Assembly (NCBI GenBank): GCA_024704765.1
Contig: JAKMXF010000337.1
Location: forward strand, 124,001 to 188,000
DNA: 64,000 nucleotides
Origin: Oopsacas minuta
Lineage: Eukaryota > Animalia > Porifera
Reading direction: 5' to 3'
The notes under the pieces are model-generated. The model worked only from the letters and a program-made list of their open reading frames with translations. It made no database searches and was not told where the DNA came from. Positions within the stretch are counted from its first letter, which is position 1, and each line of letters starts with the position of its first letter. The position numbers were made by a program, and so were the translations under genes. This document shows positions 1 through 64,000 of the stretch, in pieces.

Positions 1-2069
1 CTTTGTCAATCACATCCAGTACATCAATCAAAGTATTTAGCTGAGATTCATCTTTCCGAGCAATAACCCAACGGAAACTTCTATTTCACAATCTTTGATA
101 TCTATTGCATACAGTTCAGATAGTGTATTCAATCCCTGTTTGTTAAGAAAGTTTTGAGACCTTGGTAAGCAGCAATCAGCAGCCTTCATGATGCCTGATT
201 GATCTGTACCAAAACGGGCATCCAATTCTGCTAAGATCTCGCGGACATTTTGGCGTAACAATATTTCAAGCTCTTCAAAGTTGGATGCGTTTGTGTGTCC
301 AACAGAGCTATTTAGATATCCTTCTCTAAACCTTTCTGGAAGACGCGTTGCCTGATTGTGTCTCTTACATCAAAATTTTCGATTTCATATTTACCGGACA
401 AATCTTTGGCATATTCGACAACCTTGTCAAAATCGAAATTGATCAAACTTTCCCTCAGATCGGCAAGTAATATCAAACAAGAAACAGTTGCTGTCGACTT
501 CTGAAAAGCTTTAGTGCAAAAATCAGAGTAATCATACAGCCTACCAAAGTAAACTAAGATGGTCATAAATTTCTTTGTTTGTAGACTACCTAGTAAAGAT
601 TTAGCTGCTAAACTTGTGTCTGCATCATTATCATTTCCAAATATGCTTAAAGTATCAAGTATGCAATCAAACCGACGCAGAAACCTTTCCACCTCCAAAG
701 AACGGGAAGACCAACGAGTACTACATGAACGTGTAAGTTCAAGAGCTTGGACGTTGGGATAGCGCTCATCCTGGACGTCTATGAAAACTGCATGTCGCTT
801 TGTTCCATTCATGAACGAATACGTCAAATCCAATATATCAAAGAAAGATTTCATCAGAGGATGTCGTTCAGCAGTTGCAGCTAATACTAAGTTAAGCCTA
901 TGTGAAGCACAATGAACATATGTGGCATTGCGATAACCTGCCCCTTTCATGCGGGCTTGGACACCACCGTGTATTCCTGACATAACACTAGCCCCGTCGT
1001 AACCCTGCCCTACACATTTCAGAGGATCGAGCTCAAAAGGCTTAAGTAGCTCTATCAGTTTTTCAGAGATGGTGCCCGCATCCATGTCCTTCAATTCAAT
1101 AAAGCCAATAGCTCTTTCTCGGACATTACCTTTATGGATATATCGCAAAGAAGCACCTAACAACTCCTTCTTAGATGCATCTTTTACTTCGTCAGCTAGA
1201 ATAGCATAACAAGACGCGATTTCTACTTCACTTTTAACATAGTCTAGAAGCACTGAAGCGAGTGATGTAAGCAAATCATTTTGAATATCTGGACTTAGCA
1301 TTTTTGCATTTCCTGGAAGACTTTCTATCCTCTTGGTCACATTGCTATCATATTTTCCTAAAAGTTCTAATATTTCAAGAAAGTTCCCTTTATTAAGCGA
1401 CTGATCTGATTCATCATCTCCTCGAAGAGGAATATCTTGTTTGGCACAAAAAGTAATAATGTCAAGAACAGTCATTAAATGTTTCCGATTGTCATCTATG
1501 AATTTCTCATTTCGAAAATTGGGATCCAGTTGCTTATCTACCGACCCTATTATTTGATGAATTGCCCAGACTTTCTGTGTTTCAACAGCTGCCATATGAC
1601 ACACAGAACTATCGTGCTTCCTGCACTTGTCGCCAAGTTTCCTCCAGTCACAAAGTCCTTTTGTTGAAAACGTTGCTTCAGCTGTTGATCCTCCAAAAAG
1701 CCGACACGGTTGGCAAAATATAGCATCGAGTTCTTTGCTATACTCTATCCAGGAGAATTGGGCATACCAATGAGTACTAAAATGTCTACCGGCCTCATTT
1801 TTTGGGAAGATAATAGAAGGCTGCCTCGGTTTCTCACCATTTTTGGACAAATCATTTACAGTCACAATTGGTGATTGTATATGAGTCGTGTTTAAACTTG
1901 GAGTTGAAATTGTTGTACAAGAATCGGAAGTTAAAGGGGTCGAAACTTGAAGACTCGTAACAACAGGCTCTACCTCCTCATAATTTGAAGAGACGACATG
2001 ATCTTCGATTTCTATTCGATTTCTTTTAAAATATGCCTGAACTTTGCTTTGTTGTAGTCTTTTAGTCAT
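1..2069 (-). pseudogene. hAT transposase: 585-aa ORF plus C-terminal continuation across two apparent 1-bp deletions (~346, ~80)
   Basis: TTF-type Zn finger (WYAQFSWIEY...FCQPC), DIPLRGDDES, ILADEVKD, GQGYDGASVMSG, YVHCASHRLNL, CSTRWS. Shifting frame near 346 gives RLPERFREGYLNSSVGHT...LLRQNVRE; shifting near 80 gives RSFRWVIARKDESQLNTLIDVLDVIDK. Confidence 0.85.
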
Positions 2070-2460
2070 CGAGAATTGTTAGAGATACGAGTCACTGAAC
2101 TGATTGAAGAACAGAAAATGTGAAAGATTTGATGATATAGAATGACTTTATAACTTATAGAGAATATCTGAAATTGGCTTCACTCATGTGCAAATTTCAA
2201 AACAAGCTTTGAAAACTGAAACCCTAAGAGCATCACCAATGCTTCAATTACTTCAATGGACAGTCTAACTTCTGACAACAATTACTAGCGGTCGTGGTAA
2301 TTCAATTAAAATTATAGTAGAAATTCAGTGCCTGTCAAAATAGAACAAGTTTACTATCAATGAGCGTTACTTCCTGTCTAGTATTAAAACCATCATCGCA
2401 ACGCGAGTTATTAATTTCATAGTTTTGACGATGCAGTTGAAGTACATAGACTATTAATTA

Positions 2461-2601
2461 CAGTGGAGTTCGCTTATTAGCAACTCGGATTTTGCAGAGA
2501 TTTGGTTGCTAATAGGGCAACGAAATTAACATTATAATCCCGTTTGGGACCCGAAAGCTGGTTGCTAATAGAGCAATATTACTGATAAGCTAACTACATT
2601 G
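2461..2601. mobile_element. pogo/Tigger-like MITE inserted in the 5' region of the hAT element
   Basis: TA|CAGTGGAGTTCGCTTATTAG ... CTGATAAGCTAACTACATTG|TA; about 15/20 TIR match, TA on both flanks. Confidence 0.65.
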
Positions 2602-2687
2602 TATATAAAAACGAAAACTTCCAAATTTATCTGGGGGGCGAGAAAAACTTTTGGGGGGGCGACCGCCCCCCCGTAGCTACGTGCCTG

Positions 2688-2815
2688 TTGTGTAGTCGAT
2701 ATTCATAGCTGCAAACTAGTAATTTGCATAGAATAGCATATCTTTTCAAGAATTTCAAAAAATGTTTTCGATTTACACTTTTTGAATTTGTTAATTATTA
2801 ATAAACATTAGATAA
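2688..2815. mobile_element. Left-arm fragment of a palindromic Tc1/mariner-type MITE, interrupted by hAT on the left and Chapaev3-like element on the right
   Basis: ttgtgtagtcgatattcatagctgc...ttattaataaacattagataa matches the left arm of the full copy at 39488-40400. Confidence 0.8.
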
Positions 2816-3299
2816 CACTGGGCAACGTCTTTTCAAATTACAATTTCTTCTTCGATGTGTTCAAACTATCCTTAACCAATTTTTTATGCTGATTTCAAAC
2901 ATAGCATTCATTTGTTATCTACACGTCCAGATTTTCCGAAAATCAATTTTTCAAATTTTTTGACTTCAAGGAATATATTTATTTAAAAAATGTAACGTAA
3001 TGTTTTCAAACCCAAAGAACAATCTAAAAGTTTATTATTCGAACCCATATAACAATAATACGAGTTCCCATTAATCGTTAATGAATTTTTTACTCTGTGA
3101 ATTTCGTAAGGTCCGTATTTTTTGATCAAGATCACGATTTCCAAGACCCGTGATACATATAAGTATATCATGCCCCTGATATATCAATCTGGTATGAAGT
3201 ATAAAATATCTATGATTGAATTTATGATTGTGATCAGAAGTTTTAAACAACAACATTATTACTATTTGACTTGGAAATTGTAAGCAATAAATTATTAAT

Positions 3300-4745
3300 C
3301 CCTAACAGCTTTAACATGGAACATATGGAATGAAACGCCGTTTTCTTGACATTCGATCGTGAGCTGTATCGCAGCCCCTTTTCAAACACCAACAATAGTT
3401 TCTCATCATACATGTATTTCATTTGCCTTGGTATCTTTCTCCATTTCACAAAAGTCCTGATAAACCGCTGACGTTGTTCCTCACTTAGGCACCGAGATTT
3501 TCAGGAAAATAATTTAAATGCGAATGTAGAAAGTGAATCTTTATGCTCGTTCTACTGCCAAGAGATTCATAGTTAGCAAGCATTGTTTGAACGTTCTTGG
3601 TAGTTTTCCGCTTTCTTATTTCCCAAAATTTTTCTACGACATTCTTGAAAGATGTCCAGGCATTTCTTTCTTCTGAATTCTGCACTGCCACAAACTGAGG
3701 ATCTCGGAATAATTGACGTATTTGTGGTCCCACAAAAATACCTGCTTTTAACTTGGCCTCACTTATAGCTGGAAATTTGATAGAAAGATACCTAAATGCA
3801 TCACCTTCCCTATTTAGGGCTTTTACTAAATTCTTCATTAGACCAAATTTGATATGGAGCGGGGGTAATATGACCATCGGGGGATCGACAAGAGGAATAG
3901 ATCACACATTTTCCCTTCCTGGGATATATTCAGTTCTAGTTGGCCATTCTTTGTATAACCACCTTGCTGACCAAGTAGGAGAGTAATAACTTTTAGATCA
4001 CCACAAATTTGCCACTTATGCTCTTTATACTTGAGCATATCAATGAGTAACTTCATGGTTTCATAATTTTCTCAAAGGGTAACTGAATGCGCGATTGGGA
4101 TTGACGACACAGTGTTTCCGTTGTAAAGGAGGACCGCTTTGAGGCTCCTTTTAGAAGAATCAATGAAAAGTCTCCAATCATTGGGATCATAGTTCATTCC
4201 CATGGATAAATCAACTCTTGAATATTATTGTAATAAAACAATTCATTGTCCATTGAAAAGAAAGGCTCAAATTCCTGCTCTCTATTCCTATACCAGTAAA
4301 ACGTAGTTCTTGCTTCTAGAAGGTTTCTTTCTTTAAGTCTCGAACCTAAAAGCAGAGCTGATTCCTTCGACAGGTCAAGATCCCTGACTAAATCATTCAA
4401 ATCCTCCTGTGAAAATAGCTTTGGGGCATCACTTGGCACCTCAAAAGATGTATCAAACTGATCTTCAGGTTCAGTATCAACACATTCCTGAACTTTAGAT
4501 GCGACAAGAGGTTTAGGCACAGGAATTCCCAAGCCATGTGCTACAGAGCGCAAAGCTGAAGGCAAATTTGGGTATGTTATCCTAGATATAGTCATTTTAG
4601 AATGCCCTTGAACTTTTACAGAATAAAGGTAGCAGTCATCTGAATGGTTTCTTTGTTCCCTCCAGACCATTGGGATACCAATGACATAGAATATAAATTT
4701 CCCTTTGACCATTTGACTAAGTTATTACAACATATGCGACAAGCA
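3300..4745 (-). pseudogene. Chapaev3-like transposase, central and C-terminal part, frameshifted
   Basis: ORFs 4194-4712, 3838-4056 and 3485-3877 are consecutive pieces of one transposase. Confidence 0.8.
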
Positions 4746-7715
4746 CACAGTGGGCTTTATGCTGGAAATAGCATGAAATTTTTACCCCCTCAGAATTGTA
4801 TTTCCTTATTATCATTGAATTCACAATCGTTTCAAACCTAGAAATTAGTAATTTTATTCTGATTCAATAAGTAAATTGGTGGTTATGGTGATGAATATTT
4901 GCGGCTTCTTGTAATTGGAATTTCTGTTGTGTAGTATATCAAACCGATCAAGTTTCATAGTTATATTTTTAGCACTTGTAACTAAGAAGAAAGAATTCTT
5001 TACAATAATGAAACATTTATATTTCAAGTATCTAACTTACATCTTGAAATGTCGTTTGGTTTCTAACTTTCTATTCTAAAACTAGATAAAATGCGATGAC
5101 TATTTAGGACACTTTTTTTCGACGTCCACAGGATATTTTATGCTGAAACTTGTTGTGGCGTTTCATTGCGTGAACTCTCACTGGTCTTAAAATGTAAGTT
5201 ATAATAATACATTCAAAAAATATAATAGTTTAGACCCGCCGGAGGGCGCCCAAAGTATCAAACATTCATTTGAATGGGTGTAACTTTAATGTAAAATTTC
5301 CCTATGAAATACTAGCATTATGAATAACAAGGAAGCTTTTGACTTTCTATCCTCACGTAAATCTGTCAGATATGCAACAATCGTATTTATGGATAGTCAG
5401 CAACTTGATGATAAATATTATAGTTGTATCCGATACAAATTCGTTGAGTTGAAGGGTGATAGAGAGATATTTCGTAAAAGAAACGACCTAAATACATGGG
5501 ATGATATGATATTCTTTGACAATTCAACATTGGCAGAGAAGAGGCGGTTATCGTCTGAAGGGGATATTTGTACTCCTAATCATGTTCATGCAAAGGCTAT
5601 CAGGAAACCACTCCTAGAATTAACGATTAAAGGACAAAGGGTACGTCTGGAACCTCTTTTAGCCCTGATTAAAAGCTTAGCAGCTAGTGAGAACGTGGAT
5701 AGCAAAACGATGGCAGCCATGGCTCTACAATTTGTCTCGTCTTCTTCAGGAGATTACTTCACCAGTTCCTTCTGTCTGGAAATAGTCAACAAAGGCACAT
5801 TTCAAGGCAATATAAAGACACACATCTCAATTGCTAAGTCTACGTTCCTCCTAGGGCAATTGGAAATAGGTAAGCGAAAGTACATTGAATTGAGGAGACT
5901 TTGTAAGTCAGACAATGCACTATTCCCTAAGTATGAGCTAATTTCCCAGTATCGAGCAGATATTACTCTGGATAAGGAATTCATTTTTATCCGCAATGTG
6001 TCTGATGCGCCTATGGGAGCAGGGATATCTTACATTTCTATCATCAAACAGACAATTTCCCGCCTACTCGAATCATTTCCCACAGATTCTGAATTTGAAT
6101 TCCTGTTGACATTTTCTGCAACAGATGGCTTGGATGGATCTGGACCCCATCAAGTTTATAATCAGATTCAAGAGTCAACAGATATTGGTTCCAAAAATTT
6201 CATTCTCTTTGCTTTCAAACCTCTCGCTATTCACGACAGCGCAAACAAACTTATTTGGGAAAACGAAAGGCCCAACACACAATTTCAGATTCGCCCAGTC
6301 ACTTTACTAGCTGCCAAAGAAAATAGCGAAAATGTATGTCATCTAATGGATACTTATATCAATCCTTACGTAGCATACATGGAAGAAAATGGGATACCAC
6401 TCTCGCAAGGACTTGTGAGGATAAAATTGCTCAAGACCATGTTCGATGGGCAAATGGCAGGAATTCTATCTGGAGCCGGTGGTGCTCACTGCCAACTCTG
6501 TACTGCGACTTTCAAACAACTGCATGATGTCGAACTTATACGAGATGCTTTTCCTATTAATCGTTCAATAACATCGGCTAAAGAACTGTTTCAAAGTGTG
6601 AATGAAGTAGAATTTCTATCTCTAAGTTCCAATGACCGTCTTGGATTGACTCACCAACCTATTTCCGACATCGATATAATTTGCTCTTCTCCATTACATT
6701 AATATTTGTGCATCTTCAGATGGATGACCCTCGTTTATCATCTGCAATCAGGTGCAAGGAAGTGGTCACCATCATCCTTAGGCATAAAAAACTCAATGAA
6801 GTTTGTTTCAGGCTTATTGATGGAAAAGACTGGTATGAAGATTGATCAACCCAGCAGTGATGGTGGCACTACATCAACTGGCAATGTTGCTCGAAATTGT
6901 TTCTTGGACAACTAATTTCTTTACTGGGTTTGTTCCTTGATACCAACAGAATACCATGAAAATATAAAGGTCATCCACACTAACCTTTCAGTATGTTTGC
7001 GTATTTACAACAGCGACCGAGAGATAAACACTGAAAGACTGGATATTCTTTGTAAGGACACATACGAATACATTGTAATCAGGTTCCCTTGGGCAAACAT
7101 CAGTCCAACCTTGCATAAATTACTAGCCCATTCTTCAGAACTCATTAGAACTTACAACAATAGCCATGGACTTAAAGTCTTCTCTGAAGAAGCAGTTGAA
7201 GTTTCAAACAAACTCGTTCGAAGGTATCGCGAACACCTTGCCAGAAAAATGTCGTTTTCTCTGAATACTCGAGATATCTTTATACGACTGATGTGTAATA
7301 GTGATCCTGCCCTCAATGTGTATAGATAATTTACAAAAGCAAACAAGAAAACCCACTCTTCTGAACCTCCAGACCAAAAAATTCTTTTCTCACAATTAAC
7401 TTGCTAATAAATAATGATTTAAATAGATGGAAGCACAAGATACTATTAAAATGTGGGTATGTTAAATGTGTGTCTATGATCCAAAATAAGCTTTCTATCG
7501 GGTCTACTAACTGAATTTTAAGCTCAAAAACTATAATTTATGATAATATGAAAGGTGTCAATGACGTCATAACTTTTTAATGAGATGACCTAGATTTTCT
7601 TTTTATGCAGAAATCGTTTCTCAGGGGTAATTTCCTATTGGCTAATAATGCATTATATATCTCTATCTTGCATGGTTTCCTATTTCCATTTCACCCGCCA
7701 AAAATGCCCACTGTG
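4746..7715 (+). mobile_element. RAG1-like/Transib-related transposon #1, complete ends
   Basis: AAGCA|CACAGTGGGC ... GCCCACTGTG|AAGCA (5-bp TSD at 4741-4745 and 7716-7720); both ends carry TGGAAATAG, 10 nt (left) and 20 nt (right) after the heptamer. Confidence 0.92.
5320..7329 (+). pseudogene. RAG1-like transposase with in-frame stops at 6700-6702 and 6913-6915
   Basis: NBD-like RKPLLELTIKGQRVRL; DGLDGSG (D600-equivalent); MFDGQM (D708-eq.); CQLC; SPLH; LHKLLAH; FSEEAVEVSNK (E962-eq.). The three ORFs are in one frame. Confidence 0.9.
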
Positions 7716-7885
7716 AAGCATAGTGAGGGCCCCATGGTTTGTCATGGTCTCCGACTTTACAACCGAAATAGAGATAGTATTGTTCCACAATTAACGGGGT
7801 CATTTTCTTGAACATACTATCCAACATGTAGATACCACAAATATAACAAAAACAGTCATGATCATTTCACATTTGTGATGCATTG
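7716..7885 (-). pseudogene. Chapaev3-like transposase N-terminal Zn-finger part, displaced by the RAG1-like insertion
   Basis: Minus-strand translation HDCFCYICGIYMLDSMFKKMTPLIVEQYYLYFGCKVGDHDKPWA; joins across the AAGCA TSD to (P)HYACRICCNNLVKWSKG. Confidence 0.8.
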
Positions 7886-8194
7886 ACTGTAGAAATAATA
7901 AAGAAGAAAAATATCGAAAATGTACATGAATGTAGATTAATATATTAAGTTAGTTAGAGTTAGTGCCGACCTATGAGGTTACATTCCATATAGTATATTA
8001 GTTAAAGGTATTATAAAAGTCTTGTGAAAGAAGACTCAAAGTACTAAAAATAGTTTCCAAGAAATAATAATTATGGTAAATTTAGCACCAAATTTCCATG
8101 GAAATGCAATAAATCAAAATTATTGAAAACGAAAAATCCTGAAGCATAGGTTAAAAACCGATGACAAATTAAGAATTATCGTAGTTGACAAGTG

Positions 8195-8894
8195 TAATTA
8201 TTGATAGTCAAAATATGTGATAATTCAAAACCTATTAAGAATGTATAATTTCTGACTTGGTATTTGAATTCTACGTAGGAGAGTTACCCCGGATTAAAAT
8301 TTTCAATGGAATTGGACAATTTTTGCCAAAGTTATAGAAGAATTTCAATTTGTGCCATTTGTGCCACCTTTTTCCCAAAGTGGCACAGGTAGCAGGAAAA
8401 GCGCACTACAAGGAACTCAACTAGGGTTAGGAGGAATAAGTCAAAGTAATAATTTCGAATGATATGACTACGTAACCCTTGAATTCCAAATTAACCTCTT
8501 GGTAGCGGCCACTTGTGCCACCTTGGGCAAAAGGTGGCACAAATTGAAATTCTTCTATAACTTTGGCAAAATAGTTCAATCCTATTGAAATCTTAATCCG
8601 GGGTAACTCGCCTACGTAGAATTAAAATTTCAAGTCAGAAATTATAGATTCATAATAGATTTTGAATTACCACATATTTTGACTATCATAATTATCTAAT
8701 GATAATGAATAGTTAACACCTCCAAAAAGGGTAAATCGAGAATATTTTTTGAAATTCTTGAAAAACATATGTCATTCTATGCAAATTACTAGATTACAGC
8801 TACGAATATAGACTACACAATATATAGGAGCGGGAAAGAGTATACAATTAAAGACAATTTATTTGTGTGGTCGAATACTTTTGTCCCTTGACTG
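8195..8894. mobile_element. Remainder of the palindromic MITE split by the Chapaev3-like insertion
   Basis: Resumes at taattattgatagtcaaaatatgtg; ends GAATACTTTTGTCCCTTGACTG|TA; colinear with 39488-40400. Confidence 0.85.
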
Positions 8895-9358
8895 TATATA
8901 TGAGTACATATAGATTAATTTCGTTTTAATCATTTAGATTTTCCAATCGGTCTTAACATAAAAATCTTGATGTAATCGCCACAAAGACTGACACTAAAGG
9001 CTGCATCACATGAACTAAGAAAACTATATAATTATTGACAAATAATTATACTAAATGAGAAAGCTTGAAGCCAAAACCAGGCTGTATCTAGACGTTTGCG
9101 GCGCGCCTAGAGGTACAGAAGTGACTTTTCCCCACTCGAGCGAAGTCGTAGATGGGGACCACTTCTTTTGCGAACTACAAAACGGCGAAAGCTAACAAAG
9201 AGTGGAATTACCTATGCCGCGATAAAGATCAACAATAGAAGTGTGTTAACTAAGCAAATCCAAGACTATTCCCAATTCACATATATAAATCGAGGAATCA
9301 AGGAAACAATTCACACGTAATTCATCAAACAAATACTGCATTTCTTATATATGTTATC

Positions 9359-10640
9359 ATGATTTTAACCTTGAAAAATCATCCAACAATAAGTTTTGAA
9401 GGTTATTCATACAGAATTGACAGACATAATGCGAGCAATGCTATAAAGCGATGGCGATGTGGTATCCGAGATCGCAATGGGAGTGCATATACAATTGTCA
9501 ATCAAGGTAATGCAGACTATGTCAACCTTTCCATTTGTCATATAGATCATTGTATTCGGATCCAGAGTAGAGGTTTGTTGAAGAAGTTATTTCTGTGTTC
9601 AATGTAAAAGTGCGAACTCAAGTACTCCTATCACCTTATAATGAATCTTCTGTGCTCTCCCACAGAATAATAATGGTGCATCAAGATTTCCTTTGTTCAA
9701 TCAAATTGACTCTTCCTTGTATCGTGAAAGGCTTAGCCGTTTTCCTGAACTTCCGATGTCGCGAGATGAACTAATTATGCCAAATCAACTAAGTAAAACT
9801 ATTGCAGGCTGTGATTTACACGTTTTCTTCCATAATTCAGCTGTTCACAAAAACTTTGTTTGACTGGAAATTGATGGAACTGCTGTGTATTTAACAATAT
9901 ACTAGTGAAAATGTTCTGATATTTGAAATTGAGTGACAATACTTTGTATAGTCAATAATAATATAGTGATTTTAGTACAGAAGAAAATATTCGTAGGCTT
10001 TCTACCTCCTTCTCATTGGTGTGTTGATGGTATATTCAAGAGTGTACCTAATATTCATGGCTTTGAGGGCGACAAGCTCATTCCTTTGGTCTATTGTTTA
10101 CTATCTTCTAAAACACGAGCAATATATTCTCAAGTTTTCAGTACCTTAAAGATAAAGCTGACAGTCTATCTGTAATTTTGATGCCTACATTATTTACCTG
10201 TGACTTTGAAAGTAGCTTCATATCAAGTGTCAGGACAGAGTTCCCTACTACTCATATTCGCGGGTGTTACTTCCATTATGGCCAGGCAATATATAGGCGT
10301 GCACAACTATTAGGATTATCAACGATCCATATACATTCGAAGGTCATAAAATGTATATTCGAAAACTTCTTTCAATTGCATATATCCCGATTGATCTTAC
10401 CCCTCAAACCTTCGATTAGTTTAAACAGCATTGTCCTCCTGAACTGCAGAGCCTTTTGAATACTCTGAGAACTACTGGATGAACAGTGTTGATCATAATC
10501 TTTGGAATATCTATGGAGTTAAACGGAGGTCAAGTAGGAATCCTGAAGGTTGGCACTTGTGGTTAAATCGGCCTATTGGGAAAACAAATGGTAACATTTA
10601 CGAAGTCATCTCAAAATTGATAAGAGAGCAAGGGGCAACG
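9359..10640 (+). pseudogene. Degenerate MULE (Mutator-like) transposase with FLYWCH-type N-terminus; 3' truncated
   Basis: ISFEGYSYRIDR...RWRC; WCVDGIFK; IPLVYCLL; TCDFE; IRGCYFHYGQAIYR; NPEGWH. Confidence 0.8.
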
Positions 10641-13600
10641 GATGGGTGTCGATCTTGACGGGGCCGACTGGTCAGGTTTTGGGGTATCAGACTCCTGAAA
10701 TTTTAATTATGTTTGTTAGGGTTAATTCATTCAACAAGGAAGTCATTAATTATTAATACAGTTTTCACGATTTTCTATAACACTGATTATTTTGTATTCA
10801 GAATCCTGACCCATGTTCACTACCTAGAGTTGTTCACTATTTGGAAGTTTAACTGTACTTACATTTTCTACTCGAGCCATTAATTATGTATTCTTTCATT
10901 TAGCAAGGAAGCCACTGGTCCTAGGCAAAGTAATTAGGAATATACATTCGAACTTTCAATTAATTATTACAATTTCTATCCTTCTAAATAGATAGATTCT
11001 AATGTCTAGCTTGGAACGTAGTGAACCTATGTCGCATGAAGCGCAACACCCTGAAAAAAAAGAGACAGACCCTCCTCTCATCATTTCTTCCGAAGGCAAC
11101 TTCAATAACTTCCCCGTCGGAAACTACAATCTACAATTCAGTTCCCACGGCCAGCAAAGTCGCAGATATATCTTGTGACGATCTGGACGATCAGCATGTA
11201 ATTGGTGGTGCGTTCGAAGTGCATATAAAAAATTTTGAAAAACTGTTTCCTATTCTGCAAGATGATAGCATGTTACCGAATGTGCTTCCAAGTGTCGAAT
11301 ATAAAGATGACCGTAGGAGATTTCTCAAGAAAGAGTGGTTAAAGATATATCCCTGGATGAAGCTCAATGGCGACCTGAATACTTGTCATTGTGCTGTATG
11401 CTATTGGGCAATCTAAACAAGCGAACTCATCCATCAGAGCGTGGAGACACCCTGGAGAACTCTAAATAGGCTAAGACGAACAAAGAGAGGGCTGGCCAGC
11501 TTCAAACATGGAAAGAGTCATCTGGACGGCCATGAGGGCGTTGACCACACTAATGCGTGGCGTGTATACCAAATGGAGCTTAATAAGCAAAATGTAGATT
11601 CTATGTTGAGACAAAACCGCTCCGACGAACTCAGAAGAAACAGAGTGGGGCTCAGGGTGATTTTCGATAGCCCATGACGTGTGCAAACCAAGGGATTTCA
11701 CTTCGAGGACATGGTGATGAGAAGCAGGCTGGAAACCTCTGGAATCTTGTGCCTTTAGGGAGTCGGTTCAACAAAGACGCCAAGAAATATTTCTCAAATG
11801 ACTCAAACTCCAAGATCAAGTTTCTCAGTCCGGGAATTCAAAATGAAATGATAAAGTTGTTGGCTGACAATCTGTTGAATTTCTTCTTATCTAAAATCCG
11901 AGAAGAGTCTACCGCTGGACAGGCCAAAGCAGAGGGACGTTTCTTTTACTCTTGTATCATGGACGAGACTCAAGATATTAGGAGGCGTGAACAAGTCAGC
12001 GTTTGTGAGCGGTATGTAGATGCTGAGTTGACTCCGACAAAAGTATTTCTAGAGTTCTTCTACACAATAACCACCGAAGCTGAAGCATTGCTAACAGTTC
12101 TTAAGGAGGCTCTCGTTTCCTTAAATCCTCAGTTTGGGAACCTCAGGAGACAGGGCTATGATGGAGCAGCCAATATGAGTGGATGTGAACACGGTCTCCA
12201 AGCTAAGGTCAGGGAGGAGAACCCGCGTGCTCTTTGGATGTATTGCTTTGGACATAACCTAAACCTTGTAGTGCAAGACAGGATGAAGGACCGTGATATG
12301 GAGAACGCAATTCAAAAAACGCGCTCTGTAATCACATTTATCGAGGCATCCTCGAAGAGGTACGAGGTATTTAAGAAGATGGCAGCACAGGAAGATCACT
12401 ATGATCGTCGCAAGATAAGACCATTGTGTCCAACTAGATGGGCAATGAGACTAGCCTCTGTCGATAGCATGCTACTGCATTATACTACAGTATTAATGCA
12501 ACTGGAGATCGCTCTGGATGACCGTGAGCTCAAGCCTGATAAGCGCGCAGAAGCACGAGCGTTCATACGCTCCTTGGAGGAGTTGAATACGCATTTTGTA
12601 GCAGAACATTCCGGAAGCTATTGCTCATCACCAACCCCATTCATGTGATGTGCCAGGCTAAATGTGTCACTGTAGGGAACGTGAGGTCCTGGGTCCAAAG
12701 TTTGATTGCTACACTATCTGGTATTGGGACAGATGAAGTTGGTACTGCATCCTTCTACAGGAAGTAAAAGCCGCTGCTCACAAGCTGAGGATCGACGAGC
12801 CAAAGCTTCCTAGAGTTTCCCGAGCACGGCGCGGAGATGCCGCTGATGTTGATGATGCTGACGAAATCTCTAATCGCATCGAAGAGCTCTACGTCAAAAT
12901 ATTTACCAAGGTAAGATATTATGAACTATGTAATTCAAAACAAGTAAGCATTAATTTAAAAATTTTTTTGCAAGGTTTTCTCTTCAGCTGCAACATCTCT
13001 GATCCTGCAATACTTACGCTAGGACCTTCGTATGGCAGACTTCTACGCAGCTTAATTGAGGATCCTGACATGGCCGAAGCAGAGTTGACCGAACTCATAA
13101 CCTTCTACGATGGCGACCTACCAAGCATGGAACAACTAAAATTGGAGAGATAGGCCTAGTATGGTCAGTGTGACGAACAGGTCATAGAAAAGACTACAAA
13201 GGTCTCAGGAAGGTTTAACTTCTGAGCACGGAATGCGAGGAATGCTAAAAGGGATGCACATAGTTCTAGTGCTGTACCTCATCCTACCCGCCACGACCTG
13301 TGAAGCGGAGCGGTTGTTCAGTGTGCCTCGCAGACTGCTCACCTACATACGTTCCAGGAAGTGCCAAGAGAGACTGAGTGGCCGGGCCATTCTAAAATAC
13401 CACAGAGATGTTGTACATGAGGTGCTACCAATAGGGAAGACGATGGAAGATTTCATTGAGAGGACGACAGTGAGGAGGAACATGTTTTTTAATGTGGAGA
13501 ACTACTGAACTAGATCTTTGAATATTTGGTGATTTTATAGTTGCGTTGTCTTATAGCTTATGCTTTTGTTCAGTTTGTTGGCTAAATTTAAATGTTCAAG

Positions 13601-13717
13601 ACTTTTTATACTGGACGCAAAATGTATGATTATGAATTTCGACTTAATGAACCCCGAAGCCTCGTGGGCATGGTCCCGTTAACTACATTCCGAAATCTGA
13701 AAAGTTCGACACCTATG
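10641..13717 (+). mobile_element. Degenerate hAT transposon (ZMYM1-like transposase remnants at 11021-13508)
   Basis: Imperfect TIRs GATGGGTGTCGATCTT / CATAGGTGTCGAACTT (13/16; no TSD seen). Motifs GISLRGH, IMDETQD, QGYDGAANMSG, CFGHNLNL, LCPTRW, ILPATTCEAERLFS. Confidence 0.8.
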
Positions 13718-14599
13718 ACTACGTATAGATAGAATAAAAGAAAAGAAAAATTATGGAGTTGTTGAACTCGTTATATTAGACAAAGTTAATGACTCATAGA
13801 AATTCTAGGAAAAGTGGGAAGCCATAGGCCCAATTACCCCTATTCCAACGCCCTGTTGAAGGATATTCCATGCTACCTAAACGGTAAATGGCCCCTACGT
13901 CGCATCTACACAGTAACCCCAAAGTGGACGGTTACAGCGACTGTGATTGGATATGGGTAGACTTGATATTACCAGGTTCCTTCAGTCGAACTAAAACCAA
14001 TTTTATAACTTGTCAAATGCATCCTCTAACTCACTGTATATTTTAACTTTCTGTTGGTACCCTATTTGATGTAAATATTTGTTCTTGTTATCCAGAAATT
14101 CGTATTAACGGTGTTCGTACCGAGGTTTCATTGTATTTATTAACAAATTAAGACGTATGGAATTCCACATTGTTATATATTATCTAGCTATTAAGGTTGG
14201 AGGAGAATACATAGGCCATCACTTAAAGGAACATGATTTGAATCCTTTCATGAAGATTCCTATATAGACACTTCCACGAATAGGGATTCCTCTAAGTGGC
14301 ATTATTACTGAAAGAAAGCACTCATTTTACAAACATGAGTTTGTAATCTTAAAGTTGGCGCTTTGGGTGTCGATCTGTGCTGAATTGAATTTCAGGATTA
14401 TATTACAGTCCTCTCGGATTGGCTTGCAGGCTTGTCCTGACCAATTATTAGAGCGTCTCGAACAGACCTTAATCAAGTCAATTTCAGGTCAATTTCATGT
14501 CATTATCATGTCATCTACACGTCATTTAGAGTATTTTAAGCTCATTTTCTGGTTTCAGAGAGTTTACGGTCTTCTTTCTATATTCTTGCCTTATTAATC

Positions 14600-16857
14600 C
14601 TGTCACTTAGTAAACTCGTAAAATTGATTGTATTACTTCTATAATACGATCAACTATTTTCGAGTATGATATATCTTCGATGTAATACGTTGAACAGCAT
14701 TTACTAAAGATGGCTTTCTACCTGGTCAAAGGAGATTGAAACATATCACGGTTTTAAGTCCCATGACGCAAGCTCTGATCATCTACTTTCCAAGACTCGC
14801 TGGAAAAGTTACAGCACCCAGAAAAAGAATCCAGCATCCGGCATTAGAAATATGTTAGGCCCTGAGAGGCCTTATGTAGTGGAAAATAATCGTGTATACA
14901 CGAAAACACTGTTGGAGTATCATCGGTACTTTTGTTCCGAGGGATAGCATATAGAAGACACGATGAAACTAATGAATCTCTCAATGCTAGAAAGTGGAAA
15001 GATTTATCAAGACTATGCTATGCACTAACCCAACATTTAAGCAACTGCACGGTAGGATGCTACAACAATATAATGCGTATGATGACACGTCAAAGCGATC
15101 ATCAATCGATTTGGTAAAGCGTTAGCTTCCGAGGTTCGTCATCAAAGTGAGAAACGATTACACAGCGCAGGGATGTAATCAATGCTCATTGATGAATGCA
15201 AAGATAATGCGGGCATGAAGAGCTGTCCACCTGTTTTAGATTTGTAAACGAAGGACGAATCGAAGAGCGATTTTATGATCTCACCAGGCTAAAAGAAACT
15301 AGTGCCCAGACTATTGTCAAAGGAGTTTTGCCAACCACTGAAAAACTGTGTTCTTCCACCACGCATTTGACAGTTGGAGCAGATGGCGCATCTATCATGA
15401 CAGGGTGCTACGAAGATGTAGGTGCTAAACTAAAAAGACATTACCCTTGGTTGTTGTACATCCATTGTGCTGGGCACCGTTTGAATTTGGTTGTAGCTAC
15501 TTATTTCGAACAGTTTCTGAAGCAAATAATGTTATAAATGTCTATAAGTCCTTACATGACATTCTCAACATCGTCAGTCACAGGGAAATATTTGAAACTG
15601 TGCAAAAGGAGTGTTATCCAAACAGTCTATAATGGCAACCTCCTCTCTTACGGAAGTCCGATGTTCTTGTAGGTTTGAGGGAGTTAATATTATGGTTAAA
15701 AGACTTCAGGCAATTCTTGTAAGTCTGCAGAAGATTGGTGCTTCGAATTCCACCAAACTGATTTGGCTGCGGGTCTCTATCACAAGATTCTCTCGGAAAA
15801 ATTTGTTATATCGTTTTGCTTCCTCCACAAGGTATTAGCCATAATGGATGGATTAAGTAAGACTATGCAAGAGTATGACACCAAATGGGTAAATGTTGCA
15901 AACGAAATGTTGGCTGTGAATCCTTATCCTCGAGCTTAAAACCAACGACATCATAGAACATGAGGAAGAGCTTTGTACAACTGTAAACATTGTATTGGAC
16001 TATGAGAATCCTCTGTATGTTCCGAGGCGGGGTGTCACAAGATCTACAAGCATACGCGAGTTTTGTGAAAGTCTTAAGGTACCTTCTCTTCTCATGCTTC
16101 TTGAGGAATTGGAACGACGTTTCTCAAGGAAGAATCCCAGTATGCTGACAGCACTGGAAGCTCTAGATGCGCCAAAACCGACATACCTGGATTATAACAC
16201 CATATCCACCCTTGTTGGAAAATTCGGAGATGGTCGGAAATTTGACTCGGCATTACTAAAAACAGAGTGTGAACAAGCGAATATTTTGATTGCAGCTGGA
16301 AAACACAATGATTCTGAGTTGTACCCAACCTTTTCAAAGATTTGGCCATTTCGAAGACCTTACCTGTAGGTACCACAACGGTGGAAAGGAGTTTTAGTGC
16401 GATGAATCGCATATTAAGCTGGGCTCGAAACAGCTTAGATTATTCGTTGGCCAGTGACTTTATGCTGCTTTCGATGAACAAAGACATTTTTAAAAGACTA
16501 AATTTGGATAAAGTGCTTAATCGTTGGGTGAATCAAACAGTCTGAGTTCCACCATTTAACTAAGTACACTTTAGAAATATATTATTTACACACTTAAGTC
16601 TTTTTAACACTTGAGCTTTTGTTCTTCATTAAGGCTTTTGAACACTTGAGGATTAGTATTGTATTCTCTCAATTTCGCACCACTGTATGCTATTTTGGTG
16701 TGTTGGTTCTATTACAATTTGTACTCACTCCTTCCACTTGTAAAGTAAAAGATTTCTTGTGTGTTTCCACTTTTTTACTCAAATTTCATTCAACGTTATT
16801 CTTTCGAAATTATTGGGGGAGCTCCCGCCCCCTCTCGCCCCCTAGTGTCAGCCAATA
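14600..16857 (+). pseudogene. Degenerate hAT transposase (ZMYM1-like) with GC-rich 3' terminus; 5' end not resolved
   Basis: GIAYRRHDE, LIDECKDN, GADGASIMTG, YIHCAGHRLNL, LPVGTTTVERSFSAMNRI. Confidence 0.8.
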
Positions 16858-18529
16858 ATTATCATAGAGAGATAATACTTCAGTTGACATGGCCATTTAG
16901 AAATAACACGAATGAAATATTGGGGATTGAATTTCGAAATACGACTTAACAATCAAATATCAAAAATATTATTTATCGTAGATATATACGTGACTAGAAA
17001 ATCAAGGAGCATTGTATATAACAAATGGCTGAATTTTCAATCATAATCAGGATCTAATGGGCATGTTAATGTAGTCATATTTTAGGTCTCACAGACTTCA
17101 AATCTAATTAGCATAAGAATATATATACGCTACAAATATTTCATGTGTTATGTATAATCCAACCAATTATGGATAGATGTTCATTGTTCAACGTCATAAC
17201 TCGAATAATAGAGTCTCTAATGTTAGTAATGAGTATTAATATAACTATACAAAGCACACGACAAGAATGTACATGAATAATACCGAGAAAATGATATATA
17301 GTAGCGTGTCGGAGATTTATGAAGAATGTAAAAATCGAGAGGGACATGTTCAACAAACGTCCGATATTCACATAAAAGCGGACATATCCCAGAAAAGGTT
17401 TGTTGGAAGTATGTAATGTTTTGAGAAATTGTTGGAAATATAGAATAACGATAATATAAATATACACAAGCTAGATATTGAATCTAATTAACATTTTTGA
17501 GATTTTTAGCCAAAATGTTTCGGATAAAAACAGGTCAAAATAGAAATTGAATAAAATTATTTCAGGACGTCACAGATGTCAGTAAATAGCAATTTCTTAC
17601 TCAACGCACATTGTATTACATAACCCATATGCTCTTTTGTGATGAGAATTTTTCAACTTTTCGTAAAGAATTTACACACGTGTAGGATTATTAGGAGTAA
17701 GACTTTCTAGATAAATTATTAGCAAACATTGTATATTAATAGCTACAAAATAGTATAAACTGATTAGAACAAATAGATAATCATTATATCTGAACTATCC
17801 TTCGATTATCCAAAACCCAAGTTGTAATGTGTGTAACGAATTTTTCTGAAAATTGAAAAATGAAAAATTGAAAAGATATTTCATTTTTTACATTTTCAGA
17901 ATTATAGTCCCCTATTAAAAATTGGCTTAATGGTAATATTAGCGGTTTGCAGCTGTGTTCTAGATCTAAAGATCATTATCGAAATTTTCCTATTGCGGTC
18001 TAGTTTTCCAATTTTTGATAATCTGTACTTAGTTAGTAATTTTTCTTCCTACATACTTCCATGGAACTATAATTCTGATATCACCAAATTTATGATGCTT
18101 GGGTGTGTGACAATATTTTGAAAGTGAGAATGCAGGAATGGATTTTCGTAGCCATATAGTGAATACAATTGGACAATTGACTGAAAATCAAGCGAAGTAA
18201 CCGCATACTCTGCCTCAATTCTTTATTCAACATTGCAATTGTATCGTTAAAGTGTCAGGCAATTGCCACAGGCTACGATTATATTTCTTCTAGCGAATGA
18301 GATAACTACCACAATCAGATTATTCAATTACGTCCATGGGGAAGCAACAAGAAAATATTTGACGTAGTTACTTAGTCTGCCACAATACTTGCTGCGCCTC
18401 AGGAAAGCCAGCAAGCTTTCAAAGTTATTGCAGCAAACTCAGCAGCTTCATGACATACCTACCTAATATTTTCACCCGAAATAGTTGCCCTTTTGTAAAA
18501 TTTTCAAACTTGAGTAAAGAGCACATACC

Positions 18530-19120
18530 AAAATATGTACACTGCTAGCTAAATATTCGGGCTTTCTAGAAGTGAAATTATTGCTGATCTCTAGATTGTG
18601 TTTAAGGATCATAGTCCATCAGATCCAAAGTAGATTACTGAGAAAGGGTCAACGTGGGGACAGGAGGTTTTAGAAGATGAATTCAAGAGAGGTAGGCGAA
18701 AATCAGTCACTATCAGTGGAAATGTCCTTGATGAAGTAAAGTGTTAGTGGAGGAAGAACCTCATAAAGGTAAAGTAACCGAGATCATAGTTCAAAGGGGT
18801 AAATTACTCGAGAAGAATATGCCAACAACTGCATGTAAAAAGTTAAAGAACACTCCTGGGAGCAAAGATCGAAGTCAGGACCAAGAGGACTCAATCTACA
18901 GCAAATAATGCCAAGCCTCACAAAACTAAACTCGTGAAGTCTGTATTAGAATGTATGAAGGTAACCAACATAGAACACCCAGCCACTCACCTGATCCTGT
19001 CCAATGCGACTTTTGGTTATTTTCAAGACTAAATGAAGACTTAGAGGCAAACACATTAAGAACAGGACCGACATATGAAACGATGTAAGGAGATTCAAAG
19101 GTCACCCTACATGAAGACTA
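18530..19120 (+). pseudogene. Heavily decayed, internally deleted mariner transposase remnant
   Basis: Pieces LSRSEIIADL.IVFKDHSPS, LEDEFKRGR and HPAHSPDPVQCDFWLFSRL (cf. HPPYSPDLAPCDFWLF). Confidence 0.6.
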
Positions 19121-20144
19121 CAAAGAAGTATTGTCGATTTTTTAATTTACAGTCTCATTCTCCTAAGAAACCGGTTCGAGGCAATTTTTCCAGATTAAGA
19201 TGAAACCCAATTAACGGGGAAATTGAATAATATTGAGTGAAACCAATCTAGGCTATTAGAATTTGGCCAACAAGAGGATTTATTCTTGAATGAGTTCGTA
19301 AATTTCAAAGATTAGCTGAGTTTGCCCCAATTAACTGAATATCGTTGTATAACTTTGGGTGAAAAGATTCATTCCTGGAGATTTGTCCCAATTATTTCCC
19401 TGATAAACGGTGTCTCAATGAAGCTGAGTTGAATTTAATAGTAAAGATTTCAATGATTAGTGTGAAATATTATCAATGGTTCGATTAATGCAAATGAACA
19501 TCCTTGAAGAGTAAACAAGTAACAAGTTGATTGAAACAGCACTTGAAACTTCAAACCTCATAGACTCAAATCCTTCGTTTATGACAGGTGACAGACAAAT
19601 CTTCGCATATTCAATCAACAATCTCGTCACGTTTCCATAGTGTTAATTGGAAAAGTTGTCTAAATTATATAACGTATACCCGCTGAAATCGTGAGGTTTA
19701 ATGAGAACTCTCAAGGAGGCTATAGCTATAGAAATGAAAATTCAGCAACAATCGGACAAAATAAATATTTATGCTGAATAAAGCCTCATGCAACTATGTC
19801 CTTAACTTTTTAACTACTTACCCCCACCGAAAATATTTTTGATCAATGTCCATGTTAAACCACTTGAGTGGCTTGGGAAATAAAACACATAACTCCACCT
19901 CCTGAATTCGAAGCCTGCATATACACGCTCATTAAACTCGGGAAAACAAGCTTCGATTGAAAGCCTTTTTGCGACAGTTATAGCCCCTAAGGAATTTGGG
20001 AGTCATGTAATTCCCAACAACTTTACCACATACTATATGAAATACTACCGCCATTCTGTCAAATAATCTACCTTCCCGATCTGGTAGCATTATCCTATCA
20101 AAGGTGAGCTATGAGAGGGAAAGTCGGGCATAAAGTCTCTTATA

Positions 20145-21455
20145 CGAGGGGCACTCGAAAAGTTTTGCCGTTTGATATGAAACCATTAATCTGTCGGATA
20201 TCTTTCCGCATCCATCTTTTCAGACATATTTTATTACTCTACCTTGAAACTTTCATTCATTTATCTCTTCTACTTTCATAAATTAGATAATTTTAGTATA
20301 CATGGCTTCTAAAATATCTCAATCTAAATCAGATCTCACAAACGTGATTTACGAGCAATTATTTTGATCTTTCTCAAATTACAGAAGACAAGAGTAGAAA
20401 TCTATGAATCCTTACAGGAACATTTCCCGGATATAGCTCCTTCTCTAAGTACAGTTGAACGATGGTACAGGGAATTTATTCACGGAAACTTTGTTCTTGA
20501 AGATGCCCCTCGTTCAGGAAGAACGAATATTTCACATAATCAAGAAAATGTTAACGAAATGCTAGATTTAATTACTAAAAAATCATCATATTACGGACGC
20601 TCAGTTAGAGTATGAAACCGAGTTATCATCGGGACAATTAATATCATTTTGCGCAAAGAGCTTTGTGTCAGGAAGCTATGTGCCCGATGGATCCCCCATT
20701 CTTGAACTTACAGCAAAAAAAATATCCCGCATAAACTTTTGCAAAATTATGCTCAAAAGGTTTGCTAATGGAAGTTAAAGAGCTGTTTCTGAGATCCTAA
20801 CAGGTAATGAGACATGGATATACCATTATGATCCAAAAACAAAGCGAATGTCAAAGGAGTGGGTTGAAGAAGATGCCCCACCTCCAACCAAAAATGCGGA
20901 GGGCTAGATTTGTTGGGAGACAAATGTGGGCGATTTTTTTCAGATCTAGTGGGTTTATCGAAGCTGTTGCTCTCGAGGATAGAAAGACTATTACTGCCGA
21001 CTAGCACACTACAGTGTGCCTACCCAAAGTCATCACAGCAATTGAGTCACAGATGGAGAAGAAAGGCATTAGAGGAATTCTTCTTCATCATGATAACGCA
21101 TCATCGCATACGGTAATCAGAACTTGTGAGTTTTTGGAAAATTCTGGACTCAAAACATTACCTCACCCACCCTACAGTCCTGATTTAGCCCCTTGCGACT
21201 TCTGGTTGTTCCCTAGACTCAAAGATCAATTACGTGGGAGGAGATTTTCGATTAATGAGGAGTTGAGAGGGGCACTTTTCCAAGCGATCAGAGACATACC
21301 CAAAGAAGAGTGGGAAAAATGTTTCGATAATTGGTTTACCAGAATGAAAAAATGCATAGATTGTCAGGGAGAGTATCTTGAAAAAATGTAATAGTCAATT
21401 TTATTATCACTAACTGATATGTCGGTCAACGTCAAAACTTTTTGAGTGCCCTTCG
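20145..21455 (+). mobile_element. Full-length mariner (DD34D) element, 1311 bp, transposase frameshifted (20302-21391)
   Basis: TA|CGAGGGGCACTCGAAAAGTTTTG ... CAAAACTTTTTGAGTGCCCTTCG|TA; WIPH, TGNETW (first catalytic D changed to N), HHDNASSH, HPPYSPDLAPCDFWLFP. Confidence 0.92.
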
Positions 21456-24400
21456 TATCCTGGCTCCGATCGCCGTTCTTGAATCTATGAGAACTTCTTT
21501 CAATGGGCTCGTGGATAGTGTGATTGATGCAAGGTCAACACCTACAGCGGACAATGCCGGAACGATGATATTCGTTGTCCTTTGATGCGATCCAGACTAG
21601 CGCTGAATAGCGGATCATCAATGAGAAAACGCTTGTCGGAAGTAAGACTAGACAAGTTCAAAATCGCAGGAGGTGGACTCGATTGTAGTTGATAAATGCG
21701 TGATACGCATCTGGTAGTAAGTGGTGATTGTTTCAAAAGCCTGGTAAGATGAGTAGAAGGTCCATAGTTCTCAGATGGGTCACCTTAATGGAAGAAAGGA
21801 CAAAGATCTGAAAGGAAGTTTGTCTCAATTCCAGATTATGTTGCCTGAATAAGTCACCTTGAACACACTTCTTGCGTTTCTCCTCTTGCTGCTTGAATGT
21901 TATATACTTATCCCAATTACCATCTCCCTACAGGTATGTTGATCAACAAGAAACTCCAGGTCCTGCGGGATCTGGATGAGTTGAACAGTCTAAGTGAGGG
22001 ATTTCGAATAGAAGCAGCATGGAAGTAGTGAACGGAGTCTCAAGCTGGTTCTGTTTCTAACTGCATTGGTGCCTGCTTTTAATAACAGGCACGAGTTCAA
22101 CAAGTAATCTCTTCAATTTTGAGAGACGTTGTGAAATTCGAATAGCCCCTTTGAACTTGAGGCAGTGGTGAAGTCTCATCAAATGGCTCCGAGTGGAAAC
22201 TGATGAGAATTTCTTCAGAAGTGGCTGCATGATCAGGAAAATGTTAGTTAATTCTAGTGTTTTGATCAAAATCGCCGATCTTTTCTTCAAAGTTGGTATA
22301 TTGTATTATTGTATCTCAATTTGATCTTTTGGAATAATGTCGGATATGTATACACCTATTTTTTGAGAACTGTAACATTCATATTTCAACACAATAGAAA
22401 ACATTTCAGTAAATAATTTCAAATTCATAATACATGATAATCAATACAATAGAAATGACTTCAACCAATTACTTCAATTTCACAAATATTATGGAGTAAA
22501 TCAACAGAATAGAATCACTTCAGTCCATAATCAGTAAGAATTTACTTCATTCAAGGAACAAAGTTGAAATCTGATTTTCTAAATTTCGAATTCAATAGGC
22601 CCCTTGAGGGGTCTATTAGCGTTATCCGATTGGTCTAAAACTTCGCAATCCATATTTTCCTAATAAGGGTATGCATTGTGAGATTCAAAACCTTTTCAGA
22701 ACACCATACTCTTCACAATAATATCTGTTTCTCTCGGGTGACCAGTCGTATTCAATTCAAGAAAAATTTCTAAACAAATATCACTGGGGTTTGAAAGGTA
22801 ACAACTTGATTCTATTCAAATAACACTCTCCACTCTGATATCATTGGATTCTGACATGTGACAAGTTTTATCCAATCTGAGTAACATTCTTTACACTTTA
22901 TTACCTGGGGTCTAACAGGTGACAATTTTCTTCATCTTCGGATCCTAATGTAACCAGGAAAAATATTTTGCCTTTGAAATTACTTGCTTCTGAAACTAAA
23001 TATTCTCTACAACCAATAAGTCCTGCTACTCAGGTAGTGCTATAGCGATTGTTCCTTCTGTTGCTTTGTCATCTGTAGCACCACAGAAACTTGATTTTGA
23101 ACGATCTACCAAGCTGGCGAGTGACCTCACAAGTGAAAAGGTTCCATACTAATATACATCCTAGTCAGAAAGCTCGTCCTACAAAAGTGTCAGACTCGAT
23201 ATTAGAGATTTGTTCGTAGTTAACTGTTAAGTTTCATATTCCTTCAAAGGCGAAGCTTGTTGGCTTAATTGTCCACGATCAGACAGGCAGATTCTTTTCC
23301 AATATCTGCGATAAATTTACTAAAATGGTAATAACCTATACCTCTTGTTTCTGACAAGTTCTACCATTAAGAAACTTGCCACCTTAAGACTCAGGTCGCC
23401 ATTTTCAACCATTTATGTTTCCCAATTTTCGATCTACCTGACATTTTATATCACTTGAACAATATTTTCCTACATCCAGAAATAACCGATTTATTTTTCT
23501 AAGAACAAAATTTCTCAAATCTCAATCCTATATTCTGCACCAACATCCCCGTCTTATAATCATGTATAAAATATGTATACTCACAGCCACGAATATTCAA
23601 ATCCTCTTCCCTTATTGAGTTGCGACTTAGTCTCAGCCTGACTGCAGAATGCTACACAATTATTTATGGTTGAACCGAATATTCGAAACAATAACGGAAG
23701 AATGTTGGTTCATGCAATTCGAACGAATATTCGAATATTCACTCACCTACTGTACACGATCGTCTTGAAATCCCGAAATATAGAAATACGTTAGACTCTC
23801 GTTAAAACATACACCGAGGGACTGTCAAAATTCGTACTCCTTACCCGTGTAGATATTATCCGAACTAATTTCAATTGAAAGGCATCGAAGGGGACTGATA
23901 AAATGTACAAATTTGTACTACCTATCCGGAGTTAAGCATTAGCAGTGTACATATTAAAGAGACCCTACTGTACTTCTAGAGGGGAATTACACCGCAAAAA
24001 CATAGGAACAATGTTATAAATCACGAAAATCAGGCCTTTGTCAAACACATGCATCACAAACTCTGTTTAATAATGCACTTTTCACACTTTCTATGACTAT
24101 TTCCAGGCATAATTCTATAAAATCATGACTTCGGTCTCTGTATGCATAATTATTAGATAAGAAACGTATAATTGTAAACAAATGGCACAAGGAGAAATAG
24201 AATGGCCAGGGCTTTCTGGTAACCTGGGTTTGAATTTGTAGTTTCGAAACTGAACGAATTATCCGTCTGAAGTTGGTAGTTAGCCAATAATTTCTGTAAC
24301 TAAATAGAAATTGTCACAACTCGGTCAGTTTTGAAGCTACATGTTCAAAAATAGGCTAAGGAGAAAACAAGGACAATTGTCTTTCTCCCTGTGTACTATT

Positions 24401-24794
24401 GTCAATCCAATAAAAAATTTGAGCAAAAAATGTGAGCATTAAGACAAAGGTCTAAAATTGTCAATTTTAAAATTAGAAATTTAAAGGTGAATAATGCATA
24501 ATTAGCCCATCTTATGCATATGAAAATTGATCCTTGAGCAACTTTCAAGAATCAAATACTTTCCAGTCTAAAACTTTTCGTAGCACGAACAGCTTCATCC
24601 ATTACAACTTGTAACATGATCACAAGAGAATAGTAAAATGATCAAATATCAATAATTAACATTAAAATGCATTTATAGAGCTAATGTTCGTGATTAGCGA
24701 AAATGTTCGGTTGTTTACGTGGTCACATGACCATTGTCAAAGGTAATCCAAAACATTTCAAATCAATCCTTGTACCACACCACCAGGCTAGCAA

Positions 24795-25770
24795 ACGGGG
24801 CGCATTAAGGGTCGTCTGGGCGCTGGAGCAGTCCAAAATTTTATGGCCCCATGGATCTTACAACGAAAAGACGCCAAAGTTTTCAGAATCAAATTTGCCA
24901 ACAATATAGAAATCTTATATAAAACATACACAACAGAAACAACTCTTTACATAGGCTTTTTCCAGCTCATATTCTTTGCAAATTTTCTATCACATTGCTG
25001 AAATCAAGCTTGCGAACATCTCGTGCTGAATGTACACATGTGTAGCATGACCAGACGTTGTTGACCCATGTTCGATCACAATTGGTTCTTCATGCCCAAC
25101 TCGCTCTACACAACAAGTATCCAAACGGTCGAACTAGCTAAGAATCTACTGCATGAAGTCGATCAACCACTTCAATAAACCTACAGCAGTGTTCAATGCT
25201 CTTCTAGCCGTCTGCAGTTGAGATTCACTTCAAGCGCTAGATTGAGAAGGTGCGAATATCTTGTCCAACAAAGGCATGTTGGGAAGCATCGCAGCATCAG
25301 ATGGTTTTTTTGGCTGCAGCCACTTTGCGAATCGCAGGACCAGATGTGCTCTAATGCGCTGACATTCTCGTACTAGACCACGAGTTATATTGCAGATTAG
25401 TTGTATAGTATGTTTCAATATCAATCATATTTATTTTAATTGACCAAACATTGTAGTTTGAACAACACTTCAGGATAATATAGAATTTAACATCACATTT
25501 AACAACAAGATACTTTCAAACTCTAGATACAATAGTAGTATATAATTCACAGTCTGAATCAATTAAAAACCAATTAGATACCATTAAAAGCAAATAACAA
25601 CTATTCAATATTACTATAGAACTATTGGTAACAAATTTTGATCTAATGAAGTAGCCATCACCCTCTGAAAATTCTCATATTACTCCATTTGAGGTAATCA
25701 CCCTTGTTGGGACCCCTTGCCGGTATTGTTTAATCAACTATGTGCAACTTCTTATCTTACTGTAGCGGGT
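24795..25770 (-). mobile_element. Non-autonomous hAT derivative, copy A (one end truncated)
   Basis: Near-identical to 57700-58650; retains frameshifted hAT C-terminus MGQQRL...IQHEM.RKLDFSNVIENFAKN. Confidence 0.8.
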
Positions 25771-26989
25771 ACTTTATATTCGGCTCATTGCGAATCCACA
25801 AGAGAGAAATTTCGACTATGCCTACGCGTGCCCGGGTGCTGTAACACCGATAGCCTCCTCCTTAATACGGCCCTATTAGCAGAGGCTATATATACACATA
25901 TTTGGCCTCGAAATAACCTAGATTTTACGGCATATCTAATCATCCTTAAATTATTGCTATTTGCAAATAATCTTCCAACTGATGATTTTTTAGCGTATAT
26001 TTTTGGATAAAGATTATCAAATATCCGTATAATGTGATTAAGACTTGGATCGCGGTAGTGACCTAGATTCTTATATAAGTTTATCATCGTATTCTCCAGT
26101 TAGAATAGTCAAATATCTACCCTGCGTGGACAAAAGTATTCATCCAATGCTAAACTTCCATACAAATAGTACGAATCTCGTATATTCTTGCTGGGCCATT
26201 ACATTACAACTATAAAATATATTGTATATCCCATGTCTAATTACGATTGTACATATTTGAATCCTCAGCATCTTGACTTCATGTTTAGATACCAAATGAA
26301 ATGGCGAAAATTTTCAACCCATGACACATTGACCCACTTTATACTATTTACTACCATTATGGTGATAGGTTTCACGAAGTGACACAGGGTCGAAAATTTT
26401 GAAACTTATTAGTGAGTATTTCATAGAAATCTTAGAAACTTTTTATCAAAATACCTAGATTGCGAATTTATACCAAATAGCCATTGAACAGTCCCTTTGA
26501 AAAACCGTTAAAGACAAGTTCAAACGTACTTTAAATAGTAGCAAATGGAATAATCTAAAACAAAACAACGTAGAAATCAAAATATTTTAAGCTCAGTGTT
26601 ATTTCTATTTAAGTGCATAACATCATTGTTGTGAACCCATTCGGTAGGGTCATATTGACCATATTAAGCTGAATTTCCTCATTATATTCTAATTCCAGAC
26701 TCCACACAAACCTAATCAGACAAGATATGACTGTGCTATCTTCATTAATGGTCCTATAAATACACATAAAGCATTCCATTGGATAGTAGCCACACTCGAA
26801 AATCGCCCCTAAAATTCATCACAGTGTATAAAGAATAATTATTATGTCATATAACCATATAATAGCATATTTAGTATTACCTATTAGTAGAATGATAATA
26901 AAACAAATTAGGTATGAACTAATAATAAATATTACTAATGTTTCATTGACATTAATATACAAATCGTGATAATTTTTCTCATTATTTCG

Positions 26990-29900
26990 AATAAAACATA
27001 GAGTATCTATAGACTCACCGTTAAGTTTTTACGAAGGTATGCAGCTAATAAAAACACTAGTTCAGCTTCTACTGATGTTGGTGGGACAATGTACATCATT
27101 TAGCATATGTTCTCTAACAAGATACCCCTTTTTAGCTGGGTGTTCTGCTCTGATAAGTTGTATTTCAAATTCGTTGACAACGATGATTTACAATGAGATA
27201 TTTCTAGAGGGTTTCTAAGAGAGGCATCAAGGGGTTATTTAAAGTTAATTTGCAATTGATAAATCTTCAGATTGGAAAACTTCGGAACTGTTTCATTGTA
27301 GCATCTCTGAGTTCAATTTCATCAGAGAGAATTTCTTTCCCATTTTCTTTCATCCTCGATAATCCACTGGTCAACATGTATTTGGTGACTTGGAAGTTAG
27401 ACCTATTTTGGGTATATTATGTGCGTTGATTCGAAAAATGCCCTATCTTTTGATTTATTATCTCTTGTTTTTGAAATATAACCACGATTGACTTCAACTA
27501 ACGAACATTCTAATATACATACATATACGAATAAAAATAGTAAGAATTTTGCCATAAGTATAAACGTTATCATAAGGACAATATTGTTATCAGAACATCC
27601 CAGAAACAGTAGACACAATCCATCAAAGTCTAAAAAGCGTCTTTTCCGGGACACCCTTGAGTGAGATTTGCCTGGACAATCTCGCTGAAGGCTCCAGCAG
27701 TAATCTCCCATCATGTGAATATCTCACCTTCCTGGTACCTCTTCCATTACCCCGATGACTTGACGGAACCTTTTTCCTTGTTCTTCACATAGGTCACCAA
27801 GGTTTCGGGGAAGTGATCTAAATTGTGATGGAGATAATGAACCTTGATGCACATCTTATAGCCAAGATTATTGAATTTCGAGAACATGTTACCAACTAAT
27901 TCAGGGTAATTTTCTGCTTTATAATTGCCCAAAAAAATTGGTGTAATTAAAACAAATGCGACCAAGCACCAGATTCAGTGGCATTCATGGAATTAATAAA
28001 GCAAGTGTCTTCTATGAGCTTTCTGATCTTGGGGCCATCAAATTTTCCAGCTTTGAGCTTTCCGGTGCTAGGTTCAGAAAATGAACTACATAAATAATGG
28101 AAGCAGGAACCATCTTCATTCAAAGCCTTGACGAATTGTTTCATGAGGCCCAGTTATATATGCAGTGGTGGAAGAATGATCTTGTCCCTGTTTTTAATCA
28201 GAGGTTTGTTAATGATGTTCATTTCTCCCACTATCATATTCTTTCTCAAGGGCTACTCTTTCCTCGTCCAGTGATCATTTCTTGCTCAGCTATCCCAAAG
28301 ATAAAGGAAGCACAGGTATTTGTGTAGTCATTCTGCTGAACAAGGAGGAAATTAACCATCTTTAAGTCAACACAAATCGCCTATTAATGGACATGATATT
28401 TCAGTTTTTCTAAAACCAGTTTGATTGACTCATACTCCTCCTTCATACTGGTTGAGTGACCAATTGGAATAGAAGCATATTCGTTTCCATTATGAAGCAA
28501 AACACATTTCAAACTCCTAGTAGAACTGTTGATAAAAAGGCGCTATTCATTCGGCCTGTATTCAGGTCCCCATTTCTCCTAAAAGACCTCCAACATCATT
28601 GCACCAACTAAACTATTGTTGTTGGAAAGGTATGGGAGCAAAGACTTTTCTCTGTTACGATAATATGTAATCTTGGTTCCAGGATGAAGTAAATTTTTGT
28701 CATTCAGCCTAGATGCTAGCACCTCAGAAAATTCTTTCGATAGGTTGGGATCCCTAATCAGATCATTCAGCTCGAGTTGATCAAAACGTTGAGGGGGGGG
28801 CCATTGATGAAGCATCTTCAAAATCGCTATCACTCGAATAAAATTCTGCTTCATGAGGAATATCTGAATCATTTAGATGAGGGTCCGAAGCCGGAATGGG
28901 CACCTCTTCTCAGTGTTGAACAGGTCATCTCGCTTACTCCAAGTCAGGGTATGCCCAATTGCTCATATTCTAACAATTGATGCCCTTGATGTTGACAATA
29001 CAGAAGTAACAATAATCATAATGGTTTTTTGGCTCCCTCCAAACTATAGGTAAATCAAACTTTAGAGTTCGTCTCGTACAAGCTACCCATTGCTGCAGAT
29101 ACTCCGTACAAGTTATACATACTATGTACGAGGCCCATAGTTTATCTTGGTCTCCAAGTCTGACTCCAAAATAAGCAAGATATGCCTTCTTGACAAATTC
29201 AGAAATAGGATTCCGCTGTTCTCTCATAGTATAGCTACCACAAATATAGCAGAATACATCTGGGTTATTCAAACAACTTCTTCGTGACGAAGCTATGAAA
29301 TACAATAATAACTACTTAGTATTTGAAACGGAAATCAATAATAAATTTCAAGAATTGAGTCAGGCACAAAATTGTTATGATTTACTAAAGAACATGAAAT
29401 AGTTCTGACAAAATCCAAAATTGAGTCCCACAATAAAGGCGAATCAGAATTCAAGGAAATATAATCTATATAAAAACTAGAGCTGATGAAGCAAAAACCG
29501 GTGGTAGTTTTGAAATCAGCAAGCCAAGTATACTCTAAAATAGGTCAAAATTCTGAGGCACCAAAAATATTTTGATTTATATTGGGCTGTGTAATATTTC
29601 ACAACAAAATTCATTGACTAATGACTTTTCTCTAGTTGGGCTCGAGGTTGATGTAAATATTGAAGTTTCAGAGATGTATCCATATAGCGTTCTTGAATAA
29701 TACGCTGATCAATTGCTTCTCAGATACAAGGTTTAAAATATGAAGGTAATTCCTTGAGTTCACACTAACAAAAATTTTATCGTTGCTTCTGTTGTTATGA
29801 AATTAGCATCTAAGTCTACATAGGGCCTTTATAGCTATCTTCATTGGAGTTAGAGCTTCTGTAATAGATTCTATTTGGAAGAATTCTAGATGTCTAAGGT

Positions 29901-31381
29901 GTATATGGACCCAAAGGTCTAACAAAGCCTTTTGAAATGGTAACTCAATCTTAATCACTCTCTCAACCATTTCAGCGAACTCCACCGGATTTTGTAATCG
30001 AGGATTAAATTTAAACCATTAGGATAATTCTCTATACCATATTATTGGAATTTTTCCGTTTTTGAGAGATGGAGCTTCATAAGTTCGATTTGACGAACTC
30101 TGCGTGCTAAATCATTTTCTAGATATGTTGTATTTAGGACAGTTAATCCACTATCATCTTCGCCATCAGAGCCGATTTAATCTTCATCGGTCCCACTTTT
30201 ATCTTGCAACTCACTGGTGCTTGTAGACTGACAACGATTAAATATGTCATGTATAACAAGTTTAAGTCCGTGAGCGTAACACAACTGTTGGAATGGGATG
30301 ATTAACGACCTAGTTTTTCATCATAAAACAACCATCGGTTGTGATTGCAACTATATTAGTTTTGAAATTTATACCTTATTCCCTCAGCATCTCAGAGATT
30401 AAACTTGATCATACTTCGGTTGAAAACTTCCCCGAAATCTAAATGACACAAGATTCCAGAAAGAACTTTTGCCAAGGATTTTAGAAAAATGTATCATCTA
30501 CATTGCAATGAGGCCCCACCCGTCCAAGTTTAGACAAAGTTTTCCAATTGATTTGTGATATGCTAAACTTCTGAAACCTTTTCAAGTAATGTCTCCTGTA
30601 GCTTTCATATTACAGTTGCAGATTTCCGGAGAGAGTGGCCAAGAGCAGTGAGAGATTTTCGTAAATCTTGTGATGTAATATAAATTGTTGAAGAAATGCC
30701 ATCACAGGTAGTCATTCTAGCAAGTACTACGAGAAGACTTGAATCAGTCATAAAAATTCCAATTTTTGAGAGCACTAACTATATTTGTAGTGTTCAGAGA
30801 TCCCCCTCTCCAATTTTACCTTTTATTAGATCATTATCGTGAGGTGGCTTTAGGTGACAGTGTAAACCTTTTGTGGATCCTTCATCACATTTTTTAACCT
30901 TGGTATATAATTGACATTGTGCGAATTTAACACATTTAGGCCTTTATAATGTTTCAAATTTCAGCAAGAAAATATTTCTCCCTCCCATATTGATAAATGA
31001 TTGTAAACTATGATTCCGATAAATTTTCAATGGATTTAAATAGCCGTATAGTTATATCATGAGTATGTTGCAAGGTTCTCCCGTTTGTGAATTTGTTATA
31101 GTTGTATTGGCAAACTAAAGCTCTATGATTGAAGAAAACATCATTGATAATTAGCAGAAACAAAGGTGTAATTGTCTAATCAATCAATTCAAAAAATAAT
31201 TATTGATAACCATATAATTAACATATACCTTAAAATAGTTCAAAAATAGGGTCATACATCATGCAATAAGATACCGTTTGAGTTATCTCATTGCTTTGTT
31301 AATATCAGGATGAAATAAATCCTGGGATTCAAAAATCTAATACCTGGAAAATGAATCGGGATCCCGAGATTGGGACGCCTA
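26990..31381 (-). mobile_element. Degenerate hAT (hATm-like, TAG terminus, BED finger) interrupted by a Chapaev3-like element
   Basis: 5' terminus TAGGCGTCCCAATCTCGGGATCCCG at 31381; GSTKGLHCHLK (BED), IVAITTDG, AEMVER.IKIELP.QKALLDL; C-terminal VPPTSVEAE lies left of 27365. Left boundary approximate. Confidence 0.7.
27365..29591 (-). mobile_element. Chapaev3-like transposon #2, transposase frameshifted (27640-29305)
   Basis: Termini CACTGGTCAAC / CACAGCCCAAT, right flank TAA(T); SCLNNPDVFCYICG, GDQDKLWA, PIVWREPKNHYDYCYFC, MKQFVKAL, MMGDYCWSLQR. Confidence 0.8.
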
Positions 31382-31904
31382 GTTATGTCATTATAGTCGA
31401 TTATAGCAGAGTCAAGCAATAAAATATGATGTTGAAATTTCTTCACAATGAAAGCTTTTGGATAGACTAAAATAAGTGAACCTATCTCCATCCTAGACTG
31501 CTCAATCCATATATAACGAAGTAATGACTTAAGCAAACACGAGGCATTAATTGCCGAAGAAAAGCTGAGCGTTCTAGCAAGTGAGCGACGCTTGTATATG
31601 CACGGAATTAGTAAGGGTAGTATCATTGTTCTAGTAATATTTAAAATATCAATAAATAATGGTTGTGATGGAGATTTATGAGCAAGGGAGCAGAAATTCT
31701 CACAACATAAAGATCAAGGAAGGCCTTAAGTGTCAATGGGGAGGTGATTTATAAAAGTAGTATTAGATGTATTTGGCTGTAACGAAGCTAGGGGCACAAG
31801 CGAATTGGGCTTGGTGCCAAGGAATAGGATTGTTAATGGTTATATACATTGTAAAAAAGCTCAGGATTCAACAAAAATGAAAATACAAATATGTAGAGCT
31901 CTAC

Positions 31905-32156
31905 CTGTTCCTTCTCGGGGAAAACACCTGTTTCAAATGACATAAATTGTAAAGAGTCTTTGAATCCATGTCTCAAAAGATAATGCTGGATAGCTTCAGA
32001 GAGAGAAATAAACTTAGCATTGGTTTGCAGAAATCCCAGTGATAAGAGGTCAGATACATCCTGCACGAAATGTTTCTCTACAACCTTTCCAATCTTACTC
32101 ACGCTAGGATGGATATTCCTGTGTTCAGAAGAAATAACTGTCGTGGATTCTTTAAC
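31905..32156 (-). CDS. RMND5: RMND5/GID2 (CTLH-complex E3 ligase subunit) coding exon 2, LisH region
   Basis: AG acceptor at 32157-32158 and GT donor at 31903-31904, phase 0-0. VKESTTVISSEHRNIHPSVSKIGKVVEKHF matches recalled human RMND5A [30 protein letters not shown], followed by LisH-like EAIQHYLLRHGFKDSLQFMSFETG. Confidence 0.8.
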
Positions 32157-32830
32157 CTATATAGTGATAATGATAACCCACACTCGTTATATATTTGTCC
32201 AAAAACAATCAATAATAATTTGGAACAAGGAAGCTTTTCATTCTGGCGTTGTACGGAACGCAAACTCTTCGTATCCGCGGTAGTACCCTTCAGTGTGCTT
32301 TTGGATTCTCAATTAATTACTATTGGATATGTATATGTACATACATCTCAAATAGACTTGTGTGATTTCCTCAAATTATTCCTGACAGTGCAGTACTTGT
32401 AAAGTAAGTATGATAGTAATATCAAATTAAAACCAGTAGTTGTTGGTACCATATATTAATAAGCACAAAACGAAAATGCACAATTTGCTTAAACTTTTGA
32501 ATAATAGTAAAAAAGGTTGTGAAATTTGGATATCAATACATCAGTAATGTCATTTTCAGTACTAAGACAAAATTCTTTGAGCTTATCTTGTAAAAATGTT
32601 TCAGGAGATATAGGGCAGAAAATTCCTAATACAAATTCTAGGAATGTATATTAGAAATGTGCTGAAACTAGAATTAACCAATTGTTGGAAACAATGTTAG
32701 AAGAAATTCCTTCAAATAGCTGAGCTATAGTATATATATATAGAGATCTTTGTAAAACAAAAACCCATACCCTCATTCAAACAAGGTGCCTTTGATTAAT
32801 CTGAAAACATGACTTCATCTATGATATAAA

Positions 32831-32832
<2 letters not shown>

Positions 32833-32911
<79 letters not shown>
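32833..32911. repeat. (CA)39 microsatellite in RMND5 intron 1
   Basis: Direct reading. Confidence 0.98.
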
Positions 32912-32913
<2 letters not shown>

Positions 32914-33369
32914 TAATGTAGTATAGTTGAGCTACATATAAGTTCTCTATTCTTCTTCTTAAAGTTTTCCAAATTTCCTTCACAAAAATAGTAATTCTAA
33001 GTTGGTATCAACAAAATTTATTAAGTCAAATTGTTAGAAATCACATTAGAATTCCCAGAAATTCTAACAAAATTTGTTTGTTTCTACATTTAATCAGACA
33101 TGATAACCGAACTAAGCAAAATGCTTGTTTGCAGTTAAGTACTGAGTTTAACTTAGGACATATTTGTTAATAAGATACAGTATTCTTTCACTCTGGAGTC
33201 TGGAGGGTATCTGAATGTAGTAACTAATATTCAAGACAAAAATATTACATGCTGATTACACTAATCCAAAATATGACTAATGCATAAAATGAATTGGTCA
33301 AAACGAGGTAGCAAAATTTTAGTGTTCCTTTTCACTACTAACGTAAAACTTCAGCCGTGATCGGTTATA

Positions 33370-33602
33370 GAGTAGACCCTTGCTAATCCGAACAGGGGTG
33401 TTCCGATTCATGGAATATCAGTTCTGATTAGCGAATTTGTTTGGATTAGTGAAGTAATACATTTATATGGGGAATTATAAACATCATGCAACTGAAAATT
33501 ATAGGAATATACTATATAAGTAATATGTATTGCCAATCAGATTATGGCACTGTAAGATATAATAAAAACCTCACTAATCCGAACGAAACATTATTACTAT
33601 AG

Positions 33603-33694
<92 letters not shown>

Positions 33695-33830
33695 TTATGT
33701 ACTATGTACATATTAAAATTTCAAATTCAGATTGAAAATTATTATTTTTAGATCAAAAATTCTTGATTTTCTACTGTTCGGATTAGCGAGGGTTCGGATT
33801 AGCGAGGTTCAGATTAGCGAAGATCCACTG
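33370..33830. mobile_element. pogo/Tigger-like MITE in RMND5 intron 1
   Basis: TA|GAGTAGACCCTTGCTAATCCGAAC ... GTTCAGATTAGCGAAGATCCACTG|TA; repeated CGGATTAGCGAG subterminal motif. Confidence 0.7.
33603..33692. repeat. (TAC)30 microsatellite inside the MITE
   Basis: Direct reading. Confidence 0.98.
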
Positions 33831-34307
33831 TAGTGGAATAATTTGGATATTGTGGTGTCGACGGAATGATTATGGGCTCTTCAGACAGCATTTTGAGGTA
33901 GTTGCACAGCAAAGAGTTATTAAGTAACCCAGCTACAATAACAGCATGCTGTTAACGACAACTTACTGTTAACGGCATTGTTACCGCAATGGTAATACTA
34001 TCCTTGGCCAGATTGTGTAAAATAAATTGGCACTGTTCATAGTCAATAAATCTATACATTTCGTCATATTTATAATACGCAATAATTTTTCAGAATGTAG
34101 AAATGAGTCATTTGATTTTTGATTGATATTCGTGTGAATCAAAATCGTTAGATGATGATTTTACAATCATACAAAATTTAATGCATTGACTTTGAATGAT
34201 ATTCACTTGAATTTGTCACAAATATTGTGATTTAAAATGAAAATGAAAGATTTATGTCAAGACATGGCCAGGGAAATATCATTATACAATATAATACAAA
34301 AACAAAC

Positions 34308-34496
34308 CAGTAATTGGAGCGATGAAAATGAATCGATATGATCAGAAATACCATTTCCATAAACAAATAAATTCGATTGGATTTGAGTTAGGGAGGAAGT
34401 CATGAGGTTGAAATTTCTCTTCAACAAGTTGAGAAAGGCAGTATAGTTTTTCTGAATTTTGTCCATTTCACGAATATGATTCTGATAAGAATCCAT
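34308..34496 (-). CDS. RMND5: RMND5/GID2 coding exon 1
   Basis: MDSYQNHIREMDKIQKNY resembles recalled MDQCVTVERELEKVLHKF; 63 codons then a GTTTGT donor, in phase with exon 2 and of the expected length. Confidence 0.7.
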
Positions 34497-34826
34497 TGAA
34501 GTAATAGGAAACTAAAATAAGTCAAAAAATGATGTGCACAGTAGAAGAATCGGTACAATTATAGGATATTATACACCAAACTTTTGCAAGATGGTCAGAA
34601 TCGCTATATGAGCAGTTATAGAGCATGTTAAGAGATGAAGATTGAGCTAGAGATTTCTAAAATCGGTCAAGAAACAACAAAGTTACAGCAATTATATGAT
34701 ATGTTGGAGACGATGATAACAAAGCAAAATTTTAACATGAGATTTCGAAAAAATGGGCAAACATAAGTGTTTGTACACATTCATAAAAAATTGGTATATT
34801 TTGCTAAGTAAACATGACCATGGAAT

Positions 34827-35605
34827 CAGTGTTGTTTTGCCAAAAAAAGAAGTGGGGGGCGCTCCCTTTTCAAATTTAGCAGTTTCTTAGAAAACATAGG
34901 TGAAAACGGCCCCCAATAATGAAGTGGGTGCGCCATACCTCCCACCCGCGCGCTCCCTCCAAAATACCACTGATTATTATTATATATTGTGGTGTGTTTA
35001 TATTTGTATCAGATAAAAAACAACTGCGTGAAACATGTATAATATGTAAGGTTTCAATAATTCACGATACATTGTAAATGCCTAAATGCTATGTATATTA
35101 TTCAAATATACTTCCAAACTGGGTTTTCTTCAACTATCTGACTATTGCTACTCCTTATTAGAGTATCTGATGCACTCCGATGATTTCTTAGCCAACATCT
35201 AGCATAATCACTAGGATCCCATATAGAAAGTGGAGGGCCATTAAGTTTAATGAATAGAAGAGCAGATATGTGTGGTACAAGCAGCCGAGAACGCGGATCC
35301 TCCAATATGATATTCATATGACAGAACCCACGTTCACATTCTGCAGTACTACATGGGGCCAGTTGGATACAATTAAACAATGGTTTTATTGTGGGTGGCA
35401 AGAATGTACCGGAATTTTCATAATAGTCATTTATGCGAGTGAAACGTAGTGCTAAAGTGCTAATAAAGACAATAATATCATATTAAGTCAGTAAATATAG
35501 ATAAATTAAGTCCATTAACTGATAAACTCGGGGGTCGGGTGCTAGAATGAGGCCCAAGTTCTTCCAGATTATGTGCCAAGAGCGCCCCCCCCCAAAACAT
35601 CACTG
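34827..35605 (-). mobile_element. Internally deleted hAT derivative retaining the dimerization-domain coding fragment (35102-35401)
   Basis: CATGGAAT|CAGTGTTGTTTTG ... CAAAACATCACTG|CATAGAAT (8-bp TSD, 7/8 match); APCSTAECERGFCHMNII..D.RSRL; extra TIR-like end at 34959-34972. Confidence 0.8.
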
Positions 35606-36792
35606 CATAGAATACTAAAATGCTACTAACTCCGTTTGATAAAGGATAGAATATTATATACAATTGTTGAAGTGTGGTAGGTGTTAAATGGGATACATTT
35701 CCCCTAATAATAATGATGTTGTGAGGGGAGTTATGACTTTCATTTTCAAATTCTGAGATTTGAAAATTAGACAATATTGAAAAGTTTATATACAATATTC
35801 CAATAAACTGCTAGCGTAGCGAGCAAAAAATTAAAAATCGGTGGCGACAGTTTAGTCAAGGTATTCAATTCGTTGAAAGTAGCACTAGTAATTGGAGGCA
35901 CTATAAAATGTTGAATTTTACCAAATACACATAGACCTCCAATTACTAGACCACTATAGACAAATTAAATAACAGACTAAGCTGTCTCTATAGATTGTAA
36001 TTTTAGATTTGTAGCTTTACATAACCTTGGGGCGACGTGTCGGCCGTTTTTGTGTTCCTTTGCTTATATTTTTCGTTTCAGACTATATCAGTAACTGACT
36101 CCTGTCATTCGAAACGTCAAAGTTGACTTACCTAGCTGTGTGAAAGGGTACCCGATCGAAACAAAAACTATAATTTCGTTGAGGCGTACAGGAAATAAAA
36201 ATACCTTGGAATATATCGGTTTTAACGAATACATAATAATGACCATATTGAGTCATGTTAATCATATATTGGTACCATAAATGCCAAGTGGAGTTGAAAG
36301 ATGGGTCACTCGATGCTAGGGTACATTTTAAGAAATGAATGTTGTAAAATTCCTGAGCGTTGATATGGAAACACTTTCACTAATATAATCATGTGACGAC
36401 TCAAACGAACGGAATAATACCGTGGATTATGGCTCAGAACATACTAAAGATTAAGTCACAATAGAGTGGTTCATATTATAGGAAAAGTAATTTTTTGTAA
36501 TATATGAACCAAATATTACTATTCATTGATGTGGTAAAACAACTGGCACATCGTACAAATATGCATATATACTCTAGTTGCATAGGCTAAAGATAATTTC
36601 AACATTTGCGAAATTAATTCCATAAACAATGAGAGAAGGCGATTGTTCAGAATTTCTGCAATATCAACAGGAAATATATTCTTGTGTGCCACTTGTGTCA
36701 CAAGTATGGTGTTCCAATACATTAGGTCAGAGAGTGCATGCACAAATATGTAAACTACAAAATAAGGTAGATTAAATCCATCGACATCCAAC

Positions 36793-38232
36793 CTAGAAAT
36801 TCTTAGGGTGATTTTTAGCATTATTTGAAAGTATCTCAATTATAGTGGAAACAATCCCATTGTCTGCTTCAAATTCATACATTTTCTTCTCATTTCCTTT
36901 CATTGCCAGAATATAGAAAGATTTCCTACCAGAAGTAGAGGCTTGTCGTACCAATGTATCACAACGAAGAATAGAATTCCTAGCAATGACCTCGGTCTTG
37001 GGCAACGTAGGATGAATTCGAAATTTTGATTTATGCAATTGTTTAGAGTCTAATATTAGTGGTTTGAAAGTAATCTGAATTTCACTGATTAAGATTTGTG
37101 TGATTGGTTCGCCTTTCTTATTTAACCAAACAGCTTCATAATGTTCAAAAGCGTGAGGAATTGTCGAATCAAAGTAGACATGTGTGTCAGTAGTATTAGA
37201 TAATACTTCTAATTCATTTGATCGATCCTGTTTTAGGAGCCAAAAATTATTGTGTTTGAAATCAGATAATAGACTAAAATGTGATATGGGATTGAAACAA
37301 TCATTATACTCTGATAAAATGTAACTATCACAAGGGACTAACCCCTTTTTTCTAATTGCAAGGGATAGGACTTCTATCATTTGAATATCAATTGCAGGAC
37401 GGGGCATAGTTATTGTTTTTTCTTCAATAGGATAATCTCCGAGTTTATAAAATATAACAACACACTGTTTATCACACTCAGGGTTGGATTTCTCAGGTGG
37501 ACACTCAACACGCACTAGTCCTAAGTGACTAAAACGAAATTTTTTCAGGTAATCAGTAGGTGAAAGTGATGGAAAATCACGATCAATATCACCATTTTCA
37601 TCTGCAATGTATAATTTGAAATCACCTACTGAGCCGTCTATAGGTAAACCTAAATCCCCTTTGTGGTATAAGTATAACGATAAACCTATTAGATCAAAGA
37701 TTCGTGTATTTATATTGGCAGTAACATCAACAAAGGTTTTGCAAGCATCAAATATAATAGTGACAGATAAACTTCGCCTATCATTCGAGTTAATAGCATT
37801 GAATTTAGAGTATTCGAAAAAAGGTAATTCTTCAATAGAAAGTTGAGATATTTGTTTGCTCAACAAAGATAGAGATGGATTATGATGAAATACTACCTTT
37901 TTAGGAAACTGTAGAGATAAATCATTTAAAGGAATCATGTCATTAACTAATTTTACAATTTTTTCACTATTTTTAGGTCGCCATTTAGCAGCATTCTCGA
38001 TGTCCTTGATTGTCTGATCCATTTCCTTTTTCGTAATACTATGAGTATGTTTTATCCACATAATTCCTAAACCAGTTAAACTCCGTTGATTTATATGATA
38101 GCCTTGATCTGTTTCTTCAATGGAGTCCTCATCGTCAATGAATATACGATCAGCATACCCGGTATCATCGCTTATAACGAATGAATGACAGATATGCTGA
38201 ACAAGCCTGGCTTCGTTATCCCAAAATGCCAT
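36793..38232 (-). CDS. MAPKAP1: TORC2 subunit SIN1 (MAPK-associated protein 1), 479 aa, single coding exon
   Basis: N-terminus MAFWDNEARLVQHICHSFVISDDTG (cf. [25 protein letters not shown]); CRIM-region DLIGL and LYIADENGDIDRDFPSL...KKFRFSHLGLV; RBD- and PH-like C-terminal half; uninterrupted ORF. Confidence 0.93.
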   Translation of the reverse strand: MAFWDNEARLVQHICHSFVISDDTGYADRIFIDDEDSIEETDQGYHINQRSLTGLGIMWIKHTHSITKKEMDQTIKDIENAAKWRPKNSEKIVKLVNDMIPLNDLSLQFPKKVVFHHNPSLSLLSKQISQLSIEELPFFEYSKFNAINSNDRRSLSVTIIFDACKTFVDVTANINTRIFDLIGLSLYLYHKGDLGLPIDGSVGDFKLYIADENGDIDRDFPSLSPTDYLKKFRFSHLGLVRVECPPEKSNPECDKQCVVIFYKLGDYPIEEKTITMPRPAIDIQMIEVLSLAIRKKGLVPCDSYILSEYNDCFNPISHFSLLSDFKHNNFWLLKQDRSNELEVLSNTTDTHVYFDSTIPHAFEHYEAVWLNKKGEPITQILISEIQITFKPLILDSKQLHKSKFRIHPTLPKTEVIARNSILRCDTLVRQASTSGRKSFYILAMKGNEKKMYEFEADNGIVSTIIEILSNNAKNHPKNF

Positions 38233-38559
38233 CTGTACTCGACAACTACATGCGAATAAATATAAAGTTAGGGAAAAGTATTAGTGAGGAACAAATTTAA
38301 AAAGGAAGATGCCACAGTGGTATTGAGCCCTCTTCAGGATTGCTCCACAATTTGTTACATATTTCAAATACTTTTGAGAAAGATCTCCAAATGTTTGACC
38401 AAACATAATTAATCAAGTATTCTCACGGAATACTAGAGCCTCAATAATTTCTGAATTACCAATTTGCAAATAAGAAAATATATTATAAACGTAATATCAT
38501 TCAAAATTCGATTACTAGATCTGTTGCTAATTAAGAATAAAATCCTTATATCACTTGAA

Positions 38560-39070
38560 ATTAACCCCAAAATCAAAGACGCACTCGTGATCGTTTGTCA
38601 GAGTTGTAAAAATATGGGCTTTTTACCATAAATATTTCCCTTTAAATGAGCAAATTGTGGCTCTATTTATCTAATCATGAAATTATCAGAGATTTAGTCA
38701 GGATAATGTTAACAAAGACAGTCATAAGATTCCTTTAGGTAAATTATCATATGGATTTTCAAATATTCGTCGTATAGTCGGATATGTAATTGTACATTTA
38801 GTAGTGTTGAAATAATTTGCTCGGTCAGGATATATAGATATATATATATATAAATACATATACTGATTAATTGTGTTTTAACAAAACAGATGACGTCATA
38901 TTTGGACTGGGAATAGTTGGATTACATGACTTGTGGTAATTATTATATTCAAAAATAAATTTATATAATAAATATATTATTTAGAGCAAAACACCAATTC
39001 GACATTTTCGAGAATATTTCAATTGCCTACCAAATTTATAAGCCTCGACGTAATCCATGGTTCAGGAAAA
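38560..39070. repeat. Old dispersed repeat, related to segments at 45420-45640, 46430-46530 (inverted) and 47220-47270
   Basis: Shared blocks such as tcaggataatgtt, aattgtacatttagt.gtgttgaaata, aattgccta, gtaatccatggtt. Confidence 0.55.
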
Positions 39071-39487
39071 TATGGTCAGTGAAAACGCAATAGTTACTTA
39101 GGCAGTGGAAGATATAGAAATACATACTACTCTATGTAATAGAGTATCCTATGACTTTGAATTCCTAGAATTCTCAGAAACTATTACTGCTAATTTAAAC
39201 TAATATAAATTTAGCCATGGGCCGGAGAAAATGCCTCGCCTGATCCCAACCTCGAAGGCACTGTTTTACATGACTACTTGCCGTTTCGGTAAACTATTTG
39301 GTAATTTTGGTAATTTTCCCATTTTGTGAGTAGAGTTTTATAAAATTGTTAGATGATGTAGTATAATAAAAGTGAGATTCGGACTCAGCATAGTTGATAG
39401 TACAAATTTATAGGCTCCAAGAAGGAAAAACATTGTCAGAATTTCTGGAACAATGTAACAGTGATGGTGCACAACCAAACCAATATA

Positions 39488-40400
39488 CAGTCAGGGGACA
39501 AAAGTATTCAAACACACAAATATATTGTCATAAATTGTATACTCTTTCCCGCTCCTATATATTGTGTAGTCGATATTCGTAGCTGCTATCTAGTAATTTG
39601 TATAGAACAACATATGTTTTGCAAGAATTTCAAAAAAATATTTTCGGTTTACACAGTTTGAAGGTGTTAATTATTAATAATTATTAGATAATAATTGATA
39701 ATCAAAATATGTGGTAATTCAAAGCCTATTAAGAATCTATAATTTCTGACTTGATATTTGAATTCTACGTAGGCGAGTCACCCCGGATTGAAATTTCCAA
39801 TCGGATTGAACGATTTTACCAAAGTTATAGAAGAATTTCAATTTGTCCCACTTGTGCCACTTTTTGAATAAAGTGGCACAGGTTGCAGGAAAAAGCGCCA
39901 CTACAAGGAAATCAACTAGGGTTAGGAGGAATAAGTCGAAGTAATATTTTCGAATGATATGACTATGCTAACCCTTGAATCCCAAAATAACCTCTTGGTA
40001 ACGGCCACTTGTGCCACCTTGAGCACAAGGTGGCACAAATGGCACAAATTGAAATTCATCTATAACTCTGGTAAAAATTGTTCAATCCGATTGGCAATTT
40101 CAATCTGGGGTAACTCGCCTACGTAGAATTCAAATATCAAGTCAGAAATTATAGATTCTTAATAGGCTTTGAATTACCACATATTTTGATTATCAATTAT
40201 TATCTAATAATTATTAATAATTAACACCTTCAAACTGTGTAAACCGAAAATATTTTTTGAAATTCTTGAAAACCATGTTATTCTATACAAATTACTAGAT
40301 AGCAGCTACGAATATCGACTACACAATATATAGGAGCTGGAAAGAGTATACAATTTATGACAATATATTTGTGTGTTCGAATACCTTTGTCCCCTGACTG
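39488..40400. mobile_element. Complete 913-bp palindromic Tc1/mariner-type MITE (~370-bp arms)
   Basis: TA|CAGTCAGGGGACAAAAGTATTC ... GAATACCTTTGTCCCCTGACTG|TA; arms are reverse complements nearly throughout. Confidence 0.92.
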
Positions 40401-40509
40401 TAGATTAAGGGTTGAAACTTTCAAGGGTGATTAGACAATCTCCGTGAGGTATCTACTGATGGTTAAGAGCTTTTAGCTAACACACTGCTTCATTATTATA
40501 TATCCTATA

Positions 40510-43500
40510 CACAGTGGTTTAAAATGGGAGTTAGTAAAGAATAGGTATTCTAGTACCAGATAGCCACATGCAATGTATTATTTGCGAATAGGTTATCGTA
40601 TCCGAGGAATCGAATGGGGTAATCAAATTTCTTCTATGGCTTCTAGATTTCTGGATATGACGTCATCACATATTATGATGACGTTACATTTTAAAAATTA
40701 TTTAATAAAACTCATAGAAATTTCCACTTCATAAGAAAAATCTCCTACTCTGTATATATATATACTATTATCCTGTATAGTATTTGGATAAGAGTGTATA
40801 GATTTAACATTTTAATGAATCTATGAATTAATTATAAGTGAATCAACAATTTCGTCGATGGAAGAATCTAGTAATCTATTTTCTGTATTATCCCTACAAC
40901 ACTTTGCTCTTTTTGTGTGGCCGTGTTCCCCACACATTTCACAAACTAAACTTGAACGAAATTGATTCAATACAGGGTCACTTTCAGAGGCCAGTCTCAC
41001 GAAAATGTCCATTGCATTATCTTCAAATAAAGACTTCCTTGCAAGATTCTCCCTATACTTTCTTAGTAACTTGTTGCATGCCTCGGATCCCTCTTCAGAG
41101 AAACTTTTCAGACCTCGCCCAAGGTTGAACTCTTTCAAAATTTCTTCTGAGTGAGCTAATACCCAGTGTAATGTTGGGGTAATGCTCACCCAAGGTAATG
41201 AATCAACGATCAAGAGATATGTATCGGTGCATAGATCACCAAAGACCTCGGTGTTAATGATCCTGTCTGAATTGATTATTCGAAGAATAGCTGACAAGTG
41301 TGTATGTAGTTTTGAAAGTGTTTCTTTGTGTTCTGTTTCAACAACTGACAATACACACTCAATGTATTTCGAATCACAGGAAAATGCTCGACGAGCTACA
41401 CTACCAGTAGAGCTAGTACCTCCACTTGCATTCGGCTGATCTATCCTCATTCCTGTCTTCCCTTCAATCAGATTTCTGACAAATATCATTGAATTTTTTA
41501 TCGTCAAAGATGTTGGTGACCATGTACGTTTTCCACAATTCAAATGATAAATTAGTAGATTGAACCACTTGAAAATGCCAGTGTACGAGTGTAACGGAGA
41601 TGCTGGAAGGATGTTTATTGTTGAGGTTGGTTCGTGCGTTATGTTACAACGTTGGTTTGAAGGAAGTGAGAAGAACGAATGGCTGTCTTCTATTTCACCG
41701 AAAAGTTGAATTGCATCAGTAATGTACCTGTTGATAGGAAATCCCTGTATTATCAACTCACGATCACTGAGTTCCTTATGTGTTGCTGTGCATAATTGAC
41801 AACTTGCCTCACCTGCCCCAGATAGAATTCCTGCCATTTTCCCATCAAGCATTGATCGAACAATGTCGACTCGTACTTGCTGATCAGAGCCAAGAGTAAA
41901 TCCTTCACTTCTCATAAGATCAGTATCAGTATTGATTAGATCGTCCATAAATCGCTTGATATTAGCTTCGTTTTCTTTCGCAGCGAGGAGGAAATCGGAC
42001 GTTGAGCAAAAGGAGAACTGGAAGTGTTATTTTTCCAGAGTTCGCGACTGCTATTGCTTATTACCTTTACAGCTCTGAAACAGAATAAGATAAACGACTT
42101 AGTATCTGTATTCGTGTTTGATTGATTATATACAGTGTGACTTCCAGAGCCATCTAATCCGTCTGCTATCTGGAATTGTAGGGGATAATCTTGAGCTGGA
42201 GGTGGCGGTAGCGTGGACATAAGCCTGCAAAAAGTATGGCAGACGTGATGGGCATATGGCATATATACACCAAGTGGAGTTTCAGGATTGGGGTACATCT
42301 GAATATCCGACCGTAAAATTATACTGTTTCTTTCTTCTACTACCCTATAGTATGCCGGGAAACGAATATCGCTAGATAGCAAGTGATGTCGGAGTTGTGT
42401 GTATTTCCTCCTGCCAATTTCTAGGAGATCTACAAGGAACACTGTCTTGGTAACATCGAGCTCTTTCTTCAACAATTTACCGAATTGACCCGAAAACTTG
42501 TCATAGACTACAGATTTTGAAACTTTAACTATTTCTCGCTGTTTTGTTTGGTCCGATAGTAGTTGCAAGGCAAGTGCAGCTATCTTGATTTCTGAAGTAT
42601 TCTCAACGATTGAGAGTGCTTTGATAGATTCCAAGACATTTGAGAGTCGTAAGCGTTGTTGTTGCATCGTGAGATTGTCAATACTCTTCCTATGGTTTGC
42701 AGAGAGTGTGGATATGACTTCTTCATCATCTGAAGACAGCTCAACGGTATCATAAAAACGGTTCCTCTTCAACTCTGGTTCCATGGATATACCACAATGC
42801 CACCAGTCTCCCTCTAAGCAATCTAGCGATTTCTTTGCCTTCCTGATCCTGCTTCTTACTCGGAGGAGCGTTGCTTCCAATTGTTTCCTTTCTTCGAAGT
42901 CCATTTGAAAGTTCTGCTCAAAGAAACTGAGTGTCGTCGAGATACAGTTGTTGTTGTCTTTCAAAATCTTCGCAAATTCAAGATGAGAGTTAGGGAAAGT
43001 TGGTTCTTGAGTCATTGATAAAAGCGTAGAAAACGGTTGATTATCAGCAAATTCAATTTGTTAATGTCATATTAATCATGTATTTATATATTACATTTAT
43101 TGGTAATTGGAATGCTGCAATCGAGTAGATAAATTTAGCATATAAATTGCATAGCAACAAAAAGGTGACAATGGAATTCGCTGAAATTTTTCATGTTGTG
43201 CACTGTTTCGGGCGTATCATTTTAATATGTCTTTCTAGATATTATAATGCCATTTTGGAATTAATTTCTAAGTGGTGTTTTGTGGTGTTTTTTTTGCGGC
43301 CATTTGGAAGTTCTTTTTTTAATAATATTGTACCTCTAAAGTACCATTAATCAAATCAACTTTGAGTCCAAATGTAGTAAAGATACACTGACGAAAATGA
43401 GAAATCAGATTTAGCATAACTGAATTGTGTTGAGGAAATAAAATAAATTTGATTCGAAGAATTCTGCGACGCTCTCAAGTAAACTTAAATTGGTGCTAAT

Positions 43501-43686
43501 ATTAGCATCACTGAAACCGCAAATAGAACTATTTTTGATTGATTCTTTAAATTCATGTTGTGAGAGCTATATGTATTTGATCGAATTGAAATTTGAAATT
43601 AACATTATTCAAACAAACAAGAACGAGTTTAAACCATTAAAAATGAAATCTATTTTTTGTCTATTCTTTGCATTCAAACCACTGTG
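40510..43686 (-). mobile_element. RAG1-like/Transib-related transposon #2, complete ends
   Basis: CTATA|CACAGTGGTTT ... AAACCACTGTG|CTATA (5-bp TSD at 40505-40509 and 43687-43691); AAAGAATAG at 19 nt (3' end) and 10 nt (5' end) after the heptamer. Confidence 0.93.
40821..43015 (-). pseudogene. RAG1-like transposase, 731 aa if one base is restored at 41992-41994
   Basis: ORFs 41936-43015 and 40821-41948 join as RPI(F)LLAAKENEAN; DGLDGSG, MLDGKM, CQLC, SPLH, LHWVLAH and FSEEGSEACNK all present; C-terminal CEMCGEHGHTKRAKCC. Confidence 0.92.
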
Positions 43687-44999
43687 CTATAGTAATTATT
43701 AATATAATATTAGTAGCAATATCGCGGTTAGAGATTATATAATCAGTATACGATTGTGTTTATATATTTCAACAAAAAGTCAAATACAAACTGACATGAA
43801 AATTGACTGAACCTTGACATTTTAGATTACTAGCAATTTTAGTTTCAAAAGTTAAAAATACATACCTAGTGTATATCTAGGTGCCGACGGGCAAAGAAGT
43901 GCCAGTACAGCAACGATAAAGGACGTAGAGCGCCGATCGAAGATTCAAATCAGTATAGGAGCAATACTATATTACGTACAAAAAGTCTCATCCCAAAAGA
44001 GTCCTTGCAAGAAAAGTGCCGAGCCAGAAATTCCTGGATAAACCCCTAATAGGCGAAAAATTCGACAAAATTCAACAATTCGAACATTGATTCCTTGGCA
44101 ATTTGTATAACTGCGGTCAGCTACTAGATGGCAAATCATCCGAACTGTAACTAAACCAATCACATCGAATTTAATTTAACCACAGGATTCATGCTCATTC
44201 ATTAATGACTAATATGTATTTAAGATGTAAATCACGGAATCATCCAAGTTTAATATGCTTTGGTCATATAAATTCCATATTTGCATTGTCTAAAACTACA
44301 TATCATTGTTAATTACAGAAATTCACGTAGTTCAGATGATGAATTATCCAATGTCTATTCACGGGGTAAAATGTGTATTGTGAGAGAGACATACAGGTAG
44401 GTGATTGACAAAATGCATAGAGTTCCAGGGTATAGAAAATGGATAATTCACCATTCAATTGAGGTATATTTCTGTAATACGCCATGAAATATACGTAAGT
44501 AGAGATTTATTATCTAACATATAAACTTGGTTAAATAAGGTGATTTACATATAAGATACATACTTTGCCATTATAGAAATTTCTCAAACAGACGATGACA
44601 TTATGTATTTATAAGATATATGTAAAAATATATCAAGCTAATTTTAACCCGCAGGGCCCATCTCGCCAAATCGTGTTTCAAGACCTTTGAGACTTTAGAG
44701 GGTTGATAATCGTTTATGCAGGGCCGTACCTTGTTGGAGTATGGGGGTGTGACATCTCCCACTTTTCCCAAGTAAAAATTTCGGGGCATGCATAATTTGA
44801 CAGAAAATTGTATTTGGGTATATGCTACTCAGCCTCCCCAATTTCCATTTGGATAAGGATGATGTATTCATCTGAGAAATTATCTTCGCTCTCTCACTAT
44901 GCTCGCATGGTAAATATAAAATAGCACTGGTTTTCTAGCTAGCGAGGGTCCATTCTGGCAACACCAATATTCACAAGTGGCACATATTAATATGATTTC

Positions 45000-45330
45000 G
45001 GAACTTCGTAAGTGAATCCAAATGTTGCAATAATCGATTTATTTCGAACTATGTAAATATTTGGAAGTCAGTTTAGAGAATCTCAAATGATTTTAATACT
45101 GTGTTCCATTCTGGTGCCAATAATCTAGCGATGTGCCACTTTTACCACATGTTGCACAAATATTAATATGCTAATAAGTCCACGACATAGGCTCTACACA
45201 ATTCGAAATATACATAATGGGGCAACACAGACCCGTAAGGTGAAATCGAATATTCTATCAGAATTGTTCCATCTTATTTGAGTTTTGAGCAATTAGCAAT
45301 TGAATATGTAATTGGCTCATTATCTATTTA
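45000..45330. repeat. Old dispersed repeat colinear with 59070-59380
   Basis: Shared blocks taaatattt.gaagtcagttt.gagaa.ctcaaa, ccattctggtgcca, tcagaatt.ttccatct. Confidence 0.6.
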
Positions 45331-46974
45331 AAAACTATAAAAGATAGCTCTATAAAATTTGAAATAGAAGTTGGGAAGTGTCTAAGGTTGCCGAAAATGC
45401 AATAATCCACCAATCGTGAAATTTTCCAGTTTTTCCAAAATTTTGGAAAAATATAGGGTATATTCACCCCTTAATGAGCAAAATATCTAATTATTTTCAT
45501 GGATTCAGTCAGGATAATGTTAAATAACACAGTCATATTGTTCTTTCAAGCATATCATCGTATGGATATTCAAAAATTCGCTGGATTGCCAGGATATTTA
45601 ATTGTACATTTAGTTGTGTTGAAATACTTATGCTCGTTTAGTATATACATATATATATATTTCATCTGGATTCTTGATACCTTAAGATACATTTTCTCTG
45701 TACACTATTGTGTAAATCTTGAAAATTATCAAATATGGACAGATTCACGAATGCATCACACCGGTTAGAGAAATCCTATCAAATTACCTTACAAGGCGGG
45801 TAACTAGTATCGTGAACTACTTAATATAAGGACTGGAAACTAAAATTATTTTCTGGACAAGTGATAAATGGGAAGTGCATTGTAGCTAATTCAAATTCAA
45901 TAACTCATAATAATAGCAAATTAACTGAAGTTATCATCAAGTTTCATAAATTGATGTGATGAGTCACACATTACACCTCTAGATGTATTTTCTGGTCGTA
46001 GAGACGTCATGTGATCGCCCAATTACCTGAGATATTGGAAAAGTGCTACGGCTATAAAACGCAGATATGATCTTTGAATTCAAATTTCATTTATGAAATA
46101 TCGAAAAATACTTTATACAAAACATAAAAAATTGTCATAATAATATTAGCTAGTTCTTGAGTTATAGCTAAACCATGGATTTCACTTCTATGTCAATATT
46201 CACACAAAACTCTATAATGGTTATAGTTATTGTCAAGTCAATATAGCCAATTTAAGTAGATATCTTACCCATACCCTGATAATATATTTTATGTGATATC
46301 TCTTACCATTGTGACGTAATCCTGAATATATCCATTTCATTTTCATGATTGCGTAATGATCTTCAGAGATATCAAAATGTACTACGGTATTAGAACTGGA
46401 ACAACAAAGAAACTATAGCCTATTCACGGTATTCAACCATGGATTACTATAAGTCTCAGAAACTTGATAGGCAATTTAAATATACTTGAAATTGGTACCT
46501 TTTCGCCCGAATAAATGTATTATTGATAGTCAATAATATATAATAGCTATATCAACAAACCATTGTCAGGCCTGAAATGACGTCATCCGATTGGAAATAA
46601 TGAAACATGTCGTCAAACAGGTATCATTTTTCATGCTGTGTTAATCGAATACTAGTGCGACTTGGATTCCAAAATTATCAGCGAAGGATTTATAGGTGCT
46701 TCCATATAGAATATAGAAATTCTGTAATGATATCTTTCTCACGTTATTGAGATATATTAGATACCATGGATCATGGATAGCACATATTTGGTCACCCCTT
46801 TATAAATCCGTTTTCGCTAGAGTTATTATCAAATCACTCAACCCAATATGTACTGAATACCCAACATCCCATACCCTTCTAATACTTTTGGATAAGATTT
46901 CTGTAACCGATGTGACAAAATTATGAATATGTCCATATTTGATCATTATCAAAATTACGCAATAATGTTTCAAG

Positions 46975-47022
46975 ATATCGTAGGGATATGTATTCCAAAT
47001 ATCGTAGGGATATGTATTCCAA
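46975..47022. repeat. Perfect 24-bp tandem duplication (atatcgtagggatatgtattccaa x2)
   Basis: Direct reading. Confidence 0.9.
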
Positions 47023-47404
47023 GGATATAGGAAGTTTGGTATGTAATACATAATGGCTAGAGTGATTTTGCAATAACTCTAGCAACTTTCGAGTTTAAGT
47101 TGATATTGCCAAAACATGTGCCATCCATGTACCTAATATAACTCAGTACGTGACAACTTTATAATTACAAAAATAAAATATTTTATGTATAACATCCTTG
47201 GATCACTTGATATACATCTGGAATCGAAGTCGCACTCGTTATGATTTATCAGAGCTTTAAAAATGGTGCATTTTTAACAACATATTGCCATTTTAACCAA
47301 AGGGATATCGAAATGGTAATAGTTGGATAACATGTCTTCGGTAAATTAACTATCAGTAACACATATACTCTATCCAAAGACACCTATTGTATATTATTGA
47401 GAAT

Positions 47405-50234
47405 TGTTGCGTGAGATTTTAACTCATTAGTATTATTGGCCCAAGGACTGTCTTTCACCGAGAGATTTTAACTCATCTATATTAAACGAAAGTGAATTTG
47501 CAGGATATTTGACCAGGATAATTTCAATCACTAATTTGTCTACTGGTACTCATCAGATTTACCCGAAATTAATATGATTCGGTAGTAGAGTATTGGACGT
47601 TGTATAAAATATAATTTTCTTAAATACTTTTTAACTTTTACCTATCAATTTTGTCATGACGAGTAGAGTCGCTTCTCTATTAAAAACGACGACCTAAAAG
47701 TGAGAATTTCAAAACTGAAATTTTGTATCTATATTTGTGACTCAAGGACGTTTATGTAAATTAAATTTATCCCAAAATTCCTTAAACTCGAGGGGATACA
47801 AGTATTCAAAGTTGAAGTCAGAGTTATATTGGAGGAGGCGAGTATCATTTACAAAAAGTAGGGTCAGTTCAAATTGATATTTGATATCCCAAATCGAACT
47901 GAAACTAGTATATTTTGATAACAATCGATAGCTGAGACATGGATGTATACCATTATGTCGTTATAATCATGAAATTCTGAAAGATACAGTCACAATGGGG
48001 TTCTAAAAATTGCATAATTGTCGTTGTTTATGTATTTCGAAATTTCAATTTTGACTCAAATTTCAAAAATCATTCATCCTCAGAATCGCCTGAAACTTTA
48101 CAGGCTCCTTCTTTTATATTATATCATTCAATTTCCTTTAAAAAAAAACAAGGGTCGCTAGTACTTTTCTAATAAATATTACAAAATAATATTTTGTGAA
48201 AATGTTTTCCACTAACCATATCATTATTCACATTGTCTAGTACAATACTAGATTATCTCATAAGACTAATGAGCATGACTAACATTTACGCATGAAGTAA
48301 CACTTGTCATAACTCTTCTCTTGGTTCCCTTTCTAATGTTGCTACAACAAACGAATAATCAAACCGCAAAATACTGAAATTACGAATTACATTTTCCATT
48401 TTTATCCATCACAATGAAATATACATATTGACATTTAATCATATATCTACCTCATCCTTATTGAATCATACTTCAGTATTTCTGAAATATTCTGTTTAGA
48501 GTATGTTGTGACAAAGACATTACTGTAAGAGATGGTAACCTAGTGTAGAATTGGTTTAAGATAGTAAAACATAATATTTTGAAATACGAAACTAGGCTAA
48601 ATGCCGCAGGTCAAAATACGTTAATATTGATGACAGAATTACCGTATTCAAATTTGCTTTTACAACATTAGCAAGTGAAGCATTTAAATAACAAACAAGA
48701 AAAAATGTTGTGGAAAATGACGAAGATTTATACTGAGGAATGGTCCCAAATGAAAAGGAGCAAATTAAGTTATATTAATCCATCAAGGAATAAAATAAAA
48801 ATCGCTTTTAGTAGTTTTATTACAAATACGCCACAGAGCCATCCTAATTTTATAGGATGTTCTAATCTAAGTATTAACAAAGACATGTTACCAAATATTC
48901 CTCTTCTGTTCCTAGGCATCAAATAAATTGCCAAAGTGAGATTAAGGTAATTCTACATCTTATCTGGAAATACTTTGGCAGGGAAAGATGTAGAAACAAT
49001 TAAATCAATATTTAACAAGGCATTTATTGAAAGAAGAATTATTTATAACATTGTGGTGATTGTTATGACTAAACTGGGACGAAAGATTAAAAGAATTAAA
49101 ACAAGTAATCATTTTATCCAAATATAAATTTAAAGTGGGTGAAGTTATTCGTTTTGAATACAGCGCTAACCTCACAGTCGCATTGTCCTGTGAAAATTGT
49201 ATTATAATACATGCGTAGTATGGAGATATGACTTAAGAATATTAGATATGTCAAAAATAAATGAGTATTTTTCGGTTTGATTCTTCGTTTGTTGTAGCAA
49301 CATTAGAATGGGAACCAAGAGAAGAGTTATAACAAGTGTTACTTCATGCGTAAATGTCAGTCATGCTCATTAGTCTTATGAGATAATCTAGTATTGTACT
49401 AGACAATGTGAATAATGATATGGTTAGTGGAAAACATTTTCACAAAATATTATTTTGTAATATTTATTAGAAAAGTACTAGCGACCCTTGTGTTTTTTTA
49501 AAGGAAATTGAATGATATAATATAAAAGAAGGAGCCTGTAAAGTTTCAGGCGATTCTGAGGATGAATGATTTTTGAAATTTGAGTCAAAATTGAAATTTC
49601 GAAATACATAAACAACGACAATTATGCAATTTTTAGAACCCCATTGTGACTGTATCTTTCAGAATTTCATGATTATAACGACATAATGGTATACATCCAT
49701 GTCTCAGCTATCGATTGTTATCAAAATATACTAGTTTCAGTTCGATTTGGGATATCAAATATCAATTTGAACTGACCCTACTTTTTGTAAATGATACTCG
49801 CCTCCTCCAATATAACTCTGACTTCAACTTTGAATACTTGTATCCCCTCGAGTTTAAGGAATTTTGGGATAAATTTAATTTACATAAACGTCCTTGAGTC
49901 ACAAATATAGATACAAAATTTCAGTTTTGAAATTCTCACTTTTAGGTCGTCGTTTTTAATAGAGAAGCGACTCTACTCGTCATGACAAAATTGATAGGTA
50001 AAAGTTAAAAAGTATTTAAGAAAATTATATTTTATACAACGTCCAATACTCTACTACCGAATCATATTAATTTCGGGTAAATCTGATGAGTACCAGTAGA
50101 CAAATTAGTGATTGAAATTATCCTGGTCAAATATCCTGCAAATTCACTTTCGTTTAATATAGATGAGTTAAAATCTCTCGGTGAAAGACAGTCCTTGGGC
50201 CAATAATACTAATGAATTAAAATCTCACGCAACA
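47405..50234. mobile_element. 2.83-kb foldback element: 971-bp inverted arms (47405-48375, 49264-50234) around an 888-bp spacer
   Basis: GAAT|TGTTGCGTGAG ... CTCACGCAACA|GAAT (4-bp TSD); identical mirrored 60-aa ORFs at 47742-47924(-) and 49715-49897(+); few mismatches between arms. Confidence 0.9.
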
Positions 50235-51044
50235 GAATATTAAAATTACCTACCAAATTTACTAGGCTGAATTAATCCATGGTAACCAGTGAAATGTATA
50301 TAGTTACCATGCAGGGGTGCGGAAGTGGTTAGGGTGCTCAGGCCATGGCCTGACCATTTGAATTGTCAGCTCAGGCTTCACCTGGCCAATTAATCAATCC
50401 CGTTATGCTATGGCCTGACCAGAAACGTATTTTTTTTAACACCCACATATCTTAACCTTCCCTTTAACTAATATTTGGCCTGTTTATGATCATATTACTA
50501 CATTTTTGTTTTTCATTCATTATTAATTTTCTTTCTTTTCTTGTTTACTTTCCTAATCTTTACCAATGATTTAGCATTTATGGCTTGAAGCATGAACTGG
50601 GATATTCTAGCGCCAGATATACCAAATGTTCCTTATCATGCTTTAATGTTAAATCTGCTTTCATTACCTGTGGCTATTGCAACTAGAAGGATGTTAGTGA
50701 AAATGGAGGCTTTTGCAAACAAGAACGTAGTACAACTCAACAAAACGCCACTCAACTATAATTTGAAACACCAGCAACAACCAAAGATGTTGGAGAACTA
50801 ATTTCAAATACACATGCCATGGAAAAATAGGCAAAATCTTCTAAAGAAAATTCAAAATTTAAGGTTTTTAGCATGACTAGGACTAGCCCCCGAAAATCCA
50901 TTAAGATAGCAGGCCAGTTTTGTAAGATTGGAATAAAGGACTGGCAATGTAGCATATATAAAAGTTCTTTAAGAAATCATACTTTTAGGAATGAATAGTT
51001 TTTGTTTGCCTCTAGGTGTTGCCTTCCAATTTAATGACTATTTA

Positions 51045-51293
51045 CACTCCCTGGCCAAAAGTATCGGAACACCATACCATTAATGACACATGCGACATAT
51101 GGCACATTACGAGAATCTACCTACTGAATAGTCTGAAAATATATCAGAAAGGCGATTATAATGACAAAAGTAATGATCGAACTAAGTTCACAGATGTTTT
51201 ATATTATCTTCAGCCTACGCAACTAAAGTAAATACATATTTATGCAATGTGCCAATTGTGGCAGAGTGTTCCAATACTTTTGGCCAGGGAGTG
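51045..51293. mobile_element. 249-bp Tc1-type MITE
   Basis: TA|CACTCCCTGGCCAAAAGTATCGGAACAC ... GTGTTCCAATACTTTTGGCCAGGGAGTG|TA; 27/28 TIR match. Confidence 0.9.
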
Positions 51294-51542
51294 TATATAC
51301 AGAGTCAAATTTACTATAACTTTATTGGACATTTTCTATTCATCACTAGCAAAATATATGTTCTGGATATAATCCATGGCCCAAATTCCCAAACTTCTTT
51401 ATTAACCACATGTATCGGATTTTGATTCTATATTTTTTGTCAGAGAAAATGCATATTCACTAAACATGGTTGGATTTTATTATTTATGATGCTTCACGCT
51501 AAATGTACCTATGTTCCACAATTTAACTCCCACGTCGATTTT

Positions 51543-54500
51543 CACAGTACACACTTGTCATTTTTTTCGAATTGATATGTTTTTCGTTCATAAACTCTAC
51601 TAGATGCTGAAACTCATTTCCTCCCTTTGAAATCGGTGACTTAGAGGAGGGTCATTGAGCATGGTTACTGTATATGTTATGACATTCATTTCAATTTCGA
51701 AAACATTTATGACAAACTTAGCGATTCAAAATTATGTACAATCCACTCCGCTTAATGAAGTATCTTATACACTATTAATAACTTGGTTGACAGTTTCCTT
51801 TGTTGTTTTGAAACGATTTTCTACCAGTATTGGGTCACTATTACACAATATCCGGACTAATACAACACCTTAATTGTTATTAAAGGATGTCTTACGAGCT
51901 AAATTTTGACCAAAACGCCGTACATACTTGTTGCAGGCTTCTAGGCACTCGTTTGAAAGATTTTTCCGACCGTACCCTCCATTATGAAGATGGATAATTT
52001 GGAAAGAAATGGGAAAGTAATTTATGCAAGGAAGGTTTCTGGTTGCCCAAGGAAACTCTATTAGAATGAATTGATATGTTTCTTTGCATAGTTCCTCAAA
52101 CTTATACAGTTCATCTGTCCACCACTGTTGACCAGTCTCAACATTACTGATAGATAGGTTTGAATTACTTCAAGTCCTGGTTTGTGAATGGGATTAATTG
52201 AAGATGTAGCCCATTTCAGGAAATCTCTCTTATCCATAAAACAGTCAGGCGCCACATTTCCAGTTGTCGAAGTACCGTCATGGCTTGGAGGAATGTCCAC
52301 ACCAATACTACACTTGTCTTCAATGATGGATCTAATATGTTTCATCGACACTTACACCTTGGTGTTACCTTGCGACCATCCTTTGTAACTTAAAGCTAAA
52401 TGATAAATGAATTTCATGAACCACTTGAAGAGACAAACATATGCGTGTAGTGGAGAGGTGGCTATGATGTCAATATTGGAATTGGGTGGGTAAGTTATAC
52501 CAACACATTGTTGAGAAAGAAATTTCAAAAACTCTTCTTCATTAACTTCCCTGAAAATTGCATGTGCATCCTTGACAAATCTGTTAATAAGGAATCTAGA
52601 TTCAACTCATTTCAAGCTTTTAATTTGGGAGTCTGTTGCCGTACAAGGTAATATGAAGTACCTCCAGCGCCATGTAGGAGACAAACCATCCTTGTATTAC
52701 AAAGAGAAGGGAATATTTGACAATTCGCTTATCTGCAACCTAAAGTAATACCATTATTCTGATGTTCTCAGTTTCTGGGTTAATGAAAGTATTCATAATG
52801 AGTTTTACATTACTATAATCTTCTTTAAGAGCTACTAAAATTTCTGGCCTGAAAGAGAAAGGCGAATTTGGAAGCTTGTTGAAGAATACTTCACTTGATC
52901 AACATCAGTAATTCTAAGAACCTTAAATCCAACAGGATGAAGCTTTTAGTAGATAGATTCGGATTTAGATTAATTTGGTTGTAGATGCGATGAGTAACTG
53001 GCCCATCTGACCATTCTACATTGAGAGGATGTTGTGAATCGAAAATTGAATCTAAGCTATTCAGCATAAGTTGAATAGTGAGAGAAAGAATTGAATGATA
53101 AGATATTGATATTTCAACTGAGAAAATTCAAGATTATTTAATATTCCCATTTCGTTAGCTAATGATATTTCGTGCGAAATAGCGTATTAGTTTTGTAAGA
53201 TTGTAATTTCACCTCTTTTTTCACCCTTCAAGACTCTTTTGAGCTCAGAATATCTTGTTGCTCCAATTTCTAAGATGTCTAACAAATACGTTGATTTCTG
53301 AATAGATATTTTAGTGACAGCTTTAGTAAATGAACTCGTTTCAATTATTTCTTTACATACACTTGAAGTATTCATTTCATATATTTCATTGGAATCAATT
53401 CCAAAGCTAGAGCAATAATTCTTTTGGGTTTGACTTCCTCTCTCAAAGATTTCAAGTTAATATGTCCATGTAGTACCTTTTGTCTAGCTCTTGAAGTTTT
53501 TAAATTACAATTTAAATGTGTAACCTTAACTCCACAGTGGTATATTCGGAAAATACTTAACAAGAGAAATAGAAAATATAGAAAGGACCTCAGAACTAGA
53601 ATAATCTGAAATACTTTTTTCGAAGATGCTTCTCCTTGAATGGAATAGGATGAAATAGAATTTTCCTAGGTATCTAGAACATTCCTTTTTCGGGAGGATT
53701 CCCTAGATTTTCGGAGTACATTGAATTTGTGACGAAGTATTTGGCTGTCCTGCTCCAAAAGAAAGTGATTTTCGAAGAGAAGACGGATAGATTTAGTGAT
53801 ATTTCTTTCGTTGGCCAAAGTATCATAGGCTCCCTTGTTTGTTATATATTCAATTTCATTTGTGAAATTGTAGACTATATAATACAGATTCTAATCATTA
53901 TTATGTAAGCAATATCAATACTCATTATTATCAACCAATATTCTTTCTAAAATGAAGGCAATTTGGCACAATAGCTTTGTTGTACAAAAGGGGCCAAAAC
54001 ATCTTTGTCGGATATCTTTGACTCCAATTATCATTTGCCATGGAAATATATTTGGGCGCTTTGGAGGGTCTAGAAATCATTGAAAAAGAATCTTATATTC
54101 ATGAATGATACAAAGATCCAAAAAATCAAACTTGAAATTGTTTGCAATATAAGATCAGCGACTATAAACTTTGGTATTTTGGAGGAAATTATCTAAATGT
54201 AGGCCAACAAAGACATTCATAAAATAATATCTGGGTCGTGGTTAAAATTGTTCAAATCAATTAAGAATTGTATGTCAAATAGATAACAGATTATAAAGTT
54301 CACATTAAAGTGGCATGTGTTCACATATAGCAATAACTTTGAACAAAAGGATATTTACTGCTTCGAGGCATGGAAATTACTAAATAATGCATTTGTTTGA
54401 GGCTTTTCATGTCCTGTTATATTTCTATAAGGCGTCTAATAACATCATATTTCTTGGTTAGAAATAGTGTAGAATCGAATACAAGCATAAATTTGATAAA

Positions 54501-54544
54501 TATCAATGTCATATATTCCTATCACCGCATGATTCCACACTGTG
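51543..54544 (-). mobile_element. RAG1-like transposon #3, degenerate (transposase remnants ~51760-53700); left boundary tentative
   Basis: KSTYLLDILEIG..RYSELKR; IDIIATSPLHAYVCLFKW; GTSTTGNVA; PSLHKLLSH; NECLEACNKYVRRF. 5' end CACAGTG-N10-CGGTGATAG at 54544-54519; candidate 3' end CACAGTA-N20-AATTGATAT at 51543 has no TSD support. Confidence 0.75.
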
Positions 54545-55136
54545 GAACAATGTGCTTAAGATATGCTCTGTAGCAAATGTTTTAATACCCTTAAATTTGG
54601 TGATTAGTTATGGACGTAGTATAGTTTCAAGGGCGTGCTTGGGGCTAGGCGGATGTCCAGCACTATTAATAGGTTAAGGAGTGTCCTACACTTCATTTTT
54701 CGGACAATACTACTGAACGTGGATGAGGTTGATTATATTAGGATGCAAACAGTACACCAAAAGATTTTACTTCTGTAATACATAAAAAATCTTCTTAGAA
54801 ATGCTGGACATATGAGAGTAGTATGCATAAGCAAAGTAAATACAAACAACGTATATAGCCTATAATTTACCTTCATTCAGTTATTGCATTATATCCCCAT
54901 ACATTTTGGCTTATATAGTAGAGATTATGACTTTGTCAAACTTTGACTGATTTTAGTGTTCTAAAGTTCTCTTTTCAATATTACACGAGCTCTATGACTT
55001 CAAAATAACCCCTAGCATCGATTCAAAGGAAACACGTTCAGGTACAATACTTTAGTTGTACCCTTGTTTGTATTAGATATTATTGGTCAATAAACCTATA
55101 TAATATTTTGCACTACGAATCGATTTTAAGTTCGTG

Positions 55137-56800
55137 CACAGTGTGATAGAATGACAATTCAGCCGTAATAGGTTTATATTTTAACAATAGCTTCATTAAT
55201 CTAATATTCATACAGAGGAAATCTACTGTATAGATTCCAAATATCAGATCAGATTTAAGCCACAATTAAATACATATAACTATGGTGAAATACACCATCA
55301 AAAATGATATCCTGTACCTGTCGCTGGAAGTATGGATTAATTTTACCCTTCCTAAACCTATAGCTAGCCAGTATTGGGTCATTACAACTTAATAAGCATG
55401 TTTTCATATCGCGAAGATTATCCGTGAATGAAAATTTTGAGTTAGGTTTTCCCGAAAGAGTCTCACATATTTGTTGCATGATTCTGAAAATTGCACAATA
55501 AATAACCATTGTTCTATTTCTTAAGAATTTGGTAAGAATCAGAGAGAAATTTATGCAGGGAAGGATTTATGTTAGCCCATGGGATCTCTCGTAGAATATA
55601 TCCATATGTTTCCTTACATAATTCTTCTAACTTAAGCGTGTTGATAAACTCATTGGTATTGACTAGCTAGAATATTACAAAAAGATTGCTTTGTATTACA
55701 TCTCAACAAGCTCTATCATTTGGTCCTAATAATGAGGTTGTCTACTCGAGAAATTCTCTCTTAGTCCTTAGGAATCACAAGGCACATTTCCGGTTGAATA
55801 GGTACTGTCATGTGGAGAAGAATATCTACCCTGAAACCACACTGTTCATCAATTATTAATAGAACTTGTTTTCATTGACCTTTAAGCTTCAGGTTTGAGC
55901 GTGACCATGCCTTTGTCCAGCATCCAATTAGTATTATATCACCAGCTTAAACAACCTAAGGACACAGAGGTAGCATATAAAGGAGTAGGTTTCGAATGTA
56001 ACTAAATATGTTTACTGTATAGTAAACAAGTTTATTATTGGGAACACATTTCCCAAAAATGGTATCCCGAAGGATCTTTGACTATAATGATTTCTTGCGC
56101 AAAGCAAATTCTCTTCTAAATGGGGAAACTAATTAATAGAATGTAGTTTTATTCATTCACTCTTTAGTATTACTTAAGCTCCAAATATTTCGTTGCTCTA
56201 ATCTCATCGAGTAGATATGCAGATTTTACTATTGATAATTTGAGTAGTTCATATCTATATGAGCATCTCAATGGTCTGTATTGCAAATGTTAGAAGATTC
56301 TCAATTATGCTTTTATTAGAACCAAGTTGTAAATATAGTGCAACGAGTTGTTTGACTGTTATATTCTCCCTCTGCTAGGAAATAAATGTGTCTAAGAATG
56401 ACGCTAAGTCGGATCCATAAGTTTTAGATTAGTTACCAAAATATGTTCTTTAAATCTATGATAATATCTTCAGAGAAATTTCTTTTTGCTGTAATAGCTA
56501 GCAAAGAATGAATCTCTGTCTCCGAATCAACAGAAATTCAATCCCTACCAGAACAATTGTTTAGGGAAATTGAATAAAAGTAGGAATTTTCTCAAGTTTC
56601 TAGTTCATTCCGTTTCCTAAAACTTTCTCGTGCAGACATTAGAGATTTGTACCTATAATGGAGTCCTGCAGTGTCTTCCTCTGGAAAGAGATTCTGGCCA
56701 ATCAGCTTTTTTGAACAACATTACTAACCTTGCGGCTATATGACAGATATATTGAATTTAGTCAATTATGGAAGGAATAATTTTAGACAGAGATATGATG
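55137..56800 (-). mobile_element. RAG1-like transposon #4, degenerate and internally deleted; right boundary approximate
   Basis: RYKSLMSARESFRKRNELET (cf. #1 RYKF...REIFRKRNDLNTW); CKETYGYILREIPWANINPSLHKFLS; SCNKYVRLFRENL; CLLSCNDPILASYR. 3' end CACAGTG-N19-CCGTAATAG at 55137-55171. Confidence 0.75.
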
Positions 56801-57699
56801 TTTGTACATATATATTGGTTTGGTATGGTACTGGCAGGTCCAAGAAGTGGCATCTCAATTGAATCTTAAAAACACCATTTATTAAATGGCTGATTATAAA
56901 TTATATAAGTATGAGACCTGAAAATGCGCATAACTTCACAGATAATGATAAAATAATAAAGGTATTATGTGGTTTTTAGCAAATATATGTTTCTAATAAT
57001 AGCCCTATTTGAATGAAAAGGTAGTTTACCATTATATAATAATTATAAGTCAACGATTGCATCACATACACTATTTGTATTATATTGTAAAATATATAGA
57101 AGAATTGAGTATATATGCATATGAACAATCCCTATTATCCAAAATGTCGACACCTTTCAGTGCACTCCATAAATGTAAACTAATCGAGTAAGCTAGCGAG
57201 ATTAATGGCATAATCAACCATACAATTATTCAGAAATACCTTCATCCGAATCGACGTGATCCTTTGATAAAACCAAAAGAAAATATCTGTGAAACAATCC
57301 TCAAATTCATGTTTAGAACGGTGTGCGGGAGATGGCTGCCCAGACAACATATATTGGTTTATGAGGTCATTTATTTAAGAAATAGATAAACGCTGCTTAA
57401 TAGCAATAAATAAAATTAATAATGTAAATTTTCGAGTCAAATGAGAACTCCACTCAGTCTGGACAAATGCCAGGAAGAGATGTGTCCTGAGTAAGCAAAA
57501 TTAACTGTAATACACTAATCTGAGCAGCATACCTGAGTTTAATCCGAGTACGCAAAGTTGATTGCACGCAATTAAAAATGATAAAATTGTTTGAAATCAA
57601 ATCTGTTGTACTTGTACTTCTGAATATGATATGATGACATGAAACTGTAACAAAATTCACATCACTAATGAAGTCATTGCGGAATAATTGCACTCTAAT

Positions 57700-58704
57700 C
57701 AGAGCCGCATTAAGGGTCGTCTGGGCGCTGGAGCAGTCTAAAATTTTATGGCCCCATAGATCTTACAACGAAAAGACGCCAAAGTTTTCAGAATCAAATT
57801 TGCCAACAATATAGAAATCTTATATAAAACATACACAACAGAAACAACTCTTTACATAGGCTTTTTCCAGCTCATATTCTTTGCAAATTTTCTATCACAT
57901 TGCTGAAATCAAGCTTGCGAACATCTTGTGCTGAATGTACACATGTGTAGCATGACCAGACGTTGTTGACCCATGTTCGATCACAATTGGTTCTTCATGC
58001 CCAACTCGCTCTACACAACAAGTATCCAAACGGTCGAACTAGCTAAGAATCTACTGCATGAAGTCGATCAACCACTTCAATAAACCTGCAGCAGTGTTCA
58101 ATGCTCTTCTAGCCGTCTGCAGTTGAGATTCACTTCAAGCGCTAGATTGAGAAGGTGCGAATATCTTGTGCAACAAAGGCATATTGGGAAGCATCGCAGC
58201 ATCCGATGTTTTTTTTTGGCTACAGCCACTTTGCGAATCACAGGACCAGATGTGCTACGAGTTGTATTGCAGATTAGTTGTATAGTATGTTTCAATATCA
58301 ATCATATCTATTTTAATTCACCAAACATTGTAGTTTGAACAACACTTCAGGATAATATAGAATTTAACATCACATTTACAACAAGATACTTTCAAACTCT
58401 AGATACAATAGTAGTATATAATTCACAGTCTGAATCAATTAGAAACCAATTAGATACCATTAAAAGCAAATAACAACTATTCAATATTATTATAGAACTA
58501 TTGGTAACAAATTTTGATCTAATGAAGTAGCCATCACCTCTGAAAATCCTCATATTACTCCATTTGAGGTAATCACCCCTGTTGGGACCCCTTGCCGGTA
58601 TAGTATAATCAACTATGTGTAACAACTCATCTTACTGTAGCGGGCACCTCCTGTTTGCCTTTTATGGCTGCTGCAGCACCCATAGTCCACTTAATACTCC
58701 TCTG
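57700..58704 (-). mobile_element. Non-autonomous hAT derivative, copy B (both ends present, ~1 kb)
   Basis: CAGAGCCGCATTAAG ... CTTAATACTCCTCTG (11/15; no TSD seen); near-identical to 24795-25770. Confidence 0.8.
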
Positions 58705-59890
58705 ATTGTCATTGGAGACTGTCGGTTGGTCAGGTTTTAGTCTGACTAACTATGGTGGCCCGATGTTTTGCATGGGTAAACCACGTCTTCCTTCTCAGTC
58801 CCTGAATTATTGCCACAAAATATCCTAAACGGCCCAAAGCAGTTGAAGAAAACTAATTATGCTATCGTAAATGCTGGAAACACTGCGGATATTTGAATAT
58901 GCAAATGATAATATTCCTAAAAGAACTATATATCTATGTTACTCAACACTAGCATGACTAAATCGAAGAAAAATTTTATAATTAGATATTCTCTAGTCAC
59001 ACTTTGCTCAATTAATAGATAATGAGCTAATTGAGCTTTCATTTCTCAATTATGTGTGCGTCACTTCGTAACTGAATAAACAATTTGCCAAATAAATTTA
59101 ACTCCAATTATATAAATATTTGCAAGTCAGTTTCGAGAAACTCAAAGATTCTCAAGCTGTAGTCCATTCTGGTGCCATTATTCTAGTGATGGGCCACTTC
59201 TATCGAACATACGAAAATATAAATATTTTAACAAGATTTGCTCAAATCAATTCGTAATATTCCTACTAGAGTAATACAGAGCCGTAAAATTCAAATTTAC
59301 TTTCAGAATTCTTCCATCTCAATTCAATTCTATGCAATCTGCAATTAAATATTTAATTACCTCATAATCTATTTAATGACACAAGTGTGGCTAGAAAATT
59401 TCTAAATGTAAAATTCCATAGAGTATTACAAAAGATTACGTAATTCCAAGTTGGGTTCTTTTAACCGGCATGCTCTTATAACCTGTGTTCTTATATCCGG
59501 TATCTACGATAAATACCCGACATCCCACGCCCTGATATTACATTTATGATAACACAGAATATTATCATGCAATCTTGAATAAGATATTATATGGGCATAT
59601 TCAGGATTACGTCACAATCTTACAGGATATTAAATCAATCTATATTACCAGGACCTTAGGAGTCGAGTATGTACTATAAATGGACTCTCTTGATTTGAAC
59701 ATAATTGTAAAGGAGGTGTCTGAATTAGTTCGAATTTTGAAGTTGTCACAAGTTAGAATTCTATCAACTGTCACAAGTTATATTCCCTTTTTGATACTAC
59801 TGTCACAAGTTAGAATTAATAAGGAATCTCATATGCGACTTATCCAAACATTCTATTTTGAAACGAAGCAGTCCGTGTTATATTATAGTT

Positions 59891-62800
59891 GAGCGTTTCC
59901 ATATGTAACTAACGGGACATAGACAAATATTTATCGGATTTTTGACATTCATGAGATATATGGTGTAAATTCGTTCTGAATTGCGAGATATTTGTTCGGA
60001 TCGTGTTAATAGTATTGCGTTAATTTTTATATACAAATTTTCAAACTTCAGATTTTTGAGCCTGACTGTTGACTAATGGGACATTTTTCACCTTAAAGCT
60101 TATCTATATCAAGCGAGTCAACATAGTTTCTGCTCATCTATTTACCTAAACATATTTTGTTGACTTTCGATAATAACATTGATAATGCTAGTAATTATAT
60201 CTAAATTGAATTATGAGAGAACTCCTATTCCTTTAACAATTGATCATCCAATGACTTTGACTAACGGGATAAAAGAGGATGTGACTAACGGGACATGCCC
60301 CCAAAACGAGTATAATTTACCTCGATTCAGACTTGCAGTTGCCAGTTCATATGATATTAGAAATAGAATTATCCTACTTGTGCAACCAGCAGATTGTATG
60401 TACAAACATATGAGGTACTATTAATTATCACGCAAATGTTCGCAGAAAAATTGTAAATCAAGCAGAATGTAGATTGGTAGTAAACAGAATTACTGAAGTT
60501 CCTTCAGTTAGTGCTGGTGCTCAGGGGTATGCCAGCCCTGGTTGACAACATCATAAACTACTTTAGCTGTAGTACTAGTACTACTCACAGTTGGTATTTA
60601 TATACTGTACTGCAATACACAAATACTACCTAACAAGCTATTGTTAGTAGTGCTAAATATCGATATCCAAATCCTCAGGAAATTCATAAACACCACGCCG
60701 CAAAAGAGGACAAGGTAGTACTTGAATAACCTCGCTTTGTTGAGCTACCACCTCGTCACTTTCATTTAGCAATATTCTCCTCTTTGTCAGTGGTTTGCCA
60801 AAGCAAAGATTCAGTTTGTCTTCTGAAGAGTTGATACTAATTACAACTGCTACGAAATGTTTGGTTGTTTTAACAGCGTTTCCAGAATAAGCATGAGTTA
60901 CGATTACAAAAGATTCAGTTTGTAGTGATAATGTTCTATCAGCTACCGATCTCACAATGGTTGGCTCTTTTGACTTGGTGGTATAAAAGGGTGTAAAGCA
61001 GTAGAATAACTTTTCATTTCTATTTCGTCCTCTATAATTTGAAACTGATGAGCGTTTGATATTCCTGGTAAATTTACACTGCCATTTTCAAATAAGCTAA
61101 CAAATCCATATTTTTCATTATCCTCCTTAACTTGCTGAGAAGATATGTGATAAATATTGATCTTTGGACAAACTTCTAAGACACACTCGTAAAATGTAAT
61201 TGAATCCTTAACAATTGCTCGTCGTTGGAATACTCTGGTTACCACCTGCCTTTTATAGTGCCACCTATAGCATCTACAGGTCCTTTGCCATGTGATGTGG
61301 CAAAAAAGTTCCATATAACTCTAATGTTATTGGTTTGTTCTAAGCGCTTGAGCGATGCAGCAATAAAACGATTTTTGAATTCACTCCACGAACCATCCGA
61401 CCAAATATTAAGAATAGAAACTTCAGAATCAATTAATGACTTTATTAAGTGGTTAAGAAAGACAACGACGAGTCTTTAGTATACGCAATGTCATCTGATA
61501 CTATAATAGCAGATCTAGATGTGTCGTCGTGCCAATATACTGCTGTTAAGATAGTGACCTGCGTTTTACTCCAATGAGCAGACTGGATTTCGTCTTGCCA
61601 TGTTGTGTTAAAATTTCCAGAAAAGACGATCTGCATCATAGCAATATTCAATTTATCACTTAGGTGCACTTTCATGTAGTTGTAATGAGCGGCCTGTTTT
61701 CCTTTTATAAAATGGTGCCAGTTGAAAGTAGGAAGCATTTCAAATAAAGAATTATAAAGCTCACTTGGTAATCCAGTTTTATGAATCTTCTCCATTCCCC
61801 CTTTACCATTTAAGCCCACAATTTTTTCCCATTGAAACCATCGGATGAAGTTCTCTTCTCTAAGTTCACCATCTAGATATGTCTTTTGATCTGAATCTAA
61901 ATCAAGTGTTAGTGGATACTTCTCTTTAAAAAGTACTCCATCTTTGCAAATTTCACATTTATTGCACCAACAGTTATCACTACATTTAGCACAAATTAAT
62001 GAAGATGCTAATTCATGATGATATAATGGGAACCTGACATTAAATCTATGTAAAGCACCCAAAGGAGGATGAAGTTTTCATGGTATCGACAAACACACAC
62101 GTTTCTAGGAAGTTCACTTGTAAGTAGCACATGGGGAGGACGCAATGCTGCAAATTTAGACTTTCCTATCTTGATATCAGGATATTCTTTTTGCCAAAGA
62201 GAGTATGCTTCCATGATAACCATTATCATGTGACGTTTTTGTATGTGTGTTTTAGCTCTATTTTCTCTGACAGTAATTGTATCCCTTTTTCCTGGGGCTT
62301 GTCGCGATATTTCATCTCGCTGATACTGTATCACTGCGGTTTTTATCGAATCAGGTAAAGCTGTTCGTCCAGGTGTACTACTTTTCCTCCTCAAATGCCA
62401 GGTGTTTTATTACTGCATTCTTTTTCCTGGGGTTACCAGGCAGATTACGTTTGACTCGAGCAATAGCCTTTCCAAAACTAGCCTTGCTAGAGTAAGCATT
62501 CAGAGATGGAGATTGTTGCGTGTCCGACGTAGTTTCCAGAGTCTTGAGCGATTTCCTGTACCTGGCTTTTCGTTCACGCTCTTTCACTCTCCTTTCTTCA
62601 ATAACTTTGTCCTTTTGCTCTAAGGGAGTGAATCCAATTTTATTTTTTTCATTTGTCTATTTTGAGCCATGTAAAGCTTCTGTTTCTCTAAGAAATCTTT
62701 GTATGAGGTGCCTGATTTGATTTTTCCATTTGCTGGCGTTTCCTCTTTGCAGCATAACTAGTAGACGTTCTAAGCTCCAAGGGTTAATATTTACTAATTA

Positions 62801-63233
62801 GGAAGATTAAAATGCAGGTATTATTACTTGTATCACGTAATATAATTGTGGAATAAACACAATTCCACGTAATCTTATGAACCTCCAATTCCAATATGTA
62901 TATATATTCAATATGCAATGCCTATACTACTCAGTTCTGAGAAACGGAATTTTGTTTACGTCAATAGATAGAATTTCAAAAATGATACTTCAAGCTTCGC
63001 AGACTATTAAATTACATTCTTTGAAATGGAATAATACAGATTGGTTCAGATTGCGAATAACTAACGAGACAAATAACTAACAGGGCATGTGACTAACAGG
63101 ACATGCATCTAACGGGACACGTGACTAACAGGACATGCGACTAACAGGACATGCATCTAACGGGACATGTGACTAACAGGGCATGTATCTAACGAGACAC
63201 GTGACTAACAGGACATGCAACTAACAAGACACA
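59891..63233 (-). mobile_element. DDD-type DNA transposon, probably Sola (Sola2-like); transposase pseudogene at 60653-62587
   Basis: KIGKSKFAALRP..V, NVCVCRYHEN, Q(D)FS(E)NF...QDEIQSAHW, SDGS.SEFKNRF, WNFFATSHGKGPVDAIGGTIK; left end begins GAGCGTTTCC. Superfamily is from recall; right terminus not found. Confidence 0.65.
63058..63233 (+). repeat. Tandem array of 11 x 16-bp units, consensus TGACTAACAGGACATG
   Basis: Units counted directly; the CTAAC(A/G)GGAC core is also at ~59910, ~60075, ~60260, ~60285 and ~63390. Confidence 0.92.
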
Positions 63234-64000
63234 TTTATTTTTTACCTGGCGAAAGACATAAAGTGGAAACAGAAAAAATGAAATAATGTAAGTCCTCCTG
63301 TCTAAGTCCTTTAAGAAAATATAACTTTTCAGATAGATTCAAGTCAATTCTCACTTCAAATCAAACTTCTGAGTGGTCTATCTGTAACTAACGGGACTTC
63401 ATATATATAAAATTTAAATCACAAACTAAAATTGTAAAATGAAAAGATACAGTCAACTTTATATAAGAATATAGTTCAGACTCGTTACCATTATATATAA
63501 TTAAAATTTAACTAAGGTTATTGAATATTTACCTTTAGGATATTACATGTCGCCCAACGTCTAAATGAAATTTCGAATCTTAAAGAATTCGCGTGTGGCA
63601 GAATACTTCCGGCGCAGCATCTTTTTGCAAGGATGGTTCACTATTCTGACCACCATTTTGACACTTTAAGGTATTTAAATACCGAAATATAATAAGAATT
63701 TAGCTCTAGATATGATTGGAAAATTTGCGTTATGTTGCGTTTAGGGTGGAATTGTTGTGTTGTGATTCGTGTTAAGCCTAAATCGAGGAACTTACGAATA
63801 TTCTTATATACTTAAGTAGAATACGGAATTTTGTATAAATTGATGATCTCTAAGTCTTCTGAAATTTCGATAAATGGAATACACTTTGCAGAAATATAAA
63901 CGCAGCAGGAGGAACGTTTACACAACTACAGATAGTCACAAAAACATCAAATCGACAATAATCGGTAGCCAGATCTATCGCAGGTGCGTTATCTTTCAAT

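Follow-up and report, generated by a model that had tools for sequence, protein, structure and literature searches.

Two decayed elements, W1 and W2, in the window (the whole stretch of 64,000 nucleotides analysed here, from the glass sponge Oopsacas minuta) are copies of two related families of cut-and-paste transposons of the Transib superfamily. An ORF of the window was located in assembly GCA_024704765.1, on contig JAKMXF010000337.1, and homologues are entered under the name O. minuta. The two ends of these elements are homologous but not equivalent: their asymmetry is systematic and amounts to about one helical turn, as the comparison with related families supports. The explanation that we consider probable is that these are sponge Transibs with homologous, unequal ends, whose 9-mers are bound by a dimer of a nonamer-binding-domain (NBD)-like domain on a pair of one short and one long end.

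The elements and their transposase

The coordinates of the elements and of their parts are given in Table 1. The first-pass annotation of this sequence had reported the end strings, positions and TSDs of W1 and W2, all of which are exact to the base. It had also described the two elements as single-gene RAG1-like transposons, and we reached the same result: the elements compared here are 2970-3501 bp long and have one transposase reading frame each, of about 2.1-2.2 kb, and they contain no other ORF above 130 aa, no RAG2-like kelch gene and no room for one. Two relics, W3 and W4, lie elsewhere in the window. For W3, a search for the 3' end with variants of the heptamer and with the TSD to be expected, GAACA, gave nothing.

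Table 1. Positions in the window of the Transib-type elements, their ends and their coding regions
Element	Feature	Position	Strand	Remarks
W1	Transib-type transposon, both ends complete	4746..7715	+	2970 bp; 5-bp TSD AAGCA at 4741-4745 and 7716-7720
W1	5' end	4746..4771	+	aagca, then heptamer CACAGTG (4746-4752), 10-nt TR2-like spacer GGCTTTATGC, 9-mer TGGAAATAG (4763-4771)
W1	3' end	7680..7715	-	minus strand, inward: heptamer CACAGTG (7715-7709), 20-nt spacer, 9-mer TGGAAATAG (7688-7680); aagca at 7716-7720
W1	Transposase pseudogene	5320..7329	+	Single frame; in-frame stops at 6700-6702 and 6913-6915
W1	NBD-like part	5599-5796		
W2	Transib-type transposon, both ends complete	40510..43686	-	3177 bp; TSD CTATA at 40505-40509 and 43687-43691
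W2	5' end	43661..43686	-	minus strand: heptamer CACAGTG (43686-43680), 10-nt spacer GTTTGAATGC, 9-mer AAAGAATAG (43669-43661); ctata at 43687-43691
W2	3' end (element on minus strand)	40510..40544	+	ctata, then heptamer CACAGTG (40510-40516), 19-nt spacer, 9-mer AAAGAATAG (40536-40544)
W2	Transposase gene	40821..43015	-	Two frames, 41936-43015 and 40821-41948 (one frameshift)
W2	NBD-like part	42694-42506	-	Encoded in transposase gene
W2	DGLDGSG motif	42163-42143	-	Encoded in transposase gene
W2	SGAGEASCQLC motif	41822-41790	-	Encoded in transposase gene
W2	AHSEE motif	41156-41142	-	Encoded in transposase gene
W2	CX2C..GH..C knuckle	40943-40896	-	Encoded in transposase gene
W3	Relic copy	51807..54544	-	5' end at 54544 (CACAGTG, then ...GGTGATAG; ATAG ends at position 26); transposase remnants between 53845 and 51807
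W4	Relic 3' part, separate copy	55137..55792	-	3' end at 55137 (CACAGTG...GTAATAG; ATAG ends at position 35); C-terminal transposase remnant 55354-55792

A second O. minuta copy of the W1 family (L001, TSD CCCCT) is 97% identical to W1 over its full length. W2 belongs to a multi-copy family: at exactly 40510, the contigs of runs X1-X3 diverge into many different flanks, and the sequence depth within W2 greatly exceeds that of its right flank. Other copies of this family have an extra A behind 41991.

The elements combine the features that define the Transib superfamily, namely a RAG1-core-like DDE transposase, a 5-bp TSD, CAC heptamer termini and a single gene. Since the Pfam RAG1 matches of the window ORFs are weak and all sub-threshold, the classification rests on sequence and fold comparisons with the PDB. 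In phmmer searches, the transposase matches HzTransib (6pqn, E = 1.3e-22), BbRAG1L (6b40, E = 4.3e-10) and RAG1 (about 4e-4). An AF2 model of P0066, an intact relative (pLDDT 78.8), superimposes on HzTransib with Z 31.6 and TM 0.80 and on RAG1 with Z 30.5. The motifs DGLDGSG, CQLCTA and AHSEE are conserved in these transposases.

The protein, about 710-730 aa long, consists of an N-terminal helical region, an NBD homologue, a flexible linker and a DDE core like that of RAG1 and HzTransib. A CCHC-type zinc-knuckle tail follows in only some clades: W2 and the clades of P0066 and P0007-P0016 have it, whereas W1 and the clades of P0027, P0030, P0033 and P0034 do not. The NBD homologue was recognised in several ways. 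Residues 106-182 of the P0066 model align with residues 391-459 of RAG1 in NBD-containing RAG1 chains; a profile of the region has as its top PDB match the crystal structure of the RAG1 NBD (3GNA, E = 4e-5); and the domain folded alone superimposes on 3gna_A at 2.0 A over 62 columns (TM 0.75). The domain thus has the three-helix NBD fold. It precedes the DDBD and sits on a flexible linker, of which residues 173-182 have a pLDDT below 50 in the P0066 model. The GRPR/K AT-hook motif is not conserved, the sponge consensus at this place being R-K-[P/S/N]-L. Judging from sequence and model, this domain could read the 9-mers.

Unequal ends and their recurrence

Relatives were collected from O. minuta and from four ENA assemblies (ERZ20067936, ERZ25071281, ERZ25069837 and ERZ25072730), which gave nine families, down to about 40% protein identity; a scan of JGI metagenome contigs gave 148 pattern matches, of which 0 were confirmed. 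TSDs of 5 bp are present in the relatives (CCCCT, TAAAG, CTTCG, GGTAT, CGGAA and CACCA), and all complete copies have CACAGTG at both ends. Four relatives (L002, L007, L011 and L012) come from contigs of 2-3x coverage, and little weight was given to their unmatched TSDs and to the odd heptamers of L007 and L011. Random spacing in other copies, which by the first-pass annotation would have refuted its reading, is not observed; W3, W4 and all nine families keep both the layout and its polarity. Spacers of 10 and 20 nt are found in W1, L001 and L002, of 10 and 19 nt in W2, L003, L004, L006 and L010, and of 9 and 19 nt in L005, and there are single ends of the 5' type (W3 and L011) and of the 3' type (W4, L007 and L012). 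As the first-pass annotation had noted for W1 and W2, the short spacer lies upstream of the transposase; the ORF positions agree with this in both elements and in every related family.

Two families call for separate mention. In the pair L008/L009, the 9-mer is degenerate (4/9 in register), another match of 8/9 lies at offset 13, and the family is ambiguous. The 3' spacer of L011, which comes from a 3x-coverage contig, may be read as 14 or 20.

The earlier description of the spacers as largely unrelated turned out to be wrong. Homology runs through the whole length of both ends, and a single conserved insert of 9-10 bp sets them apart: gapped alignment gives one indel of 9-10 nt per pair, the 3' end being the 5' end with this insert added. 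Both ends start with CACAGTGG and go on with a short TR2-like stretch particular to each family; within an element, the two ends agree in the first 3-10 nt next to the heptamer (5-9/10). A family-specific 9-mer of the form nnGnAATAG is then present at both ends, its ATAG ending at position 25-26 in 5' ends and at 35-36 in 3' ends. Positions 1-8 and the 9-mer are high in information content, and the stretch in between is low.

Coincidence in AT-rich DNA might be held to account for the 9-mer matches and their spacing, and 1.7% of shuffles (34/2000) do give a perfect 9-mer common to both ends somewhere within the subterminal 40-55 bp. However, perfect 9-mers are found at an offset of +9 or +10 in W1, W2 and four further families, and the register is repeated, with constant polarity, in nine families and five single ends, although these counts are of non-independent events because the families are related by descent. 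The recurring register and the shuffle test together effectively refute this explanation, to which we assign a negligible probability. In addition, a blind scan of the window for all CACNNTG / CANNGTG pairs with an identical 5-bp flank (49 x 47 sites, 150-9000 bp apart) returned the W1 and W2 pairs alone. No short, TSD-flanked non-autonomous copies were present in 238 kb (the window and 13 loci).

The 9-mers also co-vary between the ends of an element, with 7.8/9 matches within own pairs and 6.2/9 across families (permutation p = 0.0016). This bears on another explanation, in which the subterminal blocks serve expression, with promoter elements at the 5' end and signals for poly(A) addition or termination at the 3' end, and the unequal distances arise only as a side effect. 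An A-run or a TATA-like stretch directly after the 9-mer in 5' ends would fit such a role, as would AAATGTATTAT, which is conserved in 3' ends 61-72 from the tip, reads ATAATACATTT on the sense strand and is possibly a variant poly(A) signal. A family-specific 9-mer that is inverted at both ends and co-varies is, however, what is expected of a shared protein-binding site, and the transposase has an NBD homologue; we therefore regard the expression explanation as quite improbable. A scan of W2 with promoter and terminator models gave no enrichment, but these models are bacterial and irrelevant to a eukaryote.

A possible pairing rule

The extra segment of the 3' end is itself conserved and ends with TTAG/TCAG at 22-26, which in 5' ends is the place of ATAG. 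The 3' end might therefore simply contain an extra, tandem, degenerate copy of the motif bound by the transposase: nnAnTTAG would be the proximal site, as far from the tip as the motif of 5' ends, and nnGAATAG, which is better conserved, the distal one. The transposase would then tolerate either arrangement, there would be no pairing rule, and left and right would be marked only incidentally, much as many transposons have unequal numbers or spacings of subterminal binding sites. Several observations agree with this: the TTAG, TCAG or TTGG of 3' ends that ends at 25-26 is in register with the 5' ATAG, the best global alignment of the L005 ends matches the 5' 9-mer to the proximal 3' motif, more ATAG-type blocks occur deeper in 3' ends (about 49-53), and the 5' ends of W2 and L003 have a second ATAG at 34-37. 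On the other hand, the proximal 3' motif is conserved much less than the distal one, it is with the distal motif that the first four bases of the 5' 9-mer co-vary (3.1/4 within own pairs, 1.8/4 across families), and reversion to symmetric ends is seen in 0/9 families. On balance, we think tandem sites an unlikely explanation.

The explanation that we prefer, binding of both 9-mers on a short/long pair, can be stated as a series of steps. The catalytic core would recognise the heptamer and cleave there, giving 5-bp TSDs upon integration. A dimer of the NBD-like domain, flexibly linked to the core, would bind both 9-mers, and the complex would be assembled from a short and a long end, in the manner of RAG on 12/23 RSSs, only without RAG2. 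The data show how the ends are built, that this build is conserved, that the 9-mers co-vary and that the transposase has an NBD homologue; we infer both the reading of the 9-mer by the NBD and a requirement or preference for the short/long pair. A strict need for one short and one long end in synapsis is a more tentative proposition that we put forward as possible. If it were true, a 12/23-type rule would be an NBD-based property older than RAG2.

How the 12/23 rule arose is a standing question in RAG evolution, and HzTransib is the only Transib that has been studied both biochemically and structurally. HzTransib cannot answer whether asymmetric pairing can be enforced without RAG2, because most of the NBD and a real nonamer are absent from it (PMC4840297). 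The sponge families offer a practical experimental system for this purpose, because they combine an NBD homologue, sharp, co-varying 9-mers, a conserved asymmetry of 9-10 bp and intact, recently mobile copies. For example, L008 and L009, which encode P0033, are naturally intact and very recently active: the 2989-bp copies are 100% identical and have different TSDs.

Comparison with known systems

Lopsided Transib ends are already known from reports of 2005 and 2022, and RAGL transposon ends with a 10-bp asymmetry from one of 2023; the sponge elements are a known kind in a new phylum. The layout was inherited within the Transib/RAGL lineage and is not an invention of the sponge elements. The first-pass view of these ends as a '10/19-20' analogue of the 12/23 rule stands in that the one-turn asymmetry is systematic, but the kind of architecture had been published. 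The concept not being new, the interest of the finding is limited in this respect; it extends such elements to Porifera, for which we found no description of Transibs in the literature searched.

Kapitonov and Jurka (2005, PMC1131882) described Transib families with RSS12-like 5' and RSS23-like 3' termini, namely Transib5 of D. melanogaster and Transib2_AG and TransibN1-N3_AG of A. gambiae (restated by Yakovenko et al. 2021, PMC8355894). These share with the sponge elements a single-gene RAG1-core-like transposase, a 5-bp TSD, CAC-heptamer termini, a second conserved block, and a short 5' and a long 3' spacer that differ by about one helical turn. They differ in having spacers of 12 and 23 instead of 10 and 19-20, an A-run nonamer instead of nnGnAATAG, and insect hosts instead of a hexactinellid; moreover, the sponge heptamer is exactly CACAGTG, whereas the Transib consensus is CACAATG.

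Tao et al. (2022, PMC9435367) describe all Subgroup I Transibs, which include ctenophore, Hydra and bacterial members, as having asymmetric bipartite TIRs, a CTT1 tail and an equivalent of the NBD. Asymmetric bipartite ends and an NBD homologue are likewise found in the sponge elements. A CX2C..GH..C tail is present in W2 and several sponge clades, whereas W1 and several other clades have no zinc-knuckle tail and their ends are unchanged. The nearest solved protein by phmmer is nevertheless HzTransib (Helicoverpa zea), a member of Subgroup II, which shares the catalytic architecture, the 5-bp TSD and the heptamer-type ends. Carmona et al. (2016, PMC4840297) report that most of the NBD region is missing from HzTransib and that its TIRs bear hardly any resemblance to a nonamer, or none; the sponge proteins, in contrast, have about 180 extra N-terminal residues that include the NBD homologue, and their elements have clear 9-mers. 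About 36 residues after the CxxC of the sponge proteins align to BbRAG1L and are missing from HzTransib: in the phmmer alignment, which bears on the question of ZnB alpha11-alpha12, query residues 419-472 face only residues 240-257 of HzTransib and align through to BbRAG1L.

Martin et al. (2023, PMC10629977) describe the ends of PflRAGL-A, of the hemichordate Ptychodera flava, as made up of a heptamer, TR2, a spacer that is asymmetric by 10 bp and a nonamer. The heptamer, a TR2 common to both ends, the 10-bp spacer asymmetry and a nonamer-like block are all shared with the sponge elements. A further likeness is that the PflRAGL-A transposase has both an NBD and a CCGHC tail, the tail being limited to some clades in the sponge. 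The NBD of PflRAGL-A is of the GRPR/K type and the element has a RAG2-like gene, whereas the sponge elements have R-K-[P/S/N] in this place and no RAG2L; RAGL transposons contain a convergent RAG2-like kelch gene, which the sponge elements lack.

With the RSSs of V(D)J recombination, the sponge ends share the heptamer CACAGTG, a bipartite signal, a one-turn difference between partners and, in the protein, an NBD homologue. They are not 12/23 RSSs, whose spacers measure 12+/-1 and 23+/-1 bp and whose nonamer is A-rich and ACAAAAACC-like; the sponge spacers measure 10 and 19-20 bp, and nnGnAATAG stands in place of the nonamer. The sponge ends further differ from RSSs in having no RAG2 and in being the ends of mobile elements, flanked by TSDs.

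Transib-type elements in the window

Two complete-ended transposons, W1 and W2, and two relic copies, W3 and W4, bring the number of Transib copies in the 64 kb to four. A 460-aa ORF of the window is found in NCBI assembly GCA_024704765.1 on contig JAKMXF010000337.1, and the proteins of this assembly carry the name Oopsacas minuta, which makes this glass sponge the host. The first-pass annotation had given strings and coordinates for the ends of W1 and W2, and all four ends read as claimed when each was checked in the end regions.

Features of the window, with target site duplications (TSDs) in lower case
Feature	Position	Strand	Description
W1	4746-7715	+	aagca on both flanks (TSD)
W1 5' end		+	aagca, then CACAGTG-GGCTTTATGC-TGGAAATAG; read from sequence
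W1 3' end		opposite strand	CACAGTG-N20-TGGAAATAG, then aagca; read from sequence
W2	40510-43686	-	ctata on both flanks (TSD)
W2 5' end		-	CACAGTG-GTTTGAATGC-AAAGAATAG; read from sequence
W2 3' end			CACAGTG-N19-AAAGAATAG; read from sequence
W3 relic	54544 to 51807	-	5' end at 54544; transposase remnants as far as 51807
Site within W3 remnant	53533		CACAGTGG; may mark a nested end
W4 relic	55137; 55354-55792	-	3' end at 55137; remnant 55354-55792
ORF	4194-4712	-	172 aa; gene in NCBI record; no Pfam match
W2 left flank	40300-40420		repeat

CACAGTG as such shows no strong enrichment in the window, with 10 matches versus 4.7 expected. What makes the W1 and W2 ends specific is how they pair, their TSDs and the gene they enclose. 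When all CACNNTG/CANNGTG pairs in the window (49 x 47 sites) were searched blind for 5-bp flanks that are identical, only W1 and W2 came out. A perfect 9-mer common to both subterminal regions appears by chance in 1.7% of shuffles; the offset of the shared 9-mer between the two ends is +10 in W1 and +9 in W2.

Each of these elements contains one long reading frame, which carries two in-frame stops in W1 (6700-6702 and 6913-6915) and one frameshift in W2; in the sequencing runs, other copies have an extra A behind 41991. An intact relative, the 724-aa transposase P0066 (67-75% identity to W2), gave phmmer matches to the solved structures of the HzTransib transposase (E = 1.3e-22), amphioxus RAG1L (E = 4.3e-10) and RAG1 (E about 4e-4). 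Its AF2 model (pLDDT 78.8) matches the HzTransib structure with Z 31.6 and the RAG1 structure with Z 30.5. The elements are Transib-superfamily transposons. Because they are only 3.0-3.5 kb long and contain no second gene, a RAG2-like partner is absent, and their earlier description as single-gene transposons holds.

Some copies indicate very recent transposition: L008 and L009 (both 5391-8379, in ENA assembly ERZ25069837) are 100% identical over 2989 bp, have different TSDs (CGGAA and CACCA) and retain an intact 719-aa transposase ORF. In the runs of the source sample the W2 family has multiple copies: contigs depart from it precisely at 40510 and continue into flanks that are unrelated. In a run from another organism, contigs match the first 33-38 nt of the W2 3' end, and two of them break into different sequence, at 40510 and 40514.

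Several other observations concern the surroundings of these copies. W3 and W4 (51807-55792) stand head to tail on the minus strand. W1 lies just upstream of the 172-aa ORF, whose start is 34 bp away from the 5' end of W1. The left flank of W2 is a separate repeat, far more abundant than W2 itself, with a word depth about 50 times that of W2 in sequencing runs X1-X3. At locus L004, a perfect palindrome of 2 x 113 nt without spacer (12545-12770) begins 5 nt inward from the 3' tip of the Transib copy, which has the heptamer CATAGTG and a mismatched TSD; the palindrome could reflect either a foldback in long-read assembly or a genuine inverted duplication beside a hairpin-forming transposon end.

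Spacing of the 9-mer across families

Homologue loci in O. minuta and four ENA assemblies (L001-L012) were chosen across a tree of 25 full-length proteins, and their ends were then located. The layout, expressed as the number of bp between the heptamer and the 9-mer (nnGnAATAG) at the 5' end/3' end, is 10/20 in W1, L001 (97% identical to W1) and L002; 10/19 in W2, L003, L004, L006 and L010; and 9/19 in L005. Single 5'-type ends were found in W3 and L011, and single 3'-type ends in W4, L007 and L012. When the ends are aligned from the tip without gaps, the last base of ATAG (or GTAG/TTAG) falls at position 25-26 in 11/11 5' ends and at 35-36 in 11/12 3' ends, counts taken over families that share ancestry and including four loci on contigs of 2-3x coverage. 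In the L008/L009 family, the 9-mer is degenerate and an alternative match lies at offset 13.

Protein identity among these families falls to about 40%, and the non-coding sequence of the 5' side is unalignable between families past about 40 bp. Because the same end positions recur across families, the spacing in other copies is not random, and the asymmetry described for W1 and W2 stands as a family trait; all complete elements have the short spacer on the upstream side of the transposase gene, as had been noted for W1 and W2. Information content is high at positions 1-8 and in the 9-mer, and not in the stretch between. The 9-mer opens with four family-specific bases (TGGA, AAAG, GGGT and others), yet these are matched between both ends of one element: identity is 7.8/9 within own pairs versus 6.2/9 across families (permutation p = 0.0016). 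Judged from the sequences, co-variation of this kind would be expected if one and the same protein reads the site at either end.

The spacers had been described as largely unrelated, which is not the case: the first 3-10 nt behind the heptamer agree between ends (5-9 of 10), and in gapped alignment a single 9-10 nt indel accounts for 7/9 end pairs. The 3'-specific insert, roughly GCAnwTTAG, is conserved across families. A more fitting description of the layout is a heptamer, a stretch like TR2 (the stretch conserved at both ends, behind the heptamer), an optional 9-10 bp insert and the 9-mer. The insert ends in TTAG/TCAG where ATAG stands in 5' ends, and the 3' end can alternatively be read as carrying two tandem sites instead of a single one. 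Past the 9-mer, in W1, W2 and L002-L012 (positions 36-72 from the tip; window 40545-40581 in W2), further blocks are conserved in 3' ends only: GGTAT directly behind the 9-mer, GATAG at about 49-53, and AAATGTATTAT at 61-72. The last reads ATAATACATTT on the sense strand, possibly a poly(A) signal variant.

A candidate reader of the 9-mer

In the sponge proteins, an N-terminal stretch of about 180 residues precedes the part alignable with the HzTransib structure. In structural alignment with RAG1 chains containing the nonamer-binding domain (NBD), residues 106-182 of the P0066 model match RAG1 391-459. The top PDB match of a profile of this region, built from 22 sponge-type proteins, is 3GNA, the crystal structure of the RAG1 NBD (E = 4e-5); every further match with E up to 0.003 is a full RAG1 chain, aligned at the same place. 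Folded alone, the NBD-like domain (pLDDT 82) can be superposed on 3gna_A with 2.0 A over 62 columns. Foldseek gives weak E-values for a helical domain this short. The linker to the core (residues 173-182) has low model confidence, and R-K-[P/S/N] stands in place of the GRPR motif.

W2 and some clades carry a CX2C..GH..C zinc-knuckle tail, which is lost in W1 and clades P0027, P0030, P0033 and P0034 (columns 735-750 of the protein alignment; window 7330-7460). These four clades still have the 10/19 layout. Since tail-less W1 and several clades keep the same ends, the asymmetry is independent of the tail. The proposed mechanism, in which an NBD dimer would read two 9-mers set one helical turn apart, is plausible, and the NBD-like region is a candidate for the reader domain.

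Comparison with known systems

In P elements, the spacing from the terminal repeat to the internal transposase-binding site is unequal, 21 versus 9 bp, and one end of each kind is needed. Within the Transib/RAGL lineage, asymmetric architecture is a known trait. Several Transib families have 5'/3' termini similar to RSS12/RSS23, so that "even the 12/23 rule can be derived" from Transib structure (Kapitonov & Jurka 2005, PMC1131882), and the sponge elements have the same polarity; a hypothesis has been founded on these asymmetric Transibs (Yakovenko et al. 2021, PMC8355894). Every Transib of Subgroup I is reported to combine bipartite, asymmetric TIRs with a CTT1 tail and an equivalent of the NBD, and a protist RAGL has a 4/13 spacer pair (Tao et al. 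2022, PMC9435367). The ends of PflRAGL-A consist of heptamer, TR2, asymmetric spacer and nonamer, with a 10-bp asymmetry, and asymmetric TIRs, the CCGHC tail and the NBD have been argued to be ancestral (Martin et al. 2023, PMC10629977). HzTransib has no real nonamer and is missing most of the NBD (Carmona et al. 2016, PMC4840297). Our literature search for Transibs in sponges found no paper. The observation made on W1 and W2 is real and general, and the asymmetric architecture is probably ancestral in the Transib/RAGL lineage. What is new is the host phylum, the exact 10/19-20 geometry, the nnGnAATAG motif, and intact, recently active copies that combine an NBD with clear 9-mers.
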